In this document: positions 1 to 64,000 of the stretch, piece by piece
Layout: every line of letters starts with the position of its first letter
Position numbering within the stretch: position 1 is the first letter of the stretch
Source: an uncultured Actinomycetes bacterium
Lineage (GTDB): Bacteria; Actinomycetota; Thermoleophilia; UBA2241
Reading direction: 5' to 3'
Assembly: GCA_963725665.1 (NCBI GenBank)
Contig: CAVRZA010000003.1
Coordinates: forward strand, 234,894 to 298,893
Length of the DNA stretch: 64,000 bases
Notes under the pieces: generated by a model
What the model saw: the letters and a program-made list of their open reading frames with translations, nothing else
What the model was told of the DNA's origin: nothing
Databases searched by the model: none
Position numbers and translations under genes: made by a program

Positions 1-413
1 AGGAGGCCGCCGCTCAGGCCATGGCCGAGCTGGCCCGGCGCGCGAAGCGTCGAGGCCGGCGCGTGCGCTTGCTGGGGCCGGCGCGCAAGACGGCCGGTGC
101 GCGAGCGGAGGCCGCCGCAGACGCGGCGGAGTGGCCGGAGGGGGCGGAGGGTTCGGAGGAGACCGAGGGAGCGGCGATCGAGCACGAGCCAGAGCCGGAG
201 CCGGGCCGACGGGCGGAGGAGCCCGCGACGGAGTCGCAGGGCGCTGCGGCTGCCTCAGCCGACTCGGACGTCGCCGGCGGACCGCCGGGCGAGGCTGCTC
301 CTCCAGGACCGGCCAAGCCGGCGGTCGAACCGGGCACCGCTACGGCGCGGCGACGAGGCGGACGCGGCCGCTCTCGGCGGCGTCGGTCGAGCGGGGAGGC
401 GACTGAGTCCTGA
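1..413 (+). CDS. 3' end of a gene entering from the left, probably ribonuclease III with a low-complexity tail
   Basis: Frame reads EAAAQAMAEL, resembling the last helix of a dsRBD, then an acidic/Pro/Arg tail; the TGA overlaps the smc ATG; rnc-smc-ftsY is common synteny. Confidence 0.4.
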   Translation, partial: EAAAQAMAELARRAKRRGRRVRLLGPARKTAGARAEAAADAAEWPEGAEGSEETEGAAIEHEPEPEPGRRAEEPATESQGAAAASADSDVAGGPPGEAAPPGPAKPAVEPGTATARRRGGRGRSRRRRSSGEATES

Positions 414-3400
414 TGTACCTGCGCGCCGTGCGCCTCAAAGGCTTCAAGTCCTTTCCCCTGCAGACCGAGCTCGTCTTCGAGCCCGGGATCGCCGTGGTCA
501 TAGGTCCCAACGGCAGCGGCAAGAGCAACATCGCCGACGCGGTCATGTGGGTGCTCGGTGAGCAGAGCCCGACGACCGTCCGGGGCTCGTCGATGCAGGA
601 CATGATCTTCGCCGGGAGCGACGGCCGGCGAGCGAGCGGCAGCGCGGAGGTCGAGCTCACGTTCGACAACGGCGACGGCGCGCTGTCGCTGCCGACCCCC
701 GAGGTCAGCATCGGGCGGCGCGTGCGTCGCGACGGCGAGGCGACCTACTTCATCAACCGTTCGCCGTGTCGCCTGACCGACGTCGTCGAGCTGGTGGCCG
801 AGGTCGGCCTGGGCAAGGAGATGCACTCCATCGTCGGGCAGGGCAAGGTGGAGTCGCTGCTCGCTGCCAAGCCGGTCGACCGCCGCGCGCTGGTCGAGGA
901 GGCCGCCGGTCTGGGACGGTACAAGCGTCGGCGCGAGCGGGCCGAGCTCAAGCTGCGCGAGGTGGCGCGCAACTTGGAACGCGCGCGCGAGACCGAACGC
1001 GAGGCGGCCACCCGCCTCGCTCCCCTGCGCCGGCAGGCGAACGCCGCCGAGCTCTCGCGCGCCCTCGAGACCGAGCTCTCGGAGATCGAGGCCCGGCTGC
1101 TTGCCGGCGAGCTCGAAGAGGTCGCCGGGCGCGCCGACGCCGAGCGCGCCGCCCTCGACGAGGCTGCGGCCGGCAGGGCCCTGGTCGACGAGCGGCTGCG
1201 CGAGACGGCGTCACAACGGCGGGCTGACGACGAGCGTTTCGCGCGCGAGCTTGAGGAACGCGAGCGCCGCCGGCAGCGCGCCGTTCGCGCTCGCTACCTT
1301 GGAGACCGCATCGAGAGCTGCGTGCGTCTGACTGCTCAGCGCGGCGCGCTCCTCGAAGAGGTCGAGCGCGCCGCGCGCGGCGAGGTCGAGCGTCTGCGGG
1401 CCGAGCTGGCGCTGACCGCCGCTCGGCCGGCAAGCGACGACGACGATGCCGACGTCGAGGCCGGTCTGGCGGCGGCGCTCGCCGCCGCCGAGAGCGCCCA
1501 CGACGACGCCGCAAGGGAGCTGGCGACCGCACGGCGGGTGCAGGCGGAGGCGCGCGGCGAGCGTGACCACCTGACCGCCGAACGCGAGAACACCGCGGCT
1601 CGAGCGCAGCGGCTGCGCGAACGCGTGCGCGAGCTCGACGAGGCGGCCGCGCTCGCGTCGGCGCAGACTGAGAGCGCGCGCGACCAGGCGGCCGGGCGCC
1701 GGGCGGCGTTCATCGCCGGCGCGGCACGGAGGAGGCGGCGCGCGCCGCCGAGACGCGGGCCGAGGCGGCGGCGCGCGCCGCCGAGACGCGCGTGTCGGCC
1801 GCCAGGTCGGCACTGAGGGACGCTGAGGAGGATCTGCACGCTCTGACCGCCGAGAGGCGCGCGCTGGAGCTAGAGCTCGAGCACCTCACCGCCGGCCTGC
1901 GCGACCTCGACGAGGTCGGTACCGCCGTGCTCGAGGTGACCGGCGCCTTCCCGGGGGCCGCGGTCCTGGCGCAGGTGGTCGGCTGCGAGCGCGGCTACGA
2001 GAAGGCGCTGGCCGCCGCTCTGGCTCAGAGTCCGGGGGCCATCGCCGTGCCGCGCTCGCTCGACGGCTGGTCGCTACTGGCGGCGCTGCGCCAGGCGGGC
2101 GTCTCGCTTGCCCGTCTCCTGGTGCCCGTGAGGCGCGAGGAGGCGGCGGCCTTCCCCGGGGCGGCGCCGCTGCTCGACAAGGTCACCGTCGACGGCGAGG
2201 AGCTGGAGGAGTTCCTCGCCGGTGTCGTCGTGGTCGACGATCTGCGCGCGGTGCCCGATGGTTTCGACGGTCTCGCGGTGACGCTCGAGGGAGCCTACTA
2301 CCGACCACGTGCCGGTGAGCTCGGGTTGGCTGCGGGCGTGCCGGCGGCGGTGGTGCTCGAGCGGCGTTCGCGTGCGAGCGAGCTCGAGGCGAGGCTGGCT
2401 GCCACGCGCGCCAGCGAGCTGCGCGAGCAGCCGGTCGTGGCGCGCCTGCGTGATGATGGCGACGCTGCCGACGAGGCGCGGCGTGAGCTCGAGGGCGCGC
2501 TCGAGAAGGCGCGCGTCGAGGGACGCCGCGTGGCCGCCCAGCGGCGCGCGCTCGAGGACGAAGTGAACGCCCTCGAGGCCGGCGTGGGGCAGGCCGAACG
2601 GGCGCGAGACGCTTCGCTGGCCGAGGCCGACGCCGCTCGCGCCGACGTCGTGGCGCTCGAGGCGCGCGATGCGGAGCTCCTTATGAGGCTCGACACGCTT
2701 GCACCCGCCGTCGCCGCGGCCGAGTCGGCCGCGGCGGCCGCCGAGGAGCGTCATGAGGTCGCGCTGTCGGCCGTCACCACGGCCCGGGTCGAGCATGATT
2801 CTTACAAGGCACGCCAAAGCCAGGCCCAAGAGGAGCGGGCGCGGGCGCTCGCTCGTCAGGCGAGCGCTCGCGCCCGCCTCGAGGAGCTCGAACGCCGTCT
2901 GCGCGGCATCCCCGCTACGCGCGAGGCCTCGGGCGAGCTGGCCGCCGCGCTGGCCGCCGCCCGCGCCCGCGCCGCGGCGCTGGCCGAACGGCTCGAGTCG
3001 CAGGCCGGCGACCTCGACGCTCTGCCGCGGCGCGAGGAGTCGCGCCGCCTCGCCGAGCGCGAGGTCGAACTGCGACAGGAGGCGGAGGCGCTGGGCGAGC
3101 GGCGCGCGGCCGCTCAGGTGGAGCTGACGCACGTCGAGGAGCGGCGGGCCGAGCTCGCCCAGCGCCTCGACGCCATCGCCGAACGGCTCGAGCGGGCCTC
3201 GTTCGCGCCGCCGGCCGACGAGGACGAGGCGCGGGCGCTGCGCGCCCGCGCCGAACGCCTCGCGCGACGGCGCGACGGCCTCGGCCCCGTCAACCCGCTG
3301 GCCGAGGCGGAGTGCGCGGAGCTCGACGAGAGGGTGGGCTTCCTCCGCGAGCAGGTGCGCGACCTGGAGCGGTCGAGCGGCGAGCTGCAGGAGCTGATCG

Positions 3401-4020
3401 CCGAACTGACGGGCCGCATCGACGACGACTTCAGTGAGACGCTGACGGTGGTGGCGGACCAGTTCGAGAAGATGTGCGCCATCCTGTTCCCCGGCGGCCG
3501 CGGCAGGCTGCTGCTCGTCGAGGCCGAAGGCGACGAGCCCGGCGGGGTGGGCATCGAGGTCAAGCCGGCGCGCAAGCTGGGCAAGAAGCTGGGCCTGCTC
3601 TCGGGCGGCGAGCGCGCGCTGGTGGCGATCGCCTTCCTCATGGCCCTCATGCTGGCTCGCCCCAGCCCGTTCTACATCCTCGACGAGATCGAGGCGGCGC
3701 TCGACGACATCAATATCGGGCGTTTCGTCTCGCTGCTGCGGGAATACCGCGACCGCACGCAGTTCGTCATCGTCACCCATCAGAAGCGCACCATGGAGGC
3801 GGCTGATGTGCTCTACGGCGTGACGATGGGGCCCGACGGCGCCTCACACGTCGTGAGCGCGCGCATGGCGGAACAGGAGATCGAGGCCGAGGAGGCCGCC
3901 GGGCCCAGGGCGGCGCGAACGGCTGAGACGCAGGCTGAGCCGCCCGGCGTGGGGTCGGCGGCGGTAGCCATGGTGAGACTCGACGACGACGCCGGAGCGC
4001 CGGTGGACGAGGTGGACTAG
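413..4020 (+). CDS. smc: Chromosome segregation ATPase SMC (one frameshift near 1720-1790, probably a sequencing error)
   Basis: LKGFKSF and Walker A GPNGSGKSN in ORF 413..1816; coiled coils, LSGGE signature and ILDEIEAALD Walker B in ORF 1792..4020. Confidence 0.95.
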
Positions 4021-5025
4021 GTGGAGTGGCACGAAACGTTCAAGGGCGTCTCGGCTCAGGCCGAGGCGGCGGCGGCCGTCGAGGAGGAGCGCGAGCGCGC
4101 CGGTCTCTTCAGGCGCTTCCGCGACAACCTCGGCAAGGCCCGCGCCACGCTGCGCGACCACTTCCGCACCATCCTCTTCGACAGGCTCGACGAGGAAGTC
4201 TGGGAGCAGGTCGAGGAGGCGCTCATCTTCGCCGACGTGGGCGTCGACGCGACCGTGAAGATCGTCGCGCAGCTCGAGCAGCGCGCCGCGGAGGGCGCCA
4301 TCGAGTCGCGCGAGCAGCTCTTCGAGGCGCTGGCCGACGTGGTGGCGACGATGCTGCGTCCACCCGACCCCGATGACCAGCTCATCGACGTCAGCGGCGA
4401 CCCCTCGGTCATCCTGATCGTGGGCGTCAACGGTACGGGCAAGACGACGACCATCGGCAAGCTCGCCTACCGGCTCCATCAACTCGGAAAGTCGCCGCTC
4501 ATGGTGGCCGCCGACACCTTCCGCGCCGCGGCTGTCGAACAGTTGAGCGAGTGGGCCGACCGGGTCGGCTGCGAGATCGTCAAGCAGGCCCAGGGCAGCG
4601 ACCCGGCGGCGGTCGTCTACGACGGTATCGCCGCCGCCCGTTCGCGCGACCACGACGTGGTCATCGTCGATACCGCGGGGCGTCTGCACACGCAGGTCAA
4701 CCTCATGCGCGAGCTCGAGAAGGTGAGGCGGGTGGTCGAGAAGCAGGTCCCGTTGGGGCCGGTCGAGACGCTGCTCGTCATCGACGCGACGACGGGCCAG
4801 AACGGGCTGCGCCAGGCCGAGGTCTTCCGCGAGGCCGTCGATGTGACGGGGGTCGTGCTGACGAAGCTCGACGGCACGGCCAAGGGCGGCATCGTCGTGG
4901 CCATCCACGAGACGCTGGGCATCCCCATCAAGCTGATCGGCGTGGGGGAGAAGCTCGACGAATTGCGCCCCTTCGACGCCGAGCAGTACGCGCGCGCGGT
5001 CTTCGGCGGCGACGCCGCCGATTAG
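4021..5025 (+). CDS. ftsY: SRP receptor FtsY
   Basis: GVNGTGKTTT, DTFRAAA, DTAGRLHT, TKLDGTAKGG motifs. Confidence 0.97.
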   Translation: MEWHETFKGVSAQAEAAAAVEEERERAGLFRRFRDNLGKARATLRDHFRTILFDRLDEEVWEQVEEALIFADVGVDATVKIVAQLEQRAAEGAIESREQLFEALADVVATMLRPPDPDDQLIDVSGDPSVILIVGVNGTGKTTTIGKLAYRLHQLGKSPLMVAADTFRAAAVEQLSEWADRVGCEIVKQAQGSDPAAVVYDGIAAARSRDHDVVIVDTAGRLHTQVNLMRELEKVRRVVEKQVPLGPVETLLVIDATTGQNGLRQAEVFREAVDVTGVVLTKLDGTAKGGIVVAIHETLGIPIKLIGVGEKLDELRPFDAEQYARAVFGGDAAD

Positions 5026-5104
5026 AGCGCTAGAGGCGCCCGGCGGGCATACTACGATGAGTGGGTCCACCCGATGTGAACCTCCCAAGCGAGGATAGTG
5101 CGAG

Positions 5105-6430
5105 ATGTTCGAATCCTTGACCGAACGCCTACAGGGCGCCCTCGGCGAGCTGCGTGGGCACGGCAAGCTGAGCGCCCCAGACATCGACAGGGCGATGCGC
5201 GAGATCCGCCTGGCGCTGCTCGAGGCCGACGTGAACTTCAAGGTGGTGCGCGAGTTCGTCGCCCACGTGAAGGAGCGCGCCCTGGGGCAGGAGGTGATGG
5301 AGAGCCTCACGCCGGCCCAGCAGGTGGTCAAGATCGTCAACGAGGAGCTGACCGCTCTGATGGGCGCCGGCGACTCCAAGCTCGCCTTCAGCGGCCGGCC
5401 ACCGACGGTGATCCTCATGGCCGGCCTGCAGGGCTCGGGCAAGACGACGGCCTGCGCCAAGCTTGCGACCTTCCTCAAGAAGGACGGCAAGCGGCCGGTG
5501 CTCGTGGCCGCCGACGTCTATCGTCCGGCGGCCATCGACCAGCTCGTCGCCCTCGCCGCGCGTGCCGACGTGCCCGTCTACGCGCCCGGTGGCGATGTGG
5601 ACCCCGTCGACATCGCCAAACAGGGGGTCGAGTTCGCGCGCGAGAAGGGCGACGTGGCCATCATCGACACCGCTGGGCGACTGCACATCGACGAGGTGCT
5701 CATGGACGAGCTGGTGCGCATCCGCAAGGAGGTCAAGCCGCACAACATCCTCCTCGTCGTCGACGCCATGACCGGCCAGGACGCCGTCAACGCCGCCGAG
5801 CAGTTCAAGCAGCGCGTCGACATCGACGGCGTGGTCCTGACCAAGCTCGACGGCGACGCGCGCGGCGGCGCCGCCCTCAGCGTGCGCGCCGTCACCGGCA
5901 AGCCGATCAAGTTCGCCAGCACCGGGGAGAAGCTCGGCGACCTCGACTACTTCCATCCCGACCGCATGGCCTCGCGCATCTTGGGCATGGGCGACGTCCT
6001 CTCGCTCATCGAGCGCGCGCAGGAGAACATCGACGAGACGCAGGCGGCGCAGATGGAGGAGCGCCTGCGCAAGGCCGAGTTCACCTTCGATGACTTCCTC
6101 GTGCAGATGAAGCAGGTGCGCAAGATGGGATCCCTGTCGAGCATCATCGGCATGCTGCCCGGCATCCCTGGCATGAAGCAGCTCAAGAATGTGCAGGTCG
6201 ACGACAAACAGCTCGACCGCATCGAGGCTATGGTGCTCTCGATGACGCCTGACGAGCGCCGCCATCCGGAGATCATCGATGGCAGCCGACGCCAGCGCAT
6301 CGCGCGCGGCAGCGGCCACACGGTGCAGGACGTCAACGCTCTGCTCAAGCAGTTCCGCGAGATGCAGAAGATGGTCAAGCAGCTCGCCGGCGGCAAGATG
6401 CCGAAGCTCGGCCCGGGGATGCCGTTCTAG
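5105..6430 (+). CDS. ffh: Signal recognition particle protein Ffh
   Basis: ALLEADV, GLQGSGKTT, DTAGR, TKLDGDARGG, RILGMGD, Met-rich M domain. Confidence 0.98.
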   Translation: MFESLTERLQGALGELRGHGKLSAPDIDRAMREIRLALLEADVNFKVVREFVAHVKERALGQEVMESLTPAQQVVKIVNEELTALMGAGDSKLAFSGRPPTVILMAGLQGSGKTTACAKLATFLKKDGKRPVLVAADVYRPAAIDQLVALAARADVPVYAPGGDVDPVDIAKQGVEFAREKGDVAIIDTAGRLHIDEVLMDELVRIRKEVKPHNILLVVDAMTGQDAVNAAEQFKQRVDIDGVVLTKLDGDARGGAALSVRAVTGKPIKFASTGEKLGDLDYFHPDRMASRILGMGDVLSLIERAQENIDETQAAQMEERLRKAEFTFDDFLVQMKQVRKMGSLSSIIGMLPGIPGMKQLKNVQVDDKQLDRIEAMVLSMTPDERRHPEIIDGSRRQRIARGSGHTVQDVNALLKQFREMQKMVKQLAGGKMPKLGPGMPF

Positions 6431-6557
6431 GGGCACGGCGCCGGGTGGCTCGGCGTTGCGGGCGCGAGGCCGAGCGCATACTATGGTACGGTTCTCCATC
6501 GGCCCGGCCGAGAACTGGTTACGACTGTTGTAGCGGATCCCTAAAGAGGTGTGGTCA

Positions 6558-6803
6558 GTGGCAGTACGCATGAGGCTGAGCAGGGTCGGCAGCACCAAGA
6601 ACCCCATCTACCGCATCGTCATCGCCGACGCGCGCGCTCCGCGCGACGGCCGTTTCATCGCGACGATCGGTCACTACAACCCGCAGGTCGACCCGTCCTC
6701 CATCGACATCGACAAGGCCAAAGCGAGCGAGTGGTTGAAGAAGGGCGCCCAGCCGAGCAGGACCGTGAAACGGCTGCTGGCGCGCCAGGGCATCGACACC
6801 TAG
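6558..6803 (+). CDS. rpsP: 30S ribosomal protein S16
   Basis: MAVRMRLSRVGSTKNPIYRIVIADARAPRDGRFI; GAGGTG RBS before GTG 6558. Confidence 0.96.
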   Translation: MAVRMRLSRVGSTKNPIYRIVIADARAPRDGRFIATIGHYNPQVDPSSIDIDKAKASEWLKKGAQPSRTVKRLLARQGIDT

Positions 6804-6836
6804 CCGGCGCAGACACGTCGAGGCGGGAGGCGGTTG

Positions 6837-7070
6837 ATGTTGAAAGACCTGCTCGAATACCTGGCCAAGGCGCTCGTGGATAAGCCTGACGAGGTCCACG
6901 TCGAGGTGACGGAGACCGACACGACGATCGTGCTCGAGCTGACGGTCGCCAAGGACGACGTCGGCAAGGTCATCGGCAAGCAGGGGCGCATCGCGCGGGC
7001 GCTGCGCACGATCATCAAGGCGAGCGCGGTGCGCGACGGCAAGCGCGCCATCGTCGAGATCGTCGACTGA
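6837..7070 (+). CDS. khpA: KH-domain RNA-binding protein KhpA
   Basis: DVGKVIGKQGRIARALR; lies between rpsP and rimM. Confidence 0.93.
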   Translation: MLKDLLEYLAKALVDKPDEVHVEVTETDTTIVLELTVAKDDVGKVIGKQGRIARALRTIIKASAVRDGKRAIVEIVD

Positions 7071-7080
7071 CGCCCGAGCC

Positions 7081-7575
7081 ATGGCCGGTCTGTGGGCCTT
7101 CGCCACCGTGGGGCGAGCCCACGGCCTGCACGGTGAGATCTACCTCGACCTCCTGCCCGGCGGCCTCGACTACCTGACCAGGGGGTCGTCGTTCTCTATC
7201 GACGGGGGCGGCGGTCGGGTCACGCCCGTGCGCCTCGCGCGCACGGGCGGCACCGACCGCCGCCCTCTCGCGCGTCTCGACATCGCCGAGACGATCGACG
7301 AGGCGCGCGCCCTGCACGGCACGGTGCTCTACGCGCAGGCCGACGAGCTCGACGAAGGCGTCGATCACTTCCTGGTGAGCGAGCTCGTCGGCCTGCGCGT
7401 AGTCTCGGGCGAGACCGACCTGGGCGAGGTACGCGGGGTGCTCATGAACCCGGCTCACGACATCCTCGAGATCGGCGGCGAGGGCCGCGAGACGGTGCTC
7501 GTGCCGCTGGTGAAGGAGCTCGTCGAGGTCGACCGCGAGCGCGGCGTCGTGATCGTGAAAGAGGGTCTCCTGTGA
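7081..7575 (+). CDS. rimM: Ribosome maturation factor RimM
   Basis: VGRAHGLHGE N-terminus, PRC-barrel-like C-terminus (PAHDILEI...VLVPLV); synteny. Confidence 0.92.
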   Translation: MAGLWAFATVGRAHGLHGEIYLDLLPGGLDYLTRGSSFSIDGGGGRVTPVRLARTGGTDRRPLARLDIAETIDEARALHGTVLYAQADELDEGVDHFLVSELVGLRVVSGETDLGEVRGVLMNPAHDILEIGGEGRETVLVPLVKELVEVDRERGVVIVKEGLL

Positions 7576-8255
7576 AGTTCGACGTCTTCACGCTCTTCCC
7601 CGAGGCCTTCTCCTGGTTCCTGCAGCAGGTGCACGTACAGCGGGCACGCGAGCTGGGCGCCGAGTTCCGCCTCTGTAACTACCGCGACTACACGCCGCTG
7701 CGCCACGGGCAGGTCGACGACACCCCTTACGGGGGCGGCGCCGGCATGGTGTTGCGCATCGACGTCGTGGGCGCCGCTCTGGAGGCCGTCTACGGCATCG
7801 ACTGCGTGCAGGTGAAGGCGGACAGGCGCGTCGTCGAGCTGACGCCCCGCGGGCGCCAGCTCGACGACGCGCTCGCCGGCGAGTTGGCCCAGGGCGACCT
7901 GTGCCTCCTCTGCGGGCGCTACGAGGGTATCGACGAGCGCGTGCGCGAGCTGGTGAACGACCGCGTGTCGATCGGGCCGTACGTTCTCTCCGGCGGAGAG
8001 ATCGCCGCCGCGGCCCTCCTCGACGCGGTCGTGCGCAAGATCGAGGGCGCCGTATCCAACCCGGAGAGCGTGAGCTCCGACTCGTTCGCGCCCGGCCTGG
8101 CGGGAGCGCTGGAACACCCGCACTACACGCGGCCGGCGGAGTTCCACGGCTGGCGCGTGCCGGACGTTCTGCTCAGCGGTGACCATGCCGAGATCGAGCG
8201 CTGGCGGCGCGGCAACCTCGGCGGGCAGCCCCCAGACAAGAAGTCCGACCGCTGA
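7572..8255 (+). CDS. trmD: tRNA (guanine37-N1)-methyltransferase
   Basis: TLFPE, VDDTPYGGGAGM, CGRYEGIDER, VLSGGE, YTRP motifs. Confidence 0.97.
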   Translation: MKFDVFTLFPEAFSWFLQQVHVQRARELGAEFRLCNYRDYTPLRHGQVDDTPYGGGAGMVLRIDVVGAALEAVYGIDCVQVKADRRVVELTPRGRQLDDALAGELAQGDLCLLCGRYEGIDERVRELVNDRVSIGPYVLSGGEIAAAALLDAVVRKIEGAVSNPESVSSDSFAPGLAGALEHPHYTRPAEFHGWRVPDVLLSGDHAEIERWRRGNLGGQPPDKKSDR

Positions 8256-8436
8256 TTACGCAAGCGCGTCGCGCAGAGCACACGGTGCGGGTGGACGTTC
8301 GACGGATCGCACCTCGACCTCGCTCGTCCGCGTTTCGTCGCCGTGGCGGTCCGCGGTCTGTGTCGAGGCGGTGCCGGTCGGGTACCTTGTGGCCCAGACG
8401 AAGCGGCGTGAGAAGCGATGAGGAGGTGAGGTCTGC

Positions 8437-8649
8437 TTGGCGTTGACCGTGTATACGAAGGTAGGCTGCACAGCGTGCGAGGCGCTAGTGAGAGACTTGA
8501 AGGCGCGAGACGTGCCGTATCGGCTGGTCGATATCGACCGCTCGCCCGGCGGCGCGCAGGAACTCTCTCACCTGACCGGAGGCAGGCCGACAGTGCCCAC
8601 CGTAGTTGACGAGGACGGCGAAGTGCTGCTCGGTTTCGGCAACACCTGA
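8437..8649 (+). CDS. Small glutaredoxin-like protein (CxxC); terminal TGA might be Sec
   Basis: VYTKVGCTAC, TVP cis-Pro motif, C-terminal GFGNT; strong AGGAGGTGA RBS. Confidence 0.8.
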   Translation: MALTVYTKVGCTACEALVRDLKARDVPYRLVDIDRSPGGAQELSHLTGGRPTVPTVVDEDGEVLLGFGNT

Positions 8650-8787
8650 GGAGGAGACCGTGGCCTGCGTCGGCGGCTCTGGCTGGCCGAACGCAGGCGT
8701 CGGCGCGCGTGACGCGCTGGATCAACTCACCAAGCGGTGCGCCGCGCAGCGCCAGTGCATCGCTTCGCTGCTCAGGCGCGACCCTAG

Positions 8788-8818
8788 GGGTGGGCGGCAA
8801 GGGACGAGCCGCCCACCC
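8788..8818. terminator. Hairpin between convergent genes
   Basis: GGGTGGGCGGC / GCCGCCCACCC 11-bp inverted repeat. Confidence 0.6.
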
Positions 8819-8830
8819 TCTATGCGTCGG

Positions 8831-9614
8831 TCACGAAGGCTTGCTCGAATAGGTCGCCACGCGCCTCGCGTGTTCTTCTAGGCCGATCGGACAGGCGTCG
8901 TGACAGATGAGGCACTCGTGGCTCCCACGCGGCGAGTAGTGTCCCGCCCACTTCTGCCAGGCCTTGTTGGGCTCGGCCAGCATCTCCTGCGGGACGATGC
9001 ACTTCCAGAAGTCGACCTTCTTGCCGGGCTCCACGCCTTGCGATGGACCGGGGATGATGGCCCCCGTGGGGCAGGCCCTGACGCACAGCTCGCAGTCGCC
9101 ACAGAGGTCCCTCGCGAACGGCTCGTCGTAGGGCAGAGCCGCGTCGGTGACCACGCAGCACCAGCGCACGCGCGGGCCAAGCAGTCGGGGTGACGCACAG
9201 GGTCTGCTTGCCGATCCACCCCAGACCGCCCATCGTGGCGGCGGCCTTCGCGTGCACGAAATGGGTGACGGCAGTCTTGTGCCCGGCGTCTCTCACGGCC
9301 TCTGCGAAGCGGTGAGCGCGGGCCTCGGTCAGCTCGTAGTAGAGATTGTAGTACTGCGATCCCGGCACGTCGTCGAAGGGGATGGCACCGTCGGGCAGCA
9401 CGGACGTCACGACGGTGTTGAGCATCGTGTCCCAGATGTGCATGCCGAGCACGATGACGCTCTTCGCACCGTCGAGGAACCCGTTTGGCACCTCCAGGCA
9501 GCGATGCGGCGGAAACGGGACCGCAGCAAGCTTCTCGGCGTCGACGACGCCGAAGAACTCGAACCCATGGTCCGCTGCCTCGGCCCGCAATCGTTCCTTC
9601 AGGTCAGGCGACAC
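8831..9614 (-). CDS. QueG-like / reductive-dehalogenase-like 2x[4Fe-4S] protein (frameshift near 9180)
   Basis: AKSVIVLG and KAAATMGGLGWIGK in one frame; GPRVRW..VVTD, CGDCELCVRACPTGAI and CLICHDACP in the next. Confidence 0.8.
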
Positions 9615-9900
9615 GACACGACCTCACTTCCTCTACGCGCAGTGCGCTGGTCTAGAACCTGTCCACATGATGGCGGGCGCGGCGGCTTCGGTGCGGCCGC
9701 CTTCACTCCCTCGACGCGATCGTTGAGCGTCGAAACGTGCCTGCATGGCGGCATTATAGTCCGCGGTGCGCGGCCGTCTACCTCGCTCCAAGATGCGGGC
9801 CGTGGAGCGCTCCGAGTCCAGGGGCCACGCACACCGTCCTCTGGCAGGGCGCAGCCCGACTCGCTAGACTCCCGCTGCCGCGGTAGGGCCCTCTGCCACC

Positions 9901-10413
9901 GTGAAGGTCGCAATGAGGCTCTTCGGCAAACCCGATATCGAGCAGATGAGGCGCGATGGCGACATCGCAGGCCTTGTCCACTGGGCTGACTTCCGTAGGG
10001 ACCAGAGCCTGAGTCGCGCCGCGGTAGCGGCTTTGCGCGAGAACGTCTACGCGGTCGTGGAGCGTCTGTTCGACACCGCTGTCTGGGCTCACGCGCACAG
10101 GGGGCCAGGCCGCAGGGGTCTGTCACCTTCGGGGGTGCATCGGCTCAACGAGATCACGGTCGCCTTGCGCAAGATCGGTCCGCCCGCCGTCGCTCCTCTC
10201 GCCGATTCGGTCCGCCTGTACGGCGACTACGGGGACCCCGACGAGCACATGCGATTCCTCTACTTCGCCCTGGTCTTTGACGTGTTGCAGAAGATAGGAC
10301 GTCCGGCGGCGAACGAGTTGCGTGACCTCGCCGAAGGCGCAGATCCCGATGTCCGCGAGCATGCGCAGGAGGCGTTGAGCAAGCTCGAAGCACGAGGTCA
10401 GCTTGACGACTGA
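9901..10413 (+). CDS. Hypothetical helical (HEAT-repeat-like) protein
   Basis: ALRKIGPPAVAPL and LQKIGRPA..DPDVREHAQEALSKL resemble HEAT/PBS-lyase repeats. Confidence 0.6.
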   Translation: MKVAMRLFGKPDIEQMRRDGDIAGLVHWADFRRDQSLSRAAVAALRENVYAVVERLFDTAVWAHAHRGPGRRGLSPSGVHRLNEITVALRKIGPPAVAPLADSVRLYGDYGDPDEHMRFLYFALVFDVLQKIGRPAANELRDLAEGADPDVREHAQEALSKLEARGQLDD

Positions 10414-11063
10414 TGAAGAGGTCGTGGTCGCCGTTCGCGCATCCTGGCCCTCATCGCGGGAGTGGGCGACACTTGCTGCACGGCGGCGGCTGAAGGCCGG
10501 CTTGTCCCCTGCTGTGGCTGCCACGCCGAGCCCCGGCGATCCCTGATCCGGCGTGCCGTAGCCGACGGCACCCGGGCTTGGCAGTGAGGCTCCAGATTGC
10601 GCCACAGCGTCTTCCCTCGCATACCGTTGACCGGGGGGTATAGCATTGCAATAGAATTCACGTACACATTGGAGCCGTCACCGGCCGTTCGTTGGACGAT
10701 GTGTCACGGAGCGATTCGACGGGCGGCGAGGCGACTCCAACTGTTAGTTCTGCGTACGGAACCAAGGTTCGAACGCGACGGTTCCGGTCGGCATGCATTG
10801 GCGCTTGATGGGGCGAGAACGCGATGGCTGCAAGGTCGCAGACGGATCATTCCACGTTGTCTCGAGGTCGCGTTCCCCCGCCCGGGCGGTCTCGAATCGA
10901 CCGCCTTCCAGTACGACCACGGTCGTAGAACCTTTTGGCGCAAAGTGCGACAGGAGAGCGAGAGGCGTCGTTGGTCACCGCTCTCACGCCGAGGAGGTGA
11001 TGTCATCCCGAGAAGGCTGACCGGCCGAAGGAAGAGCAGTGAATCCCGAAAGGAGGGAGTCAC

Positions 11064-12473
11064 GTGGCGAGAACTACCAAGGCCCTGCCCGAGCGCATGA
11101 CGGTGTTTCATGCCTGGGAGCGCGCGCGGAGAGGTCCCAAGGTCGACGAGAAGACGTGGGATTTCGAGGTCATCCCCAAGACGGCGACTCGTCTGAAGGA
11201 GAAGTACGGGATCAAGATGGACAAGAAGGTCATGATCCCGACCGATCCCGACATCATGAAGCGGCTCTACGAGGCCGGCCTCGAGATGCTCGTCGAGACC
11301 GGCGTGTACATCATCGAGACCGGCCGTGTCGTGAAGTACACCAAGGATGAGGTGCTCTTCACCGTTGCTCAAGCGCCGAAGCACGCCATCATCGGCGAGG
11401 GGGCACTGCACTACCGGCCGCTCGTACCGAGGGCGTGGAACAGCACGACGCCGCCGATCATCCAGGGCGGCCCGACCGGCGCGCCCTGCAGCGAGCAGCA
11501 CTTCCTCGGCATCCACGAGTCGTACGCCAAGGAAGGCATCGTCGACTGCATCGTCGACGGCGTGCTCGAGAAGATCAACGGCTACAACCCGGCCCCGGAG
11601 AGCCCCGCCGAGGTGTGGGCCTCCAAGCAGGAGATGTTCCTGGTCCGCCAGGCCCAGGCCAAGGCCTGTCGCTTAGGGATGGGGTTGTAGGGCGCCGAGA
11701 CGCCTCTCGGGGCGGCGGCCATCGTTGCAGCCGATTTTCCCGGCGGCATGCGGGCCACTGACAACCACGAGGTGTCCCAGCTTAATGAGCTGAAGATGGA
11801 AGCCGGAGGCTGGCAATTCGTCGCTCATTACGCACTAGCTGGCGACATCATCATGGATGAGCAGATGCCCATTTTCGGCGGCTTTGCCGGTGGTCTCGAG
11901 GAGACGACCATCGTCAACGTTGCCACCCACCTCAACGCCTTCGTCATGAACCAGGCGACCTGGCACCTCGACGGACCCGTCCACATGCGCTGGGGCAACA
12001 CCACCGCCAGGGAGGTTCTGGCAGTGGCCGGCCACGGCCAGCGGGCGATCGAGGAGCATTGGCCGGATCTCATGACGGGCAACCAGTACTACCCCACCGC
12101 CGGCCCGGGCACCGTGATGTGCCTGCTAGAGACGGCGGCGCAGGCCATCACCGACACCTGCAGCGGGCGCGAAGTGGTGTCGGGCGTCGCGTCGGCCAAG
12201 GGCGTGAAGCTCGACAAGACCACCGGCCTGGAGGCGCGCTTCATGGGCGAGGTCTGCCACGCTGTGGCCGGCATGCCCCTGGACCAGATCAACGAGATCC
12301 TCGATGCTCTGGTGGCCAAGTACGAGGGTGACTACCTGACGGCGGATGAAGGCAAGACCTACGCCGAGTGCTACGACACCGACAAGGTCGTCCCCAACGA
12401 TGAGTACCTGGCAGTGTACGACGAGGCCGTTGCGATCATGAAGGATCTCGGCGTCAGCTACAAACTGTGGTAA
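11064..12473 (+). CDS. mtmB: Monomethylamine:corrinoid methyltransferase MtmB, pyrrolysine at TAG 11688-11690 (469 aa read-through, Pyl209)
   Basis: ORFs 11064..11690 and 11748..12473 are in frame; the junction reads GMGL-TAG-GAETPL...DNHEVSQLNELK, matching MtmB GMGV-O-GPETSL...DSHEVSQLNELK; QGGPTG and EQMPIFGG also present. Confidence 0.96.
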
Positions 12474-12586
12474 AGGAGCATGTGACTTCAGGCACGGCGA
12501 GGATGCAGGTGTTCTGGTCTGGAACAAGCTCCGCCTCGCCGCGCGGACATCGCCCCGGAGGCCGAGATCGAGGAGGCAAGTGAGCA

Positions 12587-13231
12587 ATGGCAAACGAGGA
12601 GTTGATCAAAGAAGCGCGTGCGGCGCTTCTTACGACCGACAAAGCCAAGGCTGAGGACGTCGCCAAACGAGCCATAGCCGCAGGCATGGATCCGGGCGAT
12701 ATCATGCAGAATGGCTTCGTCGCCGGCATCCGTGAGCTCGGCGAGAAGTTCGACAAGGGCGAGGTCTTCCTGCCCGAGTTGATGCTTGCGGCCGAGGCCA
12801 TGGAAGCCGCCATGGAGATCTGCAACGCGGCCCTGCCCGAGGGCAAGAGCGAGACACGCGGTGTCGTCGTCATCGGCACCGTGGAGGGCGACGTGCACGA
12901 CATCGGCAAGGCTGTCGTGATCGCCTATCTGCGCGCCAACGGGTACGACGTCCATGACGTCGGGAAGGACGTGCCGCCGCAGGACTTCATCGACAAGGCG
13001 GTTGAGGTCAACGCCGACGTCATCGGCGCGAGCGCTCTGCTGACGGCCACGCTGGCCGTGCAGGGCGAGATCGAGGAGTACCTCAAGGAGGCCGGCCTAC
13101 GCGGCAAGTTCAAGACGATCGTGGGCGGTGCCACCTGCACGCAGGGCTGGGCCGACAAGATCGGAGCCGACGCGTACGCGAAGGATGCCAGCGACGCGCT
13201 GCAGAAGATCGGCGAACTCGTCGGACGCTGA
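12587..13231 (+). CDS. mtmC: Cognate corrinoid protein (MtmC-like)
   Basis: GEVFLPEL cap, GTVEGDVHDIGK B12-binding motif, SALLT, VGGA, IGADAY; directly after mtmB. Confidence 0.9.
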   Translation: MANEELIKEARAALLTTDKAKAEDVAKRAIAAGMDPGDIMQNGFVAGIRELGEKFDKGEVFLPELMLAAEAMEAAMEICNAALPEGKSETRGVVVIGTVEGDVHDIGKAVVIAYLRANGYDVHDVGKDVPPQDFIDKAVEVNADVIGASALLTATLAVQGEIEEYLKEAGLRGKFKTIVGGATCTQGWADKIGADAYAKDASDALQKIGELVGR

Positions 13232-13267
13232 AGCGGCGTCGAGCTGCAGTAGGATATCAGTGAACAA

Positions 13268-13307
13268 GGGGGCGCCCCGGCCGACGAGAGTCGGCTGGGG
13301 CGCCCCC
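13268..13307 (+). terminator. GC-rich hairpin after mtmC
   Basis: 18-bp stem with GAGA loop; no U tract. Confidence 0.6.
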
Positions 13308-13363
13308 CCGTATGACAGTCTTCGGACGGATTGCCGGCAAGGTTCGCGCTGAGGAGGGCAGCG

Positions 13364-14590
13364 GTGGCACAGGTCAATGCAGGAGACACAGCCTTCGTCC
13401 TCATCAGCGCCGCCCTCGTGGCGCTGATGACACCGGCTATCGCCTTCTTCTACGGCGGGCTGGTGAGGCGCAAGAACTTCTTGTCGATCATGATGCAGAG
13501 CTTCATCTCGATGGGCATCGTGACGGCCATCTGGGTCGCCGTCGGCTACTCGCTGGTCTTCTCCGGCGATGTCTGGGGCATCATCGGCAACCTCGATTGG
13601 GCCGGCCTACACGGCGTCGGCCAAGCTCCGGGTCCGTGGGCGCCGACCATCCCTGCGCTGGCGCACTTCGACTTCCAGGAGATGATCGCCATCTTCACGC
13701 CGGCTCTGATCACCGGCGCCTTCGCCGATCGGGTGAACTTCAAGAGCTACCTCTGGTTTCTCGTGCTCTGGAGCCTGCTGGCCTACATCCCGCTGGCGCA
13801 CTGGGTGCGTGGCGGTGGTTTCCTCGACCAGTGGGGCGCAGAGGACTTCGCTGGCGGCCTGGTGGTCCACGTGAGCGCCGGGTTCGCTGCACTGGCGTCG
13901 GTGTACGTCGTGGGCAAGCGCAGGTTCTTGCCCGGCGAGCGTACGTTGCCGCACAACATCTCTTTCGTGGCGATCGGCACGGCCCTGCTCTGGCTCGGCT
14001 GGTTCGGCTTCAACGGAGGGAGTGCACTGGCGGCCAACGGAATCGCCGCGCAGGCATTCGTGAACACCGACATCGCGGGCTCGATCGCCATGTGCACCTG
14101 GCTTGCGCTCACGTGGCTCCGCAACGGCAAGCCGAGCCTCGTCGGCGCCCTCACGGGAGCGATCAGCGGACTGGTGTGCATCACCCCTGCGGCCGGGTTC
14201 GTCCCGACCTGGTCGGCATTCGTCTTCGGCGCAGCCGCGGGCGTCGTCTGCTACTACGCGATAGTCGTCAAGCAGAGGATGGAGTGGGACGACGCGCTCG
14301 ACGTCTGGGCGGTCCACGGTGTCGGCGGGATACTGGGCACCCTGCTGCTCGGTGTCTTCGGCTTCGCTGCGGTCAATGCCGCCGGCTCCGATGGGCTGTT
14401 GGCAGGGGACGCGGCCTTCTTCGGGGTGCAGCTCGTCTCCGCTGTGATCGCCGCCGGCTACTCCTTCGCGGTGACGTACCTGATCCTCAGGCTGCTCAAC
14501 CACTTCCAGCCCGTGCGCGTGCCCGACGCCGTGGAGCAGAGGGGCCTCGACGCCGAGATGCACGGCGAGGAGGCCTACCACCTGACTTGA
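13364..14590 (+). CDS. amt: Amt-family ammonium/methylammonium channel
   Basis: FFYGGLVRRKN, DFAGGLVVH, GWFGFNGGS, DDALDVWAVHGVGG, GLDAEMHGEEAY; GAGGAGG RBS before GTG 13364. Confidence 0.95.
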   Translation: MAQVNAGDTAFVLISAALVALMTPAIAFFYGGLVRRKNFLSIMMQSFISMGIVTAIWVAVGYSLVFSGDVWGIIGNLDWAGLHGVGQAPGPWAPTIPALAHFDFQEMIAIFTPALITGAFADRVNFKSYLWFLVLWSLLAYIPLAHWVRGGGFLDQWGAEDFAGGLVVHVSAGFAALASVYVVGKRRFLPGERTLPHNISFVAIGTALLWLGWFGFNGGSALAANGIAAQAFVNTDIAGSIAMCTWLALTWLRNGKPSLVGALTGAISGLVCITPAAGFVPTWSAFVFGAAAGVVCYYAIVVKQRMEWDDALDVWAVHGVGGILGTLLLGVFGFAAVNAAGSDGLLAGDAAFFGVQLVSAVIAAGYSFAVTYLILRLLNHFQPVRVPDAVEQRGLDAEMHGEEAYHLT

Positions 14591-14650
14591 GCTGCCCGAA
14601 GCCGTGTTCCCGCGGTGGAAAGCCGCCCGCGACTCCGCTAGCCTGAGCTC

Positions 14651-15445
14651 GTGGAGAGCGAGCTTCCTACCCTGGGAGTCGAGCTTGTCGGCGATGGACT
14701 CGGCCCGTTCGACGACATCGAGTTCATTGGCAGCGGCAGGTTTGCGGAGACGTACCGCGTTGTGCGTGACGACGACGAGTACGTGCTCAAGGTCTGCCAC
14801 TTCATCCCGCGCATACCGCAGGAGCTCTGGGAACATGAGCTCGAGGCGCTGCGGCGCGTGAGACACCCGAACGTCATGGCATTCCGCGCCGCAGGGCACC
14901 TGCGAGCCCAGGGCAAGACGTACCCCTTCATGGAGTGCGAGTACATCGACGGCCGCGACGTGAGAGGGATGATCGCCGCCGGGCTGCGACCGGAGGATCC
15001 GTCGGCACTGCGGGAGTTCTTCGCAGGCCTCCTGCGCGGCGTGGCGGAGCTCCACGACCTGGGCATCCTGCATCGCGACATCAGGCCGGCCAACGTGGCC
15101 CTGCGGGGCGGCCACTGGCAGAAACCCGTGCTGCTCGACTTCGGCCTGGCTCAGACCTACGTCGTCTCGGCGGCGCAGCAGCGCCTCTCGCTGGGCGAGC
15201 GGCGGCGGGATCTTGTTGCCCTCGCCGAGGTCGTGTACGAGGTCGGGGCGGGACGACCTCCCGTCCACGAACCACGGGCCGCCCGGACCCTCGCCACGCG
15301 GGTGCGGCGGCGTGCTCTGGTCGACCCACGCAGGCTCTCGCCGCTGTTCGCGGACGACGTCGCCGAGGTCGTCGTCCGTCTGTTGTCTCGCGGGCAGTCG
15401 CGCTCGGGGGCCGATGAGGCGTTGCGAGAGCTGGAGGAGTCCTAG
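14651..15445 (+). CDS. Atypical Ser/Thr kinase-like protein
   Basis: GSGRFA Gly loop, VLK, HPNV, HRDIRPAN, DFG; no APE motif. Confidence 0.8.
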   Translation: MESELPTLGVELVGDGLGPFDDIEFIGSGRFAETYRVVRDDDEYVLKVCHFIPRIPQELWEHELEALRRVRHPNVMAFRAAGHLRAQGKTYPFMECEYIDGRDVRGMIAAGLRPEDPSALREFFAGLLRGVAELHDLGILHRDIRPANVALRGGHWQKPVLLDFGLAQTYVVSAAQQRLSLGERRRDLVALAEVVYEVGAGRPPVHEPRAARTLATRVRRRALVDPRRLSPLFADDVAEVVVRLLSRGQSRSGADEALRELEES

Positions 15446-15538
15446 GGACGATCACGCAGCTCCCGGACCTGGCAACGAATCGCCGTCGCGCGCTCAGAAC
15501 GCGGCACTCGGACGGTGCGTGACAGACAGCACAAGCCG

Positions 15539-15567
15539 TTGCAATGCCCCGGGCCATTGTGTACAGT
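15539..15567 (+). promoter_or_regulatory. Sigma70-type promoter of the transporter operon
   Basis: TTGCAA-17 bp-TACAGT with TG extension; inverted repeat CAATG..CATTG (15542-15559) overlaps the spacer. Confidence 0.55.
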
Positions 15568-15818
15568 GCGCGCATCCTCGCACGATACGCCCATCGGGGC
15601 CCCAAAGCCCGCCGTCGAAGGGGGATGGTGTCGTACGGGTCTCTCAGGCTCGATGAGGGGAGGTCGCCAGACGAGAGCTTCCGCACCCAGTGAACGCTGA
15701 GGGCTCGGCAAAAGCTGCCGGCCCCTCACCCGCCTCGCTCTCCCGAAACCGCGCGTCTGTCGCGCCGCCGGAGGAGGTCGGGCGGGCCGACCATTTCGGG
15801 CAAGTGAAAGGGGGACAC

Positions 15819-16232
15819 TTGAGTCGTACCGAAGCCGACCTCGCCGTCGAGCAAGCTGTCGCTGCCGAGGCGAAGAGAGGCACCCACGATCCACGCATCG
15901 AGAAGACGTACCGACGGGACGTGATCACGATCTACACGTTCGTGATCGCCCTGTTGTTCACACTCTGGGCAGTGTTCTTCTTCGTCGTGAATCCCAACGT
16001 CCAGGACAACACCCTGCGCTGGCTCATGATCGGCCTGGGCATATTCGCCTCCGTCTTCAACGCCACGGGGATGATCCAGAACACCCGGCGCCTCAAGCAG
16101 GAGGCGGTACGCTTCTACTCCCAGGACCTGTTCTGGCAGGACCAGAAGAAGCTGCAGAAGGAGTACGCGAAACAAGAGCACGAGATGTACCTGAGGCAGA
16201 AGAACGTGGACAAGGGGGCGACCGATGCCTGA
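15819..16232 (+). CDS. Small two-TM membrane protein
   Basis: Two hydrophobic helices; RBS before TTG 15819; overlaps the next gene. Confidence 0.75.
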   Translation: MSRTEADLAVEQAVAAEAKRGTHDPRIEKTYRRDVITIYTFVIALLFTLWAVFFFVVNPNVQDNTLRWLMIGLGIFASVFNATGMIQNTRRLKQEAVRFYSQDLFWQDQKKLQKEYAKQEHEMYLRQKNVDKGATDA

Positions 16233-16389
16233 ACACGACGACGAGTGGATCCCGTATCAGGGATACCAGGAGCCGAAGCAGCACGTGTTCTGGCAGGTGT
16301 TCGATGTGGTCTTCATCCTGGCCCTCTGCTACGTCTGCCTGCTCGTGCCGATCCTGCTGGCCGGCAAAGTCCTGGTCGGGGGGGACTGA
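16225..16389 (+). CDS. 54-aa single-TM protein (absent from the supplied ORF track)
   Basis: MPEHDDEWIPYQGYQEPKQHVFWQVFDVVFILALCYVCLLVPILLAGKVLVGGD; AGGGGG RBS, GC3-biased codons, overlap with the upstream stop. Confidence 0.75.
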   Translation: MPEHDDEWIPYQGYQEPKQHVFWQVFDVVFILALCYVCLLVPILLAGKVLVGGD

Positions 16390-16416
16390 TCATGGCTCCT
16401 GCGATCATGAGAAGGA

Positions 16417-16701
16417 GTGGGTCAGTCCGCCGTGGATGTCGGCAGATTGTGGTTCTCTGTGCTTGCGACCCTGGGCAGCCTGATGATGCTGGCCATCGTC
16501 GTAGCCCCGGCTCTGGCCGCGGGGAAGGTCCCGACGTGGGAGCTCTCGAAGGAGAAGGCCCCCGAGCTGGACTACACGCTCAGTCTCGGCACGGCCGTCC
16601 TTACCTTCGGGCTCCTGATCGCCTTTTTCGTCATGCTCTTCGTGCTGTCGGAGAGGGAGTTCAAGGGCGTGATCAACGAGCGCTTCGGACCGAAGAAGTG
16701 A
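16417..16701 (+). CDS. Small membrane protein
   Basis: Two hydrophobic segments, ends SEREFKGVINERFGPKK; start codon uncertain. Confidence 0.7.
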   Translation: MGQSAVDVGRLWFSVLATLGSLMMLAIVVAPALAAGKVPTWELSKEKAPELDYTLSLGTAVLTFGLLIAFFVMLFVLSEREFKGVINERFGPKK

Positions 16702-16720
16702 GAAGGGTGGTGTCATCGCT

Positions 16721-16990
16721 GTGAGTATCGAAGAGGTCATGAACTACGTGGCATGGGCGGTGAGCATCGCCATTATCGCGTGGATGGTGATTGACGCCCT
16801 GCGCGTCGAGGTGACCTACGACCGAGACCTGCTCGTCAGCTCGGTAGAAGGCGAGATCGAGAAGGAGATCCTCTCGTCTGACGAGGAAGCCACGCTCAAG
16901 AGGCATGCGTCCGACTGGGCGGCGGAATACACCGAAGTCGAGGCGGAAGCGCGAAAGGCCGAGCAAGCGCCGCCCGGAGGAGGGTCCTGA
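16721..16990 (+). CDS. Small single-TM protein coupled to the APC permease
   Basis: NYVAWAVSIAIIAWMVIDA helix plus acidic tail; TGATG overlap with the permease start. Confidence 0.75.
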   Translation: MSIEEVMNYVAWAVSIAIIAWMVIDALRVEVTYDRDLLVSSVEGEIEKEILSSDEEATLKRHASDWAAEYTEVEAEARKAEQAPPGGGS

Positions 16991-18383
16991 TGGCAGCTGA
17001 AGCGCCTGCGGTCACCGCCGCAAGACCGAAGCGCCTGAGCCTGCTGCGCGTCCTCGGCCCCTGCACATCTGGGGTCTCGGCGTGGGCATCGTGCTCGTGG
17101 GCGAGTTCATGGGTTGGAACTTCACGGTGGCCAAGGGCGGAGTGTTCGGCGCGCTCGTCGCCTGCTGGTTCAGCGGCATCCTCTACTCCTGCGTCGCCAT
17201 GATCGACTCCGAGGTGAGCTCGACGGTGGCCTCGGCCGGTGGCCAGTACGCGCAGGCGAAGCACATCCTCGGCCCCTCGGCCGCCTTCAACCTGGCTCTG
17301 TTCATCATCTTCGAGTACGTGATGCTCGAGGCCGGCGACGCCATCGTGATCGGCGCCATCATGGAGAAGCTCAGCGCGAACTTCAGCGCGACGGCCTGGG
17401 TCATCCTGACCATCGCCATCCTGTCGTTCCTCAACTACCGCGGCGTGACGTTGGCGCTGACCGTCAACTACATCATCACGGCCATCGCCTTCATCACGAT
17501 CCTCCTCCTCCTCTTCGGGAACTGGGGGAACTTCTTCACCCAATACCTATTCACGGCCGATATCGGCGGCAGGAATCCCGAGATGCCGTACGGCTGGCTC
17601 GGCATCCTCGCCGCGCTGCAGTTCGGCATCTGGTATTACCTGGGCATCGAAGGCACCTGCCAGACGGCTGAGGAGTGCCGCTCCGCTCCGCGCGCGCTGC
17701 CGATCGGCACGATGTCTGGGCTCGTCACGCTGCTGATCGCCGCCACCATCACCTGGTACGTCGCTACCGGCCTGGTCGACTGGGTGACGCTCGGATCATC
17801 GGCGTACCCGCTCTACGACGCGGCGCTGAACACGAGTAAGGACTGGCTCATCGTGGCGCTGTTCATCGGCACTGTGTTGAGCTGTCTGGCGTCGGCTAAC
17901 GGCTGCATCAACGACGCCTCGCGGGCCTGGTTCGCCATGGGACGCGACCAGTTCGTGCCGCGCTTCTTCGGCGGCGTGCACCCGCGCTACAAGACGCCGT
18001 ACCGCTCGATCCTGTTTCTGATCCCCATCGCCATGGCCTTCGGGTACACGGGGTTGCTCGACCAGGTGATCACCTTCTCGATCATCTCGGGCTGTTTGAT
18101 ATACGCCGTCATGCCCCTCAACATCATCCGTTTCCGCAGGCTCTATCCGATGGGCTCCATCAGGCGGGGCTACGTCTACCCCTTCCATCCCTGGCCGGCG
18201 TTCGTGCTCGCTCTCTTCGTAGCGCTCACGTTCATCGCCGTCTACTTCGGCTACTGGCGCAACCTGGTCGGGGCCATGGCCTTCTATATCCTCGCCTCGA
18301 TCTGGTTCACCTTCCACCGCTACAGGATGGTGGATCGCTCCAAGCTCTACACCATGCCCTGGCCGCGGCCTAAGGGATACTGA
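16990..18383 (+). CDS. APC-family amine permease (MtmP/ethanolamine-permease-like), 1-nt frameshift near 17062
   Basis: LLRVLGP then HIWGLGVGIVLVGEFMGWN, WYYLGIEG, AEEC, HPRYKTPYR; many TM helices. Confidence 0.88.
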
Positions 18384-18409
18384 GGATCCGGCCGGCAAGG
18401 GAGGGCAGG

Positions 18410-18865
18410 ATGTTCGAGACGATACTAGTAGCAACAGATGGCTCGCACTCGGCGGGGAAGGCCGTCGACTTCGCGGTGGAGCTCGCCAAGAGCCATGGTT
18501 CCAAGCTCGTGATCTGCACCGTCACACGAGAGCGGCTGGCGACGATCGACAGGGACCCCGGCGAGCCCAATCCGCCCGACGTCGACCCGAGAGCATCGCT
18601 GAGTCGCGGTCAGGCCGACCAATCGGCGGAGGTTCTGCGCCGAGGCGAGCAGGCGGCCAAGGCAGCGGGCCTGGGGAACTACGATCTGCGCGAGATCTAC
18701 GGCACGAACACAGGCGCCACCATCGTGAAGGAAGCCGAAGCGATGGGAGCCGACCACATCGTCGTCGGCTCTGTCGGGGAGACCGGCCTCGCCAGGCTGC
18801 TCATGGGTTCCGTGGCGGCGAGCGTGGTGCATCACGCCCACTGTCCGGTGACGGTGGTGCGGTAA
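18410..18865 (+). CDS. Universal stress protein
   Basis: ILVATDGS...LMGSVAASVVHHAHCPVTVVR. Confidence 0.93.
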   Translation: MFETILVATDGSHSAGKAVDFAVELAKSHGSKLVICTVTRERLATIDRDPGEPNPPDVDPRASLSRGQADQSAEVLRRGEQAAKAAGLGNYDLREIYGTNTGATIVKEAEAMGADHIVVGSVGETGLARLLMGSVAASVVHHAHCPVTVVR

Positions 18866-18907
18866 GTGACTGGAGGGCCACAGCCGCAACACGGCGCGCG
18901 GTAGGTC

Positions 18908-19573
18908 ATGGAGTTTGACCTGCTCTGGAAGGGCGCCGTGGTCGCGGCTGTGGCCCTCTTCTTCGTCTGGCGCCTCCTGAGGGTCCAACAAAGCGATCAG
19001 GCGACGAAGGCGCACATGCTCGACGAGCTCCTGCCGGAGGTCGAGCGGGCCGCGTGGACGTGGAGCCCCTGGCATTATCCCCGCCTCGACGGGATGCTTG
19101 ACGGGTATCCCGCTCGCTTCGACCTTCTGTCCGACACCCTTGTGACGCGCTCACTGCCCACGCTCTGGCTACAGCTGCGCTGGGCACTGCCTCACGAGGG
19201 CTGCTTCTGCGTGACCATCGACCCGACCGGCGCCGAGTTCTTCTCCAACGATGCCGACTGCGGTCGCCTTCTGCCGACGCCGAGCTCCTGGGGGGTGAGG
19301 GCGGAGATCCATGCCGACGGCAGCGGGGGCGCGCTCCTGCGCCGCCTGTCCGCCCTCGATCTGAGCTCCTACCCCTCGGTCAAGCAGCTTTCCGTGGTAG
19401 AGGGTGAGCTCAGGCTGACCGTGCGTTGCGCCCGCGGGGAGCTGCAGATCTACCGGGTGATGCGCGCCGCGAAGTTCCCTCCCGACTGCGTTTCCCCAAG
19501 CATCGTGGCGGAGACGTTGTCTTTGGCGCGTGCGGCCCGAGACGTCCTGACGGCAGAACGAGAGGCGGGATGA
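18908..19573 (+). CDS. Hypothetical protein with N-terminal membrane anchor
   Basis: One N-terminal TM helix then a soluble domain; ATGA overlap with the next gene. Confidence 0.7.
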   Translation: MEFDLLWKGAVVAAVALFFVWRLLRVQQSDQATKAHMLDELLPEVERAAWTWSPWHYPRLDGMLDGYPARFDLLSDTLVTRSLPTLWLQLRWALPHEGCFCVTIDPTGAEFFSNDADCGRLLPTPSSWGVRAEIHADGSGGALLRRLSALDLSSYPSVKQLSVVEGELRLTVRCARGELQIYRVMRAAKFPPDCVSPSIVAETLSLARAARDVLTAEREAG

Positions 19574-20199
19574 GCGCCGGCGCATCACGACCGAAGAAGA
19601 AGTCGCAACGACCGGCCAGGCCGGCAGGCGAGATCCGCAAGCCTTACCCCGTGTGGCTCGTCACCACCGCGGCCTTCCTGCTGCCGGGCAGCGGCCAGAT
19701 GCTGAACGGTTTTCCCGTGCGAGGGATCATCATGCAGTTCTTCATGATCGTCCTCGGGTTTGTCACGTACAAGATCAGCAGCCCCGACATCTCGTTCATC
19801 GGCCGGTTCGCCGGCGGCATCTTCGTGTACGTCTTCTCGGTCATCGACGCCAACACCGTGGCGAAGCGCGCCATGGCTGCGTGGGAACGGATGGGTGAGG
19901 GCGGCGGCGGAGCCGGGAGCGGGCCCACGTCGTCCGGTCGGCGCCCCAATAAGGATCGAGAGCCGCAGAAAGGCGCCAAACCGTCGCGGCGCCGCGTCCA
20001 GGGGGAGGGCGAGACGCGGCAACGACCGCCGGTGCGGACCAAGCCAACGAAGCCGACGAACCCGACCAAGCCAACGAAGCCGAAGAACTCGACGAACCAG
20101 ACGAAGCCAACGAGGCCTCCCGGCGAGCCCCCCCTCAAGGGGGGCGGAGGCGTCCGCGTGGCACTCGCTGCGCGCGGGGAGTCAACAGGAGTGAGCTGA
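19570..20199 (+). CDS. Three-TM membrane protein with Pro-Thr-Lys repeat tail
   Basis: LLPGSGQMLNG...RG motif, TM helices, basic (PTK)n tail. Confidence 0.7.
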   Translation: MSAGASRPKKKSQRPARPAGEIRKPYPVWLVTTAAFLLPGSGQMLNGFPVRGIIMQFFMIVLGFVTYKISSPDISFIGRFAGGIFVYVFSVIDANTVAKRAMAAWERMGEGGGGAGSGPTSSGRRPNKDREPQKGAKPSRRRVQGEGETRQRPPVRTKPTKPTNPTKPTKPKNSTNQTKPTRPPGEPPLKGGGGVRVALAARGESTGVS

Positions 20200-20277
20200 G
20201 CGCCGGCCGACGCGTCTGCGGATCCGGCCGGCCTGGGTATACTCTTTTAGTACGGCAACGAGCTTGGGACTTCGGAA

Positions 20278-22130
20278 GTGAATGCAGAGGTGTCACCTCC
20301 GCACGACGCAGGGGACACCTCCGGTAACCCAGATCCCAGGCGGATCGCCCCATTCCTGTCTCACCACCCGCTTCTCGAGGGCCTTAGCCGTGACGATCGC
20401 GAGAGAATGGCCGAGATGGTCGTCGTGCGTTGCGTGCCGGCGGGCGAGTCGGTCCTCGTCGAGGGCGGGCCGCCAGGTACGTATCTCTTCGTCGTCGTGG
20501 AAGGGTCGATGGAAGTCCTGGCCGGGGGCCTTGTCGTCGACGTGCTGACGAGTGGGGAGGTGTTCGGCGCCCCGACCCTGGTCACGGGTCTTGCCCCAGG
20601 GTTCTCGGTTCGCGCGCGCGAAGGCTCGACGTTGTATCTCGTCCCTCGAGAGGCGGCGATCGAGCTGCTCCTTCGCCCTGAGGGGGTCGCATTCGTGGTG
20701 GCGTCCTTGCGAGACCGGCTCGTTCACACCTCGCGGACGTTCAGATCGGTCGCCGACCCGCGGAGCGTTCCCGTTTCTTCTCTCATCCGTCGCGCGCCTG
20801 TCATCTGCCAGGCCGACACGCCCATTCGCGACGTGGCCATGATCATGAGCCAGGAGGTCGTAGCCGCTGTCCTCGTGGAGACCCGCCAGGGTCTCGGCAT
20901 CGTCACCGACGCCGATCTGCGCGACAGAGTACTGGCCGCTGGATTGTCGGCGCATGCTCCGGTCGGCTCGATCACGACCACTCCGGTCCGCACCATCAGC
21001 GCCGAGCGCCTGGCGCCCGAGGCGAGCATCGAGATGATGCAAGCCGGCATCAACCATCTGGTCGTCATCGATGCCGCTGGTGGCGTGCTCGGCATCGTTT
21101 CGGCCGGCAGCCTGATGGCCCCCGATGCGCTGAGCCCCTTCGCTCTGCGCTGGTCGATCCTGGCTGCACGCAGCGTAGACGAGGTCGTCGAGGCGGCCAT
21201 CCGTCTGCCAGAGGTGTTCGTCTCACTCACCGACCAGCACCTAGACGCCCCGACGATCTTGCGCGTGGTCACGCTGGTGGTCGACACGCTTACGCGCCGC
21301 TTGCTCGAACTCGCCGTCCGGCAGCTGGGACGGCCGTCTGTTCCCTACGCTTGGCTTGCTCTCGGCAGCGCCGCGCGCAGCGAGCTCACCCTCGTCTCCG
21401 ACCAGGACAACGCGCTGGCCTATGCCGACTCGGACGACCCCTCGGTCGACGCGTACTTCGAGCGACTGGGAGAGGCGGTTAACGATGGCGTGGCACGCTG
21501 CGGCTTTGCGGCCGATCAGTCGGGAGTGCTGGCTCGAGATCCGCACTGGCGCATGTCCCGGTCCGACTGGGTGCATGTCTTCCAGGAGTGCTACGACGTG
21601 TGGGACTGGGAGCACGCAGCGCGGGCCTGCGTGGCCTTCGACTTCCGCTGTATCGACGGCGATCTGGACATCGTGACCCCTCTGACCGAGGTCGTGCTGA
21701 GGGCTCCCGACCATCCCGCGCTGTTGAACCGGCTCGCCCGTTCGGTGGTCGATACACGTTCGCCCCTCGGCTTCCGCCAGCACTTGCCCGATCGGGTTGA
21801 CATCAAGAGGAGCGCTCTGCTGCCAATCGAGAACATCGCGCGCTACTTCGCGCTTGCGAATCGGATCACCGTGCCGGCGACGTTGGATCGTCTCACCGCC
21901 GTGGAGGAGCTGGCCATTCTCGAGACCGAGATAGTGATCGCCCTGCAGGAGGCCTACCGCGCCATGGCTCACCTCCGGCTGCGCCACCATGCAGACGCCA
22001 TCGAGAGGGGCGACGCGTTGACGACACCATTGACACGACTACGCTACAGCCGTTGGCACGCGTGGAAGTGCACGAGGCACTGCGGCTGATTGCGGCCGCC
22101 CAGAAACGGGTGCCACTCTACGTGACGTGA
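20278..22130 (+). CDS. cNMP-binding/CBS/DUF294 putative nucleotidyltransferase, copy 1 (frameshift near 22010)
   Basis: cNMP domain (GEVFG), CBS pair (GIVTDADLR), WLALGSAARSELTLVSDQDNAL, DIKRSALLPI. Confidence 0.88.
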
Positions 22131-22274
22131 GGTCGAACGGCCCTCGCTGGCGGTCGGTGATGCATCCCTTGTCGCAAGTCCGGGCTCGAGGATGCCCGCG
22201 ATGTGGCGAGGGGTCGACGCCAGGGTAGACTCAAGATCGCGGCGGCTCCGCGCGAGCGCCCTCCAGTAGCGGGA

Positions 22275-24165
22275 GTGAGTCATGGCCACAGAACGGCCAG
22301 CCGAACAGCGCGACGAGCGCATCGCCTTCTGCTCGACGACGTGCGGCGGATAGCGATCTTCCTGTCGCGAGTGCCTCCGTTCAACGGACTCAACCGGCGC
22401 GAGCGCGAGCGGATAGCCGCCTCGGTCGAGAAGTGGGAGCTGGCGCCGGGAAGCGTCCTCCTCGTCGAAGGCGGCCCGCCGGGCACCCGTCTGTTCGTCG
22501 TCTTCGACGGTGTCCTCGAGCTGACGACCAGGGGACAGGTGATCGACGTCGTCACGAGTGGCGGTCAGTGGTGGGTCACCCGAGCTCTCGTCACCGGTCT
22601 CGCGCCCGAGTTGACGGTGCGGGCTCGCGACCAGGTCGTTCTTTACGCGATCCCTCGGACGATCGCCATCGACGTGCTCAGCCGCCCGCAGGGGGTCGCC
22701 TTCGTGACCGGCACTCTGCGCGAGCGGCTCGTGCGCACGGCGCAAATGATCGAATCGGCTTCTGACCAGACGAGCGGCCCGTGTCGTCGCTCATCCGCCG
22801 CCCCCCGTGATCTGCAGCCCCGATACCCCGGTGCGCGAGGCGGCGCGAGATGATGAGCGCCCAAGTCGCAAGCGCCATTCTCGTCGAGACACGCGAGGGT
22901 CTCGGCATCGTCTCCAACGCCGACTTGCGCGACAAGGTCGTCGCCCTCGGCGTCTCTCCCGACACTCCCGTCAGCTCGATCATGACGACGCCTGTGGTGA
23001 CCGTACGCGGCGACCAGCTCGCGACGGAGGCCGGCATCGAGATGATGCGCGCGGGGATCAACCACCTGGTGGTCGTCGACGCGCGCGAACGTGTGCTCGG
23101 AGTCATATCGGCTGCGAGCCTGATGAGTACGGATGCGCCAGCCCGCTGGTCTTGCGCTCGGCTATTACCGCGGCTCACGATGTGGAGGAGGTCGTTGAGG
23201 CGGCGAAGCTCATGCCACAGGTCTTCGTCTCACTCGTCGATGCGCGTCTCGATGCACCGAGCCGTCTCGCGCATCATCACTCTGCAGAGCGACTCGCTAA
23301 CGCAACGTCTTGCTGGAACTCGCCATCGAACGTCACGGTCCGCCGCCTACGCCTTTCGCCTGGCTTGCCCTCGGCAGCGGAGGACGCGGTGAGCTGACGC
23401 TGGCCTCGGACCAGGACAACGCTTTGGCGTACGCGGACTCCGACGACCCGGAGGTCGACTCCTACTTCGAGGGTCTGGCCGCCGACGTCAACGGAGGCTT
23501 GGCTCGCTGCGGGTTCGAGCTCGACGTCTCCGGAGTGCTGGCGAGCGACCACCACTGGCGCATGTCGCGATCGGACTGGGTCAGGGTCTTCAGGGAGTGC
23601 TTTGAGGTCTGGGATCTCGAGCACACGCTGCGAGCCAGCGTTGCCTTTCGATTTTCGCCAGGTCGCCGGTGATCTCGACGTCGTCACTCCGCTCGTGGAG
23701 GTGCTTCTCGATGCGCCAGACCATCCTTCGCTCCTCAACAGGGTCGCGCGGACAGTGACCGACATCCGCTCGCCGCTCGGCTTTCGGCAGCGTCTGACGG
23801 GACCAGTCGATATCAAGAAGAGCGCGCTTCTGCCCATCGAGAACATGGCTCGCTACTTTGCGCTCGCCAACAGGGTGACCGTCTCTGCCACTCTCGACCG
23901 TCTCTCCGCCGTGCAGGAGCTGGGCGGTTTCGGGGCGACGACGGCTGCCGAGCTGCCCGAGGCATACCGGGCGGTGTGGAACCTGCGGCTGCGCCATCAC
24001 GCCAATGCCGTTCGCGCCGGTCGTCGCATCGACGACGCCATCGACTCGACCCAGCTTCGCCCACTGACGTACGCGGAGCTGCAGGAGGCCCTGCGGGTCA
24101 TCGCGTCGGCTCAGAAGCACGTGCCCGAGATCGTAATGCCGAGAGACATGGAGCGGATGGCGTAG
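22275..24165 (+). CDS. cNMP-binding/CBS/DUF294 putative nucleotidyltransferase, copy 2 (several frameshifts; error or pseudogene)
   Basis: Colinear paralog of copy 1 spread over several frames: GIVSNADLR, WLALGSGGRGELTLASDQDNAL, DIKKSALLPI; start uncertain. Confidence 0.8.
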
Positions 24166-24485
24166 CGCGCCCTTGCGAGCGTACGTGGGCCGCAGCTCGC
24201 ATGTGGCGGCGTTTGTGATTCAGGTGACATAATGGCTGCACTGAGTCGCGGACTCCGGTTTCCCGATCCGGGCTGGCGCCGGTCGGTGTCCACCTTGCAG
24301 GGTGGGACGACGCTTAGCACGGCGGCGGGAGGCTCGTTAGGTGAAGGTGCCATCGACACGCCGGCAGAACGGCTCGACGCACTCGAGCTGACCGCGGGCA
24401 CGGCCTCGGTCGGCCGCCGCCCCACCCACCTCCTTAGCGAACCAGTCACCCCGGGCTCTACTTACGCAACGGAGGTGTGACCTAA

Positions 24486-25886
24486 GTGAGCAAGATACTG
24501 ACCCGCATGGGGGACGGCAGCTTCGTCGAGCTGACGCCCGACGAACTTCGTGCAGACATCGTCGCGGCTACCGAAGATGCGGCCGACAAGGGCAAGATCC
24601 CTCCCTTGCAGGACGACGAGATCGACAAGCTCGTCGAGATATTCTCCGCGCCGTGGCGCGTGATCGGGGTCGAGCCTGGTCACGAGGTTCCCCTCACCAA
24701 GGATGAGACGGCGTGCACCCTTGTTTCATCGCAGCTGTCGAGTGGCGCTCACCTGCCGATCAGCCGTGAGGCGGCGGTCGAGATCTTCGAGCGCGTGTTC
24801 GCCTTCGACACCATGGAGCTGGGCTGGATCGACTACTCCTTCAAACCGGCGAAGGCGATGGTCTCGCTCGACCAAGTGTCGATCGAGCGCCTGCTCGCTA
24901 CGACGGTCTTCCCGGTTCTCTACGGCGCGATGCCCAACATGGGCCTCTACTACACGCCGGACGGGCCTTTTACGAACCCCGCCGATCTGCTCGGCATGAT
25001 GAAGATCGCCGAGGCGCGCGAAGAAGAGATGAAGGCCGCCGAGATGTGCATGGAAGACATGATCTACATGTGCAAGCGCTTCGATGAGATCGGCGCCGAC
25101 GGCATCGACTTCGATACGACCGCATCGGCCGGCGACGCCGACTTCTGGGCGACGCTGAAGACCGTCGAAGAGCTCAAGAAGACGACCAAGCTGGGCATCG
25201 AGGTCGGCATGTCCGGCGAGTTCATCCTCGGCATGCACGGCGAGGTCGAGTACAACGGCAAGAAGCTCGCCGGCATGTTCCCGCACCAGCAGCTCAAGGT
25301 CGTGGAGGAGGCCGGCGCCGACATCTTCGGCCCGGTCGTCAACACCAAGACCAACAAGTCGGCGCCGTGGAACGTCGCTCGCGCCGTGACCTTCGTGAAG
25401 GAAGTCTGCAAGCAGGCCAAGATCCCGATCCACGCCAACGTGGGTATGGGCGTGGGCGGCACACCCATGTTCGAGACACCGCCGGTCGACGCCCTTAGTC
25501 GAGCCAGCGTGGCGATGGTCGAGATCGCCAAGGTCGACGGGTTGTAGGTTGGCGTGGGCGATCCCTTCGGGATGTCCGTAACTCACGCGATTGCCTCCGG
25601 CATGGGTGGCATTCGTACCGCTGGAGATCTGGTGGCGCGGATGCAGCTCAACTACCGGATGAGGCTCCCCGAGGCGAAGAAGTACGTCGCCGACAAGCTT
25701 CACGTGAGCACCTTCGACCTGTCGGATTCGACCGTCATGCGCAACCTGCGCGAGGAGCTCGATATCGGCTGCGTCGAAGCCATCCCCGGCCTCGCCAAGG
25801 GGCTGGCGGCGAAGGCTCGCATCGCCGATCTTCTCGATATCAAGATCGAGTGCGTCGAGAAGCTCAAAGCGAAGATGCCGGCCTGA
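24486..25886 (+). CDS. mtbB: Dimethylamine:corrinoid methyltransferase MtbB, pyrrolysine at TAG 25545-25547 (466 aa read-through, Pyl354)
   Basis: TRMGDG N-terminus, [11 protein letters not shown]; junction [22 protein letters not shown]...AGDLVARMQ matches MtbB VDGI-O-IGVGDPLGM; the two halves are in frame. Confidence 0.96.
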
Positions 25887-25941
25887 CGCGCAAGGCGAGA
25901 GCCCCAGGGTTGACGCAATCCGATTGTTGGAGGTCACAGGC

Positions 25942-26586
25942 ATGGCAAACGAAGAGTTCTTCGCCGAGGCAAACGCGGCGATCAAGGCGTGCGACAAGGA
26001 GAAAGCCATCGCTGCCGCCAAGCGCGGGCTGGCGGCGGGCATCCCGCCCGACGAGATGCTGAAGAAGGGCTTCGTCGTCGGCATCTCTGAGATGGGCGAC
26101 CTTTTCGAGCGCGGCGAGGTTTTCCTTCCGGAGCTCGTCCTTGCGGCCGACGCCATGATGGGCGCCGCCGAGGTGTGCAACGCGGCGCTGCCCGAGGGCA
26201 AAGGCGAGAAGAAGGGCACCGTAGTCATCGGGACCGTTCAGGGAGACGTGCACGACATCGGCAAGACGATCGTCGTCGCGTTCCTGCGCGCGAACGGTTA
26301 CGACGTTCACGACCTCGGCCGCGACGTCGCGGGCGCCAAGTTCATCGACAAGGCCGCCGAGGTCAACGCGGACGTCGTCGGCATGAGCGCTCTCCTGACG
26401 ACCACCATGCGCGAGCAGATCAGGGTGCTCGATGCAATGAAGACGGCCGGCGTGCGCGACAAGTACAAGGTCATCGTCGGCGGCGGCGCATCGACCCAGA
26501 AATGGGCCGACAAGATCGGCGCCGATGCTTACGCGGAGGACGCCAACGACGGCGTGAAGAAGATCAACGAGCTCACCGGCAACTGA
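25942..26586 (+). CDS. mtbC: Cognate corrinoid protein (MtbC-like)
   Basis: GTVQGDVHDIGK, SALLTTTM, IGADAYAEDA; follows mtbB; close paralog of 12587..13231. Confidence 0.9.
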   Translation: MANEEFFAEANAAIKACDKEKAIAAAKRGLAAGIPPDEMLKKGFVVGISEMGDLFERGEVFLPELVLAADAMMGAAEVCNAALPEGKGEKKGTVVIGTVQGDVHDIGKTIVVAFLRANGYDVHDLGRDVAGAKFIDKAAEVNADVVGMSALLTTTMREQIRVLDAMKTAGVRDKYKVIVGGGASTQKWADKIGADAYAEDANDGVKKINELTGN

Positions 26587-26612
26587 CCGGTCGGTCCGGT
26601 CGGATGACGAGC

Positions 26613-26651
26613 GGCGCGGCCCGAGGCGAGAGTCTCGCCTCGGGCCGCGCC
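26613..26651 (+). terminator. Hairpin after mtbC
   Basis: Perfect 18-bp inverted repeat GGCGCGGCCCGAGGCGAG / CTCGCCTCGGGCCGCGCC. Confidence 0.65.
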
Positions 26652-26958
26652 CGTGGACGGTGGGCAAGGCGCCATTTCGGGGACTGGAGGCGCAGGTCGG
26701 GTGCTGGAGGCTCGAGCGGTCGGTGGCCTGGAGATACGCGTTGTCCCTAGGCACTCCCTTCTGTACAGTTCCGCAAAGGAGAGCGCTCCAGGGGGTCGAA
26801 GGACATCGGCTGAGTGGCGATCGAGCGATCGACCGAGCGAGGGCTCGAGTGTCGAGGAAGGGAGATCATCCAGGACGAGTAGCGTGAGCTAGGCCGCTGA
26901 CACACGGCCGTTACCAGCTGTTGGTGTAGTTGTGACATTCGACCAGGGGGAACAGCCA

Positions 26959-28608
26959 ATGGCAGAAGACCAAAGCTCCGAACGGTGGCAAACGTCGGAT
27001 GTGACCGACAAGTACCTCTCCGAATACTCGGACGAGTACAAGCAATCGCGTTTCAAGACCAACATGCGCCGCGACATCAGCTGGGTCGGCGCCTTCTTCG
27101 TCGCCGCCGGCGTGCCGGCGCTCATCTTGTTCTCGATGGGCGGCATCTCGGCCGGCACCGGGCCGGTGGCCGTGCTCGTGTGGACGCTCTCTGTGCTGGT
27201 CGGCTTCGTCGACGCCTTCATCTTCGCCGAGATCGCGGGGCTGCACCCGAAGAAGTCGGGCGGTACCGCCGTGCACGGCGCCACCGCCTGGATCCGCTAC
27301 ATCAGGCCGGCGGCTCCGATCTCGCTGTGGTGCAACTGGCTCGCCTGGACGCCGGTGCTGGCACTCGGCTCCGGTCTCTGTGCGGGGTACCTGCTGTCGG
27401 TCTTCTTCGCTCCAGACGCCACGATCAACACGTGGACGATCGACCTCGTCAATCTCAATTTTCTCAAGAGTGGGCTGGAGCTGCGCATCAACGCCGTGTT
27501 CATCCTCGGCGCGCTCATCATGCTCGCGGTCTGGAACATCCAGCACTACGGCATCCTGCGCACTGCGCGCGTGCAATTGGTGCTCACGATCGGGGCGATG
27601 ACGCCGCTGCTGGTGCTGACCCTGGTCCCGCTGTTCACCGGCGATGTGGTGATGAGCAACTTCTCGCCCTTCGTGCCCGTCAACGGCTCGTGGAACATCG
27701 ACGGCTGGACGGCGTTCCTGGGCTCCTTCTTCATCGCCGCCTGGTCGGCCTACGCCTTCGAGACGGCCATCTGCTACATGAGCGAGTTCAAGAACCCCGG
27801 GCGCGACCAGGCCAAGGCCATCCTCTGGTCGGGTGTGTTCTGCATCTTCTGCTACACCTTGATCCCGTTCGTCTGGCAGGGCGTCCTGGGCACCGACTAC
27901 ATGCTCAAGCCCGAGATCTACTCGGGAGCCGGCGTTCCCGCGGGCTTCGCGGCCATGTTCAACTTCGGCGCTTGGTTCACGAAGTTCTGCGCCATTGCCA
28001 TGTTCTTCACCGTGATGCTCTCGGTGATGACGGCCATGTCCGGCTCGTCCCGCACGCTGTTCCAGGGCGGCCAAGACGGCTGGCTGCCAAAGTACCTCTC
28101 GCACCTCAATGAGCACAAGGTGCCGACCTGGGCCATGTGGACCGACCTCGTCTTCAACCTCTTCCTGCTGCTGATGTCGGACTACGTCTTCGTGCTCGCC
28201 GTCTCCAACTGCAACTACATGATCTTCAACTTCCTCAACCTCAACGCCGGCTGGATCCACCGCAAGGACAACTCCAGGGTTCCGCGGCCCTTCAAAGCTC
28301 CGATGCCGCTGTTCGTGCTGGGAACGAGCTTCGCCTACCTGAACATCTTTCTGTTCGGGGCCGGCGCGAACTTCTGGGGCGCGGGCACGTTCTGGATGGG
28401 ATGGATCTCGGCCCTGATCGCACTGCCGGTCTTCTACTACCGGCACTACGTCACAGACAAGGGCAAGTTCCCGGTGCACATGTTCGACGACCTCATCCCT
28501 GAGGGAGAAACGGCGCTCGGACCGACCACGTGCGGTGTGCTGCCCTACGTCGCCATAGCCGGCGGCCTGGCGTGCATGACCATCGGCTACGTGATCTTCT
28601 GGGTCTGA
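26959..28608 (+). CDS. APC-family permease, probable dimethylamine permease (MtbP-like)
   Basis: GAFFVAAGVP, AEIAGLHPKKSGG, WSAYAFETA, DGWLPKYL; multi-TM; directly after mtbBC. Confidence 0.88.
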   Translation: MAEDQSSERWQTSDVTDKYLSEYSDEYKQSRFKTNMRRDISWVGAFFVAAGVPALILFSMGGISAGTGPVAVLVWTLSVLVGFVDAFIFAEIAGLHPKKSGGTAVHGATAWIRYIRPAAPISLWCNWLAWTPVLALGSGLCAGYLLSVFFAPDATINTWTIDLVNLNFLKSGLELRINAVFILGALIMLAVWNIQHYGILRTARVQLVLTIGAMTPLLVLTLVPLFTGDVVMSNFSPFVPVNGSWNIDGWTAFLGSFFIAAWSAYAFETAICYMSEFKNPGRDQAKAILWSGVFCIFCYTLIPFVWQGVLGTDYMLKPEIYSGAGVPAGFAAMFNFGAWFTKFCAIAMFFTVMLSVMTAMSGSSRTLFQGGQDGWLPKYLSHLNEHKVPTWAMWTDLVFNLFLLLMSDYVFVLAVSNCNYMIFNFLNLNAGWIHRKDNSRVPRPFKAPMPLFVLGTSFAYLNIFLFGAGANFWGAGTFWMGWISALIALPVFYYRHYVTDKGKFPVHMFDDLIPEGETALGPTTCGVLPYVAIAGGLACMTIGYVIFWV

Positions 28609-28693
28609 GAGCCGCAATGTAGCGCGCCGGCCGTGCGGCCGTCGCCGGCCTGCGGAGCGGCCGGCGACGGTTGGGCTAGACGGCGCAACAAGA

Positions 28694-28732
28694 GGGGCCG
28701 CGGCGGAGGCGAAGAGCCTCCGCCGCGGCCCC
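28694..28732. terminator. Bidirectional hairpin between convergent genes
   Basis: Perfect 17-bp stem, GAAGA loop. Confidence 0.65.
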
Positions 28733-28758
28733 CACGTCTTGGGGCGCCGTTTCGCGGC

Positions 28759-29199
28759 CTAGACGACGAGGACCGGGATCCCTCCCGCCTCGTGGAGCAC
28801 CCTGGACGTCGTCGAACCCAATTGGGTCCGTTCGCCCTCACGAGCGCCCGCGCCCTTGGCACCGACGACGATCATGTGGGCGCCGATATCTTGAGCTATG
28901 TTGACCACCGCCACGTCGGGCCGGTCGGGGGTGCAGGCAGTCGCCACTGCGACCCCGGCCTCTCGGACTCGTCCCGCAGCCAGATCGAGCTCGGCTTCGA
29001 TCTGTTTCGAGACCTCGTCCCACAGCTCCTCGACCCCCATCTCTGGGCCGCGGAACCCGATGGCCGGTGCGGGACGATCCTGCGCGCAGGCGATCGTGAT
29101 CTGGCCGTCGGGCATCAACTTGGCGATCTCGACGGCGGTGTCGAGAGCTTTGATCGAGTTCGCAGAGCCGTCGTATCCAACAACGATGTTGTAGGCCAT
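28759..29199 (-). CDS. Universal stress protein
   Basis: IVVGYDGS...MIVVGAKG...LGSTTSRVLH..IPVLVV. Confidence 0.92.
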   Translation of the reverse strand: MAYNIVVGYDGSANSIKALDTAVEIAKLMPDGQITIACAQDRPAPAIGFRGPEMGVEELWDEVSKQIEAELDLAAGRVREAGVAVATACTPDRPDVAVVNIAQDIGAHMIVVGAKGAGAREGERTQLGSTTSRVLHEAGGIPVLVV

Positions 29200-29331
29200 C
29201 CCGCTTCCCCCTTGGTCCCAGATGTATGCGCCAACCTATACCCGGCCCAGCCGTACGGCAATCGAAGGAAGGTCTCAACCTCCTCGGGCAGCATGAGTCG
29301 TCGTGGCCGTCAGCCCTGGCCGGGATGCAGG

Positions 29332-30135
29332 CTACTCCAAGAGCCCGGCGCGATGAGCCTTGAGGTAGTTGCCGCAGTAGGGGTCCTCGCCGCGCAGCGC
29401 CTCGGCGGCCTTGATGGTGGCCAGCATCTCCTTGTTGCGCACGTCGAGCACGGCGCCGTCGATGCCCAGGCCCATGCACATGGCGACGAAGGTGCGGTTG
29501 AGCAGGGGGCGGTTGGGCAGGCCGAAGCTGACGTTGGAGAGGCCGCCGATGGTGCGCACGGGGAGGCGCTCCTTGACCATCCTTAGGGTCTCCATGGTGA
29601 TCACGCCGGCGCTGGAGTCGGCCGAGACGGTGAGCACCAAGGGATCGACCCAGAGCTCGGCGGCGGGCAGGCCGGCGGCGGTCACCAGCTCGTGCATCTT
29701 GGCCGCCACGGCGAAGCGCTCGGCGGCCGTCGCGGGCACGCCCTCGTCGGAGAGGCAGAGGCCCACCACGGAGCAGCCGTGGGCCTTTATCATGGGCAGG
29801 GCGGCGTCGATGCGCTTCTGCTCGCCGCTGATGGAGTTGATGAAGGGCACCTGGCCACCGCCGGCGAGGGCCGCCTCGACGCCGGCCCGTAAGGCCTCGG
29901 GGCTGGCCGAGTCGACCATGAGGCGCCGCTGCGAGACGCTGCGCACCGTCTCGATGAGCCAGCGCATGTCGGCCACCTCGTCGCCGCCGGCCACGCCGGC
30001 GTTGACGTCGAGGACCGCGGCGCCCGCCTCGTCCTGCTCTCGCGCGAGGCCCTTGATGAACTCGGCGTCGCGCGCCGAGATGGCCTCGCCCACCTGCTTA
30101 CGTGTACCGTTGATCGATTCACCCACGAGCAGCAT
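29332..30135 (-). CDS. Pterin-binding methylcorrinoid:tetrahydrofolate methyltransferase (AcsE/MeTr-like)
   Basis: [44 protein letters not shown]; GGAGG RBS. Confidence 0.92.
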
Positions 30136-30292
30136 CTTCCAGGACCTCCACGTACGAAGCCGGTGTGTGAGAGCTGATTCTAACCCTCGCGGCGACCGAG
30201 ACAACCGGTTGGCCGCCTCAGTGGGCCTTTTGCGCCCGTTGGGCAAGTCTGCTACAGTATCCGCCGCGTTTCGTCCCGAGAGAGGCCCTCAC

Positions 30293-30637
30293 GTGACCGT
30301 CATCGACAACATCGAGCGTCAGCAGCTGCGCGACGACATTCCGCAGTTCAAGGCCGGGGACACGGTCAAGATCCACTTCCGCGTTGTCGAGGGCAGCCGG
30401 CAGCGCACGCAGATCTTCCAGGGCATCGTGATCAAGCGCCAGGGCGCCGGCGTGCGCGAGACGTTTACCGTGCGCAAGCAGTCGTTCGGCGTCGGCGTCG
30501 AGCGCACCTTCCCGCTGCATTCACCCAAGATCGAGAAGATCGAGGTCGTCATGATCGGCGACGTGCGACGGGCGAAGCTCTACTACCTGCGCCAGAAGGT
30601 CGGCAAGCAGGCGAGGGTCCGCGAGAAGCAGCGCTAG
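30293..30637 (+). CDS. rplS: 50S ribosomal protein L19
   Basis: [10 protein letters not shown]...[21 protein letters not shown]...[10 protein letters not shown]. Confidence 0.98.
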
Positions 30638-30675
30638 TGGCCCCGTCCTCGGCGAGCCACGCACTCTAGAGCAAC

Positions 30676-31242
30676 GTGAGACGCAACGCGTTCGTCGACT
30701 ACGGCATCATCGCCGTCGTCGCCATCGCGCTCGCTCTGGGCATCCAGGGCTTCGTCGTCAAGCCGTACCGCATCCCGTCGCCCTCGATGAACGACACCCT
30801 GCTGCCGGGCGACCGGGTGCTCGTGAACCGCCTCCTCTACCACTTCCGTGACCCGCGGCGTGGTGACATCGTCGTCTTCACGTGGCCGGTCAACCGGAAA
30901 TACGTGTTCATCAAGCGCGTCATCGGCGTGCCCGGCGACACGATCTCGCTGGAAGGCGTGAGTGTCTACGTCAATGGCAGGCCGATCAGTGAACCCTACG
31001 TGCGCAAGGTCGACGGGGTGGCGGTACCCACCGAAGCGGCACCGGCGACCGCGGGCACAACGATGAGTCAGCCGTGGTCGTTGCAGCAGCCGTACAAGGT
31101 CCCGGCGGGTCAGTACTTCGTCATGGGGGACAACCGCACCGAGAGCGACGACAGCCGCGACTGGGGGCCGGTGCCGTCCGGCGACCTCATCGGTGAGTCC
31201 TTCATGATCTACTGGCCGCTCACTCGCATCCGCCTGATCTAG
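30676..31242 (+). CDS. lepB: Signal peptidase I
   Basis: IPSPSM, FIKRVIG, MGDNRTESDDSR. Confidence 0.95.
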   Translation: MRRNAFVDYGIIAVVAIALALGIQGFVVKPYRIPSPSMNDTLLPGDRVLVNRLLYHFRDPRRGDIVVFTWPVNRKYVFIKRVIGVPGDTISLEGVSVYVNGRPISEPYVRKVDGVAVPTEAAPATAGTTMSQPWSLQQPYKVPAGQYFVMGDNRTESDDSRDWGPVPSGDLIGESFMIYWPLTRIRLI

Positions 31243-31313
31243 CTCGTCCCAGACGCCTCTCGCCCAGCGCCTTGCGGGTGCGCTCGCTTTGCGGAAGTGG
31301 CTGCACAGACGCG

Positions 31314-31935
31314 ATGACTCCTGTACAATCGCCCGCGGCAGCCATGGGAAGCTCGAGCACCAACCAGGCCCCCAGAGGTGCGCGCTTGCGCCGCGCTGTT
31401 CTTTCGGCGCTGCTCGTCGTCCTCATGCTGGCCGCGCTTGGCCTGCTCATGGCGGGACTAGCGTTCGAGCACTTCTGGGTCCCCACGCCGTCGATGGCGG
31501 CCACGCTCACTCCCGGCGACCACGTCCTCGTCGACCGGCTGGCCTACCGTGTCAAGGCACCACAACGCGGCGACGTCGTCGTCTTTCACCCACCCGGCCA
31601 GGAGGCCGTCTACATCAAGCGCATCATCGGCGTGCCCGGCGACACGATCTCGCTGCGCGATGGAGCGGTGTACGTGAACGGAGCGTCGGCTGGACGAACC
31701 GTACGTCAAAGAGAGCGCAGGTGCGCTGGAGCGCACCGACCCGTGGTCGTCCGACGACCCCGCGTCGTGGTCCCTTGTCACGCCTTACGTTGTCCCGGCC
31801 GGCAACTATTTCGTCATGGGCGATAACCGCACCGACTCGGACGACAGCCGCGACTGGGGGCCGGTGCCGAGCGCGGCGATCCTGGGTGAGGCTGTGGTCA
31901 CCTTCTGGCCTCTCGGACACCTGCGCCTCCTATAG
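31314..31935 (+). CDS. lepB: Second signal peptidase I (frameshift near 31690)
   Basis: VPTPSM and YIKRIIG in one frame, FVMGDNRTDSDDSRDWG in the next. Confidence 0.85.
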
Positions 31936-31945
31936 GCGGCGTGCG

Positions 31946-32686
31946 GTGAACGAGCGCTTCGCCTACGACCTCGAGGTGGCGGGGCGTGGCCTCGTCGCCG
32001 GCGCGGACGAGGCCGGACGCGGTTCTCTCGCAGGCCCCCTGCTGGCCGCCGCCGTGCTCTTCGACTATGCACGCTGGAGCGACGACGACTTCACCGCGCT
32101 CGAGGCTCTCGACGACTCCAAACGCCACACGCGCGAGCGACGCGAAGTGCTGTACGGGCTGGTCGTCGCCCGTGCCCGCCAGATCGCGGTCGTCTCCTGC
32201 TCGTCGCGGTCGATCGACGACCGCGGCCTGCACCGCTGCAACCTGTTCGCGCTCGAACGTGCCCTGTCGTCGCTCGCGCCGCGGCCCGACGTGGCGCTCG
32301 TCGACGGCTTCACCATCAAGGACAGCCCCGTGCCGCACCAGGGCCTCGTCGGAGGCGACGGCCGCAGCGCCGCCGTGGCCGCGGCGTCGATCGTCGCCAA
32401 GGTGGTGCGCGACCGGCTGATGGTGACCATGCACGAGCGCTGGCCGTCGTGGGGCTTCGACGAGAACGTGGGCTACGCTACGCCGGGACACCACGCGGCG
32501 ATCCTCGAGCACGGGCTGGTCGACCTGCACCGGCGCTCGTTCCAGAGCGTCGCCTACCAGCAGCTCGAGCTGGGCTTCGTCCCCCCCGACGAGCTCGCCG
32601 ACAGGCTCGACCGCGAGCTCGACGAGGAGATCCCGGAGGGGTTCGCCGCCGAGGAGGCTTCAGTGTCGGAGGCGCCCGTCTCCTGA
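31946..32686 (+). CDS. rnhB: Ribonuclease HII
   Basis: GADEAGRG, DDSK, LVDG, AAASIVAKVVRD, HRRSF. Confidence 0.95.
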   Translation: MNERFAYDLEVAGRGLVAGADEAGRGSLAGPLLAAAVLFDYARWSDDDFTALEALDDSKRHTRERREVLYGLVVARARQIAVVSCSSRSIDDRGLHRCNLFALERALSSLAPRPDVALVDGFTIKDSPVPHQGLVGGDGRSAAVAAASIVAKVVRDRLMVTMHERWPSWGFDENVGYATPGHHAAILEHGLVDLHRRSFQSVAYQQLELGFVPPDELADRLDRELDEEIPEGFAAEEASVSEAPVS

Positions 32687-32813
32687 CCGGCCGGGACCGC
32701 CTCGAGTCCCGGGTAGACGTTCCGCGCTACGTCATCCACCTCTGATGCCGGCTGCGTTCCTCCGTCGTGGACCCGGCGCTACAGTCGTCTTGGTCCCCTG
32801 TTCGGAGGTGCCC

Positions 32814-33179
32814 GTGACCAAAGCCACACGTGAGTTCGGCCGGGCGGCCGAGGAGCTCGCCGTCGCCTACTTGCGTCGCCAGGCCTACCGCGTGCTGGCC
32901 GTCAACCAGCGCGTCGGCCGTGGCGAGCTCGACGTGATCGCGCGCCGCGACGGGGTGCTGGTGTTCGTCGAAGTCAAGGCGCGCCGCAGCGTGAGCTGCG
33001 GCGCGCCCGAAGACGCCGTCACGCAACGCAAGCGCGTCCAGATCGCACGCCTGGCCGAGCTCTGGCTGGCGACGCATCCGCGGGCGCTGGCCGGTGTGCA
33101 CGATGTGCGCTTCGACGTCATCGCCGTCGACGCTCAGCGCCTGCCGCCGCGGATCAGACACCTCGAAGCGGCCTTCTAG
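32814..33179 (+). CDS. yraN: YraN (UPF0102) family protein
   Basis: GELDVIA..LVFVEVKAR..RFDVI. Confidence 0.93.
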   Translation: MTKATREFGRAAEELAVAYLRRQAYRVLAVNQRVGRGELDVIARRDGVLVFVEVKARRSVSCGAPEDAVTQRKRVQIARLAELWLATHPRALAGVHDVRFDVIAVDAQRLPPRIRHLEAAF

Positions 33180-33189
33180 AGCGGCAGCC

Positions 33190-34725
33190 GTGCTCGCGCG
33201 CATCGCCAGCGAAGCCCTGTTCGGGCTCGAGAGCCACGCCGTCGACGTCGAGGCCGACGTCGTGGCGGCCGCTCCCGCGTTCACCATCGTCGGGCTGCCC
33301 GACGCCGCCGTGCAGGAGAGCCGCGAGCGCGTGCGCGCCGCGATCGTCAACTCGAGCTACGAGTTCCCTTCGCGGCGCATCACCGTCAACCTCGCGCCCG
33401 CCGATCTGCGCAAGGAAGGTCCGTCGTTCGACCTGCCCATCGCGCTCGCCTTCCTGCTCGCCACGAGCCAGGCGAGCGCGCGTGCACGGCGCGTGGCCGC
33501 CGTCGGCGAGCTCGGTCTCGACGGTTCGGTGCGACCAGTGAGCGGCGTCCTCGCACTCGCCGAGAGCGCGCGACGGCGAGGCGTCGGCGCGCTGCTGCTG
33601 CCGCTGGCCAACGCCCGTGAGGCGGCGCTCGTCGAGGGACTCGAAGTGCTGCCCGTGGCGACTCTGCGCGAGGCGGCCACGGCGCTTGAGCGCGGCGACG
33701 GCGAGCGGCGGGTGTCGGTCTGCGCCGAGGAGCTGCTGGCCGTCGCCGCGCTCGACGACGTCGATATGGCCGACGTCGTGGGCCAGGAACACGCCAAACG
33801 GGCGCTCGAAGTCGCGGTCGCTGGGGCGCACAACGCGCTCATGGTGGGTCCACCGGGATCAGGCAAGACGATGCTCGCCCGCCGCCTGCCGTCGATCATG
33901 CCGCGCCTGACCGTCGACGAGGCGATCGAAGTGACGCGCATCTACAGCGTCGCCGGCCTGCTTCCGGCCGACACGCCGCTCATCGCCCGGCGACCCTTTC
34001 GCGCGCCGCACCACACGATCTCGAGCGCCGGCCTCGTCGGCGGCGGCGCCACGCCACGCCCGGGTGAGGTGAGCCTCGCCCACCTCGGCGTGCTCTTCCT
34101 CGACGAGTTCCCCGAGTTCCGCCTCTCCTCGCTCGAGGCCCTGCGTCAGCCTCTCGAAGACGGGCATGTCACCATCTCGCGCGCCCTCACGTCTCTCACG
34201 TTCCCGGCGCGCATGATGCTGGTGGCCGCGATGAACCCTTGTCCCTGCGGCTTTCGGGGGGATGCGGAGCGAGAGTGCAGCTGTCCGGCGCACCGGTTGA
34301 TCCAGTACGGCAGCAAGCTGAGCGGACCGCTGCTCGACCGCGTCGACCTCCAGGTCGAGGTGGCTCGGCTGCCGCCGCGCGAGCAGCGCGGACGCAGCGG
34401 GGGAGAGGTGTCCGCGTCGACCAGGGAGCGCGTGGCGGCGGCCCGCAGGCGGCAGCTCCACCGGCTCGCCGGCACGGGGGCCTACGCCAACGGGCACATG
34501 ACGGCGCGGCAGGTGCGGCGCCTCTGCCGCGCCGAGCCGGCGGCCACCGACCTCCTCGATCGGGCGTACGAGCGCCTGCGGCTCACGGCGCGCGCCTGCG
34601 ACCGCGTGCTGAAGGTCGCGCGCACCATCGCCGATCTCGAGGGCTCAGACGGCATTCGTCAGGCGCACGTCTCGGAGGCCCTCTCGTACCGCCGCCGCTG
34701 GTCGCGGCCGTCGCTGTCGCCGTGA
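33190..34725 (+). CDS. comM: YifB/ComM Mg-chelatase-like AAA+ ATPase
   Basis: IVGLPD, NLAPADLRKEG, GPPGSGKTM, PFRAPHH, GVLFLDE, NPCPCG. Confidence 0.95.
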   Translation: MLARIASEALFGLESHAVDVEADVVAAAPAFTIVGLPDAAVQESRERVRAAIVNSSYEFPSRRITVNLAPADLRKEGPSFDLPIALAFLLATSQASARARRVAAVGELGLDGSVRPVSGVLALAESARRRGVGALLLPLANAREAALVEGLEVLPVATLREAATALERGDGERRVSVCAEELLAVAALDDVDMADVVGQEHAKRALEVAVAGAHNALMVGPPGSGKTMLARRLPSIMPRLTVDEAIEVTRIYSVAGLLPADTPLIARRPFRAPHHTISSAGLVGGGATPRPGEVSLAHLGVLFLDEFPEFRLSSLEALRQPLEDGHVTISRALTSLTFPARMMLVAAMNPCPCGFRGDAERECSCPAHRLIQYGSKLSGPLLDRVDLQVEVARLPPREQRGRSGGEVSASTRERVAAARRRQLHRLAGTGAYANGHMTARQVRRLCRAEPAATDLLDRAYERLRLTARACDRVLKVARTIADLEGSDGIRQAHVSEALSYRRRWSRPSLSP

Positions 34726-35942
34726 CGCAAGGCGGCGAGGGAGGAGCCGGCCACGAGGTCGAGGGTCCGCCGGCGACGAAACGACGGCCGGGGTCACGAG
34801 AGCTGCTCCGGCGGCGCCGGCGCTGCCTCGATCTGGTCGGGCTGGTGACCGAGCGTCCGAGCGCCTACGGTCCGCTGCTGCGGCGCATGGGCGGGCTCGA
34901 TGCGCTGTTGTCGCAGCGCGAGCTCGACATCGGCGCCGAGTCATCTGGCGAGCCGCTCGAGCGCCACGAGGCTCCAGTTTGCGAGCGGCTCGAGGTTCCG
35001 GCTCGCGACTCGCTCGAGACGCCGGCCGCGGAGCGGCTGTCGATCACCTACGTCGACGAGGGCTACCCGCCCCTTCTGGCCGACCTGTTCGATCCGCCTC
35101 CGGCGCTGTTCGTCGTGGGCGCGCGAGCTGCCGGCGACCTGGCGCCGCTGGCGCGCCTGCCGCTGGTGGCCGTGGTCGGCACGCGCGCCCCGTCGCGCTA
35201 CGGACGCGAGATGGCCGACGCCGTCGCGAGGGGTCTCGCGCAGGCCGGCGTCTGCGTCGTGAGCGGGCTCGCCCTGGGCATCGACGCGCTCGTCCACCGC
35301 GCGGCGCTCGCGACGAAGTCGGCGTCACTGCCCACTGTGGCGGTGCTCGGCTGCGGAGCCGACGTCGTCTACCCGCGCACCAACGCGCGCCTCTACGACG
35401 AGGTGGCCCGCCGCGGCCTGATCGTCTCTGAGTATCCGTGGGGCACCCCCACCCGTCCCTGGCGCTTTCCCGCCCGCAACCGCATCATCGCCGGGCTGAG
35501 CCGCGCCGTGGTGGTCGTCGAAGGTGCGGCCGACAGCGGCGCGCTCTTCACGGCCGAGTACGCGCTCGACGCCGGGCGACCGGTCTTCGCCGTCCCCGGC
35601 GAGGCGGGGCGCCGCCTCTCGGCGGCGCCCCACGGACTGCTGCGCGCCGGCGCGCATGTGTGTGAGTCGGCGGCCGATGTGCTCTCGCTGCTCGGGCTCG
35701 AGGCGGGCGGGCCGGCATGGTCCGGACCGCCCGCGGCGATGATCCCCGAAGGCGACGCGCTGTGCGTGGCGCTCCTACGCGCGCTCGACGACGACGAGGC
35801 GAGCGTCGATGCCCTCGTGGCCCGCCTAGGCGCCGCCGCGCCGTCCGTGACGGCGGCTCTCAGCCTGCTCGAGGTCGAGGGGCTGGTGACCGCGACGGGC
35901 GGTCGTTACCGGTTGGTGCGCGGCGGCCGGCGGAAGGACTAG
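34722..35942 (+). CDS. dprA: DNA-processing protein DprA
   Basis: VAVVGTR, VSGLALGID, FPARNRIIAGLS, VFAVPG. Confidence 0.95.
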   Translation: MTQGGEGGAGHEVEGPPATKRRPGSRELLRRRRRCLDLVGLVTERPSAYGPLLRRMGGLDALLSQRELDIGAESSGEPLERHEAPVCERLEVPARDSLETPAAERLSITYVDEGYPPLLADLFDPPPALFVVGARAAGDLAPLARLPLVAVVGTRAPSRYGREMADAVARGLAQAGVCVVSGLALGIDALVHRAALATKSASLPTVAVLGCGADVVYPRTNARLYDEVARRGLIVSEYPWGTPTRPWRFPARNRIIAGLSRAVVVVEGAADSGALFTAEYALDAGRPVFAVPGEAGRRLSAAPHGLLRAGAHVCESAADVLSLLGLEAGGPAWSGPPAAMIPEGDALCVALLRALDDDEASVDALVARLGAAAPSVTAALSLLEVEGLVTATGGRYRLVRGGRRKD

Positions 35943-36021
35943 GCGGCGCCCTCGGCGAACAGGTCAGCGCAGGCAGGCGAGCGACCAGCGCGGGGGTCCC
36001 ACGACGAACAAGGCATTCACG

Positions 36022-37062
36022 GTGGCGGGCGCCGGGGGCGCCGCGCAGCCGCCCCCCCGGCGCCCGCCACCGGGCGACTCCGACGATGCCGACGCGCGTC
36101 TCGCCGACGATGCCGACGCGCGTCTCGCCGACGATGCCGACGCGCGTCTCGCCGCGGACCCCGACGGCGAGCTCGCCGCCTTCGCGCGCTCGCTCGCCGT
36201 CCGCGGCCTGTCGGCGGCGACGCTGCGCTCCTACCGCTCCGACCTGACCGACCTGCTCGCGTGGCTGGCCGGCCGCGGCCTGACCGTGGCAGCTCTCGAC
36301 CGGCGACTCGTGAGGGGCTTCGCCGGTCACCTCGGCCGTCGCGGCTACGCGCCCAGCAGTCTCGCGCGCAAGCTCTCGTCGCTGCGCGTGTTCTGCGCCT
36401 TCCTCGCCGACCGTGGTGTGATCGCCGCCGACCCGTCGCTATCGCTCCCCGGACCACGGCGCCGGCGCCGCCTGCCGCGGACGGTGCGTGCCGACGAGGT
36501 CGTTGCGCTGCTCAACGCGACGACTGGCGGCGATCCCCTGGCGCTGCGCGACCGGGTCGTCTTCGAGCTCCTCTACGGATGCGGCCTGCGCAGTCAGGAG
36601 CTCGTGGCGCTCGACCTCGGCGACGTGCACCTCGCCGGCGGGGAGCTGGTAGTGCGCGGCAAGGGCGGCAAGATGCGCATCGTGCCGCTCGGCGACGAGG
36701 CTGCCGCGGCCCTGCGCCGCTACCTCGCGCGGGGACGGCCGCACCTGGTCACCGACAGCGGCACGGTTCGCGCGCGCGGTCGCGTGGGGCGCCCGCTCCT
36801 CCTTACGAAGAGCGGCCGCACCCTGCTCACATCGGACATACGTAGGATTGCTGTAAAATACTCCCGCATAGCAGGCATAGACCGGGCGTCGCCCCACATG
36901 CTGAGGCACGCGTACGCGACGCACATGCTCGAGCACGGGGCAGACTTGCGTGCCATCCAGGAACTGCTCGGGCACAGCTCCGTCTCGACGACGCAGGTCT
37001 ACACGCACGTGAGCGGGGCCCATCTGAGGAGGGTGTACCAGCGGCATCACCCGAGGGCGTGA
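36022..37062 (+). CDS. xerC: XerC-like tyrosine recombinase
   Basis: LYGCGLR, GKGGK, HMLRH, QELLGH, TQVY, HPRA; housekeeping position after dprA; start uncertain. Confidence 0.88.
   Translation: MAGAGGAAQPPPRRPPPGDSDDADARLADDADARLADDADARLAADPDGELAAFARSLAVRGLSAATLRSYRSDLTDLLAWLAGRGLTVAALDRRLVRGFAGHLGRRGYAPSSLARKLSSLRVFCAFLADRGVIAADPSLSLPGPRRRRRLPRTVRADEVVALLNATTGGDPLALRDRVVFELLYGCGLRSQELVALDLGDVHLAGGELVVRGKGGKMRIVPLGDEAAAALRRYLARGRPHLVTDSGTVRARGRVGRPLLLTKSGRTLLTSDIRRIAVKYSRIAGIDRASPHMLRHAYATHMLEHGADLRAIQELLGHSSVSTTQVYTHVSGAHLRRVYQRHHPRA
36082..36153 (+). repeat. 3 x 24-bp perfect tandem repeat (DDADARLA)
   Basis: GACGATGCCGACGCGCGTCTCGCC x3. Confidence 0.9.
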
Positions 37063-37104
37063 AGGTAGTGGGCACTATCGTGCGTCGCGGGGAACCCTAG
37101 GATC

Positions 37105-37896
37105 ATGAACCGGCTCGACGACACCAAGGCACGCGAACTGTGGCACAAGTTCAAGGACGAGCAGGACCAGGACGCGCGCAACCGCCTGATCCTCGCCTAC
37201 GCTCCGCTGGTGAAGTACGTGGCGGGGCGCATGAGCAGCGGCCTTCCGGCGCACATCGAGGAGGCCGACCTCATCAGCTACGGCCTGCTCGGCCTGATCG
37301 GCGCCCTGGAGCGCTTCGACCCCTCGCGTGAGATCAAGTTCGAGACCTACGCCATCGCGCGCATCAAAGGGTCGATCATCGACGAGCTGCGCTCGCTCGA
37401 CTGGGTGCCGCGCTCGGTGCGCAGCAAGGCGCGTGAGATCGAGAAGGTGATCGCCCTGCTCGAGACGCGCCTGCACAGGGCGCCGACCGACGACGAGATC
37501 GCCAGGGAGCTCGGCATGCAGGACGACGAGTTCCAGGCCACCCTCACACAGATCTCCAACACCTCGATCGTCGCCCTCGACGAGCTCTGGGCGATCTCGG
37601 GCTCCGATGGCGACACCGCCTCGCTCATCGACACGCTCGAGGATCCCAAGGCGCGCGACCCCTCGCGCATGCTCGACGTGACGGAGATGAAGTCGCGCCT
37701 CGCCTCGGCCATCGACGCCCTACCCAAGCGCGAGAAGATCGTCATCGCGCTCTACTACTACGAGAACCTGACGCTGCGCGAGATCGGCGAGGTCCTGGGC
37801 GTCACCGAGTCGCGCATCTCGCAGCTACACACGAAGGCCATCCTGCGCCTCAAGGGCCGGCTGCGCGACGAGATCGAGCCGGCGGCCATCGGCTAG
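37105..37896 (+). CDS. whiG: FliA/WhiG-family sigma factor
   Basis: [39 protein letters not shown]. Confidence 0.9.
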
Positions 37897-38090
37897 CGGT
37901 CTTCCGCCGGCGCGCCACCCGCCCACCGACCCGCCCGCCTAGCACGCATGGTCGCACGACCCCTGTGGTAGAATACCTGGCCGTTGCCCACCCACGACCC
38001 GGCGGTCCACAGGCCCGTGGCGGTGCCCCCTCGGGGATCCACCGGCCTCCGCCGGCAGACAGCGTCGAAACCGTTTCAAGGAGGCATCCC

Positions 38091-39703
38091 GTGCCGGTAG
38101 TCAGCATGAAGGAGCTGCTGCAAAGCGGCGTCCACTTCGGCCACCAGACCCGCCGTTGGAACCCCAAGATGAAGCCCTACATCTTCACCGAGCGGGGCGG
38201 CATCTACATCATCGATCTGCAGAAGACGAGCGCGCTTCTCGACGAGGCACACGACTTCCTGCGCAACATCGCCGAGCGGAACGGCACGGTGCTCTTCGTA
38301 GGCACCAAGAAGCAGTGCCAGGACTCCATCAAGGAGGAGGCCGCGCGCGTCGGCATGCCTTACGTCGCGACGCGCTGGCTGGGTGGCCTGCTGACCAACT
38401 TCGCCACGCTCTCGAAGCGCATCCGGCGCCTCCACGAGCTGCGCAAGCTGGTCGAGGACGGCTCCCTCGACGTCTTGCCGACGCGCGAGGCGATGCGCAT
38501 GCGCGGCGAGCTCGAGAAGCTCGAGACCAACCTCAGTGGCGTGGCCGACATGGACCGCCTGCCCGACGCTGTGTTCGTCATCGACCCGCGCAAAGAGGCC
38601 ATCGTCGTGCGCGAGGCGAACAAGCTGAAGATCCCCATCGTGGGCCTCGTCGATACGAACTGCGACCCCGACGAGATCACCTACGTCATCGCCGGCAACG
38701 ACGACGCCATCCGTTCCTGCTCACTCATCGTGCGCGTGGTCGCCGAGGCTGTGGCCGAGGGCAAGCAGAAGGTCGCCGAGGCCGAGTTCCGCGCCGCCGC
38801 GGCCGCGGCCGCCGAGAAGCCCGAACCCGCGCTTGCCGACGCGCTGGGTGAGGGTGAGGCGAAGCCGGTCGAGTCACGTGCCGCGCGCCCCGACCGTCCG
38901 CCAGTGAGGACCGACCGTCCGCCCGCGAGGACCGACCGTCCGCCCGCGAGGACCGACCGTCCGCCAGTGAGGACCGACCGTCCGCCTGTGCGGAGCGACC
39001 GTCCGCCGTGAGGACCGACCGTCCGCCCGCGAGGACCGACCGTCCGCCCGCGAGGACCGACCGTCCGCCCGCGAGGACCGACCGTCCGGGTGCGCGATCC
39101 GACCGTCCGCCCGCGAGGACTGACCGTCCGGCTGGTCCTCGGCCCGAACGACCGGCACCGCCCAGGGAGGCGCCGCCGGCGGCCGCCAAGCCGGCCGAGA
39201 AGGCCGCTGCGCCACCCGAGAAGGCCGCCGACGCCCCTGCTTCGGCACCTGTGAAAGAGCCGGCTGCGGAGGTCAAGGCGACCGAAGCTGTCGAGGCGAC
39301 CGAAGTTGTCGAGAAGGCGACCGAAGCGGCGACTGGCGCTCAGAAGCCGGCCAAGGCGACGGACGAGAAGCCCGAGATTGCTCCGGCGCCCGCCTCCGAG
39401 AAGCCGGCTGAGTCGACCTCCGAGAAGCCGGCTGAGTCGACCCACAAGAAGGCCGAGGCCGCTGCCGCCGAGAAGCCTGCTGCCGAAGCCACTGAGAAGC
39501 CTGCCGCCAGGGCGGCCGCGAAGAAGGATGAGTCTACCGTCGCCGAGAAGCCGGCCGCAAAGGCGAGGGCGAAGAAGGCTGCGCCGGCCGCCGAGGCTGT
39601 CGCGGCGGAGTCAGAGGCAGAGGCGGTCGGCGATCCGCCGGCAGACGCGCCCGAGGCCGTCGAGGCCGCGGACGCGTCGGCGGCGGAAGCGAGCGACAAG
39701 TAG
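38091..39703 (+). CDS. rpsB: 30S ribosomal protein S2 with long low-complexity C-terminal extension (1-nt frameshift near 39007)
   Basis: [39 protein letters not shown]; the repeat peptide continues across the frameshift. Confidence 0.93.
38892..39130 (+). repeat. About 11-12 copies of a 21-bp repeat (DRPPART)
   Basis: GACCGTCCGCCCGCGAGGACC units with minor variants. Confidence 0.92.
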
Positions 39704-39820
39704 CAGCCGGCACACCGAAGAGCTGCAGCCGCCACACCCGGGCGACGGGGCTACGCGGCTGACGAGAAGGCAAGGCAACCGGGCTTCGGGCCCGTACGAC
39801 CACAGAAGCGAGTTGATGAC

Positions 39821-40423
39821 ATGGCAGATATCAGCGCGAAGACGGTTAAGGAGCTCCGCGAGAAGACCGGGGCCGGCATGATGGACTGCAAGCAGGCCCT
39901 CGCCGAGACAGGCGGCGACTTGGAGAAGGCGGTCGACTCTCTGCGCCAGAAGGGCCTTGCCGCGGCGCAGAAGAAGAGCTCCCGCGTGACCAAGGAAGGG
40001 GCGATCGACTCCTACATCCACGCCGGCGGCAAGATCGGCGTGCTGGTCGAGGTCGGCGTCGAGACCGACTTCGTCGCGCGCAGCGACCCGTTCAAGGAGT
40101 TCACGCACGACCTGGCCATGCAGGTGGCGGCGTCGAACCCGCTTTGGGTGGAGCGCGAAGAGGTGCCCGACGAGGTCATCGAGCGCGAGAAGGCGATCTA
40201 CCGCGAGCAGGCCAAAGGCAAGCCCGACAACGTCGTCGAGAAGATGATCGAGGGCAAGCTGAGCAAGTTCTACGCCGATGTCTGTCTCATGGAGCAGCCG
40301 TTCGTCAAGGATCCCGACCGCACCGTCGAGCAGTTGCGCACCAACCTCGTCGGCATCATCGGCGAGAATGTCGAGGTGCGCCGTTTCGTGCGCTTTCAGC
40401 TCGGCGATAGCTCCGAGGACTAA
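39821..40423 (+). CDS. tsf: Elongation factor Ts (short form)
   Basis: VKELREKTGAGMMDCK, ETDFVA. Confidence 0.97.
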   Translation: MADISAKTVKELREKTGAGMMDCKQALAETGGDLEKAVDSLRQKGLAAAQKKSSRVTKEGAIDSYIHAGGKIGVLVEVGVETDFVARSDPFKEFTHDLAMQVAASNPLWVEREEVPDEVIEREKAIYREQAKGKPDNVVEKMIEGKLSKFYADVCLMEQPFVKDPDRTVEQLRTNLVGIIGENVEVRRFVRFQLGDSSED

Positions 40424-40429
40424 GGCGTC

Positions 40430-41188
40430 GTGGAGGGGGGTCGAGACGGGGGCGAGGGAAGCGTCTTTCGGCGCGTCGTCCTCAAGCTGAGCGGACAGGC
40501 TCTCGCCGGCGAGGGCCACAAGGCCATCGATCCCGCTCGCACGCAGGAGATCGCGGCGCACGTCTCGCGGGCGCGCGAGATCGGCGTCGAGATCGCCATC
40601 ATCGTGGGCGGCGGCAACATCTTTCGCGGCGTCGCGGCGGCCACGCGAGGCATGGACCGCGCGACGGCCGACTACATCGGCATGATCGCCACGGTGCAGA
40701 ACGCCCTCGCGCTGCAGGACGCCCTCGAGCACGACGGCCTGGTCGTGCGTGTCATGAGCGCCATCGAGATCCGGTCGGTCTGCGAGCCCTACATACGACG
40801 CCGCGCGCTGCGCCATCTCGAACTGGGGAGAGTGGTGATCTTCGCCGCCGGCACGGGCAACCCGTACTTCTCGACCGACACGGCCGCGGCGCTGCGGGCG
40901 CTCGAGATCGACGCCCAGGCGATCCTCATGGCGAAGCGTGAGTACGACGGGGTCTACGACGACGACCCCGCGATCAACCCGCAGGCGAAGTTCATCCCTG
41001 AGATCACGCACCTCGAGGCCATCGAGCGCGGTCTGCGCGTCATGGATACCACCGCCCTCTCACTGTGCATGGACAACCACCTGCCCATCTACGTCTTCAA
41101 GATGACCGGCGACAACATCGCCAAGGTCCTCGCGGGGGAGCGCGTCGGCACGGTCGTGAGCGATCGTCCGGTGCGCGCCGGGACCTGA
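40430..41188 (+). CDS. pyrH: UMP kinase
   Basis: LKLSG, VGGGNIFRG, GTGNPYFSTD. Confidence 0.97.
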   Translation: MEGGRDGGEGSVFRRVVLKLSGQALAGEGHKAIDPARTQEIAAHVSRAREIGVEIAIIVGGGNIFRGVAAATRGMDRATADYIGMIATVQNALALQDALEHDGLVVRVMSAIEIRSVCEPYIRRRALRHLELGRVVIFAAGTGNPYFSTDTAAALRALEIDAQAILMAKREYDGVYDDDPAINPQAKFIPEITHLEAIERGLRVMDTTALSLCMDNHLPIYVFKMTGDNIAKVLAGERVGTVVSDRPVRAGT

Positions 41189-41216
41189 AGTCCGCCTTTC
41201 GACGGAAGGAGCCGAC

Positions 41217-41774
41217 GTGGAGAAAGAGCTGCTCGACGAGGCCAAGGCGCGCATGGCGAAGGCCGTGGAGGCGACGCGGACGGAGTTCAACACCGTGCGC
41301 AGCGGGCGCGCCTCGACCGGCCTGCTCGACCGCGTGCACGTCGACTACTACGGCGCCTCGACGCCGCTCAGACAACTGGCGAACATCGCCGTGCCCGAGG
41401 CTCGGCTGCTCACCATCACGCCCTACGACAAGGGCTCCATCCGCGCCATCGAGAAGGCCATCCTCGAGTCCGACCTGGGGCTCAACCCGAGCAACGACGG
41501 CACGATCATCCGCCTGCCGGTACCCACTCTGACCGAGGAGCGCCGCCGCGACCTCGTGAAGCTGGTCCATCGCCTGGCTGAGGACGGACGCGTCGCCGTA
41601 CGCAACATCCGCCGCGACTGCATGAAGGACCTGAAGGAGCTGCGCGAGGAAGGCATGGTGGGCGAGGACGCCGAACGCCGTGCCGAGGAGCAGTTGCAGA
41701 AGCTGACCGACCAGCACGTGCACGAGATCGACGAGCTCCTGAAGCACAAGGAGCAGGAGATCATGGAGGTCTAG
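41217..41774 (+). CDS. frr: Ribosome recycling factor
   Basis: RSGRA, DYYG, LTEERR, VRNIRRD. Confidence 0.97.
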   Translation: MEKELLDEAKARMAKAVEATRTEFNTVRSGRASTGLLDRVHVDYYGASTPLRQLANIAVPEARLLTITPYDKGSIRAIEKAILESDLGLNPSNDGTIIRLPVPTLTEERRRDLVKLVHRLAEDGRVAVRNIRRDCMKDLKELREEGMVGEDAERRAEEQLQKLTDQHVHEIDELLKHKEQEIMEV

Positions 41775-41857
41775 GCTCCGCGCGTCTCACGGCGCGGACC
41801 GCCGCTCGCCATGGTCACCCTCAATCACGGTCGCCGCGCCTGCGGCGCCCCCCTGCG

Positions 41858-42618
41858 ATGAGCCGCCTCTCGCTGTGGCGGCGTCTCCGCGGCGGTGCGC
41901 TCAAGCCGGCCGCCGAGCCCGCCGCGGGCGGCGCGGCATGCCGCTACCTCGCCATCATCATGGACGGCAACGGGCGCTGGGCGCAGCGCCGCCACGTGCC
42001 CGTGGCCGCAGGCCATCGGGCAGGCGCCAAGGCGCTGCGCCGCGTCGTCGAGCGTGCCATCGACCGCGACATCCTGGAGCTCACGGCGTTCACGTTCTCG
42101 ACCGAGAACTGGAACCGTTCGCCGGAGGAGGTCGCGGCCATCGTCGACCTCTTCCTGGAGCAGGTGGCCACCGAGGTGCCCGAGGTGCAAGCGCGCGGCG
42201 CGCGGGTGCGTTTCCTCGGCCGACGTGAGGGCCTCGAGGAGCGCCTGACGGCGGCCATGGACGCCGCCGAGGCGGCCAACCCGCGCGACGCGCGCATGAC
42301 GCTCTACATCGCCTTCAACTACGGCGCGCGGGCCGAGATCCTCGACGCGCTGCAGGCGCTGGTGTCAGAGGCCGCCGCGGGGGGTTCGCAGGTGAGCGAG
42401 GAGGCGCTGCGCGCGCACTTCTACGCCCCTGAGATGCACGATCCCGAGCTCCTCATAAGGACGAGCGGGGAGGAGAGGGTCTCCAACTTCCTCCTCTGGC
42501 AGATCGCCTACAGCGAGCTGTTGTTCGTCGAGAAGCTGTGGCCCGACTTCACGCCCGACGACCTCGACGAGGCCCTCGACGTCTACGCGCGCCGGGCGCG
42601 GCGCTTCGGAGGGCGCTG

Positions 42619-42619
<1 letters not shown>
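41858..42619 (+). CDS. uppS: Undecaprenyl diphosphate synthase
   Basis: IIMDGNGRWA, FSTENW, IRTSGEERVSNFLLWQ. Confidence 0.96.
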
Positions 42620-43404
<785 letters not shown>

Positions 43405-43437
43405 GCGCGGCGCCGGAGGTTGCGCGACGCGACATCC

Positions 43438-43552
43438 GAGAGAGCGCGGGATGTCTAAAAGAGTGTGTGATCACCGAAGAGTGTGCGATGGCTGTGAGTG
43501 CGGCGATGGCTAAGAGAGTGTGCGATGTCTGAGAGAGCAGATGATGGCTGAG
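43438..43552 (+). repeat. About 6 degenerate 17-20-bp direct repeats upstream of dxr
   Basis: Recurrent AGAGTGTGCGATG(G/T)CT-like units. Confidence 0.6.
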
Positions 43553-44791
43553 GCAGGAGGCCCGGTGGCGTCGGCTCCGCGATTCGTGCTCGTGCTCGGG
43601 TCGACCGGCTCCATCGGGCGCCAGGCCCTGGAGGTCATCTCGGCGACCCCAGGCTTGAGCGTCGCCGGCCTCGCGGCGCACGCCGACGTCGACGGCCTGC
43701 TGCAGCAGGCCGTCGACGCCGGCGTGCGCCTGCTCGCCCTGGGCGACGAGAGGCGCGCCGCAGAGGCACGCGAGCGGCTCGGGAGCCTGCCCGGCGGGCG
43801 GTCGCCACACAAGACCCTCAACGACGCGCGTGTCTTCGTCGGCGACGAGGGCGTCGAGGAGCTCATCGCAGTGGCTGCCGCCGAGGCGCAGGCCGGCGGC
43901 GCCGAGCTGATCGTGCTCAACGCCGTCGTCGGCGCCGCCGGCCTGCGCGCGACCATGGCGACCCTGCGCCGGGGCGTCACCCTGGCTCTGGCCAACAAGG
44001 AGAGCCTCGTCGCCGGCGGTCCGTTCGTGCTCGAAGCGGCCCGCCAGGACGGCGCGCGGATCCTCCCGGTCGACAGCGAGCACAGCGCCATCTTCCAGCT
44101 CCTCGAGGGCGAGCGGCCCCAGGCGATCGAGGAGATCCTCCTCACGGGCTCCGGCGGGCCGTTCCGCGGCCGCTCGCGCGCGGAGCTGCCCGACGTGACG
44201 GCCGACGACGCGCTACGCCACCCGACGTGGGTCATGGGTCCCAAGATCACCATCGACTCGGCCACGTTGATGAACAAGGGCCTCGAGGTGATCGAGGCGC
44301 ACTACCTCTTCGGCGTGCCCTATGAGCGCGTGACCGTCGTGATCCACCCGCAGTCGATCGTCCACTCGCTGGTGCGCTTCGCCGACGGAGCGCTGCTGGC
44401 GCACCTGGGTGTGCCCGACATGAGAGTGCCCATCGGCTACGCGCTGAGCTTCCCGGCGCGCGCCGACCTGCCCATGGTGGAGCGTCTCGACCTCTCGAAC
44501 CGTGCCCTCACCTTCGAGCCGCCCGACACGGAGACGTTCCGCTGCCTCGCGCTCGCCTACGCGGCCGGCAGCGCCGGGGGAGCCGCGCCCGCCGTGCTGA
44601 ACGCCGCCAACGAGGTGGCCGTGCACGCCTTCCTCGAAGGGAGGATCGGCTTCCTCGACATCGCTGCGCTGGTCGAGGAAGCCCTCGCCGCGCTCGGCGC
44701 CTCAGCGTGCGCCTCGATCGACGACATATACGCCGCCGACAGCGCCGCACGCGGGTTTGTGCTCAGGAAGCTAGGGCAAGCTTCCGAGTAG
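43541..44791 (+). CDS. dxr: 1-deoxy-D-xylulose 5-phosphate reductoisomerase
   Basis: LGSTGSIG, LANKES, PVDSEH, HPTWVMGPKIT, NAANE. Confidence 0.97.
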   Translation: MMAEAGGPVASAPRFVLVLGSTGSIGRQALEVISATPGLSVAGLAAHADVDGLLQQAVDAGVRLLALGDERRAAEARERLGSLPGGRSPHKTLNDARVFVGDEGVEELIAVAAAEAQAGGAELIVLNAVVGAAGLRATMATLRRGVTLALANKESLVAGGPFVLEAARQDGARILPVDSEHSAIFQLLEGERPQAIEEILLTGSGGPFRGRSRAELPDVTADDALRHPTWVMGPKITIDSATLMNKGLEVIEAHYLFGVPYERVTVVIHPQSIVHSLVRFADGALLAHLGVPDMRVPIGYALSFPARADLPMVERLDLSNRALTFEPPDTETFRCLALAYAAGSAGGAAPAVLNAANEVAVHAFLEGRIGFLDIAALVEEALAALGASACASIDDIYAADSAARGFVLRKLGQASE

Positions 44792-44792
44792 A

Positions 44793-46016
44793 ATGTCTGA
44801 AGTGGATGATTCGAATCCCATCTCCCCAGAAGAGAAACCGCGCCGCCGGCGTCCCGTGAGCGACCCGCGTCGCCGCGGCGACGGCGAGTCCGAAGAGCAG
44901 AGATCGCTGCTCGGCCGCTACTCCTGGCTCCTGCTCGTCGGCCTCGGGCTGGCGCTCGTCTTCTCGAGTTGGATGCTCGCCGTTGCCATCATCGGCCTCG
45001 CCTTCTTGATCCTCGTGCACGAGTTCGGCCACTTCCTCTTCGCCAAGTTGTTCGGCATGCGCGTGGAGAAGTTCTACATCGGCTTCCCGCCGGCGGCGGC
45101 CAAGAAGACCAGGGGTGAGACCGAGTACGGCATCGGCTGGATCCCTCTGGGCGGGTTCTGCAAGATCAGCGGCATGACGCCCGACGAGGAGGTGCCGCCC
45201 GACACCGGAGACCGCGTCTACTACAAGAAACCGGTGTGGCAGCGCAACCTGGCCATCTTCGGCGGACCGCTCATGAACTTCATCGCCGCGGCGGTGATCA
45301 TCTTCGTCTTCTTGGTCGTCGCCGGCGTGCCCAAAGCCTCGCTGACCATCGACTCGGTGATGCCCGGCACGCCGGCCGCAGGGATAGGGATGCAGCGCGG
45401 CGACACCCTGGTCGGGGCGAACGGCCAGCGCTGGACCGACTGGGAGCAGGCGACGGCGTTCCTCAAGGCGAACCCCAACAAGACGATCGAGCTCATCTAC
45501 AAGACGCCCAGCGGCGATCTCAAGACGGCGACCGTGCGGCTGGTCTCCAACCCCAACGACAAGCGCAGCGGCTACCTGGGTGTGCGCGTCGGCGAGACCA
45601 CCAGCCATCCCAACCCGGTCAGCGCCGCCAGGACCGCCGTTGTCACGACGGGTGACGTCATCTACCGCACCTTCGAGGGCTTCTACCTGCTCGTCACGGG
45701 CAAGATCAACCCGACCGGGCCCAACGGGGCAGTCGGCCCGGTCGGCATCGTCTCGGTCTCGCAGCAGGCCGTGCAGCAGCACTGGTACCCACTCTTCCTG
45801 GCCTTCATCAGCGTGAACCTGGGCATCATCAACCTGCTGCCCATCCTGCCCTTCGACGGCGGCCACATCTTCTTCAACACGCTGGAGCGCGTCCGCGGCG
45901 GTCGCCGCGTCGACAGGCGCGTCATCGAACGCATCGTGGCCGTGAGCGTGGCCGTGCTCATCACGCTCGCCATCTTCTTGACTTTCAACGACATCAGCCG
46001 GCTGATCAGCGGGTAG
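44793..46016 (+). CDS. rseP: RseP-like site-2 protease (M50, PDZ)
   Basis: HEFGH, IPLGGF, GPLMN, NLLPILPFDGG. Confidence 0.94.
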   Translation: MSEVDDSNPISPEEKPRRRRPVSDPRRRGDGESEEQRSLLGRYSWLLLVGLGLALVFSSWMLAVAIIGLAFLILVHEFGHFLFAKLFGMRVEKFYIGFPPAAAKKTRGETEYGIGWIPLGGFCKISGMTPDEEVPPDTGDRVYYKKPVWQRNLAIFGGPLMNFIAAAVIIFVFLVVAGVPKASLTIDSVMPGTPAAGIGMQRGDTLVGANGQRWTDWEQATAFLKANPNKTIELIYKTPSGDLKTATVRLVSNPNDKRSGYLGVRVGETTSHPNPVSAARTAVVTTGDVIYRTFEGFYLLVTGKINPTGPNGAVGPVGIVSVSQQAVQQHWYPLFLAFISVNLGIINLLPILPFDGGHIFFNTLERVRGGRRVDRRVIERIVAVSVAVLITLAIFLTFNDISRLISG

Positions 46017-46085
46017 CGCGGTCGCGTGACCGGTCGCGTGCCCGTCCGGCTTGCCGCGGGCGCTACCACGCCGGCTCGCCAGGGA

Positions 46086-46571
46086 CTACTTGAGGTGCAG
46101 GGAGGGGATGCGCTCGGCGAGCAGATCAAGAAGACCGGGGCGAAGCTCGCGGCGGTAGCGCTCAGGTGGGCGGGCCCGCAACTCCGCGACAATGAGCTCG
46201 GGGCGTGGCGGGACGACGATCGCGTCGAGCTGGCTGACCAACGGGGCGGGGCTTTGCGAGGTGGGGAGGAGGGGCGCGGCGAGCACTCGCCGTCGCAGCT
46301 CGTAGGCGAGGCCCAGAGCCCACACGACCCAGGGATCGCGGAGAGTGTCCTCGCCCAGCAGGCAGAGAGCGGCCGAGGCCCGGTTCATGCGCTGCGCGAG
46401 ACTGGAACGGATGTAGCATGCCCCGACGGTATCGAAGCGGTCGCTCACGAGCGCGACATCGACGCCCAAGCCGTAGCCCCTACGGAGATCGCTCACGAGC
46501 GACTGCGCAAGCGGCACGTCGCGCTCGACCATCGTCAGAAACAAGTGTCCTTTTGTCGGCGTGTCGGCCAC
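46086..46571 (-). CDS. Degenerate TIR-like (DUF1863-type) protein
   Basis: YIRSSLAQRMNRASAALCLLGEDTLRDPWVVWAL resembles the TIR-like IR.RI..S..IVLIG..T..S.WV.WEI pattern; GAGGGAG RBS. Confidence 0.5.
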   Translation of the reverse strand: MADTPTKGHLFLTMVERDVPLAQSLVSDLRRGYGLGVDVALVSDRFDTVGACYIRSSLAQRMNRASAALCLLGEDTLRDPWVVWALGLAYELRRRVLAAPLLPTSQSPAPLVSQLDAIVVPPRPELIVAELRARPPERYRRELRPGLLDLLAERIPSLHLK

Positions 46572-46744
46572 GGCTCCCTCGCCCTCCTCGGCTCGTGAGC
46601 ATGCGGTTGCCTTCCGAGGAGCATTCGCCCCTGGCGACGGCGACACCTTCCGGCCTCTCCCTCAACCTCTCCCTGAAGGCGAAAGTCGCGCGGGGAGACG
46701 GCATCCGTAGCGGGACGAGGCGCCATCGCGTATCCTCGGGGCCG

Positions 46745-47809
46745 ATGGAGCGCAAAAAGACACGGCAGATCCACGTCGGGCCTGTCGCCGTGGGCGGCGG
46801 CACGCCGGTCGTTGTCCAGTCGATGACCTCGACGCCGACGGGCGACGAGAGGGCCACGCTCGACCAGATCGTGCGTCTGGCCGCTGCGGGTTGCGAGGTC
46901 GTGCGCGTCAGCCTGCCCTCGGTCGACGAGCAGGAGGCGTTCGCGCACATCGTCGAGCACTCGCCGCTGCCGGTCATCGCTGACATCCACTTCGACTACC
47001 GCCTCGCCCTGATGGCGCTCGAGCGTGGCGCGGCCGGGGTGCGCGTCAACCCTGGCACCATCGGGCCGCAGCGCGTCGTGCGGCAGATCGTGGAGAAGGC
47101 CGCGCGGCACGGGGCCGCCGTGCGCATCGGCGTCAACTCGGGGTCGCTGCCGCGCGCGCTGCGTGAGCTGGCGCGCGCGCAGCCTGTCGAGGCCCTTGTG
47201 CGGGCAGCCGTCGGCTTCGCCGAGCGCTTCGATGAGTGGGGCTTTCGCGAGTTCAAGATCTCGGTGAAGTCGTCGAGCGTGCCCGACACCGTGGCCGCCT
47301 ACCGGTTGCTGAGCGAGCGCACCGACGCGCCGCTGCACATCGGCGTCACTGAGGCCGGCACCGTCTGGGGCGGCACGATCAAGAGTGCCGTCGGCATCGG
47401 CACGCTACTGGCCGAGGGCATCGGCGACACGTTGCGCGTGTCGCTCACCGGCGACCCCGTGGAGGAGGTGCGCGTCGCCTGGGCGATCCTCGCGGCGCTC
47501 GAGCTGCGGCGGCGAGGGCCCAACCTGATCTCGTGCCCGACCTGCGGTCGCACCGAGCTCGATCTGGCGGCCCTCGCCGCCGCGGTCGAGCGCCGCCTGC
47601 AGGCCTACGCGGCGCCCATCTCGGTCGCCGTCATGGGCTGTCGCGTGAACGGACCCGAGGAGGCGCGCCTGGCCGACTTCGGCATCGCCGGCGGCAGGGG
47701 CGAGGGGGTCGTCTTCGCCGGCGGGCGCAAGGTCGCCACAGTGTCCGAAGACAAGCTCGTCGAGGCGCTGTTCGCGGAGATCGACCGCGTGGTCGTCGAT
47801 CTCAGCTAG
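46745..47809 (+). CDS. ispG: HMBPP synthase
   Basis: VQSMT, IADIHFD, RIGVNSGS, HIGVTEAG, SCPTCGR, VMGCRVNGP. Confidence 0.97.
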   Translation: MERKKTRQIHVGPVAVGGGTPVVVQSMTSTPTGDERATLDQIVRLAAAGCEVVRVSLPSVDEQEAFAHIVEHSPLPVIADIHFDYRLALMALERGAAGVRVNPGTIGPQRVVRQIVEKAARHGAAVRIGVNSGSLPRALRELARAQPVEALVRAAVGFAERFDEWGFREFKISVKSSSVPDTVAAYRLLSERTDAPLHIGVTEAGTVWGGTIKSAVGIGTLLAEGIGDTLRVSLTGDPVEEVRVAWAILAALELRRRGPNLISCPTCGRTELDLAALAAAVERRLQAYAAPISVAVMGCRVNGPEEARLADFGIAGGRGEGVVFAGGRKVATVSEDKLVEALFAEIDRVVVDLS

Positions 47810-47856
47810 GGCGACGCCCGCCTGGGCCTCATCCCTGTGCGAAGCAAGTCGGCAAA

Positions 47857-47909
47857 CGAGTGAGCGGCGGGCGGGCTGCCCCGAGGGCAGCCCGCCCGCC
47901 GCTCACTCG
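47857..47909. terminator. Perfect 25-bp-stem hairpin between convergent genes
   Basis: CGAGTGAGCGGCGGGCGGGCTGCCC and its exact reverse complement, 3-nt loop. Confidence 0.75.
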
Positions 47910-47925
47910 CCGTTCGAACGGCCGC

Positions 47926-50900
47926 TCAGTACACCTTGAGGCGGTTCACGCCCACGATCAGCTGCTTGTTGCCAGCTCGGTCGGTGGCGTAGACCCAGAA
48001 GCGGTACGTGCTCCGCGCGAGCCCGCAGCGGAAACGGTATCTCTGGCTCGTGTTGACCCCGCGCAGTCCGGGCTTGAGGGTCTTCACCGTTCGTCCGCCC
48101 AGGGTCTTGATCCTGATCGTGACCGTCGCCTTGCCGCACGTCGGCTTGAGGTCCTTGACGCTGTACCGGAGCGTCACGTAGCGGTTGCGGCGAACACTCG
48201 TACGATAGGGAGCGACCGTGGTCGGTTGCCGGGTGTCGATGTGGACATCCTTGGCTTTCGTCGTCTCGACGTTGCCGGCGAAGTCTGTGGAGCGGAACCC
48301 GACGGCGTTCAGGCCGTCGTTGCTGTGGTTCCGGAGGGCGGCGACGAGAAGCCAGCTGTTCTGCACCCAGGTCTTGCCGCCGTCAAGCGTGTACTGGGAC
48401 TCGGCAACACCGGAACGCAGGTCTGTCGCCGTGAGCGTCACCGTCACGTCGTGGTTGTGCCAGCCCGTCCCGCCGCCGGTCGCCGTCGTCGCCGGCGGCG
48501 CGGTGTCGATGGCGATCTTCGCGGTCTTGCTGACCTCGAGGTCTCCTCTCGTGTCCTCAGAGCGGTAGGCGAGGGTGTGGCGTCCGTCGTTGGAGTGGTC
48601 GCCCGGCGCGGGGATGGCAACCTCGGTGCCCCTCTTCCAGGCTCCGCCATCCACCGAGTGCTCCGTGAAGGCGACGCCAGAGGGGTCCTCGGCGGTGAGG
48701 GTCACGACAACAGCCTCATTCTGCCACGCCGAGTTCCACTTGGAGGTCGTGCTCGAAGCCGTCGTGTTCGGCGCCAGGCTTTCCGGAGGTACTCCCTCGG
48801 TCTTCACGGAGGACGTCTGGGTGCTCTCCACGTTGTCGGTGTTGTCGACCGAGCGGTAGTAGAGGGTATGGGTCACGCGCGTCTCGAGGGGCATGAACGA
48901 GACGGAGTCGCCCCTCGTCCACGTCGACTCGTCGTCGGCCCTGTACTCCGTGTAGGCCACTCCCGAGGCGCCGTCGGTGGCCTTGAGGGTTACCGTCACC
49001 CAGTCGGTGTGCCAGACGTCATCGGCGCCTGTCTGCGTCGTGACCGGGGGTGTGGCGTCGACCTTGACGTGCATCGTGTTCGGAGGCTCGGCGTTGCCCG
49101 CAGCGTCAGTCGAGCGGTAGTCGATCGTGTGATCGCCGTCGACGCTCACCATGACGCTGGTCGCCGTCTGCCAGCCGCCAACATCGATCCTGTACTGTGT
49201 GGTCGCGACTCCAGACCCGCCGGCATCGGTGGCCCTGAAGGTGACCGTCACAGGACCCTTCTGCCAGTTTCCCGTTGCACCCGACTGAGTGGTCGTGGGC
49301 ACCGTCAAGTCGATCTTGACGTGCACGGTAGTGGTGGCCTCCACGTTGCCTGCGTTGTCGGTCGAGCGGTAGCCCAGGGTGTGATCACCCTGCGTGTCGA
49401 GAGCCACGATGGTCCCGGTCTGCCAGAGACCGCCGTCGATACTGTACTCGGTCGTGGCCACCCCAGAACCTGTGTCGGTGGCGGACAGCGTCACCGCGAC
49501 GGCACCATTGTGCCAGGCGCCGTCGGCGCCCGTCTGCGTCGTGACCGGCGGCGTCGCGTCGCCGAAGCTGGCGCTGACGCTCAGGTCGGCGGTCACGTTG
49601 GTGTCGGTGCGGCTGGCGGTGGTGACGTTGTCGCTCCACTTCACGAACTGGTAGCCGGTGGCGGGCACCGCGGTCACCGCGGTGCCGTTCGCCCCGTAGG
49701 CGACGGTCTGCGGACTCGTGCCCTGGATCGAGCCGTGGGCACCCGCCGTGTAGGTGAGGGTGAAGGTGTCGATGGCGAAGCTGGCGCTGACGCTCAGGTC
49801 GGCGGTCACGTTGCTGTCGGTGCGCGGGTTGGCGGTCTTGCCGTCGCTCCAGCTGACGAAGTGGTAGCCGGTGGCCGGCACCGCGGTCACGGCGGTGCCG
49901 TCGCCCCGTAGGCGACGGTCTGCGGGCTCGTGCCCTGGATCGAGCCGTGGGCACCGGCCGTGTAGGTGAGCGTGAAGCTGTCGATGGCGAAGCTGGCGCT
50001 GACGCTCAGGTCGGCGGTCACATTGCTGTCGGTGCGGCTGGCGGTGGTGACGTTGTCGCTCCACTTGACGAAGTGGTAGCCGGTGGCGGGCACCGCCGTC
50101 ACCTCGCTGCCGTCGGCGCCGTAGGCCACGGTCTGCGGACTCGTGCCCTGATCGAGCCGTGGGCACCGGCCGTGTAGGTGAGGGTGAAGGTGTCGATGGC
50201 GAAGCTGGCGCTGACGCTCAGGTCGGCGGTCACGTTGGTATCGGTCCTCGGGTTGGCCGTCTTGTTGTCGCTCCACTTGACGAAGTGGTAGCCGGTGGCC
50301 GGCACCGCCGTCACGGCGGTGCCGTCGCCGCCGTAGGTGACGCGTCTGGGGCATGCGCCGCTGATCGAGCCGTGGGCGCCGGCGGCGTAGGTGAGGGTGA
50401 AGCTGTCGATGGCGAAGCTGGCCGTGACGCTGATGTCGGCCGTCACGTTGCTGTCGGTGCGCGGGTTGGCGGTGCTTGTTGTCGCTCCACTTGACGAAGT
50501 GGTAGCCGGTGGCCGGCACCGCCGTCACGGCGGTGCCGTCACCGCCGTAGGCGCACGGTCTGCGAGGCATCGGCCGTGATCGAGCCGTGGGCGCCGGCGG
50601 TGTAGGTGAGGCTGAAGGTGTCGATGGCGAAGCTGGCCGTGACGCTGATGTCGGCGGTCACGTTGCTGTCGGTGCGCGGGTTGGCCGGTGCTTGTTGTCG
50701 CTCCACTTGACGAAGTGGTAGCCGGTGGCGGGCACCGCCGTCACGGCGGTGCCGTCACCGCCGTAGGCGCACGCTCTGCGAGGCATCGCCCGTGATCGAG
50801 CCGTGGGCGCCGGCGGCGTAGGTGAGGGTGAAGGTGTCGATGGCGAAGCTGGCCGTGACGCTGATGTCGGCGGTCACGTTGCTGTCGGTGCGCGGGTTCT

Positions 50901-52350
50901 CGGTGCTGTTGTCGCTCCACTTGACGAAGTGGTAGCCGGTGTCCGGCACCGCCGTCACGGCGGTGCCGTCACCGCCGTAGGCGCACGCTCTGCGAGGCAT
51001 CGCCGCGTGATCGAGCCGTGGGCGCCGGCGGCGTAGGTGAGGCTGAAGGTGTCGATGGCGAAGGTGGCCGTGACGCTGATGTCGGCGGTCACGTTGCTGT
51101 CGGTGCGCGGGTTGTCGGTGCTGTTGTCGCTCCACTTGACGAAGTGGTAGCCGGTGTCGGGCACCGCCGTCACGGCGGTGCCGTCACCGCCGTAGGCGCA
51201 CGCTCTGCGAGGCATCGCCGGTGATCGAGCCGTGGGCGCCGGCCGCGTAGGTGAGGCTGAAGGTGTCGATGGCGAAGGTGGCCGTGACGCTGATGTCGGC
51301 CGTCACGTTGCTGTCGGTGCGCGGGTTCTCGGTGCTGTTGTCGCTCCACTTGACGAAGTGGTAGCCGGTGGCGGGCACCGCCGTCACGGCGGTGCCGTCA
51401 CCGCCGTAGGCGCACGCTCTGTGAGGCATCGCCCGTGATCGAGCCGTGGGCGCCGGCGGCGTAGGTGAGGCTGAAGGTGTCGATGGCGAAGGTGGCCGTG
51501 ACGCTGATGTCGGCGGTCACGTTGCTGTCGGTGCGCGGGTTCTCGGTGCTGTTGTCGCTCCACTTGACGAAGTGGTAGCCGGTGTCGGGCACCGCCGTCA
51601 CGGCGGTGCCGTCACCGCCGTAGGCGCACGCTCTGCGAGGCATCGCCCGTGATCGAGCCGTGGGCGCCGGCGGCGTAGGTGAGGCTGAAGGTGTCGATGG
51701 CGAAGGTGGCCGTGACGCTGATGTCGGCGGTCACGTTGCTGTCGGTGCGCGGGTTCTCGGTGCTGTTGTCGCTCCACTTGACGAAGTGGTAGCCGGTGTC
51801 GGGCACCGCCGTCACGGCGGTGCCGTCACCGCCGTAGGCGCACGCTCTGCGAGGCATCGCCGGTGATCGAGCCGTGGGCGCCCGCCGCGTAGGTGAGGCT
51901 GAAGGTGTCGATGGCGAAGGTGGCCGTGACGTCGACGTCGGCCGGTCACGTTGCTGTCGGTCCTCGGGTTGTCCGTGCTGCCGTCGCTCCACTGACGAAG
52001 TGGTAGCCGGTGTCCGGCACCGCCGTCACCGGGGTGCCGTCTGCCAGGTAGTCGACGGTCTGCGGGCTCGTGCCGTCGATCGCGCCGTCGGCGCCCGCCG
52101 TGTAGGTGAGGGTGTAGGTGTCGCCTACGTCGAGCGGACCGAGGGACCGGAGCGGATTCGCGCTCGCGCTCAGTACGCCCACCACCAGGAGAACCACGAC
52201 CAGTGCGACGGCCGCAAGGAGCACCTGGCTACGCATGCGCCGGCGACGACGGCGGGGGCGAGTGCCCGGGGCGCCCGTTCGCCCCCGCATCAGGCCTGTC
52301 AGCAGGCGGAACAAACCGGAGTGTGACCTAGTGCCCGGTCCAGAGTCCAT
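47926..52350 (-). CDS. Large surface protein: N-terminal TM/signal, 12 InlB-B-like repeats, about 6 Ig-like repeats (many frameshifts)
   Basis: Repeat TLTYAAGAHGSI..QTV.YG.DGTAVTAVP.TGYHFVKWSD; then D.TPP.TT...SGVA.TEY..DGG.W...YRSTD.AGNVE units. Confidence 0.82.
49560..52120 (-). repeat. 12 tandem ~213-215-bp repeats
   Basis: GYHFVKWSD-coding block counted 12 times. Confidence 0.9.
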
Positions 52351-52639
52351 GACCCCCCCTTGAACGAGGCGGACCGCCGCCCGCCGAGAGCTCACCACTC
52401 TGCTTATAACGCCCGCGGGAACGAGCGTCAAACGTGGTCACCCGTCTACGGCATCGCGGCGCCCGTCTCCCGCACCGCTGTTGTCAGGGTGGGAGACGCC
52501 TCCTTACAGGGGGCCTCTGTGCGGGCGTGGCCTTCCGCACTCGAAAGGGAAGCGCCACGGGTCGTTGTTCTGCACCGCTTGATCGAGCGTGGGCGGGGGA
52601 CAGCGGGTTGGGCTCCCCGCCCTAAGAGCGCCGCCGCGG

Positions 52640-55600
52640 TTACGGGCTCAGCGCGGGCACGACTTGGAGACCAGCTGATCCGGCCGCGACGTAGATGTAG
52701 TCGCGCATGGCGAACACTGCCTCAGCCTCACCGGGAACCTGTCTGTTGGCGACCTCGACTGGCGCAGCCGGGTTCGCGATGCTGATGATCCTCACGCCGG
52801 CTGCACCGTCCGCGACGTAGGCGTAGGCGCCCGACACGGTGACGTCGCGGGCGTCCCCGGGTGTGTCCGACCCTCCAAGACGTGCAGGACTCGAAGGCGT
52901 CCTGAGCGAGAAGACTTCCAACCCGGCGGTTCCCTCCGCGACATAGCCTTGGCTCCCAGCGACTGCGATGCCACGGGCAGGACCGCTCGTAGCGGCGGTG
53001 CCCGCTCGAGATGGACTGGCAGGATTCAGGGCGTTGACGACCTGCAGTCCGCCGGCGTCGTCGGCGACGAGGGCGTAGCTGTCAGCGGCCGCGACGTCGG
53101 CCGACGAACCTGCCGAAGCGATGCTTCCCACGAGCTTCGGGTTGGCCGGATCGCCGACGTCGATGATCTGAAGACCGGCTGAGCCGCAGGAGAGGTAAGC
53201 GTAGCGCCCGGCGTAGGCATCGGCGCCCGAGCTCTCGGCGACCAGCGTGTTCCACCACTCGTCGATCGGCGGACACCACACACCCTTGGCGGCCAGGTAG
53301 TCGGCGATGCCCTGAAACACTGGGTAGGTGGTCCCAGTGAAGTAGTGTCCGTAGAAGACCAGCGTGCTGCCGCTCGCCACCGCGCTGTCGATCTTGCTCT
53401 TCCACGCATCGACCGTCTGCGTTGAGTCATCAAAAGAGAAGGAACACAGCAGAAGGGGGTCATCCAACGGCAACGGTGTGTTCCTGTATCCTCCTCGTCG
53501 CGCCGAGAGCACGCCGGCCTGGAGCGGCTGCGGCAAACGCACTGTCACTGAAATGGTTGAAGGGATACGCGAGGTGACGAGCTCCACGCGTGAACCCTTG
53601 GGCGATGAGCCAGTCGTACCCGGCCTGGATCTTCGTTCTCGCGGTGGCTTGATCGACGGTCGAGAGGTCCGTGTGGTCGATGGTGTGATTTCCGATGGCC
53701 CATCCGGCGTTGTACATGGTCTGAAGGTGGGGAACCGTCAGGTAGGAAGTCCTTCCCACGAAGTTGGGCGTCAGGTACATGGTTCCTCTCTGTTGACGCG
53801 TCGAGAGATAGGGCAGGACCTGCGTGTACACCTCGTCGAAGCCGTCGTCGAACGTCCACATGAAGGCCGGCGCAAGTCCCGTCACTCCTCCGCGCAGCTC
53901 GTCGAACGAGATCGTCGCGACGCTGTCCGACGGGGCGGGCGCGTGCGATCGCATGCGCTGGATGGGTTTCTGCCAGCTCGGTGCCCCGACCGCCTGCCAG
54001 TCTGCGGAGTTGAGACGAAGTTGGTTCCAGCCTTCGTGAAGGTTGGGGACGATCTTGAAGTAGTTGCTGTTGTTGTTCGCGTTCGACAGCGAGATCGTCG
54101 CGTAGCGCGAGTAACTGCCCGGTTTCGCACCTGCGCTGTCAACGTAGATCCACAGCTGCAGGTTGTCCTTGTCACGCGACAAGTCCCAACCGAGATTGTC
54201 CTTGTGAGCCTGAGCGTTCCGCCTGCCGCAGCCGTCAGCCTGAGGGCGCTCGAACCGTGTTTCACGTTGCTGGTGTCAAGAGAGAGCGTGCCGCCGTCGG
54301 CGATCCAGCCACTGGTCGTCTCGAAGTCCTCATAGATCCGACCCAACGACATCGCCACATGCTCGGCAGCAGATGGTGTGGGAACGGTGCCGACGATGTG
54401 GGGTCTCGTCGGGTCGCCAACGTCGACCACCTGTAGCCCCGAGGCGCCGTCCGCCACGTAGGCGTAGCGACCCACCACCGAGACGTCTTTGGCAGTGCCG
54501 GGTGTGTCGCAGGTCGCTGCGAGTGTCGGGGAGGCAGGCTTGCTGATGTCGTAGACCTGCAGGCCGGCCGCTCCATCGGCGAGGTACGCGTACTTGCCCA
54601 CGGCCACGAGATCCCACGCGTGTTCTGTTGGACTCGGCGGGACTCCGATCTTGACCTGCACGCTCTTGGTCGCCTCGACGTTGCCGGCGTTGTCGGTGGA
54701 GCGGTAGTCGAGGGCGTGGATGCCGTCGCCGCTCACCGTCACGCTGGTGCCCGTCTGCCAGGCGCCGCCGTCGAGGCGGTACTCGGTCGACTTGACACCG
54801 GAGCGGTCGTCGCTGGCGCTGAAGCTGACCGCTACGGGGGCGTTGTGCCAGGCGCCGTCGGCGCCCGACTGGGTGGTCACCGGCGGCACGGTGTCGATCT
54901 TGACCTGCACGCTCTTGGTCGCCTCGACGTTGCCGGCGTTGTCGGTGGAGCGGTAGTCGAGGGCGTGGATGCCGTCGCCGCTCACCGTCACGCTGGTGCC
55001 CGTCTGCCAGGCGCCGCCGTCGAGGCGGTACTCGGTCGACTTGACACCGGAGCGGTCGTCGCTGGCGCTGAAGCTGACCGTCTACGGGGGCGTTGTGCCA
55101 GGCGTCGTCGGCGCCCGACTGGGTGGTCACCGGCGGCACGGTGTCGATCTTGACCTGCACGCTCTTGGTCGCCTCGACGTTGCCGGCGTTGTCGGTGGAG
55201 CGGTAGTCGAGGGCGTGGATGCCGTCGCCGCTCACCGTCACGCTGGTGCCCGTCTGCCAGGCGCCGCCGTCGAGGCGGTACTCGGTCGACTTGACACCGG
55301 AGCGGTCGTCGCTGGCGCTGAAGCTGACCGTACCGGGGCGTTGTGCCAGGCGTCGTCGGCGCCCGACTGGGTGGTCACCGGCGGCACGGTGTCGACGGTC
55401 GACGTGGATGTGGTGTTGAGCAGCACGCTGACGCTGTTGCTCCCGTAGTTGGGCACCACGAGATCGGGCTTGCCGTCACCGTTCAGGTCGCTGGCCGTGA
55501 CGTAGCGTGGCAGCACGCCCAAAGCCAGCTGGGATTGCGAAGCGAACGTGCCGTTGCCGACCCCGGTGAGTAGGGACAGGTTGCCGTCGTCGTAGTTGGA

Positions 55601-56560
55601 GGTGGCGAGGTCCTTGATGCCGTCCAGGTTGAGGTCGGCGACGGCGATCGCCCACGCCCAGCCGCCGATCGCCGAGGTTATCGTCGCGAGGAAACGACCG
55701 CTGCCGTTGCCGAGCAGGACGTTGGCGTAGTCCGGACTGTCGCTGGCCACCGCCAGGTCGGCATGGCCATCGCCGTTGAGGTCCGAGCACGTGACTCCCA
55801 GGGGGGAGGGTCCCACGAGAGTATCGAAGGGGCTCTTCAGGGCGCCGGTTCCGTCGCCGTAGAGCACCGTGACCGTCTGGTTCCAGAGGTGAGCGATAGC
55901 GATGTCCAGATGCCCGTCTTCGTTGAGGTCGCCCACGCCGATGTCGGTCGCGCCGTTCGCAGATGTGTAGGTCCTTGTGGCCTTTGTGAAGTTGCCCATT
56001 CCGTCGCCGAAGTAGGTGGCCACCCATGTCTGGCCGACGTGGCACACGACGAGGTCGAGGGCGCCGTCCTCGTTGAGATCGACGGCCTTGACGCAGATGG
56101 GCTGAGCGCCGGTGACGAGGGAGCGCAGGAACGTGAACGATCCCTTGCCGTCGCCGAGGAGGATCGAGACGGAGTTCGAGCCGCGGTTGGCGAGGGCAAC
56201 GTCCTTGTGGCCGTCCCGGTTCAGGTCGGCCACAGCCAGCCCATACGGGCTCGTGCCGCCGCCGCTGGCGAAGGTGACGGGTAGTCCGAAACCGCCCGTC
56301 CCGTCACCGAACAGTACCGAGAACGTGTTGTCGCTCGCGTTGGTGACGACGACATCGACGTTGCCGTCCTCGTTGACATCGGTGGCCACAACGTTGGTGG
56401 GTCCTCGCCCAACAGAGTAGTCGGTGCGACCGAAGGTGGGGCTGGGAGCTGCCAGTGCCCTGCCCGTATCGGCCAAGACGAGACATGCGAAGAGACCTAG
56501 CGCGAGCGCGAGACCGAGAGTTCCTCGCACCGCCAACTTGGGCGTAGCCGACAAGAGCAT
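52640..56560 (-). CDS. Secreted mosaic protein: FG-GAP repeats, 3 Ig-like repeats, LVIVD repeats, polysaccharide deacetylase (several frameshifts)
   Basis: Signal peptide; DLNxDGxxDL repeats; YAYVADG..GLQVVD repeats; TFDDG, NHTIDH and AYP NodB motifs. Confidence 0.82.
54647..55395 (-). repeat. 3 near-identical ~249-bp repeats
   Basis: DTVPPVTTQSGAD...NVEATKSVQVKI coded three times. Confidence 0.9.
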
Positions 56561-56986
56561 TTCGTACCCCCCAAGGACGCTCAGCACCGCCAGCACCGGC
56601 ATTATGGCACAGCGGGGCGAGGACACCACTCGGCTGGTTGCGTCAGCCGGCGCTAGCGCGGCGAGGCTTCTTGAGCATCGCCGAGGCCGAGGATCGTGCA
56701 GGCGGAGCCGCCCTCTGATGCGAGTCCTGGGCCCGGTGCGTCCACAGATCGGGGCATATCGTCGGCTGCTACCGACCGCAAAGTGTTGCCGAGACGGCCA
56801 ACACCGACAGGGATCCGGCGACGCGTGCTTCGCTGGAGCGGCGAGCTCGAAAGCCGAGTGATACTCTGGAGTACTGGCATCGGCTGCTGCGAAAGGCAAG
56901 AGTCGTCAAGGGGGGTGTGTGACGAGCGTTCCTCCTTCTTGCGTGGTCATTCTGGGGTTCACAGGATCGATTGGCCGTCAGGTTCG

Positions 56987-58181
56987 ATGAAGCTGCTCCA
57001 CGTCGTCGGTACGCGCCCCAACTTCATGAAGATCGCACCTGTCATGAGGGCCGTCGACCAATGGAATCTCGAGCACGGGGCTGATAGCGAGGCAAGGCCG
57101 GTTCGTTTCGAGCAGGTCCTCGTGCACACCGGCCAGCACTACGACGAGCGCATGAGCAAGGTGTTCTTCAGCGATCTGGCCCTTCCCGTGCCCGACTACT
57201 ACCTTGAAGTCGGCTCTGGCTCACACGCTCAGCAGACCGGGGCCATCATGCTGGCGTTCGAGCCGGTGCTGATTCGCGAATGCCCGGACATCGTCGTTGT
57301 CGTCGGAGACGTGAACTCCACGCTGGCTGCCGCGCTCGTCGCGGGGAAACTCCAGATTCCGATCGCCCACGTCGAGGCGGGGCTGCGAAGTCACGACCGA
57401 GCGATGCCGGAAGAGCTGAACCGCGTGCTCACGGACCACCTCTCGGAGGTTCTCTTTGCGACCTGCCGCGACGGCTGCGATAACCTCAACGCGGAGGGCA
57501 TTGCAGCGGAGCGAGTCCATCTTGTCGGCAACCCGATGATCGATACGCTCGACGCATGCCTTCAGCAGGCCCTGCGGTCACCGGTGCTGGCCGGCTTGAA
57601 TCTGCGCCCACAGGAGTATGCTCTAGTGACCCTGCACCGCCCATCCAACGTCGACGATCGCGATCAGCTCGCTCTGCTCATGGACGCACTCGCTCAAGGT
57701 CAGTCGCGAGACGACGGTCGTCTTCCCGGTACACATGAGGACCCGCGAGCGAATCCATAGGGCAGGGCTCGCCGACTGTGCGACCGAGCCCGGCCGCTTG
57801 CTGCTGATCGAACCGCTCGGGTACCTCGACTTCCTCGCTCTGATGGCACGCGCCGCCTGCGTGCTTACCGATTCGGGCGGCATTCAGGAAGAAACCACCG
57901 TTCTGGGGGTGCCGTGCATCACCTTGCGCACGACCACGGAGAGACCGGTAACGATCTACGAGGGTACGAACCGTCTCGTTGATCCGTCGAATGCGCGCTC
58001 CATCGTGGTCGCGGCCTTGGAGGCGCTCTCAGGTCCCAGGGTGCAGACTCCACGTCGGCCCCGTTATTGGGACGGTCGTGCGTCAGAGCGAATCGTGTCG
58101 ACTCTCGCGGCGTGGATGCCGACGGCCGGGACGAGGGGAGAACCTGCCGTCGGGCCGACTCTGAGCTCTGAGACCTCATGA
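56987..58181 (+). CDS. wecB: UDP-N-acetylglucosamine 2-epimerase (frameshift near 57695)
   Basis: GTRPNFMK, HTGQHYD, HVEAGLRS, TLHRPSN, TDSGGIQEE, TERP. Confidence 0.93.
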
Positions 58182-58996
58182 CTCACTGGTACTCCCGGCT
58201 CGAAATGTAGCTGCGCCGCTCGCTGCAGCGCCGACCGGCCACTCCTCGATGCCGGACTCATGAGCAGGTGGCAGAATCGTGGATGCCAAGCATGCGATGG
58301 TCGAGGCGTTGGGGCAGTCGGTGTCCTTGCTCTCATGGTCGCCGCTGTGACGAACGGCAGCAGCTGTGGCGGGGTGCCGCTCCCCAAGGCCGGCCCAGAA
58401 GGTTTCGCCGACCACCAACGTCCACGGGAAGCTGACCCCAAAGGAGTCAGCCTACTTGGGCGACATGGCTCGTGACGCTCGTAGGCTCCAGAACGACCTT
58501 CGGATTGTCAGCACTCTTCTCGGTGCATCGCGCGCCGGCGGTTCGCCGCCAACGGACGTACCGAGCAAGCTGACATCGGACTATCAAGAGTCGATGGCAG
58601 TTGGCACCTCGACGCGACGGCGTTAACGGAGTGACGCCACGCTGCGAGAATGGCGGAGACGAGTTGACTCGCGCCTCCTGCGCCGACGGCAGCCCTGACA
58701 GGCCGCTGCGCTGTCGCTTGGAATTGAGGCCGAGCGTCCAGCCCACCGGAGGGCGGATGCCCGCACATCGTGCGTCCGTACTGCTGCAACGTGGCACGCC
58801 CACGCGCGTGGCCAGCGCGGACGACTTCGCGTATCCTCAAGCCATGTCGAAGACACAAGCCTGTGCCATCGCCCGTCACTCAGCGAGACAGATTCACCTG
58901 AGGTCGGTCGCCATCGGCGGCATCGCGGTCGTTGTTGGCTCGTATCCTCGGACCAACGGCTCCGTGGCAGTGGACGTACGAGAACAGGAGTAGTCG

Positions 58997-60001
58997 ATGG
59001 GGCAAAACGAGTCACCTTCTGACAAAGTGGTCGTGACCGGTTGCGCCGGCTTCATCGGTTCACACCTTGTCGAACGCCTGCTTGGAATGGGCTACACGGT
59101 CGTGGGCATCGACTCCTTCGAGGACTACTACGCCCGGGAGCTCAAAGAGGCGAATCTCCGGGCCGCGCGCGAGAACAGACGCTTCGAGCTAGTCGAAGCC
59201 AATGTGCTCGACCTGGCAGGCCTGGGATTGTCACGGCAAGCGACAACCCTGGCGGAGCTTGTAGCCGACGTCGACTACGTGTTCCACCTGGCTGCGCAGG
59301 CCGGCGTGCGCGCTAGCTGGGGAGACAGCTTCAGGATCTACACCGAGAACAACGTTCTCGCGACGCAGACGCTGCTGGAGGCTTGCCGCTCGTCCAATCT
59401 GAAGAGGTTCGTCTACGCCTCGTCCTCATCGGTGTATGGCGACACCGACGTCCTGCCGATGCGCGAGGACGCGATCTGTCGTCCTGTGTCGCCGTACGGT
59501 GTCACCAAGCTTGCAGGAGAGCAGCTCGGCCTGCTCTACAACAAGAACTTCGATGTCCCCGTAGTTGCTCTGCGGTTCTTCACCGTCTATGGCCCTCGTC
59601 AACGACCCGACATGGCATTCAACCGGTTCATCCGCGCGATGCTCGAAGGGCGACCGATCTGCCTGTACGGCAACGGGAGCCAAACGCGTGATTTCACGTT
59701 CATCTCCGACATCCTCGACGGGCTCATCGCGTCGCTCGAGGCGCCGAGGGGGGCCGTCTACAATCTCGGTGGGGGTTCCCGTGTCTCGCTCATAGATGCG
59801 GTGAAGACGCTCGAAGAAGGCATGGGCGTGGGCGCCGTGATCGAGGCTGACTCGGTGCAGGCCGGAGACGTGACGCACACCTGGGCCGACCTCTCAGCTG
59901 CGGTGCGCGACCTTAGCTACGATCCGAGAGTCGGACTCGCCGAAGGACTGCGTCTCGAGGCCGACTGGCTTGAGTCGGCTATCGCCGCTGGGTTGGCCTA
60001 G
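58997..60001 (+). CDS. NAD-dependent nucleotide-sugar epimerase/dehydratase
   Basis: TGCAGFIG, HLAAQAGVR, ASSSSVYG, YGVTK, YGPRQRPDM. Confidence 0.93.
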   Translation: MGQNESPSDKVVVTGCAGFIGSHLVERLLGMGYTVVGIDSFEDYYARELKEANLRAARENRRFELVEANVLDLAGLGLSRQATTLAELVADVDYVFHLAAQAGVRASWGDSFRIYTENNVLATQTLLEACRSSNLKRFVYASSSSVYGDTDVLPMREDAICRPVSPYGVTKLAGEQLGLLYNKNFDVPVVALRFFTVYGPRQRPDMAFNRFIRAMLEGRPICLYGNGSQTRDFTFISDILDGLIASLEAPRGAVYNLGGGSRVSLIDAVKTLEEGMGVGAVIEADSVQAGDVTHTWADLSAAVRDLSYDPRVGLAEGLRLEADWLESAIAAGLA

Positions 60002-60092
60002 TCCAACCGGGGGCCTCCGAACGACATCGGAGGAGGCAACGCAGTCGCGGTCAGACGCGCCGCCTTTCGCACGCCAGCCGGCGTGCCCAGCA

Positions 60093-61827
60093 CTACGGCG
60101 TTGCGCGGAGACTCTGCGCGTCGTCGGTCAAGATGTGCGTCATTCTTGAGGCGATGTAGGCGCGGAATGCGAGTCTCTGAGGTGACAGGTCAGGCGGTCC
60201 CGCAATCCGCTTGGCCAACCGGACTACCTGCCGCGGGAGAAAGTGTTTGAGCTTCCGCCCGTGCGACCGCCGGGCGTGTGTCAGACGCGACGAGGCAGTC
60301 GGCAAGCCGATCCCACGCAGTCCGTTCTCGAGGAGGATGAGGTCATTCTCTCCGAACAGCAGCCGGGCCTGAGGAGATGCTAGTTCGCGCGCCATCTCCT
60401 CTACAGCTGCTGTCTGCGACAGGTATCGATCCGCGGGGTCCGGTGCTTCATCCGAGGCGAAAGGTATGTTCGGACCGAGCGCAACAACAAGTTCTCGCAA
60501 GGCCCTCTTGTCCGTTCGCATCGAGTCAGGCATGCGTCGAACCGCGTCTACGATGGTTCGCGATTGGAGCGGACAGGCAACCTCGATGTAGGCCGTCTTT
60601 ATCTGCGTGAGTGCGGCGAGCACCGTGGGCAAACGGAACTCGTGATACAGCCTATCCCTGTACTGTTCGATGCTTTCGGTCGACACGTCTGTCCAGCGCC
60701 TCCGGCCAGGGCTGTGTGGCGAACGCGAGCTGCCGCAACGGATGACCCGACGGGTAGTCCGCGACAGTGACTGCTCCTTCAGTTCTGCGGGCGTCAATTT
60801 CCGAATAGACCCTCCATAGACCAAAGGCCTGGTCGCCGCGCACGACTCCGGCGATTCCCATTTCGAAGAGGTCGCGCCACATCTCGAGTCCGTCGGTGTA
60901 GCCGCCGAGGTGATCGACGCGACCTTCGCCTGCGACGAGAAACCGTTCGAACGTCTCCGCGACTCCGACGGAGGCTTGACCAAGGGGCAGGAAGGTATCC
61001 TCCACGTGAAGCGCTTCGGCGACGGCTTGGGCGATGGCGACGTCACTTCCGGGTGTCTTCGCGGAGGCCTCGTCGCCCCAAGTGATGCACCTCGGCACGT
61101 GACCCTGGTCGAGAAGGAAGAGAAGCGCAGCCCTGCTGTCCCCGCCGCCCGAGAGCGGAAGGGGCCACTGCGATTCCGGCAGATCGACGTGCGAGAACGT
61201 CTGCCGGATCGCTTGCACGAGACGCTCGAGATGCTCTGCTTCGCTGCCGGGCTCGGGCGTGAAGACAACAGGTCGCCTCTCGACTCGCAGCGACCATCGC
61301 CTACGATCGAGCGTCACCCGGCAGTCGCCAGGAATGCGCATCAGCCGCCGGTCCCATGACGCTTCCGGTCCCAGGCAACCCGCAGATGCCATCCATGCGA
61401 CCGCTCGCCGATTGAGCTCGAAATCACCGAGAAGACTCACCAGCGCACGCTGGGACGTCGAGACGAGAAAGACCTCGTCGGTGTGCGCGTACCAGAGAGT
61501 CCGGCTTGCCACGGCGTCCGTGAGCACCTCGACCACGTTGTCGTCGTGTCGACACAGTGCGTACGAGCCATCGGGACTTGGGGCCCCGGTGAGGAACCAG
61601 TCGTCTCGATCGTCGTACAACGCGCCCAGGCAGACGGCTCCGTTGGCGACACGAACGCTTGTCATCGGGTTCACGACGGCAGCGACGACGCCGTTGGCCT
61701 CGACGAGCAGGGGTTCGTGCGGCGTGATGTTCGGAGGCGACAAGCGTCTCGCGCATCGTGCCAGTTTCTCGGCTGATTCCGGCAACAGGGTCGGATCGCG
61801 TACGCAGGCGAGTATCAGACCCGACAT
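60093..61827 (-). CDS. Asparagine-synthase-related protein (frameshift near 60690)
   Basis: PDGSYA..TDAVASRTLWY N-domain and LPLSGGGDSR PP-loop. Confidence 0.75.
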
Positions 61828-61830
61828 CGC

Positions 61831-63189
61831 TCAGGACTCGACTGGCGACACCTTGGAGATGGTGTATCGCAACTTGCCGGTGGGCGAGACATCGATCTCC
61901 CGAACGAACTCATGGACGATCTCAACGTCGTCCCCAAGCACGGCGCGCATCTCGAGATCGACCTTGCGCAGGTCCGCCTCGACCCGCTCTTGTGGCGGTA
62001 GCTCGCGAACGGGGACTATCAGGATCCGAAGCAGCTGCAGACTCTCCTGCACGACCTGAAAGCGATCCACCCAGTCCATTCCAAAGAAGGGCATCGTGAA
62101 GAAGGCTCCAAAGACGGTGCCCCCGCCGGGAAGCGCGAAGTTGTCACAGACACGCCCGGTCACCTCGCGCAAGAGCGGCCAGGACCGTCCACAGCTGCAC
62201 GGCTTCTCCGCCCAGGCGCCGAGGTCGCCGATGCGGTAACGGATCAGCGGCATCGCCCACATGGTCAGGCACGTGACCACGATCTCGCCGATCTCACCGG
62301 GGCTGGCGCGACGCCCATCGGCGCGCAGGATCTCCACGTAGTGCGTCGGCACAGCGACATGAAGCCCCTCATGGTGGTCGCATTCGCTGGCCATGGGGCC
62401 GGCTTCTCGCGATCCGTAGCGATCGTAGACCGGGGCGCGAAACACTCGCTCGATCGTGGCTCTCGCTGCCGGATGCAACGTATCCGCGGATGTCATGATG
62501 CCTACGGGTGAGTACACGCGCAGACCCTCGCGCTCTATGAACTTGGCCAGCTCGTGGATGCTTCCTGCGTAGGCGAGTATGCGCTTGGGTTCGTACCTGT
62601 TGATGACGTCGACGTACTCACGCATGGCGTCGGGCGTCATTGCGAAAGCATCCAGCCAGACCTGATTCCTGAGTCTCTGTCGCCAGCGCGCGCGCACCGA
62701 ACCGCCGTGTTCCTGCAGGTCACGCCGCGCGCCCCAGAGCCCGACCTGCTTCTCGCCCAGTCTCCGCCCCGACCATTCGTCGAAGAGGATGATCATGGCC
62801 CGCATCCAGTCGTCCCGGCTGTCGTGGATGATGCGTATGGGCTCACCCGTCGATCCGCCCGAGAGGCTGTAGCCCCACTTTCTCTTCGCGAGGTCGTCGG
62901 ACGAGAGCTCGTCGAAATGCGCTCGGAGCAGTGGCTTGTCGAGGAGGGGGATCCGCTCGAAGCGACTCAGGTCTATCCGGCCGCTGCTGCTCACGACCTC
63001 GGCCAGCTCAAGGACCCGGCGATAGTAAGGAACGTGGTCGTGGGCATGTCGAAGGAGTCGCGCCAGCAGGTCCCTCTGGAGGTCCTCCACGGCGTCCGGT
63101 GGCAGCCACTGCGCGCGCCTGACGGCGTCGAGCTTGGAGAGCCTTCCACCGAGCGCCAGGCGCGTCTTGTAGAAGACGGGACTAACCAT
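61831..63189 (-). CDS. Phenylacetate-CoA-ligase/CapK-like adenylate-forming enzyme
   Basis: HVPYYR, SGGSTGEP, YGSRE, MPLIRYRIGD, TGKLR. Confidence 0.9.
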   Translation of the reverse strand: MVSPVFYKTRLALGGRLSKLDAVRRAQWLPPDAVEDLQRDLLARLLRHAHDHVPYYRRVLELAEVVSSSGRIDLSRFERIPLLDKPLLRAHFDELSSDDLAKRKWGYSLSGGSTGEPIRIIHDSRDDWMRAMIILFDEWSGRRLGEKQVGLWGARRDLQEHGGSVRARWRQRLRNQVWLDAFAMTPDAMREYVDVINRYEPKRILAYAGSIHELAKFIEREGLRVYSPVGIMTSADTLHPAARATIERVFRAPVYDRYGSREAGPMASECDHHEGLHVAVPTHYVEILRADGRRASPGEIGEIVVTCLTMWAMPLIRYRIGDLGAWAEKPCSCGRSWPLLREVTGRVCDNFALPGGGTVFGAFFTMPFFGMDWVDRFQVVQESLQLLRILIVPVRELPPQERVEADLRKVDLEMRAVLGDDVEIVHEFVREIDVSPTGKLRYTISKVSPVES

Positions 63190-63221
63190 GCTTGTCCGCG
63201 GGTCGGGATCTCGCCGGCCTC

Positions 63222-64000
63222 TCAGAGGGGGTCTCGAGCTCCATCGAGCTCCTGCTCGAGGATGGTCAGCAGCGCCTCGCGATGGGATTCGCAGCGAAGG
63301 ATGTTGAGAAGCGCCGGGACCCCTCGTCGTGGCATGCGCCAGACCGGCCAGACCCCGAGCTTGGCGAGGCGTCGTTCGAAGCGGGACAGGCCGAGAAGCA
63401 TCGAGACGATACGAGACGCGCCGTGCAGCTGCGAACCGCTGCCACTCCTGATCGAGGGCTGCGTCTGACGCGACGATGCTCGAGAGGTGCTCCAGGTGAA
63501 CCGCGAAGGCGGACAGTGCGCGAGGATCCATGGGCTCGACGTCCGTCGTCGCCAGGGACTGAGTGTATGGGAACAGGTTCAGTGCAGCGACGCCTCCATG
63601 CCCCAGAACGAGCTGAACAAGGTAGCCCCGGTGCCAGTCGGGGTCTGGAGACGATGCGGGGAAAAGGAAGTTGCCGGTGCCGTAGATGATCGCAGCTCCA
63701 CCGTGGATCTCGAGGCCGCTGGGGACGTGCTGGTGTGCGACGACCACTGCAGCCGCCCCTGACTCCGCCGCCGTCCGGGCGAGATCGGCGAGGCCGGGTC
63801 GCGGCAGCGGGTAGAGCTCGTTGCCGCCGTGAACGAGGACGACGACGGCATCGGTGTCCGCGCGGAGTGTGGACACGTCGAGACCGAGGCGCCTTTCGCG
63901 CAGGGGTGCGGCGCCCCCGCATGATCGCCGGCGATGGAGTACTCGCTCTCCGCGATCGCGAGAATGCCGAGTCGCAGTCCACCGACCTCAGTCACGAGAG
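63222..64000 (-). CDS. CapA-family metallophosphoesterase-like protein, 5'-truncated, frameshifted
   Basis: VVLVHGGNE, HVP, IIYGTGNF, C-terminal RCESHRE. Confidence 0.8.

Follow-up and report, generated by a model that had tools for sequence, protein, structure and literature searches.

The uncultured Thermoleophilia-like actinobacterium analyzed here, a high-GC organism (genome G+C 0.68), appears to use UAG both as a pyrrolysine (Pyl) codon and as an ordinary stop codon. Such dual use of TAG had been proposed in a preliminary description of a 64-kb stretch of its DNA (the window) and was confirmed at the level of the genome, which encodes a Pyl system and the release factor RF1, carries 14 in-frame TAGs in methyltransferase genes and has TAG at 36–39% of its true stops. 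The same description contrasted a TAG-poor island in the window with the TAG-rich core genes on either side of it. This contrast probably reflects local scatter in stop choice on top of a weak adaptation trend, with UAG used in both senses, no codon avoidance and no footprint of Pyl.

Profile and tRNA searches of the genome revealed a complete Pyl system encoded beyond the window. Separate genes for the catalytic (PylSc) and N-terminal (PylSn) parts of the synthetase are found on contig C6, near 296–299 kb, with scores of 314.6 bits against TIGR02367 (cut-off 178) and 119.9 bits against TIGR03912 (cut-off 51), respectively. At a distance of 47 kb from the pylS genes, pylB, pylC and pylD neighbour each other and, together with tRNA-Pyl(CUA), occupy C6:343.7–347 kb; their products score 448.3, 338.7 and 211.6 bits against TIGR03910, TIGR03909 and TIGR03911, respectively, in each case above the cut-off. 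ARAGORN placed the tRNA-Pyl gene (cta) at C6:343702–343774 on the minus strand, immediately downstream of pylD. RF1 is also encoded, with a score above the cut-off. PylS was found in 27 of 31 genomes searched from the host's family, representing 11/11 genera. Judged by its genes, the Pyl system is nearly universal in this family, and the two uses of UAG have therefore presumably coexisted for a long time.

UAG is predicted to be the Pyl codon in 14 methylamine methyltransferase genes, namely five mttB, one mtmB and eight mtbB; the MttB family as a whole has about 30 genes in this genome. Each of these client genes contains one TAG at a conserved site, the flanking codons are conserved at the 14 sites, and the matches to the MtmB, MtbB and MttB families extend full-length across the TAG.

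Outside these genes, TAG is a common stop. It ends 1276 of the 3503 genes (36.4%, vs 57.8% for TGA), as predicted by a simple in-house caller, not a standard one, in an assembly rich in frame errors, and 1165 of 3010 (38.7%) once genes with unsound ends are dropped. A low genome-wide TAG rate, named in the preliminary description as evidence that would refute it, does not occur. Full reassignment of TAG is not seen, as the coding potential after TAG (−0.22 per codon) equals that after TAA, compared to +0.40 inside genes; the sequence past TAG stops is non-coding-like. Neither is the archaeal style of TAG minimisation, to about 5% and far below Pyl-negative relatives, with the host at 36.4–38.7%. 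The TAG rates are 38.7, 37.6, 21.2, 35.9, 34.3, 28.9 and 46.9% in Pyl-positive genomes (the host listed first) and 27.2, 22.7, 22.8, 26.6 and 44.7% in five Pyl-negative relatives. Among these relatives, which were sampled at 180–400 kb each and are not phylogenetically independent, no depletion of TAG was found in the six Pyl-positive genomes (21–47%) relative to the five Pyl-negative ones (23–45%). In the ribosomal protein cluster of the host, 14 of the 31 genes (45%) end in TAG, nine in TGA and eight in TAA; orthologues of this cluster in one Pyl-negative relative have seven TAG, eight TGA and 16 TAA stops.

There is a mild trend for TAG to be commoner in codon-adapted and conserved genes (41–45%). 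By codon-score quintile, TAG accounts for 31, 34, 37, 37 and 44% of stops (chi-square p=3e-5), and it ends 299 of 731 conserved genes vs 977 of 2772 others (p=0.005). The preliminary description had also named, as counter-evidence, a low TAG rate shared by accessory genes in general; this was seen only in a weak form, poorly adapted genes having 31% TAG, not 18%.

In the window, the left core flank (413–8255, plus strand; gene calls and Pfam) consists of smc (413–4020, ending in TAG and interrupted by a frame change at about 1800), ftsY, ffh and rpsP, all with TAG stops, followed by genes for a KH protein, RimM and TrmD, all with TGA. The right core flank (30293–47809, plus strand; Pfam) runs from rplS to ispG and includes 12 TAG-ended genes (rplS, lepB1, lepB2, yraN, dprA, the gene for a whiG-like sigma factor, rpsB, frr, cdsA, dxr, rseP and ispG), five genes ending in TGA (rnhB, comM, an xerC-like gene, pyrH and uppS) and tsf, which ends in TAA. 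The earlier counts were reproduced, with TAG at the ends of 16 of 25 flanking core genes (an identical list) vs four of 22 island genes. The figure of 16 requires that lepB2 and rpsB be read across a frame change, to TAGs at 31933–31935 and 39701–39703; with an additional minus-strand gene (46086–46571) that also ends in TAG, the flank count becomes 17/26. The earlier heading, with TAG as the dominant true stop in housekeeping genes, goes too far, as genome-wide the dominant stop is TGA, not TAG. Conservation of TAG at the flank genes was not seen among five Thermoleophilia/Solirubrobacterales relatives, in which the stops vary; ffh alone has TAG in all five.

The island (8256–30292) is a 22-kb insertion of 22 genes between trmD and rplS, with 16 TGA, four TAG and two TAA stops. 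In its left end (8256–11063), the Pfam matches are limited to a short glutaredoxin-like segment and a 4Fe-4S fragment. The monomethylamine methyltransferase gene mtmB (11064–12473, plus strand) contains a predicted Pyl TAG at 11688–11690 and ends in TAA; its two halves align to positions 1–195 and 216–449 of Pfam MtmB, and a single match of 630.7 bits spans the TAG. It is followed on the same strand by genes for a corrinoid protein (12587–13231, TGA; Pfam B12-binding), an ammonium transporter (13364–14590, TGA; Pfam Ammonium_transp) and a protein kinase (14651–15445, TAG at 15443–15445; Pfam Pkinase). Two cNMP/CBS/DUF294 genes, identified by Pfam and with ends taken from frame analysis, are located at 20407 to about 22130 (plus strand, frame change near 22005, TGA) and 22341–24165 (plus strand, several frames, TAG at 24163–24165). 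The dimethylamine methyltransferase gene mtbB (24486–25886, plus strand), with a predicted Pyl TAG at 25545–25547 and a TGA stop, matches positions 4–462 of the 463 of Pfam Dimeth_Pyl (E=1e-199) when read through the TAG. Next to it are genes for a second corrinoid protein (25927–26586) and an amino-acid-type permease (27001–28608), both on the plus strand, assigned by Pfam and ending in TGA. Genes for a universal stress protein (USP2, 28759–29199) and a pterin-binding methyltransferase (29332–30135), likewise assigned by Pfam, lie on the minus strand and end in TAG. The kinase, second DUF294/CBS copy, USP2 and pterin methyltransferase genes are the four TAG-ended genes of the island.

The difference between 4/22 and 16/25 is significant by Fisher's test (p=0.0027), and so are the deviations of the flank alone (p=0.009) and the island alone (p=0.035) from the genome TAG rate of 0.387. 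Equally extreme blocks exist in other parts of the genome: among 2772 windows spanning 25 genes, 51 have at least 16 TAGs, and among 2796 spanning 22 genes, 152 have four or fewer. An equal contrast in the same flank-island-flank layout occurs at 0.6% of 3059 genome positions, so that pure scatter is not a comfortable explanation. A local contrast in stop codons, seen in a single window, says little in favour of selection. Overlap of stop with start codons was considered as a cause and rejected: it involves 24% of TGA vs 4% of TAG stops genome-wide, yet only one junction in the island.

If genes transcribed together with Pyl enzymes avoided TAG when charged tRNA-Pyl is abundant, the island would have been purged of this stop, in agreement with its 4/22 vs 16/25 in the flanks. 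The well-adapted methylamine genes of the island run in that direction, proposed in the preliminary description and opposite to our preferred reading: only one of the 11, encoding the pterin methyltransferase, ends in TAG and the rest end in TGA or TAA. The pattern is not replicated elsewhere in the genome, though, and the proposed avoidance of TAG by genes co-expressed with the Pyl enzymes was not borne out. Three of the five pyl protein genes (pylSc, pylSn and pylD) end in TAG themselves, as do four of 13 Pyl methyltransferase genes (TGA 8, TAA 1), four of 12 corrinoid partner genes and 18 of 53 methylotrophy genes (p=0.78 vs the genome rate). In the neighbourhoods of the other Pyl genes, TAG ends 23/58, 37/97 and 53/145 genes (36–40%), compared to 38.7% for all remaining genes, and ribosomal protein genes, which are translated in every condition, reach 45%. 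Also, TAG is the stop of pylSc in 16 of the 27 PylS-containing genomes of the family. Purging of the island by selection is therefore very unlikely.

For context gating of Pyl insertion, the other device suggested earlier, no clear signal was found. The base after TAG is G at all 14 Pyl TAGs, but also at 35% of TAG stops. The 90 nt downstream of Pyl TAGs have a folding energy of −38.5 kcal/mol vs −35.4 kcal/mol in coding controls (p=0.08). Among genome stops, backup stops are not enriched behind TAG: whether a gene ends in TAG, TGA or TAA, the next stop comes at a median of 44 codons, and 7.6% of TAG vs 9.6% of TGA have another one within five codons.

The 16 genomes in which pylSc has a TAG stop are spread over nine of the 11 genera. 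A gene neighbouring pylSc has retained its TGA in 13/16 relatives. Stops thus change slowly, and 16/27 amounts to about a single ancestral event, for which reason the TAG of pylSc was rejected as evidence of selection. One could imagine that this stop senses suppressor strength, in that a rise in charged tRNA-Pyl would append a read-through tail, weaken or destabilize the enzyme and so keep read-through of UAG bearable. The tail past the pylSc stop would comprise 38 residues in the host and from 1 to 336 in its relatives. We regard such a loop, reminiscent of the way RF2 regulates itself, as quite improbable; if real, it would explain the long retention of Pyl without purging of TAG.

Alternatively, the 22-kb block might have come from a low-TAG genome and still fall short of host usage. 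The insertion is unique to the host among the 31 family genomes searched, the trmD–rplS gap being less than 1 kb in 30/30 others. The G+C content of the block is 0.63–0.67, compared to 0.68 for the genome and 0.69–0.75 for the left flank; about half of its genes score below the 21st codon-score percentile, and Pyl-type MtmB has a scattered distribution among family members (3/31 genomes, host included). On the other hand, the methylamine genes of the block are host-like (70th to 98th codon-score percentile), the closest Pyl-type MtmB found belongs to another family member and is 73% identical, a value like that for TrmD (66–79%), and the pterin methyltransferase gene is a 99.3% identical copy (blastn) of a gene elsewhere in the host genome (C6:463963–464790). 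Sampled family members have 21–39% TAG, and a donor from within the family would therefore explain little. Donor usage thus appears an unlikely source of the low TAG count.

Assembly errors also deserve attention. Single-base errors of a long-read assembly could break genes into pieces that end off-frame at TGA, making the island look TAG-poor, and broken genes do inflate TGA counts in high-GC assemblies with frame errors: TGA makes up 80–87% of off-frame stops and 72% of the stops of genes with unsound ends. Frame changes were seen in smc, lepB2, rpsB and both DUF294 genes. One base at 31683 is missing from related-strain contigs, which are short, 93–99% identical and thin in cover at the rpsB frame change. 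Without its six TGA genes with unsound ends, the island has 4/16 TAG stops (p=0.19 vs the genome rate). Still, the count of 4/22 already takes each broken gene once, the sole island end that could be repaired by homology remains TGA, and the TAG excess of the flanks is left untouched. It is extremely unlikely that the contrast is an artefact of this kind.

The reading we prefer, scatter in stop choice on a weak adaptation trend, runs as follows. UAG is an ordinary stop, read by RF1, in 36–39% of genes, and the lineage has not purged TAG stops, even from ribosomal protein genes, pyl genes or the ends of Pyl enzymes. Well-adapted, conserved and highly expressed genes use TGA less often, and TAG or TAA more often, than others do. 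Poorly adapted or frame-broken ORFs end mostly in TGA. Charged tRNA-Pyl may be scarce or induced only by methylamines, a mode of coping likely to be that of other Pyl bacteria; Pyl-tRNA and RF1 would then compete for UAG, and a degree of read-through would be tolerated. A search for RNA runs containing this sequence listed none.

In Pyl bacteria, the TAG share is roughly 20%, which is exceeded by the 36–39% of the host. These bacteria are described as relying on regulation, not codon avoidance (Prat et al. 2012, as cited in PMC3941956). The host matches this pattern, now in a Thermoleophilia-like family, with conditional expression presumed by analogy. It shares with Acetohalobium arabaticum and Desulfitobacterium hafniense (Prat et al. 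2012, as cited in PMC3941956 and PMC12626013) the split pylSc/pylSn, pylBCD, tRNA-Pyl(CUA), Pyl in methylamine methyltransferases and TAG kept as a common stop; unlike them, it belongs to Actinomycetota, has 68% G+C and carries pylS 47 kb away from pylBCD–pylT. A survey lists just two Actinobacteria among 81 bacterial genomes with PylRS (PMC9630628), and no paper on Pyl in Thermoleophilia or Actinomycetota was found in the literature, judged by titles and the openings of abstracts. The host has eight mtbB copies, whereas this gene is said to be almost confined to Methanosarcinales (PMC3941956).

With Pyl methanogens (Methanosarcinaceae, Methanomethylophilaceae), the host has in common the Pyl enzymes, the ambiguity of UAG and the lack of a known insertion element. 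UAG in methanogens is settled by competition between Pyl-tRNA and the release factor (PMC13663744). In Pyl-positive archaea, TAG makes up a median of 5% of stops (range 1–27%; PMC12626013); in contrast to these archaea, the host has 36–39% TAG, with no drop relative to Pyl-negative relatives. The archaeal code in which all TAGs specify Pyl (Kivenson et al. 2025, as cited in PMC13695967) shares the Pyl machinery and TAG inside genes, but in the host TAG is a real stop and RF1 is present. Pyl use in bacteria is not predictable from TAG stop frequency. Combining heavy predicted Pyl use with TAG at the ends of over a third of its genes, the host is an extreme example of codon ambiguity in nature, and its lineage is suited to testing whether the ambiguity of UAG is handled by regulation, competition with RF1 or tolerated read-through.

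TAG has two uses in this genome (3.73 Mb, 12 contigs, 68% G+C), standing in frame at 14 pyrrolysine (Pyl) codons and closing 36.4–38.7% of real gene ends, which bears out the dual use proposed in the preliminary description. Genes were called not with a standard gene finder but with a purpose-written caller that scores codon usage, for which long ORFs of typical composition served as the training set. When the 14 Pyl codons are set aside, the 3503 calls end in TAG in 36.4%, TGA in 57.8% and TAA in 5.8% of cases; the respective shares are 38.7%, 55.5% and 5.8% for the 3010 genes whose ends were judged sound by a gene-end filter, and 22.5%, 71.6% and 5.9% for the 493 with unsound ends. After an artificial frame shift the first stop reached is TGA in 80–87% of cases, and broken genes therefore inflate the TGA count. 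The coding score per codon is -0.22 after TAG stops, equal to that after TAA, as opposed to +0.40 inside genes. Since the sequence beyond them is non-coding-like, TAG stops are genuine gene ends.

The window contains no Pyl machinery, which is encoded on another contig, C6. The genes pylSc (C6:296212–297084) and pylSn (C6:298890–299234) are on the minus strand, and pylB, pylC, pylD and tRNA-Pyl(CUA) occupy C6:343702–347028, all of them scoring above curated cut-offs. These genes form two separate groups: one holds pylSc, genes for a corrinoid protein and a 292-aa protein, and pylSn; the other, the pylB-pylC-pylD-pylT cluster, is 47 kb off and has pylT placed after pylD, not beside pylS. RF1 was found in the genome. 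Given a tRNA-Sec gene on contig C11 (C11:550041–550138), the genetic code of this organism may be expanded with both selenocysteine and pyrrolysine. The 14 in-frame TAGs are distributed among mttB (five), mtmB (one) and mtbB (eight, one copy being frame-broken); three of the eight mtbB copies lie within 12 kb (C2:493945–505331), and other contigs carry copies as well. About 25 homologues of MttB or MtmB are TAG-free, and among about 30 MttB-family genes just five have TAG at the Pyl site. In a further MttB-family match (C1:36714–38156) a TAG that may be a Pyl codon precedes the called start, close to the N-terminus and off the usual Pyl site. The repertoire of genes for methylamines and methyl compounds is unusually large for a bacterium.

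Genes of the window (C3:234894–298893) were named by Pfam. The left flank comprises smc, ftsY, ffh, rpsP, a KH protein gene, rimM and trmD; the right flank runs through rplS, two lepB genes, rnhB, yraN, comM, dprA, a tyrosine recombinase and a WhiG/FliA-type sigma factor to rpsB, tsf, pyrH, frr, uppS, cdsA, dxr, rseP and ispG. The 22-kb island between them, from the end of trmD (8255) to the start of rplS (30293), encodes mtmB and mtbB, each with a single in-frame TAG (11688–11690 and 25545–25547, respectively), two corrinoid proteins, an ammonium transporter, two permeases, a kinase, two universal stress proteins, two cNMP/CBS/DUF294 proteins and a pterin-binding methyltransferase; it also holds several small ORFs that match no family. 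A small, lone opposite-strand gene with a weak TIR-like match and a TAG stop (46086–46571, minus strand) lies between rseP and ispG. Beyond it is a minus-strand run of TGA-ended ORFs (47926–52236) with InlB B-repeat and Ig-like domains; their starts are near-identical, several are exactly 81 aa long, and together they are probably a single large repeat-protein gene split by frame errors.

The island is a real insertion, because trmD and rplS stand on a single contig less than 1 kb apart in 30/30 other genomes of the family and are 22,040 bases apart here. The methyltransferase gene at its right edge (29330–30157) has an 828-bp, 99.3% identical copy at C6:463963–464790. Searches with the island query found Pyl-type MtmB (73% identity) in no more than two of the family's other genomes. 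The best named relatives of TrmD, all from MAGs, are from uncultured Actinomycetes (74% identity), Thermoleophilia (69%) and Solirubrobacterales (58–59%).

The stop counts of the preliminary description were exact: TAG ends 16 of the 25 flank genes versus 4 of the 22 island genes (Fisher, p=0.0027). In a whole-genome scan with the identical flank-island-flank layout, the observed difference was reached at 0.6% of 3059 positions, and TAG-rich and TAG-poor blocks of comparable size occur at several places elsewhere in the genome. Two of the flank's 16 TAG ends depend on reading across a frame change: in the second lepB (31272–31935) the conserved S26 C-terminal part is in a different frame, with TAG at 31933–31935, and in rpsB (38106–39703) the tail, a run of RTDRPPA-like repeats, continues in a different frame to TAG at 39701–39703. 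Frame changes are also seen in smc (413–4020) and both DUF294/CBS genes (20407–24165). Contigs of related strains have one base fewer at 31683, the lepB frame-change point. The lepB and rpsB changes most likely are assembly errors, and the whole set has the look of single-base errors.

TAG had also been described as the dominant stop of housekeeping genes. The direction of this claim holds: the TAG share rises with codon adaptation (31, 34, 37, 37 and 44% from the lowest to the highest quintile; chi-square p=3e-5), is higher in genes well matched in sampled relatives (299/731 vs 977/2772 for the remainder, p=0.005) and is high in the main ribosomal protein cluster (TAG 14, TGA 9, TAA 8 in 31 genes from a tuf-sized gene to rplQ, with 10/10 tested members fitting the expected Pfam families and the remaining names taken from gene order). 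Dominance does not hold, as TAG is common genome-wide but outnumbered by TGA; in these sets it reaches 41–45% compared to 64% in the window flank. The housekeeping pattern is that TGA is rarer in highly expressed genes. The island-flank contrast is best read as local scatter combined with a weak trend linked to expression and adaptation and some inflation of TGA by gene fragments. It does not reflect Pyl decoding.

If genes co-expressed with the Pyl enzymes avoided TAG, as had been suggested, other Pyl loci of the genome should do the same, but they show no such avoidance. TAG terminates pylSc, pylSn and pylD, with TGA in pylB and pylC; of the Pyl methyltransferase genes, the 13 whose end was called have TGA (8), TAG (4) or TAA (1), and corrinoid protein genes have TGA (8) or TAG (4). 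The whole methylotrophy set has TAG in 18/53 (p=0.78 vs the genome rate), a further locus being unassigned. Among sound-ended neighbours of Pyl genes outside the window, TAG accounts for 23/58 within three genes, 37/97 within five and 53/145 within eight, compared to 38.7–38.8% elsewhere; for neighbours of TAG-free homologues the share is 35–36%. Across 27 family genomes pylSc ends in TAG (16), TGA (7) or TAA (4); even at the divergence seen within the family (PylSc identity 58–66%), the synthetase gene has thus not lost its TAG stops. A gene adjoining pylSc keeps TGA in 13/16, so stop identity is slow to change and the pylSc TAG does not count as evidence of selection. In one genus, every sampled member has TGA or TAA at the end of pylSc.

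PylS was found in 21/24 other genomes of the same family and in 1/16 from other families of the class; a second draw gave 27/31 family genomes with PylS, in 11/11 genera. Stop usage was compared with eleven relatives, which are not independent of one another, in small samples (180–400 kb each) processed with the same caller and end filter, the studied genome being represented by its whole-genome, sound-ended figure. TAG shares in Pyl-positive genomes were 38.7% here, 37.6% (G014), 21.2% (G021), 35.9% (G024), 34.3% (G003), 28.9% (G012) and 46.9% (G032), and in Pyl-negative genomes 27.2% (G018), 22.7% (G009), 22.8% (G030), 26.6% (G036) and 44.7% (G037); over these twelve genomes, with relatives sampled in this way, TAG is not depleted in those with Pyl. 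In the orthologous ribosomal cluster of Pyl-negative G018, TAG ends 7 genes, TGA 8 and TAA 16, versus 14 with TAG in the studied genome. G018, a 1.66-Mb member of the same family with 66% G+C, uses TAA for 27% of its stops vs 1–8% in its relatives.

It had been proposed, too, that Pyl insertion is conditional or gated by context. G follows and TTG, GCG or TAC precedes 14/14 Pyl TAGs, a context that reflects a conserved protein motif; G also follows 35% of TAG stops. The 90 nt downstream of Pyl TAGs fold at -38.5 kcal/mol vs -35.4 for internal coding controls (p=0.08), and backup stops show no excess near TAG stops. In flanking codons, 90-nt downstream fold and backup stops, no signal separating Pyl TAGs from stop TAGs was found.

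Among the papers found, judged by titles and the opening parts of abstracts, none dealt with pyrrolysine in Thermoleophilia or Actinomycetota; supplementary tables of the papers cited here may list stop usage of Pyl bacteria. The excerpts consulted report 81 bacterial genomes with PylRS, including two Actinobacteria (PMC9630628), and describe Pyl-tRNA and release factor as competitors for UAG, with methylamines raising pyl expression and tRNA charging (PMC13663744). Bacteria are described as coping with Pyl through regulation and not through avoidance of the codon (PMC3941956). For archaea, an excerpt gives a median TAG stop share of 5% (range 1–27%) in Pyl-positive vs 22% in Pyl-negative genomes (PMC12626013). 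The dual use of TAG in the studied genome is real and striking in degree, and it follows a pattern already described for Pyl bacteria.

Follow-up and report, generated by a model that had tools for sequence, protein, structure and literature searches.

An mtmB gene with an in-frame UAG codon, probably read as pyrrolysine, in an uncultured Thermoleophilia bacterium

Pyrrolysine (Pyl) was discovered in the monomethylamine methyltransferase MtmB, and this founding case is textbook material. The recoding of UAG is thus already known, with reports for bacteria in general and for Actinomycetota in the case of mttB and mtbB. The closest characterized relative of the gene described here is mtmB1 of Methanosarcina barkeri, whose product belongs to the same Pfam family over its full length and which stands at about 52% identity (best tblastn segment against Methanosarcinaceae MtmB genes). 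The two genes have in common a UAG at the homologous column, within a GMG-x-O-G-x-ET motif, and an adjacent gene for the cognate corrinoid protein. They differ in that the present host is a bacterium without the coenzyme M branch, so that the methyl acceptor is probably tetrahydrofolate, and in that it has a two-part PylRS (PylSn plus PylSc), uses TAG frequently as a stop codon (39%), and carries an MtmB of a separate clade. Among bacteria, Borrel et al. 2014 (PMC3941956) name a Pyl-MtmB for Acetohalobium arabaticum and Desulfotomaculum acetoxidans, and they describe Pyl decoding in Acetohalobium arabaticum as conditional and induced by methylamines. Like the organism studied here, these are bacteria with an amber-codon mtmB in a genome that contains pyl genes, but they are low-GC anaerobic Firmicutes, whereas our genome is that of a member of the Thermoleophilia with 68% GC and a haem-copper oxidase.

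Closer to our organism in taxonomy, Actinobacteriota MAGs from a thawing permafrost mire express Pyl-encoding mttB and mtbB, according to a 2023 report in mSystems (PMC10805028), whose main text mentions mtmB zero times. The mire organisms share their phylum, habitat type and Pyl methyltransferase system with the genome analysed here, which has eight mtbB and five Pyl-mttB genes. Of the 81 bacterial PylRS genomes surveyed by Guo et al. 2022 (PMC9630628), two are from Actinobacteria, a figure repeated in a review (PMC11764691). Our search of the literature on pyrrolysine in Thermoleophilia or Actinobacteria and on soil methylamine found no description of a Pyl-mtmB for this class.

The window analysed here, a stretch of 64,000 nucleotides from the genome of an uncultured bacterium, contains the mtmB gene and the features listed in Table 1. 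The gene runs from a GTG at 11064, with a GGAGG-type ribosome-binding site judged by eye to lie 5-6 nt upstream, to a TAA at 12471-12473, and its lone internal stop is the TAG at codon 209, in the context GMGL-TAG-GAET. An earlier note, made from the sequence alone, had described two in-frame halves parted only by this TAG, and translation of 11064-12473 confirms the description, giving a read-through product of 469 aa. Its identification of that product as MtmB is also borne out: residues 12-463 align to positions 1-449 of the 450-position profile PF05369 (E 3e-190, 633.2 bits), in one continuous match that covers both ORF halves. Among solved structures, the product matches those of M. barkeri MtmB1 (1L2Q/1NTH and 1TV2-4; E ~1e-151 to 8e-151). 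In a phmmer alignment with chain A of 1L2Q, the placeholder at residue 209 faces the X (Pyl202) of GMGV-X-GPET, in agreement with the note's placement of the TAG at the Pyl position. The note had further predicted that standard gene callers would split the gene, and under table 11 it indeed yields two ORFs, 11064-11690 (208 aa) and 11748-12473 (241 aa); public protein sets likewise contain C-terminal halves of MtmB relatives, of about 260 aa.

Third-position GC content is similar on the two sides of the TAG (GC3 of 0.89 upstream and 0.85 downstream). Taken together, the continuous Pfam match, the coincidence with the Pyl202 column, the GC3 values and the presence of the TAG in five orthologues exclude a chance juxtaposition of two frames, so that, on the evidence of its sequence, 11064-12473 is a single intact gene. 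Members of the non-Pyl MtmB group (MtqB-like) have a sense codon at the Pyl column; this gene has TAG there.

Table 1. Features of the island and its flanks, in window coordinates
Feature	Coordinates	Strand	Evidence and remarks
trmD	7572..8255	+	PF01746; left flank of island
mtmB, monomethylamine:corrinoid methyltransferase	11064..12473	+	469 codons, single in-frame TAG; PF05369 633 bits
UAG codon 209, predicted pyrrolysine	11688..11690	+	Pyl202 column of 1L2Q; TAG in 5 family orthologues
PYLIS_1-like stretch	11688..11787	+	Rfam RF01982; sequence resemblance only
mtmC, cognate corrinoid protein	12587..13231	+	TIGR02370 pyl_corrinoid 228.9 bits (cut-off 215.3); B12-binding domains
Amt-family ammonium/methylammonium transporter	13331..14590	+	PF00909 372 bits; TIGR00836 418 bits (cut-off 343)
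APC-family permease, ethanolamine-permease-like	17082..18383	+	Pfam AA_permease
Usp	18410-18865		Pfam Usp; directly after APC-family permease
cNMP-binding/CBS/DUF294 signalling gene	20278-22089		paralogue of 22203-24165
mtbB, dimethylamine methyltransferase	24486..25886	+	PF09505 664 bits; TIGR02368 560.7 bits (cut-off 369); in-frame TAG 25545-25547, codon 354
mtbC-like corrinoid protein	25924..26586	+	TIGR02370 223.1 bits (cut-off 215.3)
APC permease	26932..28608	+	NCBIfam TMAO-permease model NF053774, 747.8 bits (cut-off 690)
Methyltetrahydrofolate:corrinoid methyltransferase	29335..30135	-	NF005719 294.9 bits (cut-off 259); Pfam Pterin_bind
rplS (L19)	30293..30637, start approximate	+	PF01245, tblastn synteny; right flank of island

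The genome to which the window belongs comprises 3.73 Mb in 12 contigs, with 68% GC and an estimated completeness of 97.5%. Its placement in the Thermoleophilia is mirrored by the Ffh encoded in the window, whose six nearest NCBI-named relatives are all labelled Thermoleophilia bacterium (the best at 94% identity). Its PylSc has relatives, 63% identical, that bear the names Actinobacteria or Thermoleophilia bacterium. No gene of the WhiB family was found in this genome at that completeness, an absence that is unusual for Actinomycetota.

A complete set of genes for making and inserting pyrrolysine is present, at a distance from mtmB and on a separate contig (C6). ARAGORN identified a tRNA-Pyl with the anticodon cta (CUA) at 343702-343774 of that contig, on the minus strand, and inspection by eye gave it a 6-bp anticodon stem, a 3-nt variable loop and G73, all of which are hallmarks of tRNA-Pyl. 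The genes for PylD, PylC and PylB lie immediately upstream on the same strand, and about 47 kb from this pylBCD-pylT cluster are pylSc and pylSn, 2 kb apart on opposite strands. All five proteins score above the cut-offs of their NCBIfam models (PylB 448 bits, PylC 339, PylD 212, PylSc 315 and PylSn 120). The interval between pylSc and pylSn holds a minus-strand gene for a corrinoid protein together with a radical-SAM-like ORF. PylSc is also widespread in the family: of 24 other genomes in it, 21 have a match over the cut-off, as against one of 16 from elsewhere in the class.

The TAG in mtmB is one of many. Fourteen genes of this genome, one for MtmB, eight for MtbB and five for MttB, have a stop codon at the Pyl column, and in all 14 it is TAG and the sole stop in the tblastn alignment; for MttB, Pyl334 of 7XCM served to verify the column. 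The window itself holds a second Pyl gene, the mtbB of the same island. Alongside these the genome encodes about 22 full-length MttB and two MtmB homologues of the non-Pyl kind, and the corrinoid-methyltransferase repertoire is very large for a 3.7-Mb genome. The genome's MtmB homologues of the non-Pyl kind (two intact, one fragmented) belong to the same Pfam family as the window mtmB, but encode Y or S where it has the TAG and are only 26-29% identical to it. Across the family, mtbB occurs in 57 of 60 other genomes, with up to 12 copies per genome and one TAG in each of the 150 matches listed, whereas a Pyl-mtmB with one TAG occurs in five of the 60, a sixth genome having a more distant, stop-free copy. 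Pyl-mtmB is therefore a rare member of the family's Pyl set.

We consider it very probable, from gene content and alignment, that mtmB is a functional Thermoleophilia gene whose UAG 209 is read as pyrrolysine by means of tRNA-Pyl(CUA), PylSn with PylSc, and PylBCD. According to this view, the split synthetase would charge the tRNA with pyrrolysine made by PylBCD, and the residue would be inserted at UAG 209. By analogy with the archaeal enzyme, Pyl209 would then bind monomethylamine, and the methyl group would pass to the Co(I) of MtmC with release of ammonium. The content of the island suggests that the methyl group may subsequently be handed to tetrahydrofolate rather than coenzyme M, through the methyl-THF:corrinoid methyltransferase encoded there, a route like that of other corrinoid-dependent demethylation pathways in bacteria. 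Activases of the RACo/RamA type, which are encoded elsewhere in the genome, could restore Co(I) and so keep the corrinoid reduced, and the Amt protein or the permeases may serve in substrate import or ammonium handling. One RACo/RamA-type activase homologue (C11:277489-278214, 280 bits) contains a single in-frame TGA; the genome has a tRNA-Sec, and this gene could encode a selenoprotein or be broken.

To place the protein among its relatives, we used a maximum-likelihood tree of 25 hand-picked rows, with non-Pyl paralogues as outgroups and archaeal, Thermoleophilia and metagenomic sequences, without the Firmicute Pyl-MtmBs, as the Pyl-type sample. The Pyl-MtmBs group in a single clade (100/99 support), which divides into three well-supported subclades: one Methanomassiliicoccaceae-like, one of Methanosarcinaceae, and one composed of the Thermoleophilia proteins with three metagenomic ones. 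Five Thermoleophilia MtmBs group together at 100/100, and the three metagenomic proteins, at 57-60% identity, join their clade. This separate position means that the gene is not a recent import from either of the archaeal groups sampled. A tblastn search of genome contigs with mtmB returned mostly Methanosarcinaceae, at 50-53% identity. The one bacterial match was a 2-kb contig of a Tissierellaceae MAG, and since its Pyl-mtmB nests inside Methanosarcinaceae, this contig is probably either mis-binned archaeal sequence or a recent transfer. The nearest database relatives, the metagenomic proteins P0002, P0003 and P0004, come from run assemblies and have Q, Q and C, respectively, at the position of Pyl. 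These residues may reflect real sense codons, or they may result from gene calling that translated TAG or TGA with a different code.

Because this MtmB groups apart from the two archaeal clades and is about 52% identical to the characterized enzyme, its strict specificity for monomethylamine is not certain. The protein could be a genuine Pyl enzyme whose substrate is not, or not only, monomethylamine, for example some other small methylated amine. The eight MtbB and five Pyl-MttB paralogues, which suggest diversified specificities, would fit such a reading, as would the separate, well-supported clade at that level of identity and the island permease that matches a TMAO-permease model. Set against these points are the retention of Pyl together with the flanking GMG-O-G-ET motif, the pairing with a Pyl-type corrinoid protein, and the nearby gene for an Amt-type transporter, a class of proteins that transport methylammonium; the non-Pyl paralogues of the family are, moreover, much more divergent (26-34% identity). 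We therefore regard a different substrate as unlikely, and favor monomethylamine as the probable one.

A second alternative is that the TAG is a nonsense mutation, which would make mtmB a pseudogene or else two separate small genes, the second of which could begin at the ATG at 11748. TAG is, after all, a frequent ordinary stop in this genome, and RF1 is encoded. However, the TAG lies exactly on the Pyl column and is kept in five orthologues from other assemblies; in the alignment, the TAG column is identical across all five. The orthologues of the family genomes G019 and G064 are 72-73% identical to the window MtmB over the aligned length, and those of G019, G064, G065 and G066 show 69-75% amino-acid identity on either side of the TAG. 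Over 110 codons 3' of the TAG, dN/dS is 0.21-0.25 (it is 0.38-0.69 over 85 codons on the 5' side), and this purifying selection in an unchanged frame argues that the downstream part is translated. With 13 other genes carrying TAG at their own Pyl columns and a full set of pyl genes in the genome, the nonsense reading is highly improbable.

Four public runs, from soil, peat, wetland and a soil RNA-seq library, also yield contigs that span the site at 90-100% identity. The earlier note had raised the matter of reads with a sense codon at the TAG, and at the level of these contigs its reading of the site stands in part: among the 40 differences listed, of 161 in all, none falls at 11688-11690. 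The soil RNA-seq contigs across the TAG give a hint of transcription, and the soil, peat and wetland runs contain close relatives of the organism (shares 0.13-0.38). An error in the long-read metagenome assembly or its sequencing has almost no likelihood as the source of the TAG, since, although SMC and one DUF294 gene look split within the window, errors of long-read assemblies are mostly indels and not substitutions that yield TAG at a functional column, 14 genes have TAG at Pyl columns, and the same mtmB TAG recurs in other assemblies, with the contigs of the four other runs agreeing to the extent just given. The recurrence of the TAG in five related genomes, the purifying selection, the pyl genes and the 14 TAG-bearing genes together make an origin in a pseudogene or a sequencing error very unlikely, and leave pyrrolysine insertion at UAG 209 as our preferred reading.

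A dedicated recoding signal in the mRNA was a further candidate. The stretch that resembles PYLIS_1 begins exactly at the TAG and overlaps conserved coding sequence; it scores 57.8 bits (E 1.2e-10) against a gathering threshold of 70 for RF01982. Folding of the region 3' of the mtmB UAG gave no unusually stable structure (z-score -1.47; 19 of 200 shuffled sequences folded equally well), and no covariation was detected in the stretch among six orthologues (covariation term +1.42, one of 27 pairs compensatory). Given the sub-threshold score, the ordinary fold and the missing covariation, we rejected PYLIS_1 as a recoding signal for mtmB. On the window mtbB, the Rfam model PYLIS_2 scores 89.3 bits against a gathering threshold of 36, with a match that likewise begins at the TAG.

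The mtmB gene is part of a methylamine gene island situated between trmD and rplS. In each of five relatives examined, rplS comes directly after trmD with a gap of ~105-155 bp, which implies that about 22 kb (8256-30292) have been inserted here. GC content is 0.63-0.67 within the island, compared with 0.68-0.75 outside. No flanking or target-site repeats were found over 8000-30600, where the only matches were short chance repeats and those between paralogues, namely mtmC with mtbC and the two DUF294 genes with each other (70-73% identity). Searches with Pfam and NCBIfam recognized no integrase or transposase within the island; an integrase-family gene lies outside it, at 36022-37062. The roughly 2.8 kb upstream of mtmB (8256-11063) contain no ORF with strong GC3 and no Pfam or NCBIfam match. 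A further Usp gene of the island lies on the minus strand. Two genes of the window appear split. The DUF294 gene at 22203-24165 is broken into three ORFs and is either a pseudogene or the product of assembly indel errors, and SMC (413-4020) is divided between the overlapping ORFs 413-1816 and 1792-4020, probably through a frameshift, whether natural or from assembly.

Parts of this arrangement recur elsewhere in the family. mtmC follows mtmB at four other loci (G019, G064, G065 and G066), the permease-Usp pair also stands after mtmBC in G064, and in G064, G065 and G066 the mtmBC and mtbBC modules are again linked, although at other places in the genome. The mtmB-mtbB cassette may travel as one block within genomes. 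The Amt gene was considered as a conserved partner of mtmBC and rejected, as it was not found beside mtmBC at the four other loci; its lack of a counterpart there indicates that the mtmBC-Amt pairing is specific to this genome.

How the cell reconciles pyrrolysine with the ordinary use of UAG is a separate matter. Among the stops of 2051 confident ORFs, TAG accounts for 794 (39%), TGA for 1143 and TAA for 114. Back-up stops are not enriched downstream of TAG: the median distance to the next in-frame stop is 49 codons, as against 46 after TGA. Avoidance of TAG in Pyl-using relatives was likewise rejected: two PylS-lacking relatives have TAG shares of 28% and 16% and two PylS-bearing ones 20% and 42%, values that follow no pattern and come from samples of 61-188 ORFs under slightly looser ORF filters than those applied to the window genome. 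With TAG a common stop, RF1 present and back-up stops lacking, an efficient and constitutive read-through would be costly. Since TAG ends 39% of ORFs and RF1 is encoded, UAG is ambiguous in this organism, and Pyl insertion is probably either conditional, that is, induced by methylamines, or in competition with termination. Conditional expression of pyl genes is the model described for Acetohalobium arabaticum in PMC3941956, and we propose the same here as the most economical reading. One doubtful possibility is that the Thermoleophilia family as a whole constitutes a natural, large-scale instance of conditional ambiguity in the genetic code.

The locus adds mtmB to the Pyl enzymes of Actinomycetota, where it has barely been documented. 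Points of greater interest are the 14 Pyl genes, the heavy use of TAG as a stop beside RF1, and the methylamine cassette within the trmD-rplS operon. Because gene callers halve mtmB and 13 other genes of this genome, annotations understate the methylamine metabolism of a lineage that is abundant in soil and peat and has been little studied. The high share of TAG stops in a Pyl user makes the organism a useful test case for bacterial life with an ambiguous UAG. If methylamines do switch on Pyl decoding, then either hundreds of proteins whose genes end in TAG would be extended, or some context signal or regulator would confine pyrrolysine to the methyltransferase genes. The genome encodes a haem-copper oxidase subunit I, and the organism may therefore not be a strict anaerobe. 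If the proposed pathway is correct, Pyl- and corrinoid-dependent demethylation of methylamines would feed tetrahydrofolate in bacteria that are possibly not strict anaerobes.

Follow-up and report, generated by a model that had tools for sequence, protein, structure and literature searches.

Synonymous codon choice directly upstream of the pyrrolysine UAG in methylamine methyltransferase genes

The two pyrrolysine genes and their host genome

The window, by which is meant the whole 64,000-nucleotide stretch of DNA analyzed here, carries on its plus strand two methylamine methyltransferase genes with an in-frame TAG for pyrrolysine (Pyl). The monomethylamine methyltransferase gene mtmB (11064–12473; PF05369, E = 3e-190, residues 12–463) has this TAG as codon 209 and encodes 469 amino acids when the TAG is translated through, and the dimethylamine methyltransferase gene mtbB (24486–25886; PF09505, E = 1e-199; TIGR02368, E = 2.3e-168) has it as codon 354 and encodes 466 amino acids. 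Each is followed on the same strand by a gene for a corrinoid (B12-binding) protein, located at 12587–13231 downstream of mtmB (PF02310, E = 5.1e-24; PF02607, E = 7.3e-20) and at 25924–26586 downstream of mtbB (PF02310, E = 5.5e-25; PF02607, E = 5.3e-14). The Pfam matches of mtmB and mtbB are full-length and span the TAG, with coding sequence on either side of it, and the TAG at the Pyl position occupies one alignment column in 108 mtbB and in 78 mtmB genes.

As the original prediction had stated, both Pyl codons lie in an identical 10-nt context, GGGTTGTAGG, with TAG in frame in each. In mtmB (11682–11691) the 10-mer consists of GGG (Gly, position −2; 11682–11684), TTG (Leu, position −1; 11685–11687), TAG (11688–11690) and G at position +4 (11691); in mtbB (25539–25548) the same elements are found at 25539–25541, 25542–25544, 25545–25547 and 25548, respectively. 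No third copy occurs in the window, and both are on the plus strand; shuffling gives an expectation of 0.03 copies, and at least two copies were present in 0 of 100 shuffles. Also borne out was that the two genes have no evident similarity (BLASTP of MtmB versus MtbB, best E = 0.66) and that both use GGG and TTG for a minority of their Gly and Leu codons: of the 33 Leu codons of mtmB one is TTG, namely that at the Pyl site, and of the 37 of mtbB two, and GGG accounts for 6 of 43 and 6 of 38 Gly codons, respectively. About 7 of the 10 bases are set by the encoded residues plus TAG (protein pattern Gly-Leu-Pyl-Gly/Val). The synonymous choices within the 10-mer do not follow from this conserved protein pattern.

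The host is a GC-rich soil actinobacterium with a Thermoleophilia-type genome (68% GC). It has what characterizes a Pyl-decoding organism, namely a tRNA-Pyl with CUA anticodon (cta; G000 C6:343702-343774, minus strand; ARAGORN), a synthetase (C-terminal domain of PylS, pylSc; TIGR02367, E = 4.4e-94), and pylB (TIGR03910, E = 1.3e-134), pylC (TIGR03909, E = 3e-101) and pylD (TIGR03911, E = 1.6e-62), all of which adjoin pylT. A competitor for UAG is present in the form of RF1 (489.9 bits versus a cut-off of 423), and TAG is the terminator of 969 of 2518 crude ORFs (38%). The genome contains 14 Pyl genes. Leu precedes the Pyl codon in 10 of these 14 sites and is encoded by TTG in all ten (one mtmB, seven mtbB, two mttB); the remaining four have GCG or TAC at −1, and the +4 base is G in 14 of 14. 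Genome-wide, TTG makes up 5.55% and TTA 0.2% of 92,431 Leu codons; tRNA-Leu(UAA) and tRNA-Leu(CAA) are both encoded. A general codon-pair preference was rejected as the cause, since TTG is depleted ahead of codons starting with TA (51 of 1916 Leu codons, 2.7%).

Codon choice before TAG in three gene families

In a sample of 108 distinct mtbB genes from several phyla (relatives examined: the best 80 of 505), Leu at −1 is encoded by TTG or TTA in 96 of 96 cases, as compared to 0–40% in the other conserved Leu columns of the same set. The figures are 78 of 78 versus 0–12% (16 other Leu-conserved columns) for the 83 GC3-rich genes and 18 of 18 versus 0–40% (25 other columns) for the 25 lower-GC3 genes, the loci of which are titled Desulfobacterales, Firmicutes, Chloroflexota and Hecatella. 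When the 182 conserved mtbB columns are ranked as synonymous outliers, the −1 column comes first. On the mtbB tree it shows six codon changes, exclusively between TTG and TTA and with the first base unchanged, versus 13–41 codon changes in other Leu columns, where, except in one column, the first base switched between T and C 3–12 times. Throughout the Leu-type Pyl sites examined in the host genome and its family, Leu at −1 is encoded by TTG or TTA. At −2, GGG is enriched yet not fixed: it is found in 58 of the 83 genes (70%), as compared to 0–41% across the 28 Gly columns elsewhere and to a background near 17%, and on the tree the third base of this Gly column changed 33 times. At +1, GTG is used in 72 of 80 cases versus a background of 44%.

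A TAG-linked codon choice of this kind is also seen in the other two gene families, and it extends over bacteria and archaea alike. For example, in GC-rich mtmB (from the best 80 of 145 relatives) the −1 codon is TTG or TTA in 18 of 18 genes, which makes the column the top outlier of 248 conserved columns, and GGG is found at −2 in 16 of 18 (background about 17%); in mttB from Thermoleophilia Leu at −1 is encoded by TTG or TTA in 11 of 11, ranking first of 54 Leu columns. Where the residue at −1 is another one, the preferred codon changes with it. In Ala-type mttB it is GCG in 16 of 18 Ala, GCG being a common codon (38%), and at −2 of mttB the codon GGC is found in only 2 of 30 genes versus a background of 62%. 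In the archaeal Ile group of mtmB it is ATA in 24 of 24 versus 0–48% in 21 other Ile columns (top of 326 columns), and in mtbB from Methanosarcinia ATA in 28 of 30 versus 10% as the median of 23 Ile columns, the exceptions being 2 of 30 with ATT. There are further exceptions: Leu is encoded by CTC or CTT in 4 of 26 mtmB genes, on contigs of 47–59% GC; all 23 Val-type mtmB genes have GTC or GTT, and there the column is no outlier; and in other lineages mttB carries TCG, ACC, ACA or GGA/GGG/GGC (Ser, Thr, Gly). Taken together, the Pyl contexts from the host genome and its relatives, mttB included, extend the synonymous bias well beyond the two sites on which the original prediction was built, although the counts overstate independence because the sequences are related.

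The bias at −1 is tied to TAG and is missing from non-Pyl paralogues. At the homologous position of 19 non-Pyl MtmB paralogues ATC is found 13 times, CTG, CTC, ATA, GTG and ATT once each and another codon once; the host's non-Pyl MttB paralogues with Leu at this position have CTC three times, CTG once and TTG not at all. These controls bear on the reading that the identity of the two 10-mers has no function and reflects only the conserved residues (Gly-Leu-Pyl-Gly/Val) together with codons that were inherited and are still to drift towards GC-rich synonyms. Such a reading is consistent with the large share of bases fixed by residues and TAG, with the relatedness of the sequences inside each family and with a plausible origin of TTG/TTA from ATA and TCG by single changes. 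It does not, however, explain why neighboring synonymous sites vary freely, as illustrated by the −2 Gly column, why the other Leu columns turned over many times while the first base at −1 changed zero times, why the same codon choice is found in three families without detectable similarity, and why it is missing from the non-Pyl paralogues. The internal controls strongly disfavor the absence of function, which we regard as very improbable. What the aligned genes show is that synonymous choice is constrained at this one site and that the constraint is linked to TAG. The term convergence used in the original prediction fits only in part: at the protein level all three families share Gly at −2 and, at −1, a residue that is hydrophobic or small.

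A second reading is that GC-rich bacteria retain TTG/TTA, and Methanosarcinia ATA, as rare codons for slow decoding, so that the ribosome arrives late at UAG, which would affect ribosome spacing or the refolding of downstream RNA. Indeed, TTG and TTA are among the rarest Leu codons of the host, the archaeal genes use ATA for a minority of their Ile residues (the median of 10% per column mentioned above), and rare codons cluster downstream in mtbB. However, in lower-GC3 mtbB, where TTG and TTA are not scarce (reaching up to 40% in the remaining Leu columns), Leu at −1 still is encoded by one of the two in 18 of 18 cases, and GCG, favored in Ala-type mttB, is common. Moreover, a pause at −1 would precede the entry of UAG into the A site and would in itself leave the competition there unaltered. 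A pause of this kind is therefore considered unlikely. Two simpler rules for the base directly before TAG were also rejected: avoidance of CTAG, because CTC-TAG closes 39 ordinary ORFs and GTC-TAG is found at 16 archaeal-type mtmB Pyl sites, and a universal purine, which is contradicted by the GTC/GTT, TAC, ACC and CTY cases.

Ordinary TAG stops and a possible P-site role

The original prediction went further and proposed that the context separates Pyl-TAG from stop-TAG, since no terminal TAG in the window appeared to be preceded by TTG. Within the window this is correct (0 of 13 other TAG-terminated ORFs in a crude gene set). Genome-wide it is not: TTG-TAG is found at 6 of 78 Leu-ending ordinary TAG stops (7.7% versus a background of 5.55%), several of the six with G as the next base, and TTG is found at 8 of 83 Leu-ending TGA stops. 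Avoidance of the context at ordinary TAG stops was looked for genome-wide and none was seen, TTG-TAG-G occurring there at about background frequency. In addition, 4 of the 14 host Pyl sites lack TTG, and other lineages have CTY, GTY, TCG, ACC or GGA at −1. A discriminating switch between Pyl-TAG and stop-TAG is thus not supported.

Nor did the 10-mer lead to new Pyl proteins. Counting both strands, the genome has 19 copies, as compared to about 7.6 expected by base-composition arithmetic, and 6 of the 19 are at Pyl codons. The other 13 copies genome-wide are antisense or non-coding with short in-frame ORFs (one checked by ORF listing) and yielded no new Pyl gene. Two ordinary TTG-TAG stops with a long in-frame extension were also considered as Pyl genes and rejected: one is an in-frame junction of the fumarase alpha and beta genes, and the other is without family match and probably no gene.

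The Pyl exceptions and the ordinary TTG-TAG-G stops argue against a Pyl/stop switch; the context is a selected local one. The explanation to which we give about even chances is that a selected local context at −1 and −2 tunes the competition between Pyl-tRNA and release factor, an effect on decoding that is inferred from the comparative data. The −1 codon occupies the ribosomal P site while UAG is in the A site, and its synonymous positions would be under purifying selection because of a role in UAG decoding; the third base of the −2 codon would be under the same kind of selection, only weaker. Bacterial Leu at −1 would then have to be UUG or UUA, preferably following GGG; GGT-GCG would be the favored context in mttB of the Ala subfamily, and in Methanosarcinia Ile at −1 would be AUA. 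The expected outcome is a higher yield of full-length methyltransferase per transcript. As in a recoding enhancer, the conservation of the flanking bases exceeds what the protein needs, −1 being the top outlier and −2 and +1 being biased. Within this proposal the context is a quantitative enhancer, neither required nor enough for Pyl insertion. It is known from E. coli that the P-site tRNA's identity influences RF1.

Two other systems should be thought of for comparison. Bacterial SECIS takes the form of a hairpin that is indispensable and to which a specialized elongation factor binds. Common to SECIS and the context described here is that a stop codon is recoded via information in the mRNA beside the codon; however, the Pyl sites showed nothing comparable to SECIS, and the context is not indispensable, nor does it suffice by itself. 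In Streptomyces, bldA is a translational control device made up of the rare TTA codon and a dedicated tRNA-Leu(UAA). The resemblance lies in the GC-rich actinobacterial lineage and in very rare TTA/TTG at functionally special positions, whereas the −1 rule is also found in lower-GC bacteria, in which TTA and TTG are common.

Stop-codon context has been treated in the literature mainly with respect to termination and suppression. Flanking bases influence how release factor and suppressor tRNA compete, with +4 purines raising amber suppression in prokaryotes and upstream determinants described in yeast (PMC8216290). The Pyl sites share this dependence on flanking bases, including the invariant +4 G of the host. 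The 5′ and +4 effects are, however, known from reporters or near-cognate read-through, whereas here a natural, conserved −1 choice is tied to programmed Pyl insertion, and among the stop-context effects described in the literature examined UUG/UUA and AUA are absent. According to published work with Methanosarcina and E. coli, a cis element is not required, and recent papers state that no conserved sequence cue is known for Pyl UAG (PMC8211752; PMC12626013). A description of the −1 codon rule for Pyl was not found in the main texts of the literature searched.

How enough full-length enzyme is made when UAG means both stop and pyrrolysine is a question for which the host, with RF1, TAG at over a third of its crude ORF ends and 14 Pyl genes, is a sharp case. 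A conserved, TAG-linked preceding codon makes this question testable by synonymous swaps in reporters. If effective, the codon would give genetic code expansion a ready and favorable sequence environment in which to suppress amber codons with PylRS/tRNAPyl, and the −1 rule could sharpen the prediction of Pyl genes in metagenomes.

RNA structure near the Pyl codon and downstream hairpins

The bases at −2 and −1 could also be conserved as part of an RNA-level element, which might be a fold, a pairing with a distant segment or a site to which protein or RNA binds, perhaps together with hairpins further downstream and in this respect PYLIS-like. Folding gives little indication of this close to the codon. 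From −30 to +135 of mtbB, mttB and mtmB, RNAalifold left the RNA unpaired within about 60 nt of TAG except for a 3-bp stem in mtbB and predicted no pairs around TAG in any of the three families, and local 36-nt windows folded no better than shuffles (z = +0.22 and +1.30). Local structure at TAG was rejected on these grounds. A PYLIS-type stem-loop starting a few bases 3′ of UAG was likewise not predicted by RNAalifold in mtbB, mttB or mtmB. The first base of the −1 codon is invariant in bacteria and thus offers no covariation.

Further downstream the situation is different. RNAalifold on 24 mtbB genes predicts a conserved hairpin of 7 bp with a 4-nt loop at 25618–25635 (plus strand), 73–90 nt 3′ of the mtbB TAG, with 94% of cells paired, a covariation matched by 0 of 500 shuffles and an MFE of −13 kcal/mol (z = −2.35). 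Its loop holds a rare GGA Gly codon (+26) that is kept in 101 of 108 genes; retrieval bias was considered, GGA lying inside the peptide search pattern, but 34 of 34 HMM-retrieved genes also have GGA. The −1 codon and this GGA are the two strongest synonymous constraints in mtbB. An analogous hairpin is found at a like distance in mttB (the two lie 68–90 nt downstream), with GCA in 29 of 29 and the pair types UA 22 and CG 5, the misaligned rows L273, L275 and L278 being left out of the pair counts.

The two strongest constraints in mtbB, one of which lies in the hairpin loop, and the analogous mttB hairpin speak for an RNA-level element that includes the −1 codon. Against it are, besides the folding results around TAG, that the −1 rule holds in mtmB, for which RNAalifold found no convincing hairpin, and that Methanosarcinia mtbB retains ATA and not the hairpin GGA. 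We judge an element of this kind to be quite unlikely as the cause of the −1 rule and prefer the P-site context.

The hairpins invite comparison with PYLIS of Methanosarcina mtmB1, which is described as enhancing and not essential (PMC3639795; PMC8211752). PYLIS and the −1 rule are alike in being cis features of Pyl-gene mRNAs proposed to boost the decoding of UAG to Pyl. However, PYLIS is a stem-loop 3′ of UAG, whereas the feature described here comprises one or two codons 5′ of UAG, is without predicted structure and spans all three methyltransferase families, mainly in bacteria. Somewhat speculative, and in our estimation rather less probable than not, is the more comprehensive proposal that the cis determinants of Pyl insertion are two: a P-site codon rule (UUG/UUA in bacteria, AUA in Methanosarcinia, ideally after GGG) that would measurably favor Pyl-tRNA over release factor, and the mtbB and mttB hairpins, with tetraloops starting with A-G about 70–90 nt downstream, as a PYLIS-like enhancer. 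If true, codon rule and hairpins would explain how 14 Pyl enzymes are made efficiently although TAG ends 38% of the genes.

As to the rare codons of this part of mtbB, GGA, GAT and AGG form a cluster 26–39 codons downstream of the Pyl codon.

The shared 10-mer and the Pyl codons of the source genome

The 64-kb window holds just two copies of the 10-mer GGGTTGTAGG (GGG-TTG-TAG-G), both on the plus strand (positions 11682–11691 and 25539–25548); 0.03 copies are expected, and none of 100 dinucleotide-preserving shuffles reached two. When TAG is translated rather than taken as a stop, the first copy falls within an mtmB open reading frame (ORF) of 469 codons (11064–12473; end-to-end Pfam MtmB match, E 3e-190) and the second in an mtbB ORF of 466 codons (24486–25886; Dimeth_Pyl/MtbB, E 1e-199; TIGR02368, E 2.3e-168), the TAG being in frame in both, as codon 209 of mtmB and codon 354 of mtbB. 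Next after each gene lies one for a B12-binding corrinoid protein. That the two methyltransferases show no evident mutual similarity, as had been claimed, is borne out by a best BLASTP E value of 0.66 between the proteins.

Much of the 10-mer follows from the proteins. Counting codons from the Pyl (pyrrolysine) TAG, mtmB, mtbB, and mttB all have Gly at −2, a small or hydrophobic residue at −1, and a +1 codon with G as its first base, so that the protein accounts for GG-, -T-, TAG, and the final G of GGGTTGTAGG. What stays free is TTR vs. CTN for Leu and, in the Gly and the Leu codon alike, the third position. Genome-wide there are 19 copies, six of them at Pyl codons; scanning for the 10-mer, which the original prediction proposed as a way to new Pyl proteins, yielded none, as 0 of the 13 remaining copies are in-frame coding sequence.

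The source genome, G000, has a Pyl-position TAG in one mtmB, eight mtbB, and five mttB genes. The −1 codon at these 14 sites is TTG in 10 (all the Leu sites), GCG in three, and TAC in one, and the base directly after TAG (+4) is G in all 14. In a crude gene set of this genome (n = 2518 ORFs, each with 100 or more codons and a GC3 of 0.80 or higher), TTG makes up 5.55% and TTA 0.2% of 92,431 Leu codons. With the families taken as the independent units, the chance of finding TTG in all three is about 0.0555 cubed, or about 2 in 10,000. A general codon-pair preference for TTG-TAG was considered and rejected: it predicts the opposite, since TTG is even rarer before TA-starting codons (51/1916 = 2.7% vs. 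5.55%), where CTC is dominant.

The −1 codon in relatives and in non-Pyl paralogues

The mtbB set comprised 108 distinct genes from G000, 22 of 24 sampled family genomes, a single additional genome from the same class, and the best 80 of 505 relatives, which by their record titles stem from Thermoleophilia, other Actinomycetota, Desulfobacterales/Deltaproteobacteria, Firmicutes, Chloroflexota, the archaeon Hecatella, and Methanosarcinaceae. Where GC3 reaches 0.75 or more (83 genes), Leu at −1 is encoded by TTG or TTA in 78/78 (TTG 62, TTA 16; the other five have Tyr, TAC) vs. 0–12% in 16 other Leu-conserved columns, and among the 25 genes of lower GC3 in 18/18 vs. 0–40% in 25 such columns; the seven Methanosarcinaceae genes of the latter group have Ile, ATA. 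By log-likelihood against the per-amino-acid codon usage of the same genes, the −1 column ranks first among 182 conserved columns. On a FastTree phylogeny of the 108 proteins it underwent six codon changes, each a TTG/TTA exchange that left the first base intact, vs. 13–41 changes in the other Leu columns, with 3–12 T/C first-base switches in all but one of these.

For mtmB, 78 usable genes were obtained from three genomic genes and the best-ranked 80 of 145 relatives in metagenomes: the GC3-rich ones have TTG or TTA at −1 in 18/18 (0–24% in 18 other Leu columns; first of 248 columns), and those with Ile have ATA in 24/24 (0–48% in 21 other Ile columns; first of 326). In 30 mttB genes of the Thermoleophilia family Leu at −1 is TTG in 11/11, the highest share among 54 Leu columns. 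A separate sample of Methanosarcinia mtbB (n = 30, each from a different genome, out of 61 searched) has ATA in 28 and ATT in two, with a median ATA share of 10% over 23 Ile columns. Since ATA is otherwise the minority Ile codon of these very genes, its prevalence here and in Ile-type mtmB extends the −1 constraint to the classical Pyl archaea.

Nineteen non-Pyl MtmB paralogues from G000 and relatives, which have Ile, Tyr, Val, Ser, or Gln in place of Pyl, carry at the homologous −1 position ATC (13), CTG, CTC, ATA, GTG, ATT, and another codon (one each). Likewise, where a non-Pyl MttB paralogue of G000 has Leu there (four genes), the codon is CTC (three) or CTG (one), vs. TTG in both Pyl-type mttB with Leu at −1. 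As judged from these codon comparisons, the −1 constraint is tied to the TAG.

It should be noted that the −1 codon rule is neither universal nor discriminating. CTC or CTT is found in 4/26 mtmB with Leu at −1, on contigs of 47–59% GC, and further mtmB types have Val (GTC/GTT 23/23, which does not stand out from other Val columns), Phe (TTC), or Met (ATG). For mttB, the −1 codon is TCG in a Methanolobus genome, ACC or ACA in Methanococcoides and Thermincola genomes, and GGA (six), GGG (one), or GGC (one) in one Desulfobacterales genome. Sixteen ORFs of the crude G000 set end in TTG-TAG, ten of which are N-terminal parts of Pyl genes. The proposal that the context separates Pyl-TAG from stop-TAG did not hold, for TTG precedes 6/78 Leu-ending ordinary TAG stops vs. 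8/83 before TGA, without any avoidance. One of the six ordinary TTG-TAG stops lies between class I fumarase alpha and beta genes in the same frame (locus L267, contig C1:85850–87850), the spacer consisting of TTG-TAG-G and five further codons, in which a purine run resembling a ribosome-binding site and an ATG occur; if this TAG were read through, a fused enzyme would result.

Neighbouring codons, downstream hairpins, and a proposed mechanism

The codons next to the −1 position are also biased. In the GC3-rich mtbB genes, GGG is used at −2 in 58/83 (vs. 0–41% in 28 other Gly columns and a 17% background), which is the most GGG-rich Gly column, sixth of 182; the +1 Val of mtbB is GTG in 72/80 (44% background); in GC-rich mtmB, −2 is GGG in 16/18 (fourth of 248 columns). 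The Leu subfamily of mttB has mostly GGG-TTG, and the Ala subfamily has GCG at −1 in 16/18, almost always preceded by the rare GGT; GGC stands at mttB −2 in only 2/30, although it makes up 62% of the Gly codons in the same genes. From these biases GGG-TTG-TAG-G, originally predicted as a shared signal from two sites, emerges as the commonest form of a selected context and no two-site accident; GGG at −2 is not fixed.

Farther downstream, Gly +26 of mtbB is GGA in 101/108 genes vs. 6% background in GC3-rich genes, the second strongest synonymous constraint in mtbB; the seven exceptions are Methanosarcinaceae, and in the separate Methanosarcinia sample the codon varies (GGT, GGA, GGG, GGC). This GGA and an enriched GAT lie in a conserved hairpin of 7 bp with a 4-nt loop starting A-G (window 25618–25635, 73–90 nt 3′ of TAG), with 94% of cells paired and two covarying pairs, which was reached by 0/500 shuffles. 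Thermoleophilia mttB has a hairpin of 6 bp, also with a 4-nt loop starting A-G, at +68 to +83 nt 3′ of the Pyl TAG (e.g., locus L016, minus strand). Its GCA codon is found in 29/29 genes vs. 6% background, the +23 codon is TTG in 21/30, and one pair is UA in 22 and CG in five genes, with an Asn-to-Ser change alongside CTG in several. The hairpin-TAG distance is alike in mttB and mtbB. In mtmB no convincing comparable hairpin was seen. No conserved structure including the TAG or the −1 codon was found in mtbB, mttB, or mtmB, and local sequences around both window TAGs fold no better than shuffles.

Which tRNA sits in the P site influences the release factor in E. coli, and UUG, UUA, and AUA, which in common are A/U-rich and purine-ending, are decoded by tRNAs that carry special wobble-base modifications. 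The best-supported explanation is the P-site codon or tRNA context, which, we infer, would shift A-site competition at UAG towards Pyl-tRNA. A pure rare-codon pause before UAG is a poorer fit, since lower-GC3 mtbB obey the rule even though TTG and TTA are common there, and since GCG, preferred in Ala-type mttB, is itself a common codon. Flanking-context effects on amber suppression, notably of purines at +4, are established (text portions of PMC8216290). The present finding would be such a stop-codon context effect, one conserved in evolution and linked to Pyl. For Pyl, the one cis element proposed so far is PYLIS, which forms a 3′ stem-loop in the mtmB1 of Methanosarcina and is described as enhancing but dispensable (portions of PMC3639795), and according to the relevant portions of PMC8211752, PMC12626013, and PMC13663744 no specific context or broadly conserved cue for Pyl is known. 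A −1 codon rule for Pyl was not found described in the full texts searched.

Pyl machinery and methyltransferase genes of the source genome

The assembly containing the window is 3.73 Mb in 12 contigs with 68.4% GC, and among the best 80 of 505 relatives the closest named ones of its mtbB are from Thermoleophilia MAGs (86–90% identity). It encodes a tRNA-Pyl (CUA), adjoined by pylB, pylC, and pylD, the PylS catalytic domain at a separate place on the same contig, RF1, and all five tRNA-Leu species, CAA and UAA among them. ORFs of the crude set end in TAG in 969 cases (38%), in TGA in 1412, and in TAA in 137, so UAG is a heavily used stop though also read as Pyl; given the tRNA-Pyl, PylS, PylBCD, and RF1 of this bacterium, its amber codon is strongly ambiguous. 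Expression of Pyl-type mttB and mtbB by Actinobacteriota MAGs is on record (part of PMC10805028).

Methylamine and quaternary-amine methyltransferases are greatly expanded in this genome. Of its eight Pyl-type mtbB, five lie within 20 kb (C2:493945–513908), two of them directly adjacent, and about 25 MttB-family and several MtmB-family paralogues are without a Pyl-position TAG. Full-length non-Pyl MtmB-family paralogues are common in the bacterial family of the source (e.g., C11:266044–267399 and C4:197079–198440; in relatives, loci L133–L152). Since a tRNA-Sec (tca) is predicted at C11:550041–550138, G000 probably recodes UGA as selenocysteine besides UAG as pyrrolysine. In the family search one mtbB copy (C2:503975–505331) and one MtmB-family gene (C4:222297–223123) were found split across adjacent frames, which suggests single-base assembly errors rather than biology.

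What the first reader, a model, noticed from the sequence alone, without database searches (positions are those of the whole stretch)
24486..25886. mtbB with in-frame amber codon at the pyrrolysine position
Seen: [16 protein letters not shown], giving a 466-aa read-through with TAG at codon 354. Established: MtbB has Pyl at about residue 356 in VDGI-O-IGVGDP. Two independent TAGs at the expected positions in unrelated genes make sequencing error implausible even in this noisy assembly.
Basis: partly seen in the sequence, partly recalled or inferred. Interest (0 to 1): 0.88.

Follow-up and report, generated by a model that had tools for sequence, protein, structure and literature searches.

The report
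Pyrrolysine-coding dimethylamine methyltransferase gene, Thermoleophilia
This is a real, intact gene for a dimethylamine methyltransferase whose internal UAG "stop" codon encodes the 22nd amino acid pyrrolysine, in an uncultured high-GC soil or peat actinobacterium; the gene type is well known, but this lineage and the codon placed just before the UAG have hardly been studied.

Summary
Window 24486-25886 (+) is one 466-codon frame with a single TAG at codon 354 (25545-25547), in [16 protein letters not shown].

- Both halves match MtbB models end to end.
- TAG sits in the same column in 44 of 46 related loci and in all 8 mtbB copies of this genome.
- The genome holds pylSc, pylSn, pylBCD and a tRNA-Pyl(CUA).
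- Contigs from other public runs cross the TAG.

The host is an uncultured Thermoleophilia (Actinomycetota). PylSc was found in 73 of 79 sampled genomes of its family. Around mtbB lie mtbC, a methylamine-type permease and a methyl-THF:corrinoid methyltransferase, with mtmB (TAG)/mtmC upstream.

TAG is not reassigned. It ends about 37% of crudely called ORFs, including rplS and lepB, and RF1 is present. The Rfam PYLIS_2 hit shows no covariation.

One new point: the Leu codon before the Pyl-TAG is always the rare TTG. That is 10 of 10 in this genome across three gene families, and 413 versus at most 9 for CTN across 81 family genomes.

This scan has already found Pyl-mtbB in other Thermoleophilia genomes, and Actinobacteriota Pyl-mtbB expression was published in 2023. 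Verdict: a new member of a known kind.

The parts
24486..25886 (+). mtbB, dimethylamine:corrinoid methyltransferase, 466 codons including one UAG (Pyl); GTG start, TGA stop
25545..25547 (+). In-frame TAG, codon 354, read as pyrrolysine
   Evidence: the Pyl column is invariant in alignment A2
25542..25544 (+). TTG (Leu) codon directly 5' of the Pyl-TAG. It is a rare Leu codon in this genome but is fixed at this site.
24471..24475 (+). GGAGG Shine-Dalgarno-like motif 10 nt before the GTG start
   Evidence: read from the sequence
25545..25644 (+). Match to Rfam PYLIS_2 (RF02509), 89.3 bits. Best explained by conserved coding sequence; the RNA structure is not supported.
   Evidence: match; no fold excess, no covariation
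25942..26586 (+). mtbC-like cognate corrinoid protein (ATG 25942 after GGAGG; the listed ORF starts at TTG 25924)
   Evidence: (TIGR02370 223.1 bits, cut-off 215.3; MtbC model NF041607 221.8 bits, below its cut-off of 350)
26932..28608 (+). APC-family permease of the methylated-amine type (matches the trimethylamine N-oxide permease model)
   Evidence: AA_permease_2; NF053774 747.8 bits, cut-off 690
29332..30246 (-). Pterin-binding methyltetrahydrofolate:corrinoid methyltransferase, the candidate second methyltransferase (corrinoid to THF)
   Evidence: (NF005719 294.2 bits, cut-off 259)
11064..12473 (+). mtmB, monomethylamine methyltransferase, with one in-frame TAG at 11688-11690 (codon 209), also preceded by TTG
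12587..13231 (+). mtmC-like corrinoid protein
17082..18865 (+). Amino-acid/ethanolamine-type permease (17082-18383) and universal stress protein (18410-18865). They lie between mtmC and mtbB, as in 5 related Thermoleophilia loci.
20278..24165 (+). Putative sensor or regulator genes upstream of mtbB: a cNMP-binding/CBS/DUF294 nucleotidyltransferase (20278-22089), a weak cNMP-binding ORF (22203-22853) and a DUF294_C protein (23602-24165). Any role in mtbB control is inferred only.
   Evidence: similar genes lie near mtbB in L024 and L030

Best explanation
Window 24486-25886 is a functional mtbB gene of an uncultured Thermoleophilia actinobacterium. Its codon 354 (UAG) is decoded as pyrrolysine by the genome's own tRNA-Pyl(CUA). 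That tRNA is charged by a split PylRS (PylSc + PylSn) with pyrrolysine made by PylB, PylC and PylD.

The full-length 466-residue enzyme is a predicted TIM-barrel-like protein with Pyl in a barrel strand. It takes a methyl group from dimethylamine and puts it on the Co(I) corrinoid of the adjacent MtbC. The neighbouring pterin-binding methyltransferase then passes the methyl group to tetrahydrofolate. The monomethylamine left over is handled by MtmB (also UAG-containing) and MtmC, 11 kb upstream. Methyl-THF can enter a Wood-Ljungdahl-type pathway, since an acetyl-CoA synthase gene is present. RamA-type activases elsewhere in the genome would keep the corrinoid reduced.

UAG keeps its stop meaning in this organism, so decoding at codon 354 is a competition between Pyl-tRNA and RF1.

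Shown here: gene identity, the TAG position, conservation, presence of the whole Pyl machinery, the neighbouring genes, and the dual use of TAG. Inferred: the substrate (by homology), the methyl route to THF, conditional expression, and any role of the UUG codon before the UAG.
For: - Family match of both halves: PF09505 and TIGR02368 at 560.7 bits against a cut-off of 369.1.
- TAG in the same column in 44 of 46 related loci and in 8 of 8 copies in this genome.
- Pyl machinery in the same assembly: PylSc 314.6 bits (cut-off 178.15), PylSn 119.9 bits, PylB 448.3, PylC 338.7 and PylD 211.6 bits, all over their cut-offs. tRNA-Pyl(CUA) with a 6-bp anticodon stem lies directly downstream of pylD.
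- The trait is lineage-wide, which argues against a binning artefact. PylSc is in 73 of 79 sampled genomes of the same family, and the mtbB TAG motif is in 74 of 81.
- Neighbours: corrinoid protein, permease and methyl-THF:corrinoid methyltransferase.
- Elsewhere in the genome: 2 RamA-type activase matches and an acetyl-CoA synthase CdhC domain at 213.8 bits.
- Contigs of three other runs, one of them an RNA library, bridge 25545-25547. The listed differences lie at 25550 and 25553, both third codon positions, and none lies at the TAG.
- AlphaFold2 model: mean pLDDT 86.7, pTM 0.89, with residues 352-355 in a strand.
- Tree: the window copy sits in a 12-row Thermoleophilia clade (SH-aLRT 100), and the other copies in this genome are its sister lineages.
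Against: - There is no protein-level evidence. Nothing here shows that Pyl, rather than termination, occurs at codon 354.
- TAG ends 947 of 2544 crudely called ORFs, including rplS, lepB, ffh, ftsY, dxr and ispG in this window. RF1 is present at 489.9 bits. A 353-residue truncated product must therefore also be made to some extent.
- No cis element for targeted insertion is supported. The PYLIS_2 structure has a covariation score of 0.082 against a shuffled mean of 0.092 (481 of 500 shuffles at least as high), and the fold z-score is only -1.46.
- The substrate is assigned by homology alone. There is no solved MtbB structure to compare with: 0 PDB sequence matches, and Foldseek returns only generic TIM barrels with TM about 0.3.
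- The pyl genes lie on another contig (C6) than the window (C3), in a MAG with 5% estimated contamination.
- In one search, 161 further differences were not displayed, so identity at the TAG in those contigs is likely but not strictly proven. The RNA-library contig does not prove transcription.
Confidence: 0.9

Rival explanations
1. The enzyme is a genuine Pyl protein of the MtbB family, but this copy, like some of the other seven in the genome, acts on a methylated amine other than dimethylamine.
For: The genome holds 8 mtbB copies that have diverged to about 50% identity, 31 MttB-family matches and 4 MtmB-family loci (6 match rows). That breadth suggests substrate diversification. The adjacent permease matches a trimethylamine N-oxide permease model best. 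The adjacent corrinoid protein is below the cut-off of the specific MtbC model (221.8 bits against 350).
Against: The window copy passes the equivalog model TIGR02368 (560.7 bits against 369.1). It is the copy conserved at 86-92% identity across Thermoleophilia genomes. It sits with mtmB/mtmC, which would take the monomethylamine product.
Confidence: 0.12
2. The TAG is a true stop. The locus is a split or decaying gene that yields a 353-residue fragment and perhaps a separate 110-residue ORF (25554-25886).
For: TAG is a common stop in this genome and RF1 is present. A GTG-started ORF at 25554-25886 is listed mechanically.
Against: The part after the TAG stays in frame and matches profile positions 356-462 at 2e-46. 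TAG is kept at this exact column in 44 of 46 loci across bacteria and archaea and in about 413 sites of 74 family genomes. The full Pyl machinery is present.
Confidence: 0.03
3. The TAG is a sequencing or assembly error of a noisy long-read assembly.
For: The assembly does contain frame errors.
Against: All 8 paralogues, 13 close orthologues and contigs from other sequencing runs have the same TAG.
Confidence: 0.01
4. UAG is reassigned genome-wide to pyrrolysine, as proposed for some archaea, so the mtbB TAG is only one of many sense TAGs.
For: A preprint title and abstract seen in a search listing (10.1101/2024.09.30.615893) report such a code in archaea. The Pyl machinery is complete here.
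Against: TAG ends 37% of crude ORFs. It ends conserved genes directly after their Pfam domains: rplS, lepB, ffh, ftsY, dxr and ispG. There is no nearer back-up stop after TAG than after TGA (median 48 against 43 codons). RF1 is present.
Confidence: 0.01

Closest known systems
MtbB of methylotrophic methanogens (Methanosarcina barkeri MtbB1-3, recalled; here represented by Methanolobus vulcani L063 and Methanomassiliicoccales MAG loci)
   Same: Same family (PF09505/TIGR02368) and same length. The single in-frame UAG is in the same alignment column (codon 355 there, 354 here). A cognate corrinoid protein lies next to the gene.
   Different: Only 48-52% identical. The host is a high-GC bacterium. 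The gene order is mtbB then mtbC, instead of mtbC then mtbB. The methyl acceptor downstream is probably THF, through a pterin-binding methyltransferase, rather than coenzyme M (no MtrH match).
Bacterial Pyl-MtbB of Bacillota, Desulfobacterales, Nitrospirota and Gaiellales MAGs (L033-L038, L062)
   Same: 58-61% identical, with the same TAG column and the same TTG (once TTA) codon before it. They are the nearest clade outside Thermoleophilia in the tree.
   Different: They form a separate clade, with the corrinoid gene upstream rather than downstream.
Actinobacteriota MAGs of Stordalen Mire reported to express Pyl-encoding mttB and mtbB (Ellenbogen et al. 2023, PMC10805028; passages read)
   Same: Same phylum, same gene type, and a peat or wetland setting like the runs that hold this sequence.
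   Different: In the passages I read, that paper identified Pyl genes by truncation at the amber codon. Those passages do not describe the pyl machinery, copy numbers, TAG stop usage or codon context. Its supplements were not opened.
Bacterial pyl gene clusters of Desulfitobacterium hafniense and Acetohalobium arabaticum (contiguous pylT-pylSc-pylBCD-pylSn; recalled, not tested)
   Same: Split PylRS (PylSc + PylSn), as in all bacteria surveyed in PMC9630628 (passage). TAG remains a frequent stop.
   Different: Here the genes are dispersed on contig C6: pylSc at 296212-297084 (+), pylSn at 298938-299198 (-), and pylB-pylC-pylD-pylT about 45 kb away at 343702-347001 (-), with pylT after pylD.

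Membership tests
MtbB, dimethylamine:corrinoid methyltransferase (PF09505 / TIGR02368) | Full-length match above the curated cut-off | tested here: met
   TIGR02368 560.7 bits against 369.1, residues 6-463. PF09505 matches on both sides of the TAG.
MtbB, dimethylamine:corrinoid methyltransferase (PF09505 / TIGR02368) | Single in-frame UAG at the conserved pyrrolysine column | tested here: met
   Codon 354 aligns with the TAG of 44 of 46 loci, including a cultured methanogen.
MtbB, dimethylamine:corrinoid methyltransferase (PF09505 / TIGR02368) | Adjacent cognate corrinoid protein | tested here: met
   25942-26586: TIGR02370 223.1 bits against 215.3. The narrower MtbC model is not reached (221.8 against 350).
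MtbB, dimethylamine:corrinoid methyltransferase (PF09505 / TIGR02368) | Dimethylamine-dependent methylation of the corrinoid; Pyl detected in the protein | not testable with these tools
   Needs biochemistry or mass spectrometry.
Pyrrolysine-decoding organism | tRNA-Pyl(CUA), PylRS and PylB, PylC, PylD encoded in the genome | tested here: met
   All protein models are over their cut-offs. The tRNA has a CUA anticodon, a 6-bp anticodon stem and a short variable loop.
PYLIS cis-element (Rfam RF02509 PYLIS_2) | Score above the gathering threshold | tested here: met
   89.3 bits against 36.
PYLIS cis-element (Rfam RF02509 PYLIS_2) | A conserved RNA structure supported by compensatory changes or by folding energy beyond composition | tested here: not met
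   On 52 sequences, 72.8% of cells are paired against 73.2% in shuffles, and the covariation score is 0.082 against 0.092. The fold z-score is -1.46. I do not file this as a functional PYLIS.
Genome-wide UAG-to-Pyl code | UAG not used as a terminator; RF1 lost or idle | tested here: not met

The most novel reading that the evidence does not exclude
In this actinobacterial family the meaning of UAG is biased locally by the codon just before it. The rare Leu codon UUG (about 5% of Leu codons) is fixed immediately 5' of the Pyl-UAG in three unrelated gene families, and a G follows the UAG. The P-site tRNA-Leu(CAA), or the UUG-UAG-G sequence itself, would favour Pyl-tRNA over RF1. That would let an organism in which a third of genes end in UAG make full-length methylamine methyltransferases. 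It would be the first sequence cue for targeted pyrrolysine insertion. A 2025 PNAS paper (PMC12626013, passage read) states that no such mechanism is known in any organism.
Probability: 0.2. Interest if true: 0.72.

Novelty: new member of a known kind. Interest (0 to 1): 0.42.

Why it matters
The gene itself is textbook. Four points about its setting are worth more attention.

1. A whole uncultured family of Thermoleophilia appears to decode pyrrolysine. PylSc was found in 73 of 79 sampled species genomes, plus 9 of 61 in a second family. A 2022 survey counted only two actinobacterial PylRS genomes (PMC9630628, passage).

2. These bacteria carry large sets of methylamine methyltransferases. 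This genome has 14 UAG genes, and the family sample averages about 5 mtbB sites per genome. They also have a route to methyl-THF, so they probably compete with methanogens for methylamines in peat and wet soil. That bears on methane budgets.

3. Standard gene callers will split every one of these genes.

4. The organism keeps UAG as a very common stop, and it fixes a rare UUG codon in front of each Pyl-UAG that follows a leucine. This makes it a natural system for asking how ambiguous UAG decoding is managed.

Tried and rejected
- PYLIS hairpin. The Rfam match is strong, but I reject it as evidence of structure: there is no covariation on 52 sequences and the fold energy is not exceptional.
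- Solved structures. There is no PDB sequence relative. A Foldseek search with the AF2 model returns only generic (beta-alpha)8 barrels with TM about 0.3, so it adds nothing about mechanism beyond the fold class.
- MtrH-type methyltransferase. No match in the genome (genome 97.5% complete).
- URO-D family. 3 matches. One is probably hemE, and none was followed up as an MtbA-like candidate.
- Promoter and terminator scan of 23500-30700. 1 promoter-like and 1 terminator-like site, no more than in shuffles.
- tRNA and Rfam scans near pylS found nothing. The tRNA-Pyl lies 45 kb away, next to pylD.
- Screen for further Pyl proteins by coding-like sequence after TAG. 133 candidates, mostly the next gene falling in the same frame, so the screen does not discriminate. 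It recovered the known genes only, and I dropped it.
- Test whether true TAG stops avoid TTG. After removing the 10 Pyl genes, 6 of 72 Leu codons before a TAG stop are TTG, against 11 of 89 before TGA. There is no avoidance, which weakens the idea that UUG alone forces read-through.
- One of the six 'MttB with 1 TAG' rows (C1:36714) has its TAG at match codon 12. I do not count it as a Pyl site.
- The apparent long N-terminal extension of EF-Ts (39008-40423 read with TAG as sense) is an artefact of reading through a TAG at codon 232.
- Habitat. The runs holding about half of the sampled words are labelled soil, peat, wetland and freshwater sediment. Only four were laid.

Full report
**Observation.** Window 24486-25886 on the + strand is one reading frame of 353 codons, a TAG, 112 codons and a TGA. 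The TAG is at 25545-25547, codon 354, within [20 protein letters not shown]. The frame opens with GTG at 24486, 10 nt after GGAGG. So is the second TAG gene it mentioned: mtmB at 11064-12473 has its TAG at codon 209, 11688-11690.

**Identity.**
- The two halves match Pfam PF09505 (Dimeth_Pyl) over profile positions 4-353 (7e-145) and 356-462 (2e-46) of 463. The TAG therefore falls exactly in the gap.
- With the TAG read through, NCBIfam TIGR02368 scores 560.7 bits against a cut-off of 369.1.
- No PDB chain is a sequence relative.
- An AlphaFold2 model built on a 24-row alignment is confident (mean pLDDT 86.7, pTM 0.89) and places residues 352-355 in a strand. Foldseek finds only generic (beta-alpha)8 barrels, with TM about 0.3.

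**Is the TAG real and at the Pyl position?**
- A scan of one-genome-per-species contigs gave 46 loci.
- In 44 of them the frame carries one TAG in the homologous motif, at codons 349-355 in the full-length matches. This includes the cultured methanogen Methanolobus vulcani (VDGF-TAG-CGLGDP, codon 355) and many Methanomassiliicoccales.
- The other two, L030 and L032, have frame breaks.
- The window's own assembly (3.73 Mb, 12 contigs, 97.5% complete, 5% contamination) holds 8 mtbB copies, each with exactly one TAG in D-G-L/Y-TAG-V-G-x-G-D.
- Contigs of other public runs bridge the codon: X1 record 6, X2 record 9, and X7 record 31, the last from an RNA library. The listed differences fall at 25550 and 25553, both third codon positions, and none at 25545-25547. 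However, 161 further differences were not displayed, and an RNA-library contig is not proof of transcription.

**Machinery.** All on contig C6:
- pylSc at 296212-297084 (+), 314.6 bits.
- pylSn at 298938-299198 (-), 119.9 bits.
- pylB, pylC and pylD at 343844-347001 (-), scoring 448.3, 338.7 and 211.6 bits. All protein models are above their curated cut-offs.
- A tRNA with anticodon CUA, a 6-bp anticodon stem and a short variable loop at 343702-343774 (-), just after pylD.
- The genes are dispersed rather than in one cluster.

**Host and distribution.**
- The closest MtbB orthologues (86-92% identity) are all MAGs titled Thermoleophilia, one titled Actinomycetes.
- The window is ordinary bacterial chromosome: smc, ftsY, ffh, rimM, trmD, rplS, lepB, rnhB, rpsB, tsf, pyrH, uppS, dxr, ispG. 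GC is 64-75%.
- In a sample of 401 genomes of the class, PylSc is found in 73 of 79 genomes of the window's own family, in 9 of 61 of a second family, and in 0 of 260 genomes of ten other families.
- In a tree of 51 rows, the window copy lies in a 12-row Thermoleophilia clade (SH-aLRT 100). The other own copies are sister lineages (90). A mixed bacterial clade and the Methanomassiliicoccales clade are separate. The tree used 44 loci and 7 own copies; the split eighth copy and L030 and L032 were left out. The Methanolobus row is a long branch, and the root is only a midpoint.

**Neighbourhood and pathway.**
- Downstream of mtbB lie a corrinoid protein at 25942-26586 (TIGR02370 223.1 bits against 215.3) and a permease at 26932-28608 that passes the trimethylamine N-oxide permease model (747.8 bits against 690).
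- On the other strand lies a methyltetrahydrofolate:corrinoid methyltransferase at 29332-30246 (294.2 bits against 259).
- Upstream lie mtmB/mtmC, a second permease, a universal stress protein and cNMP/CBS/DUF294 proteins.
- This roughly 21-kb block sits between trmD (7572-8255) and rplS (ends at 30637).
- Thermoleophilia loci share the order mtmB-mtmC ... mtbB-mtbC. All other bacterial and archaeal loci examined have the corrinoid gene before mtbB.
- Elsewhere the genome has 2 RamA-type activase matches, an acetyl-CoA synthase domain, 31 MttB-family matches of which 5 have a Pyl-position TAG, and one Pyl plus three non-Pyl MtmB-family loci.
- The inferred route is dimethylamine, then methyl-Co(III)-MtbC, then methyl-THF, then the Wood-Ljungdahl pathway. 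It is an inference from gene content.

**How UAG is read.**
- TAG is not reassigned. In a crude GC3-based gene call of 2544 ORFs covering 75% of the genome, the stops are TGA 1455, TAG 947 (37%) and TAA 142. The call is rough and the assembly has frame errors.
- Conserved genes in the window (rplS, lepB, ffh, ftsY, dxr, ispG and the methyl-THF methyltransferase) end in TAG right after their domains.
- Three mtbB paralogues themselves end in TAG.
- There is no nearer back-up stop after TAG than after TGA (median 48 against 43 codons).
- RF1 is present.
- UAG is therefore ambiguous, as described for Methanosarcina (PMC12626013, passages).
- The Rfam PYLIS_2 match (89.3 bits) is best explained by conserved coding sequence. 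On 52 aligned sequences the named structure pairs no better than column shuffles and shows no covariation. The fold z-score is -1.46.

**A context signal.** An earlier scan note on another genome (e1-4162183) said that only the UUG before the UAG looked selected, and I tested this here.
- In this genome's 14 Pyl genes the codon before the Pyl-TAG is TTG 10 times, GCG 3 times and TAC once. All 10 leucines use TTG: 7 in mtbB, 2 in mttB and 1 in mtmB.
- TTG is 28 of 557 (5.0%) of the other Leu codons in the same genes, and 5.9% genome-wide.
- The base after the TAG is G in 14 of 14.
- Four of four Thermoleophilia mtmB orthologues also have TTG-TAG, whereas an archaeal one has CTC-TAG.
- Across 81 genomes of the family, GAYGGN-TTG-TAG-GTNGG occurs 413 times in 74 genomes, with 0 matches of the reversed control. 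The same pattern with CTN occurs 9 times, with 29 control matches, so it is at or below chance.
- Neighbouring third codon positions vary freely in these matches.
- Kin are not independent, and true TAG stops do not avoid TTG (6 of 72 against 11 of 89 before TGA). A functional role is therefore a hypothesis.
- My searches for 'pyrrolysine' with 'UUG' or 'codon context' found no paper describing this (passages).

**Novelty.**
- Pyl-encoding mtbB and mttB expressed by Actinobacteriota MAGs were reported in 2023 (PMC10805028, passages).
- A 2022 survey found PylRS in two Actinobacteria (PMC9630628, passage; restated in PMC11764691).
- A search for 'pyrrolysine' with 'Thermoleophilia' gave one paper, which holds the word only in its reference list.
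- This scan has already reported the same kind of gene in several other Thermoleophilia genomes.
- The finding is therefore a correct catch of a known kind in a little-studied lineage. The lineage-wide extent of the trait, the heavy use of TAG as a stop and the fixed UUG codon are the parts worth following.
- Supplements of the cited papers were not opened and may list these MAGs.

Noticed in passing
window 25542-25547; also 11685-11690; G000 mttB sites: The rare Leu codon TTG is fixed directly before the Pyl-TAG. It is used in 10 of 10 Leu cases in this genome across mtbB, mttB and mtmB, against 5% TTG elsewhere in the same genes. Across 81 family genomes there are 413 TTG sites against at most 9 CTN sites. 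A G follows the TAG in 14 of 14 cases.
   Followed up: yes
window 11064-13231: mtmB with an in-frame TAG at codon 209 (11688-11690), followed by an mtmC-like corrinoid protein.
   Followed up: partly
window 8255-30299: About 21 kb of methylamine genes (mtmBC, two permeases, a stress protein, cNMP/CBS/DUF294 proteins, mtbBC and a methyl-THF methyltransferase) lie between trmD and rplS, which are usually adjacent (recalled). The flanks of related loci differ.
   Followed up: partly
L020-L032 versus L033-L065: Gene order is mtbB then mtbC in the Thermoleophilia clade, but mtbC then mtbB in the other bacterial and archaeal loci examined.
   Followed up: partly
G000 C2:303448-304815, C4:189712-191085, C2:493945-495300: Three mtbB paralogues use TAG both for Pyl inside the gene and, about 116 codons later, as their own stop codon.
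   Followed up: partly
G000 C2:493945-513908 (L067): A cluster of four mtbB copies lies here. Two are in tandem, and one of those is split by a frame break at 505138/505140. Nearby are a non-Pyl MttB-family gene, ABC transporter genes, and CCG-domain and 4Fe-4S proteins resembling heterodisulfide reductase subunits.
   Followed up: no
G000 C11:550041-550138: A tRNA-Sec(UCA) is also present, so the organism may decode both selenocysteine and pyrrolysine. The sel genes were not looked for.
   Followed up: no
G000 C6:296212-299198 and C6:343702-347001: The pyl genes are dispersed. pylSc and pylSn are 1.9 kb apart on opposite strands, and pylB-pylC-pylD-pylT lie 45 kb away with the tRNA gene last. 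A nitroreductase-family gene lies just upstream of pylB.
   Followed up: partly
G000 C6:464091-464705 versus window 29458-30072: A second pterin-binding methyltransferase match has exactly the same score and E-value as the window's copy, so it may be a recent duplicate.
   Followed up: no
G000 whole genome: The repertoire of non-Pyl methyltransferases is very large: about 25 MttB-family matches without TAG and 3 MtmB-family loci without TAG. This suggests broad use of quaternary or other methylated amines.
   Followed up: no
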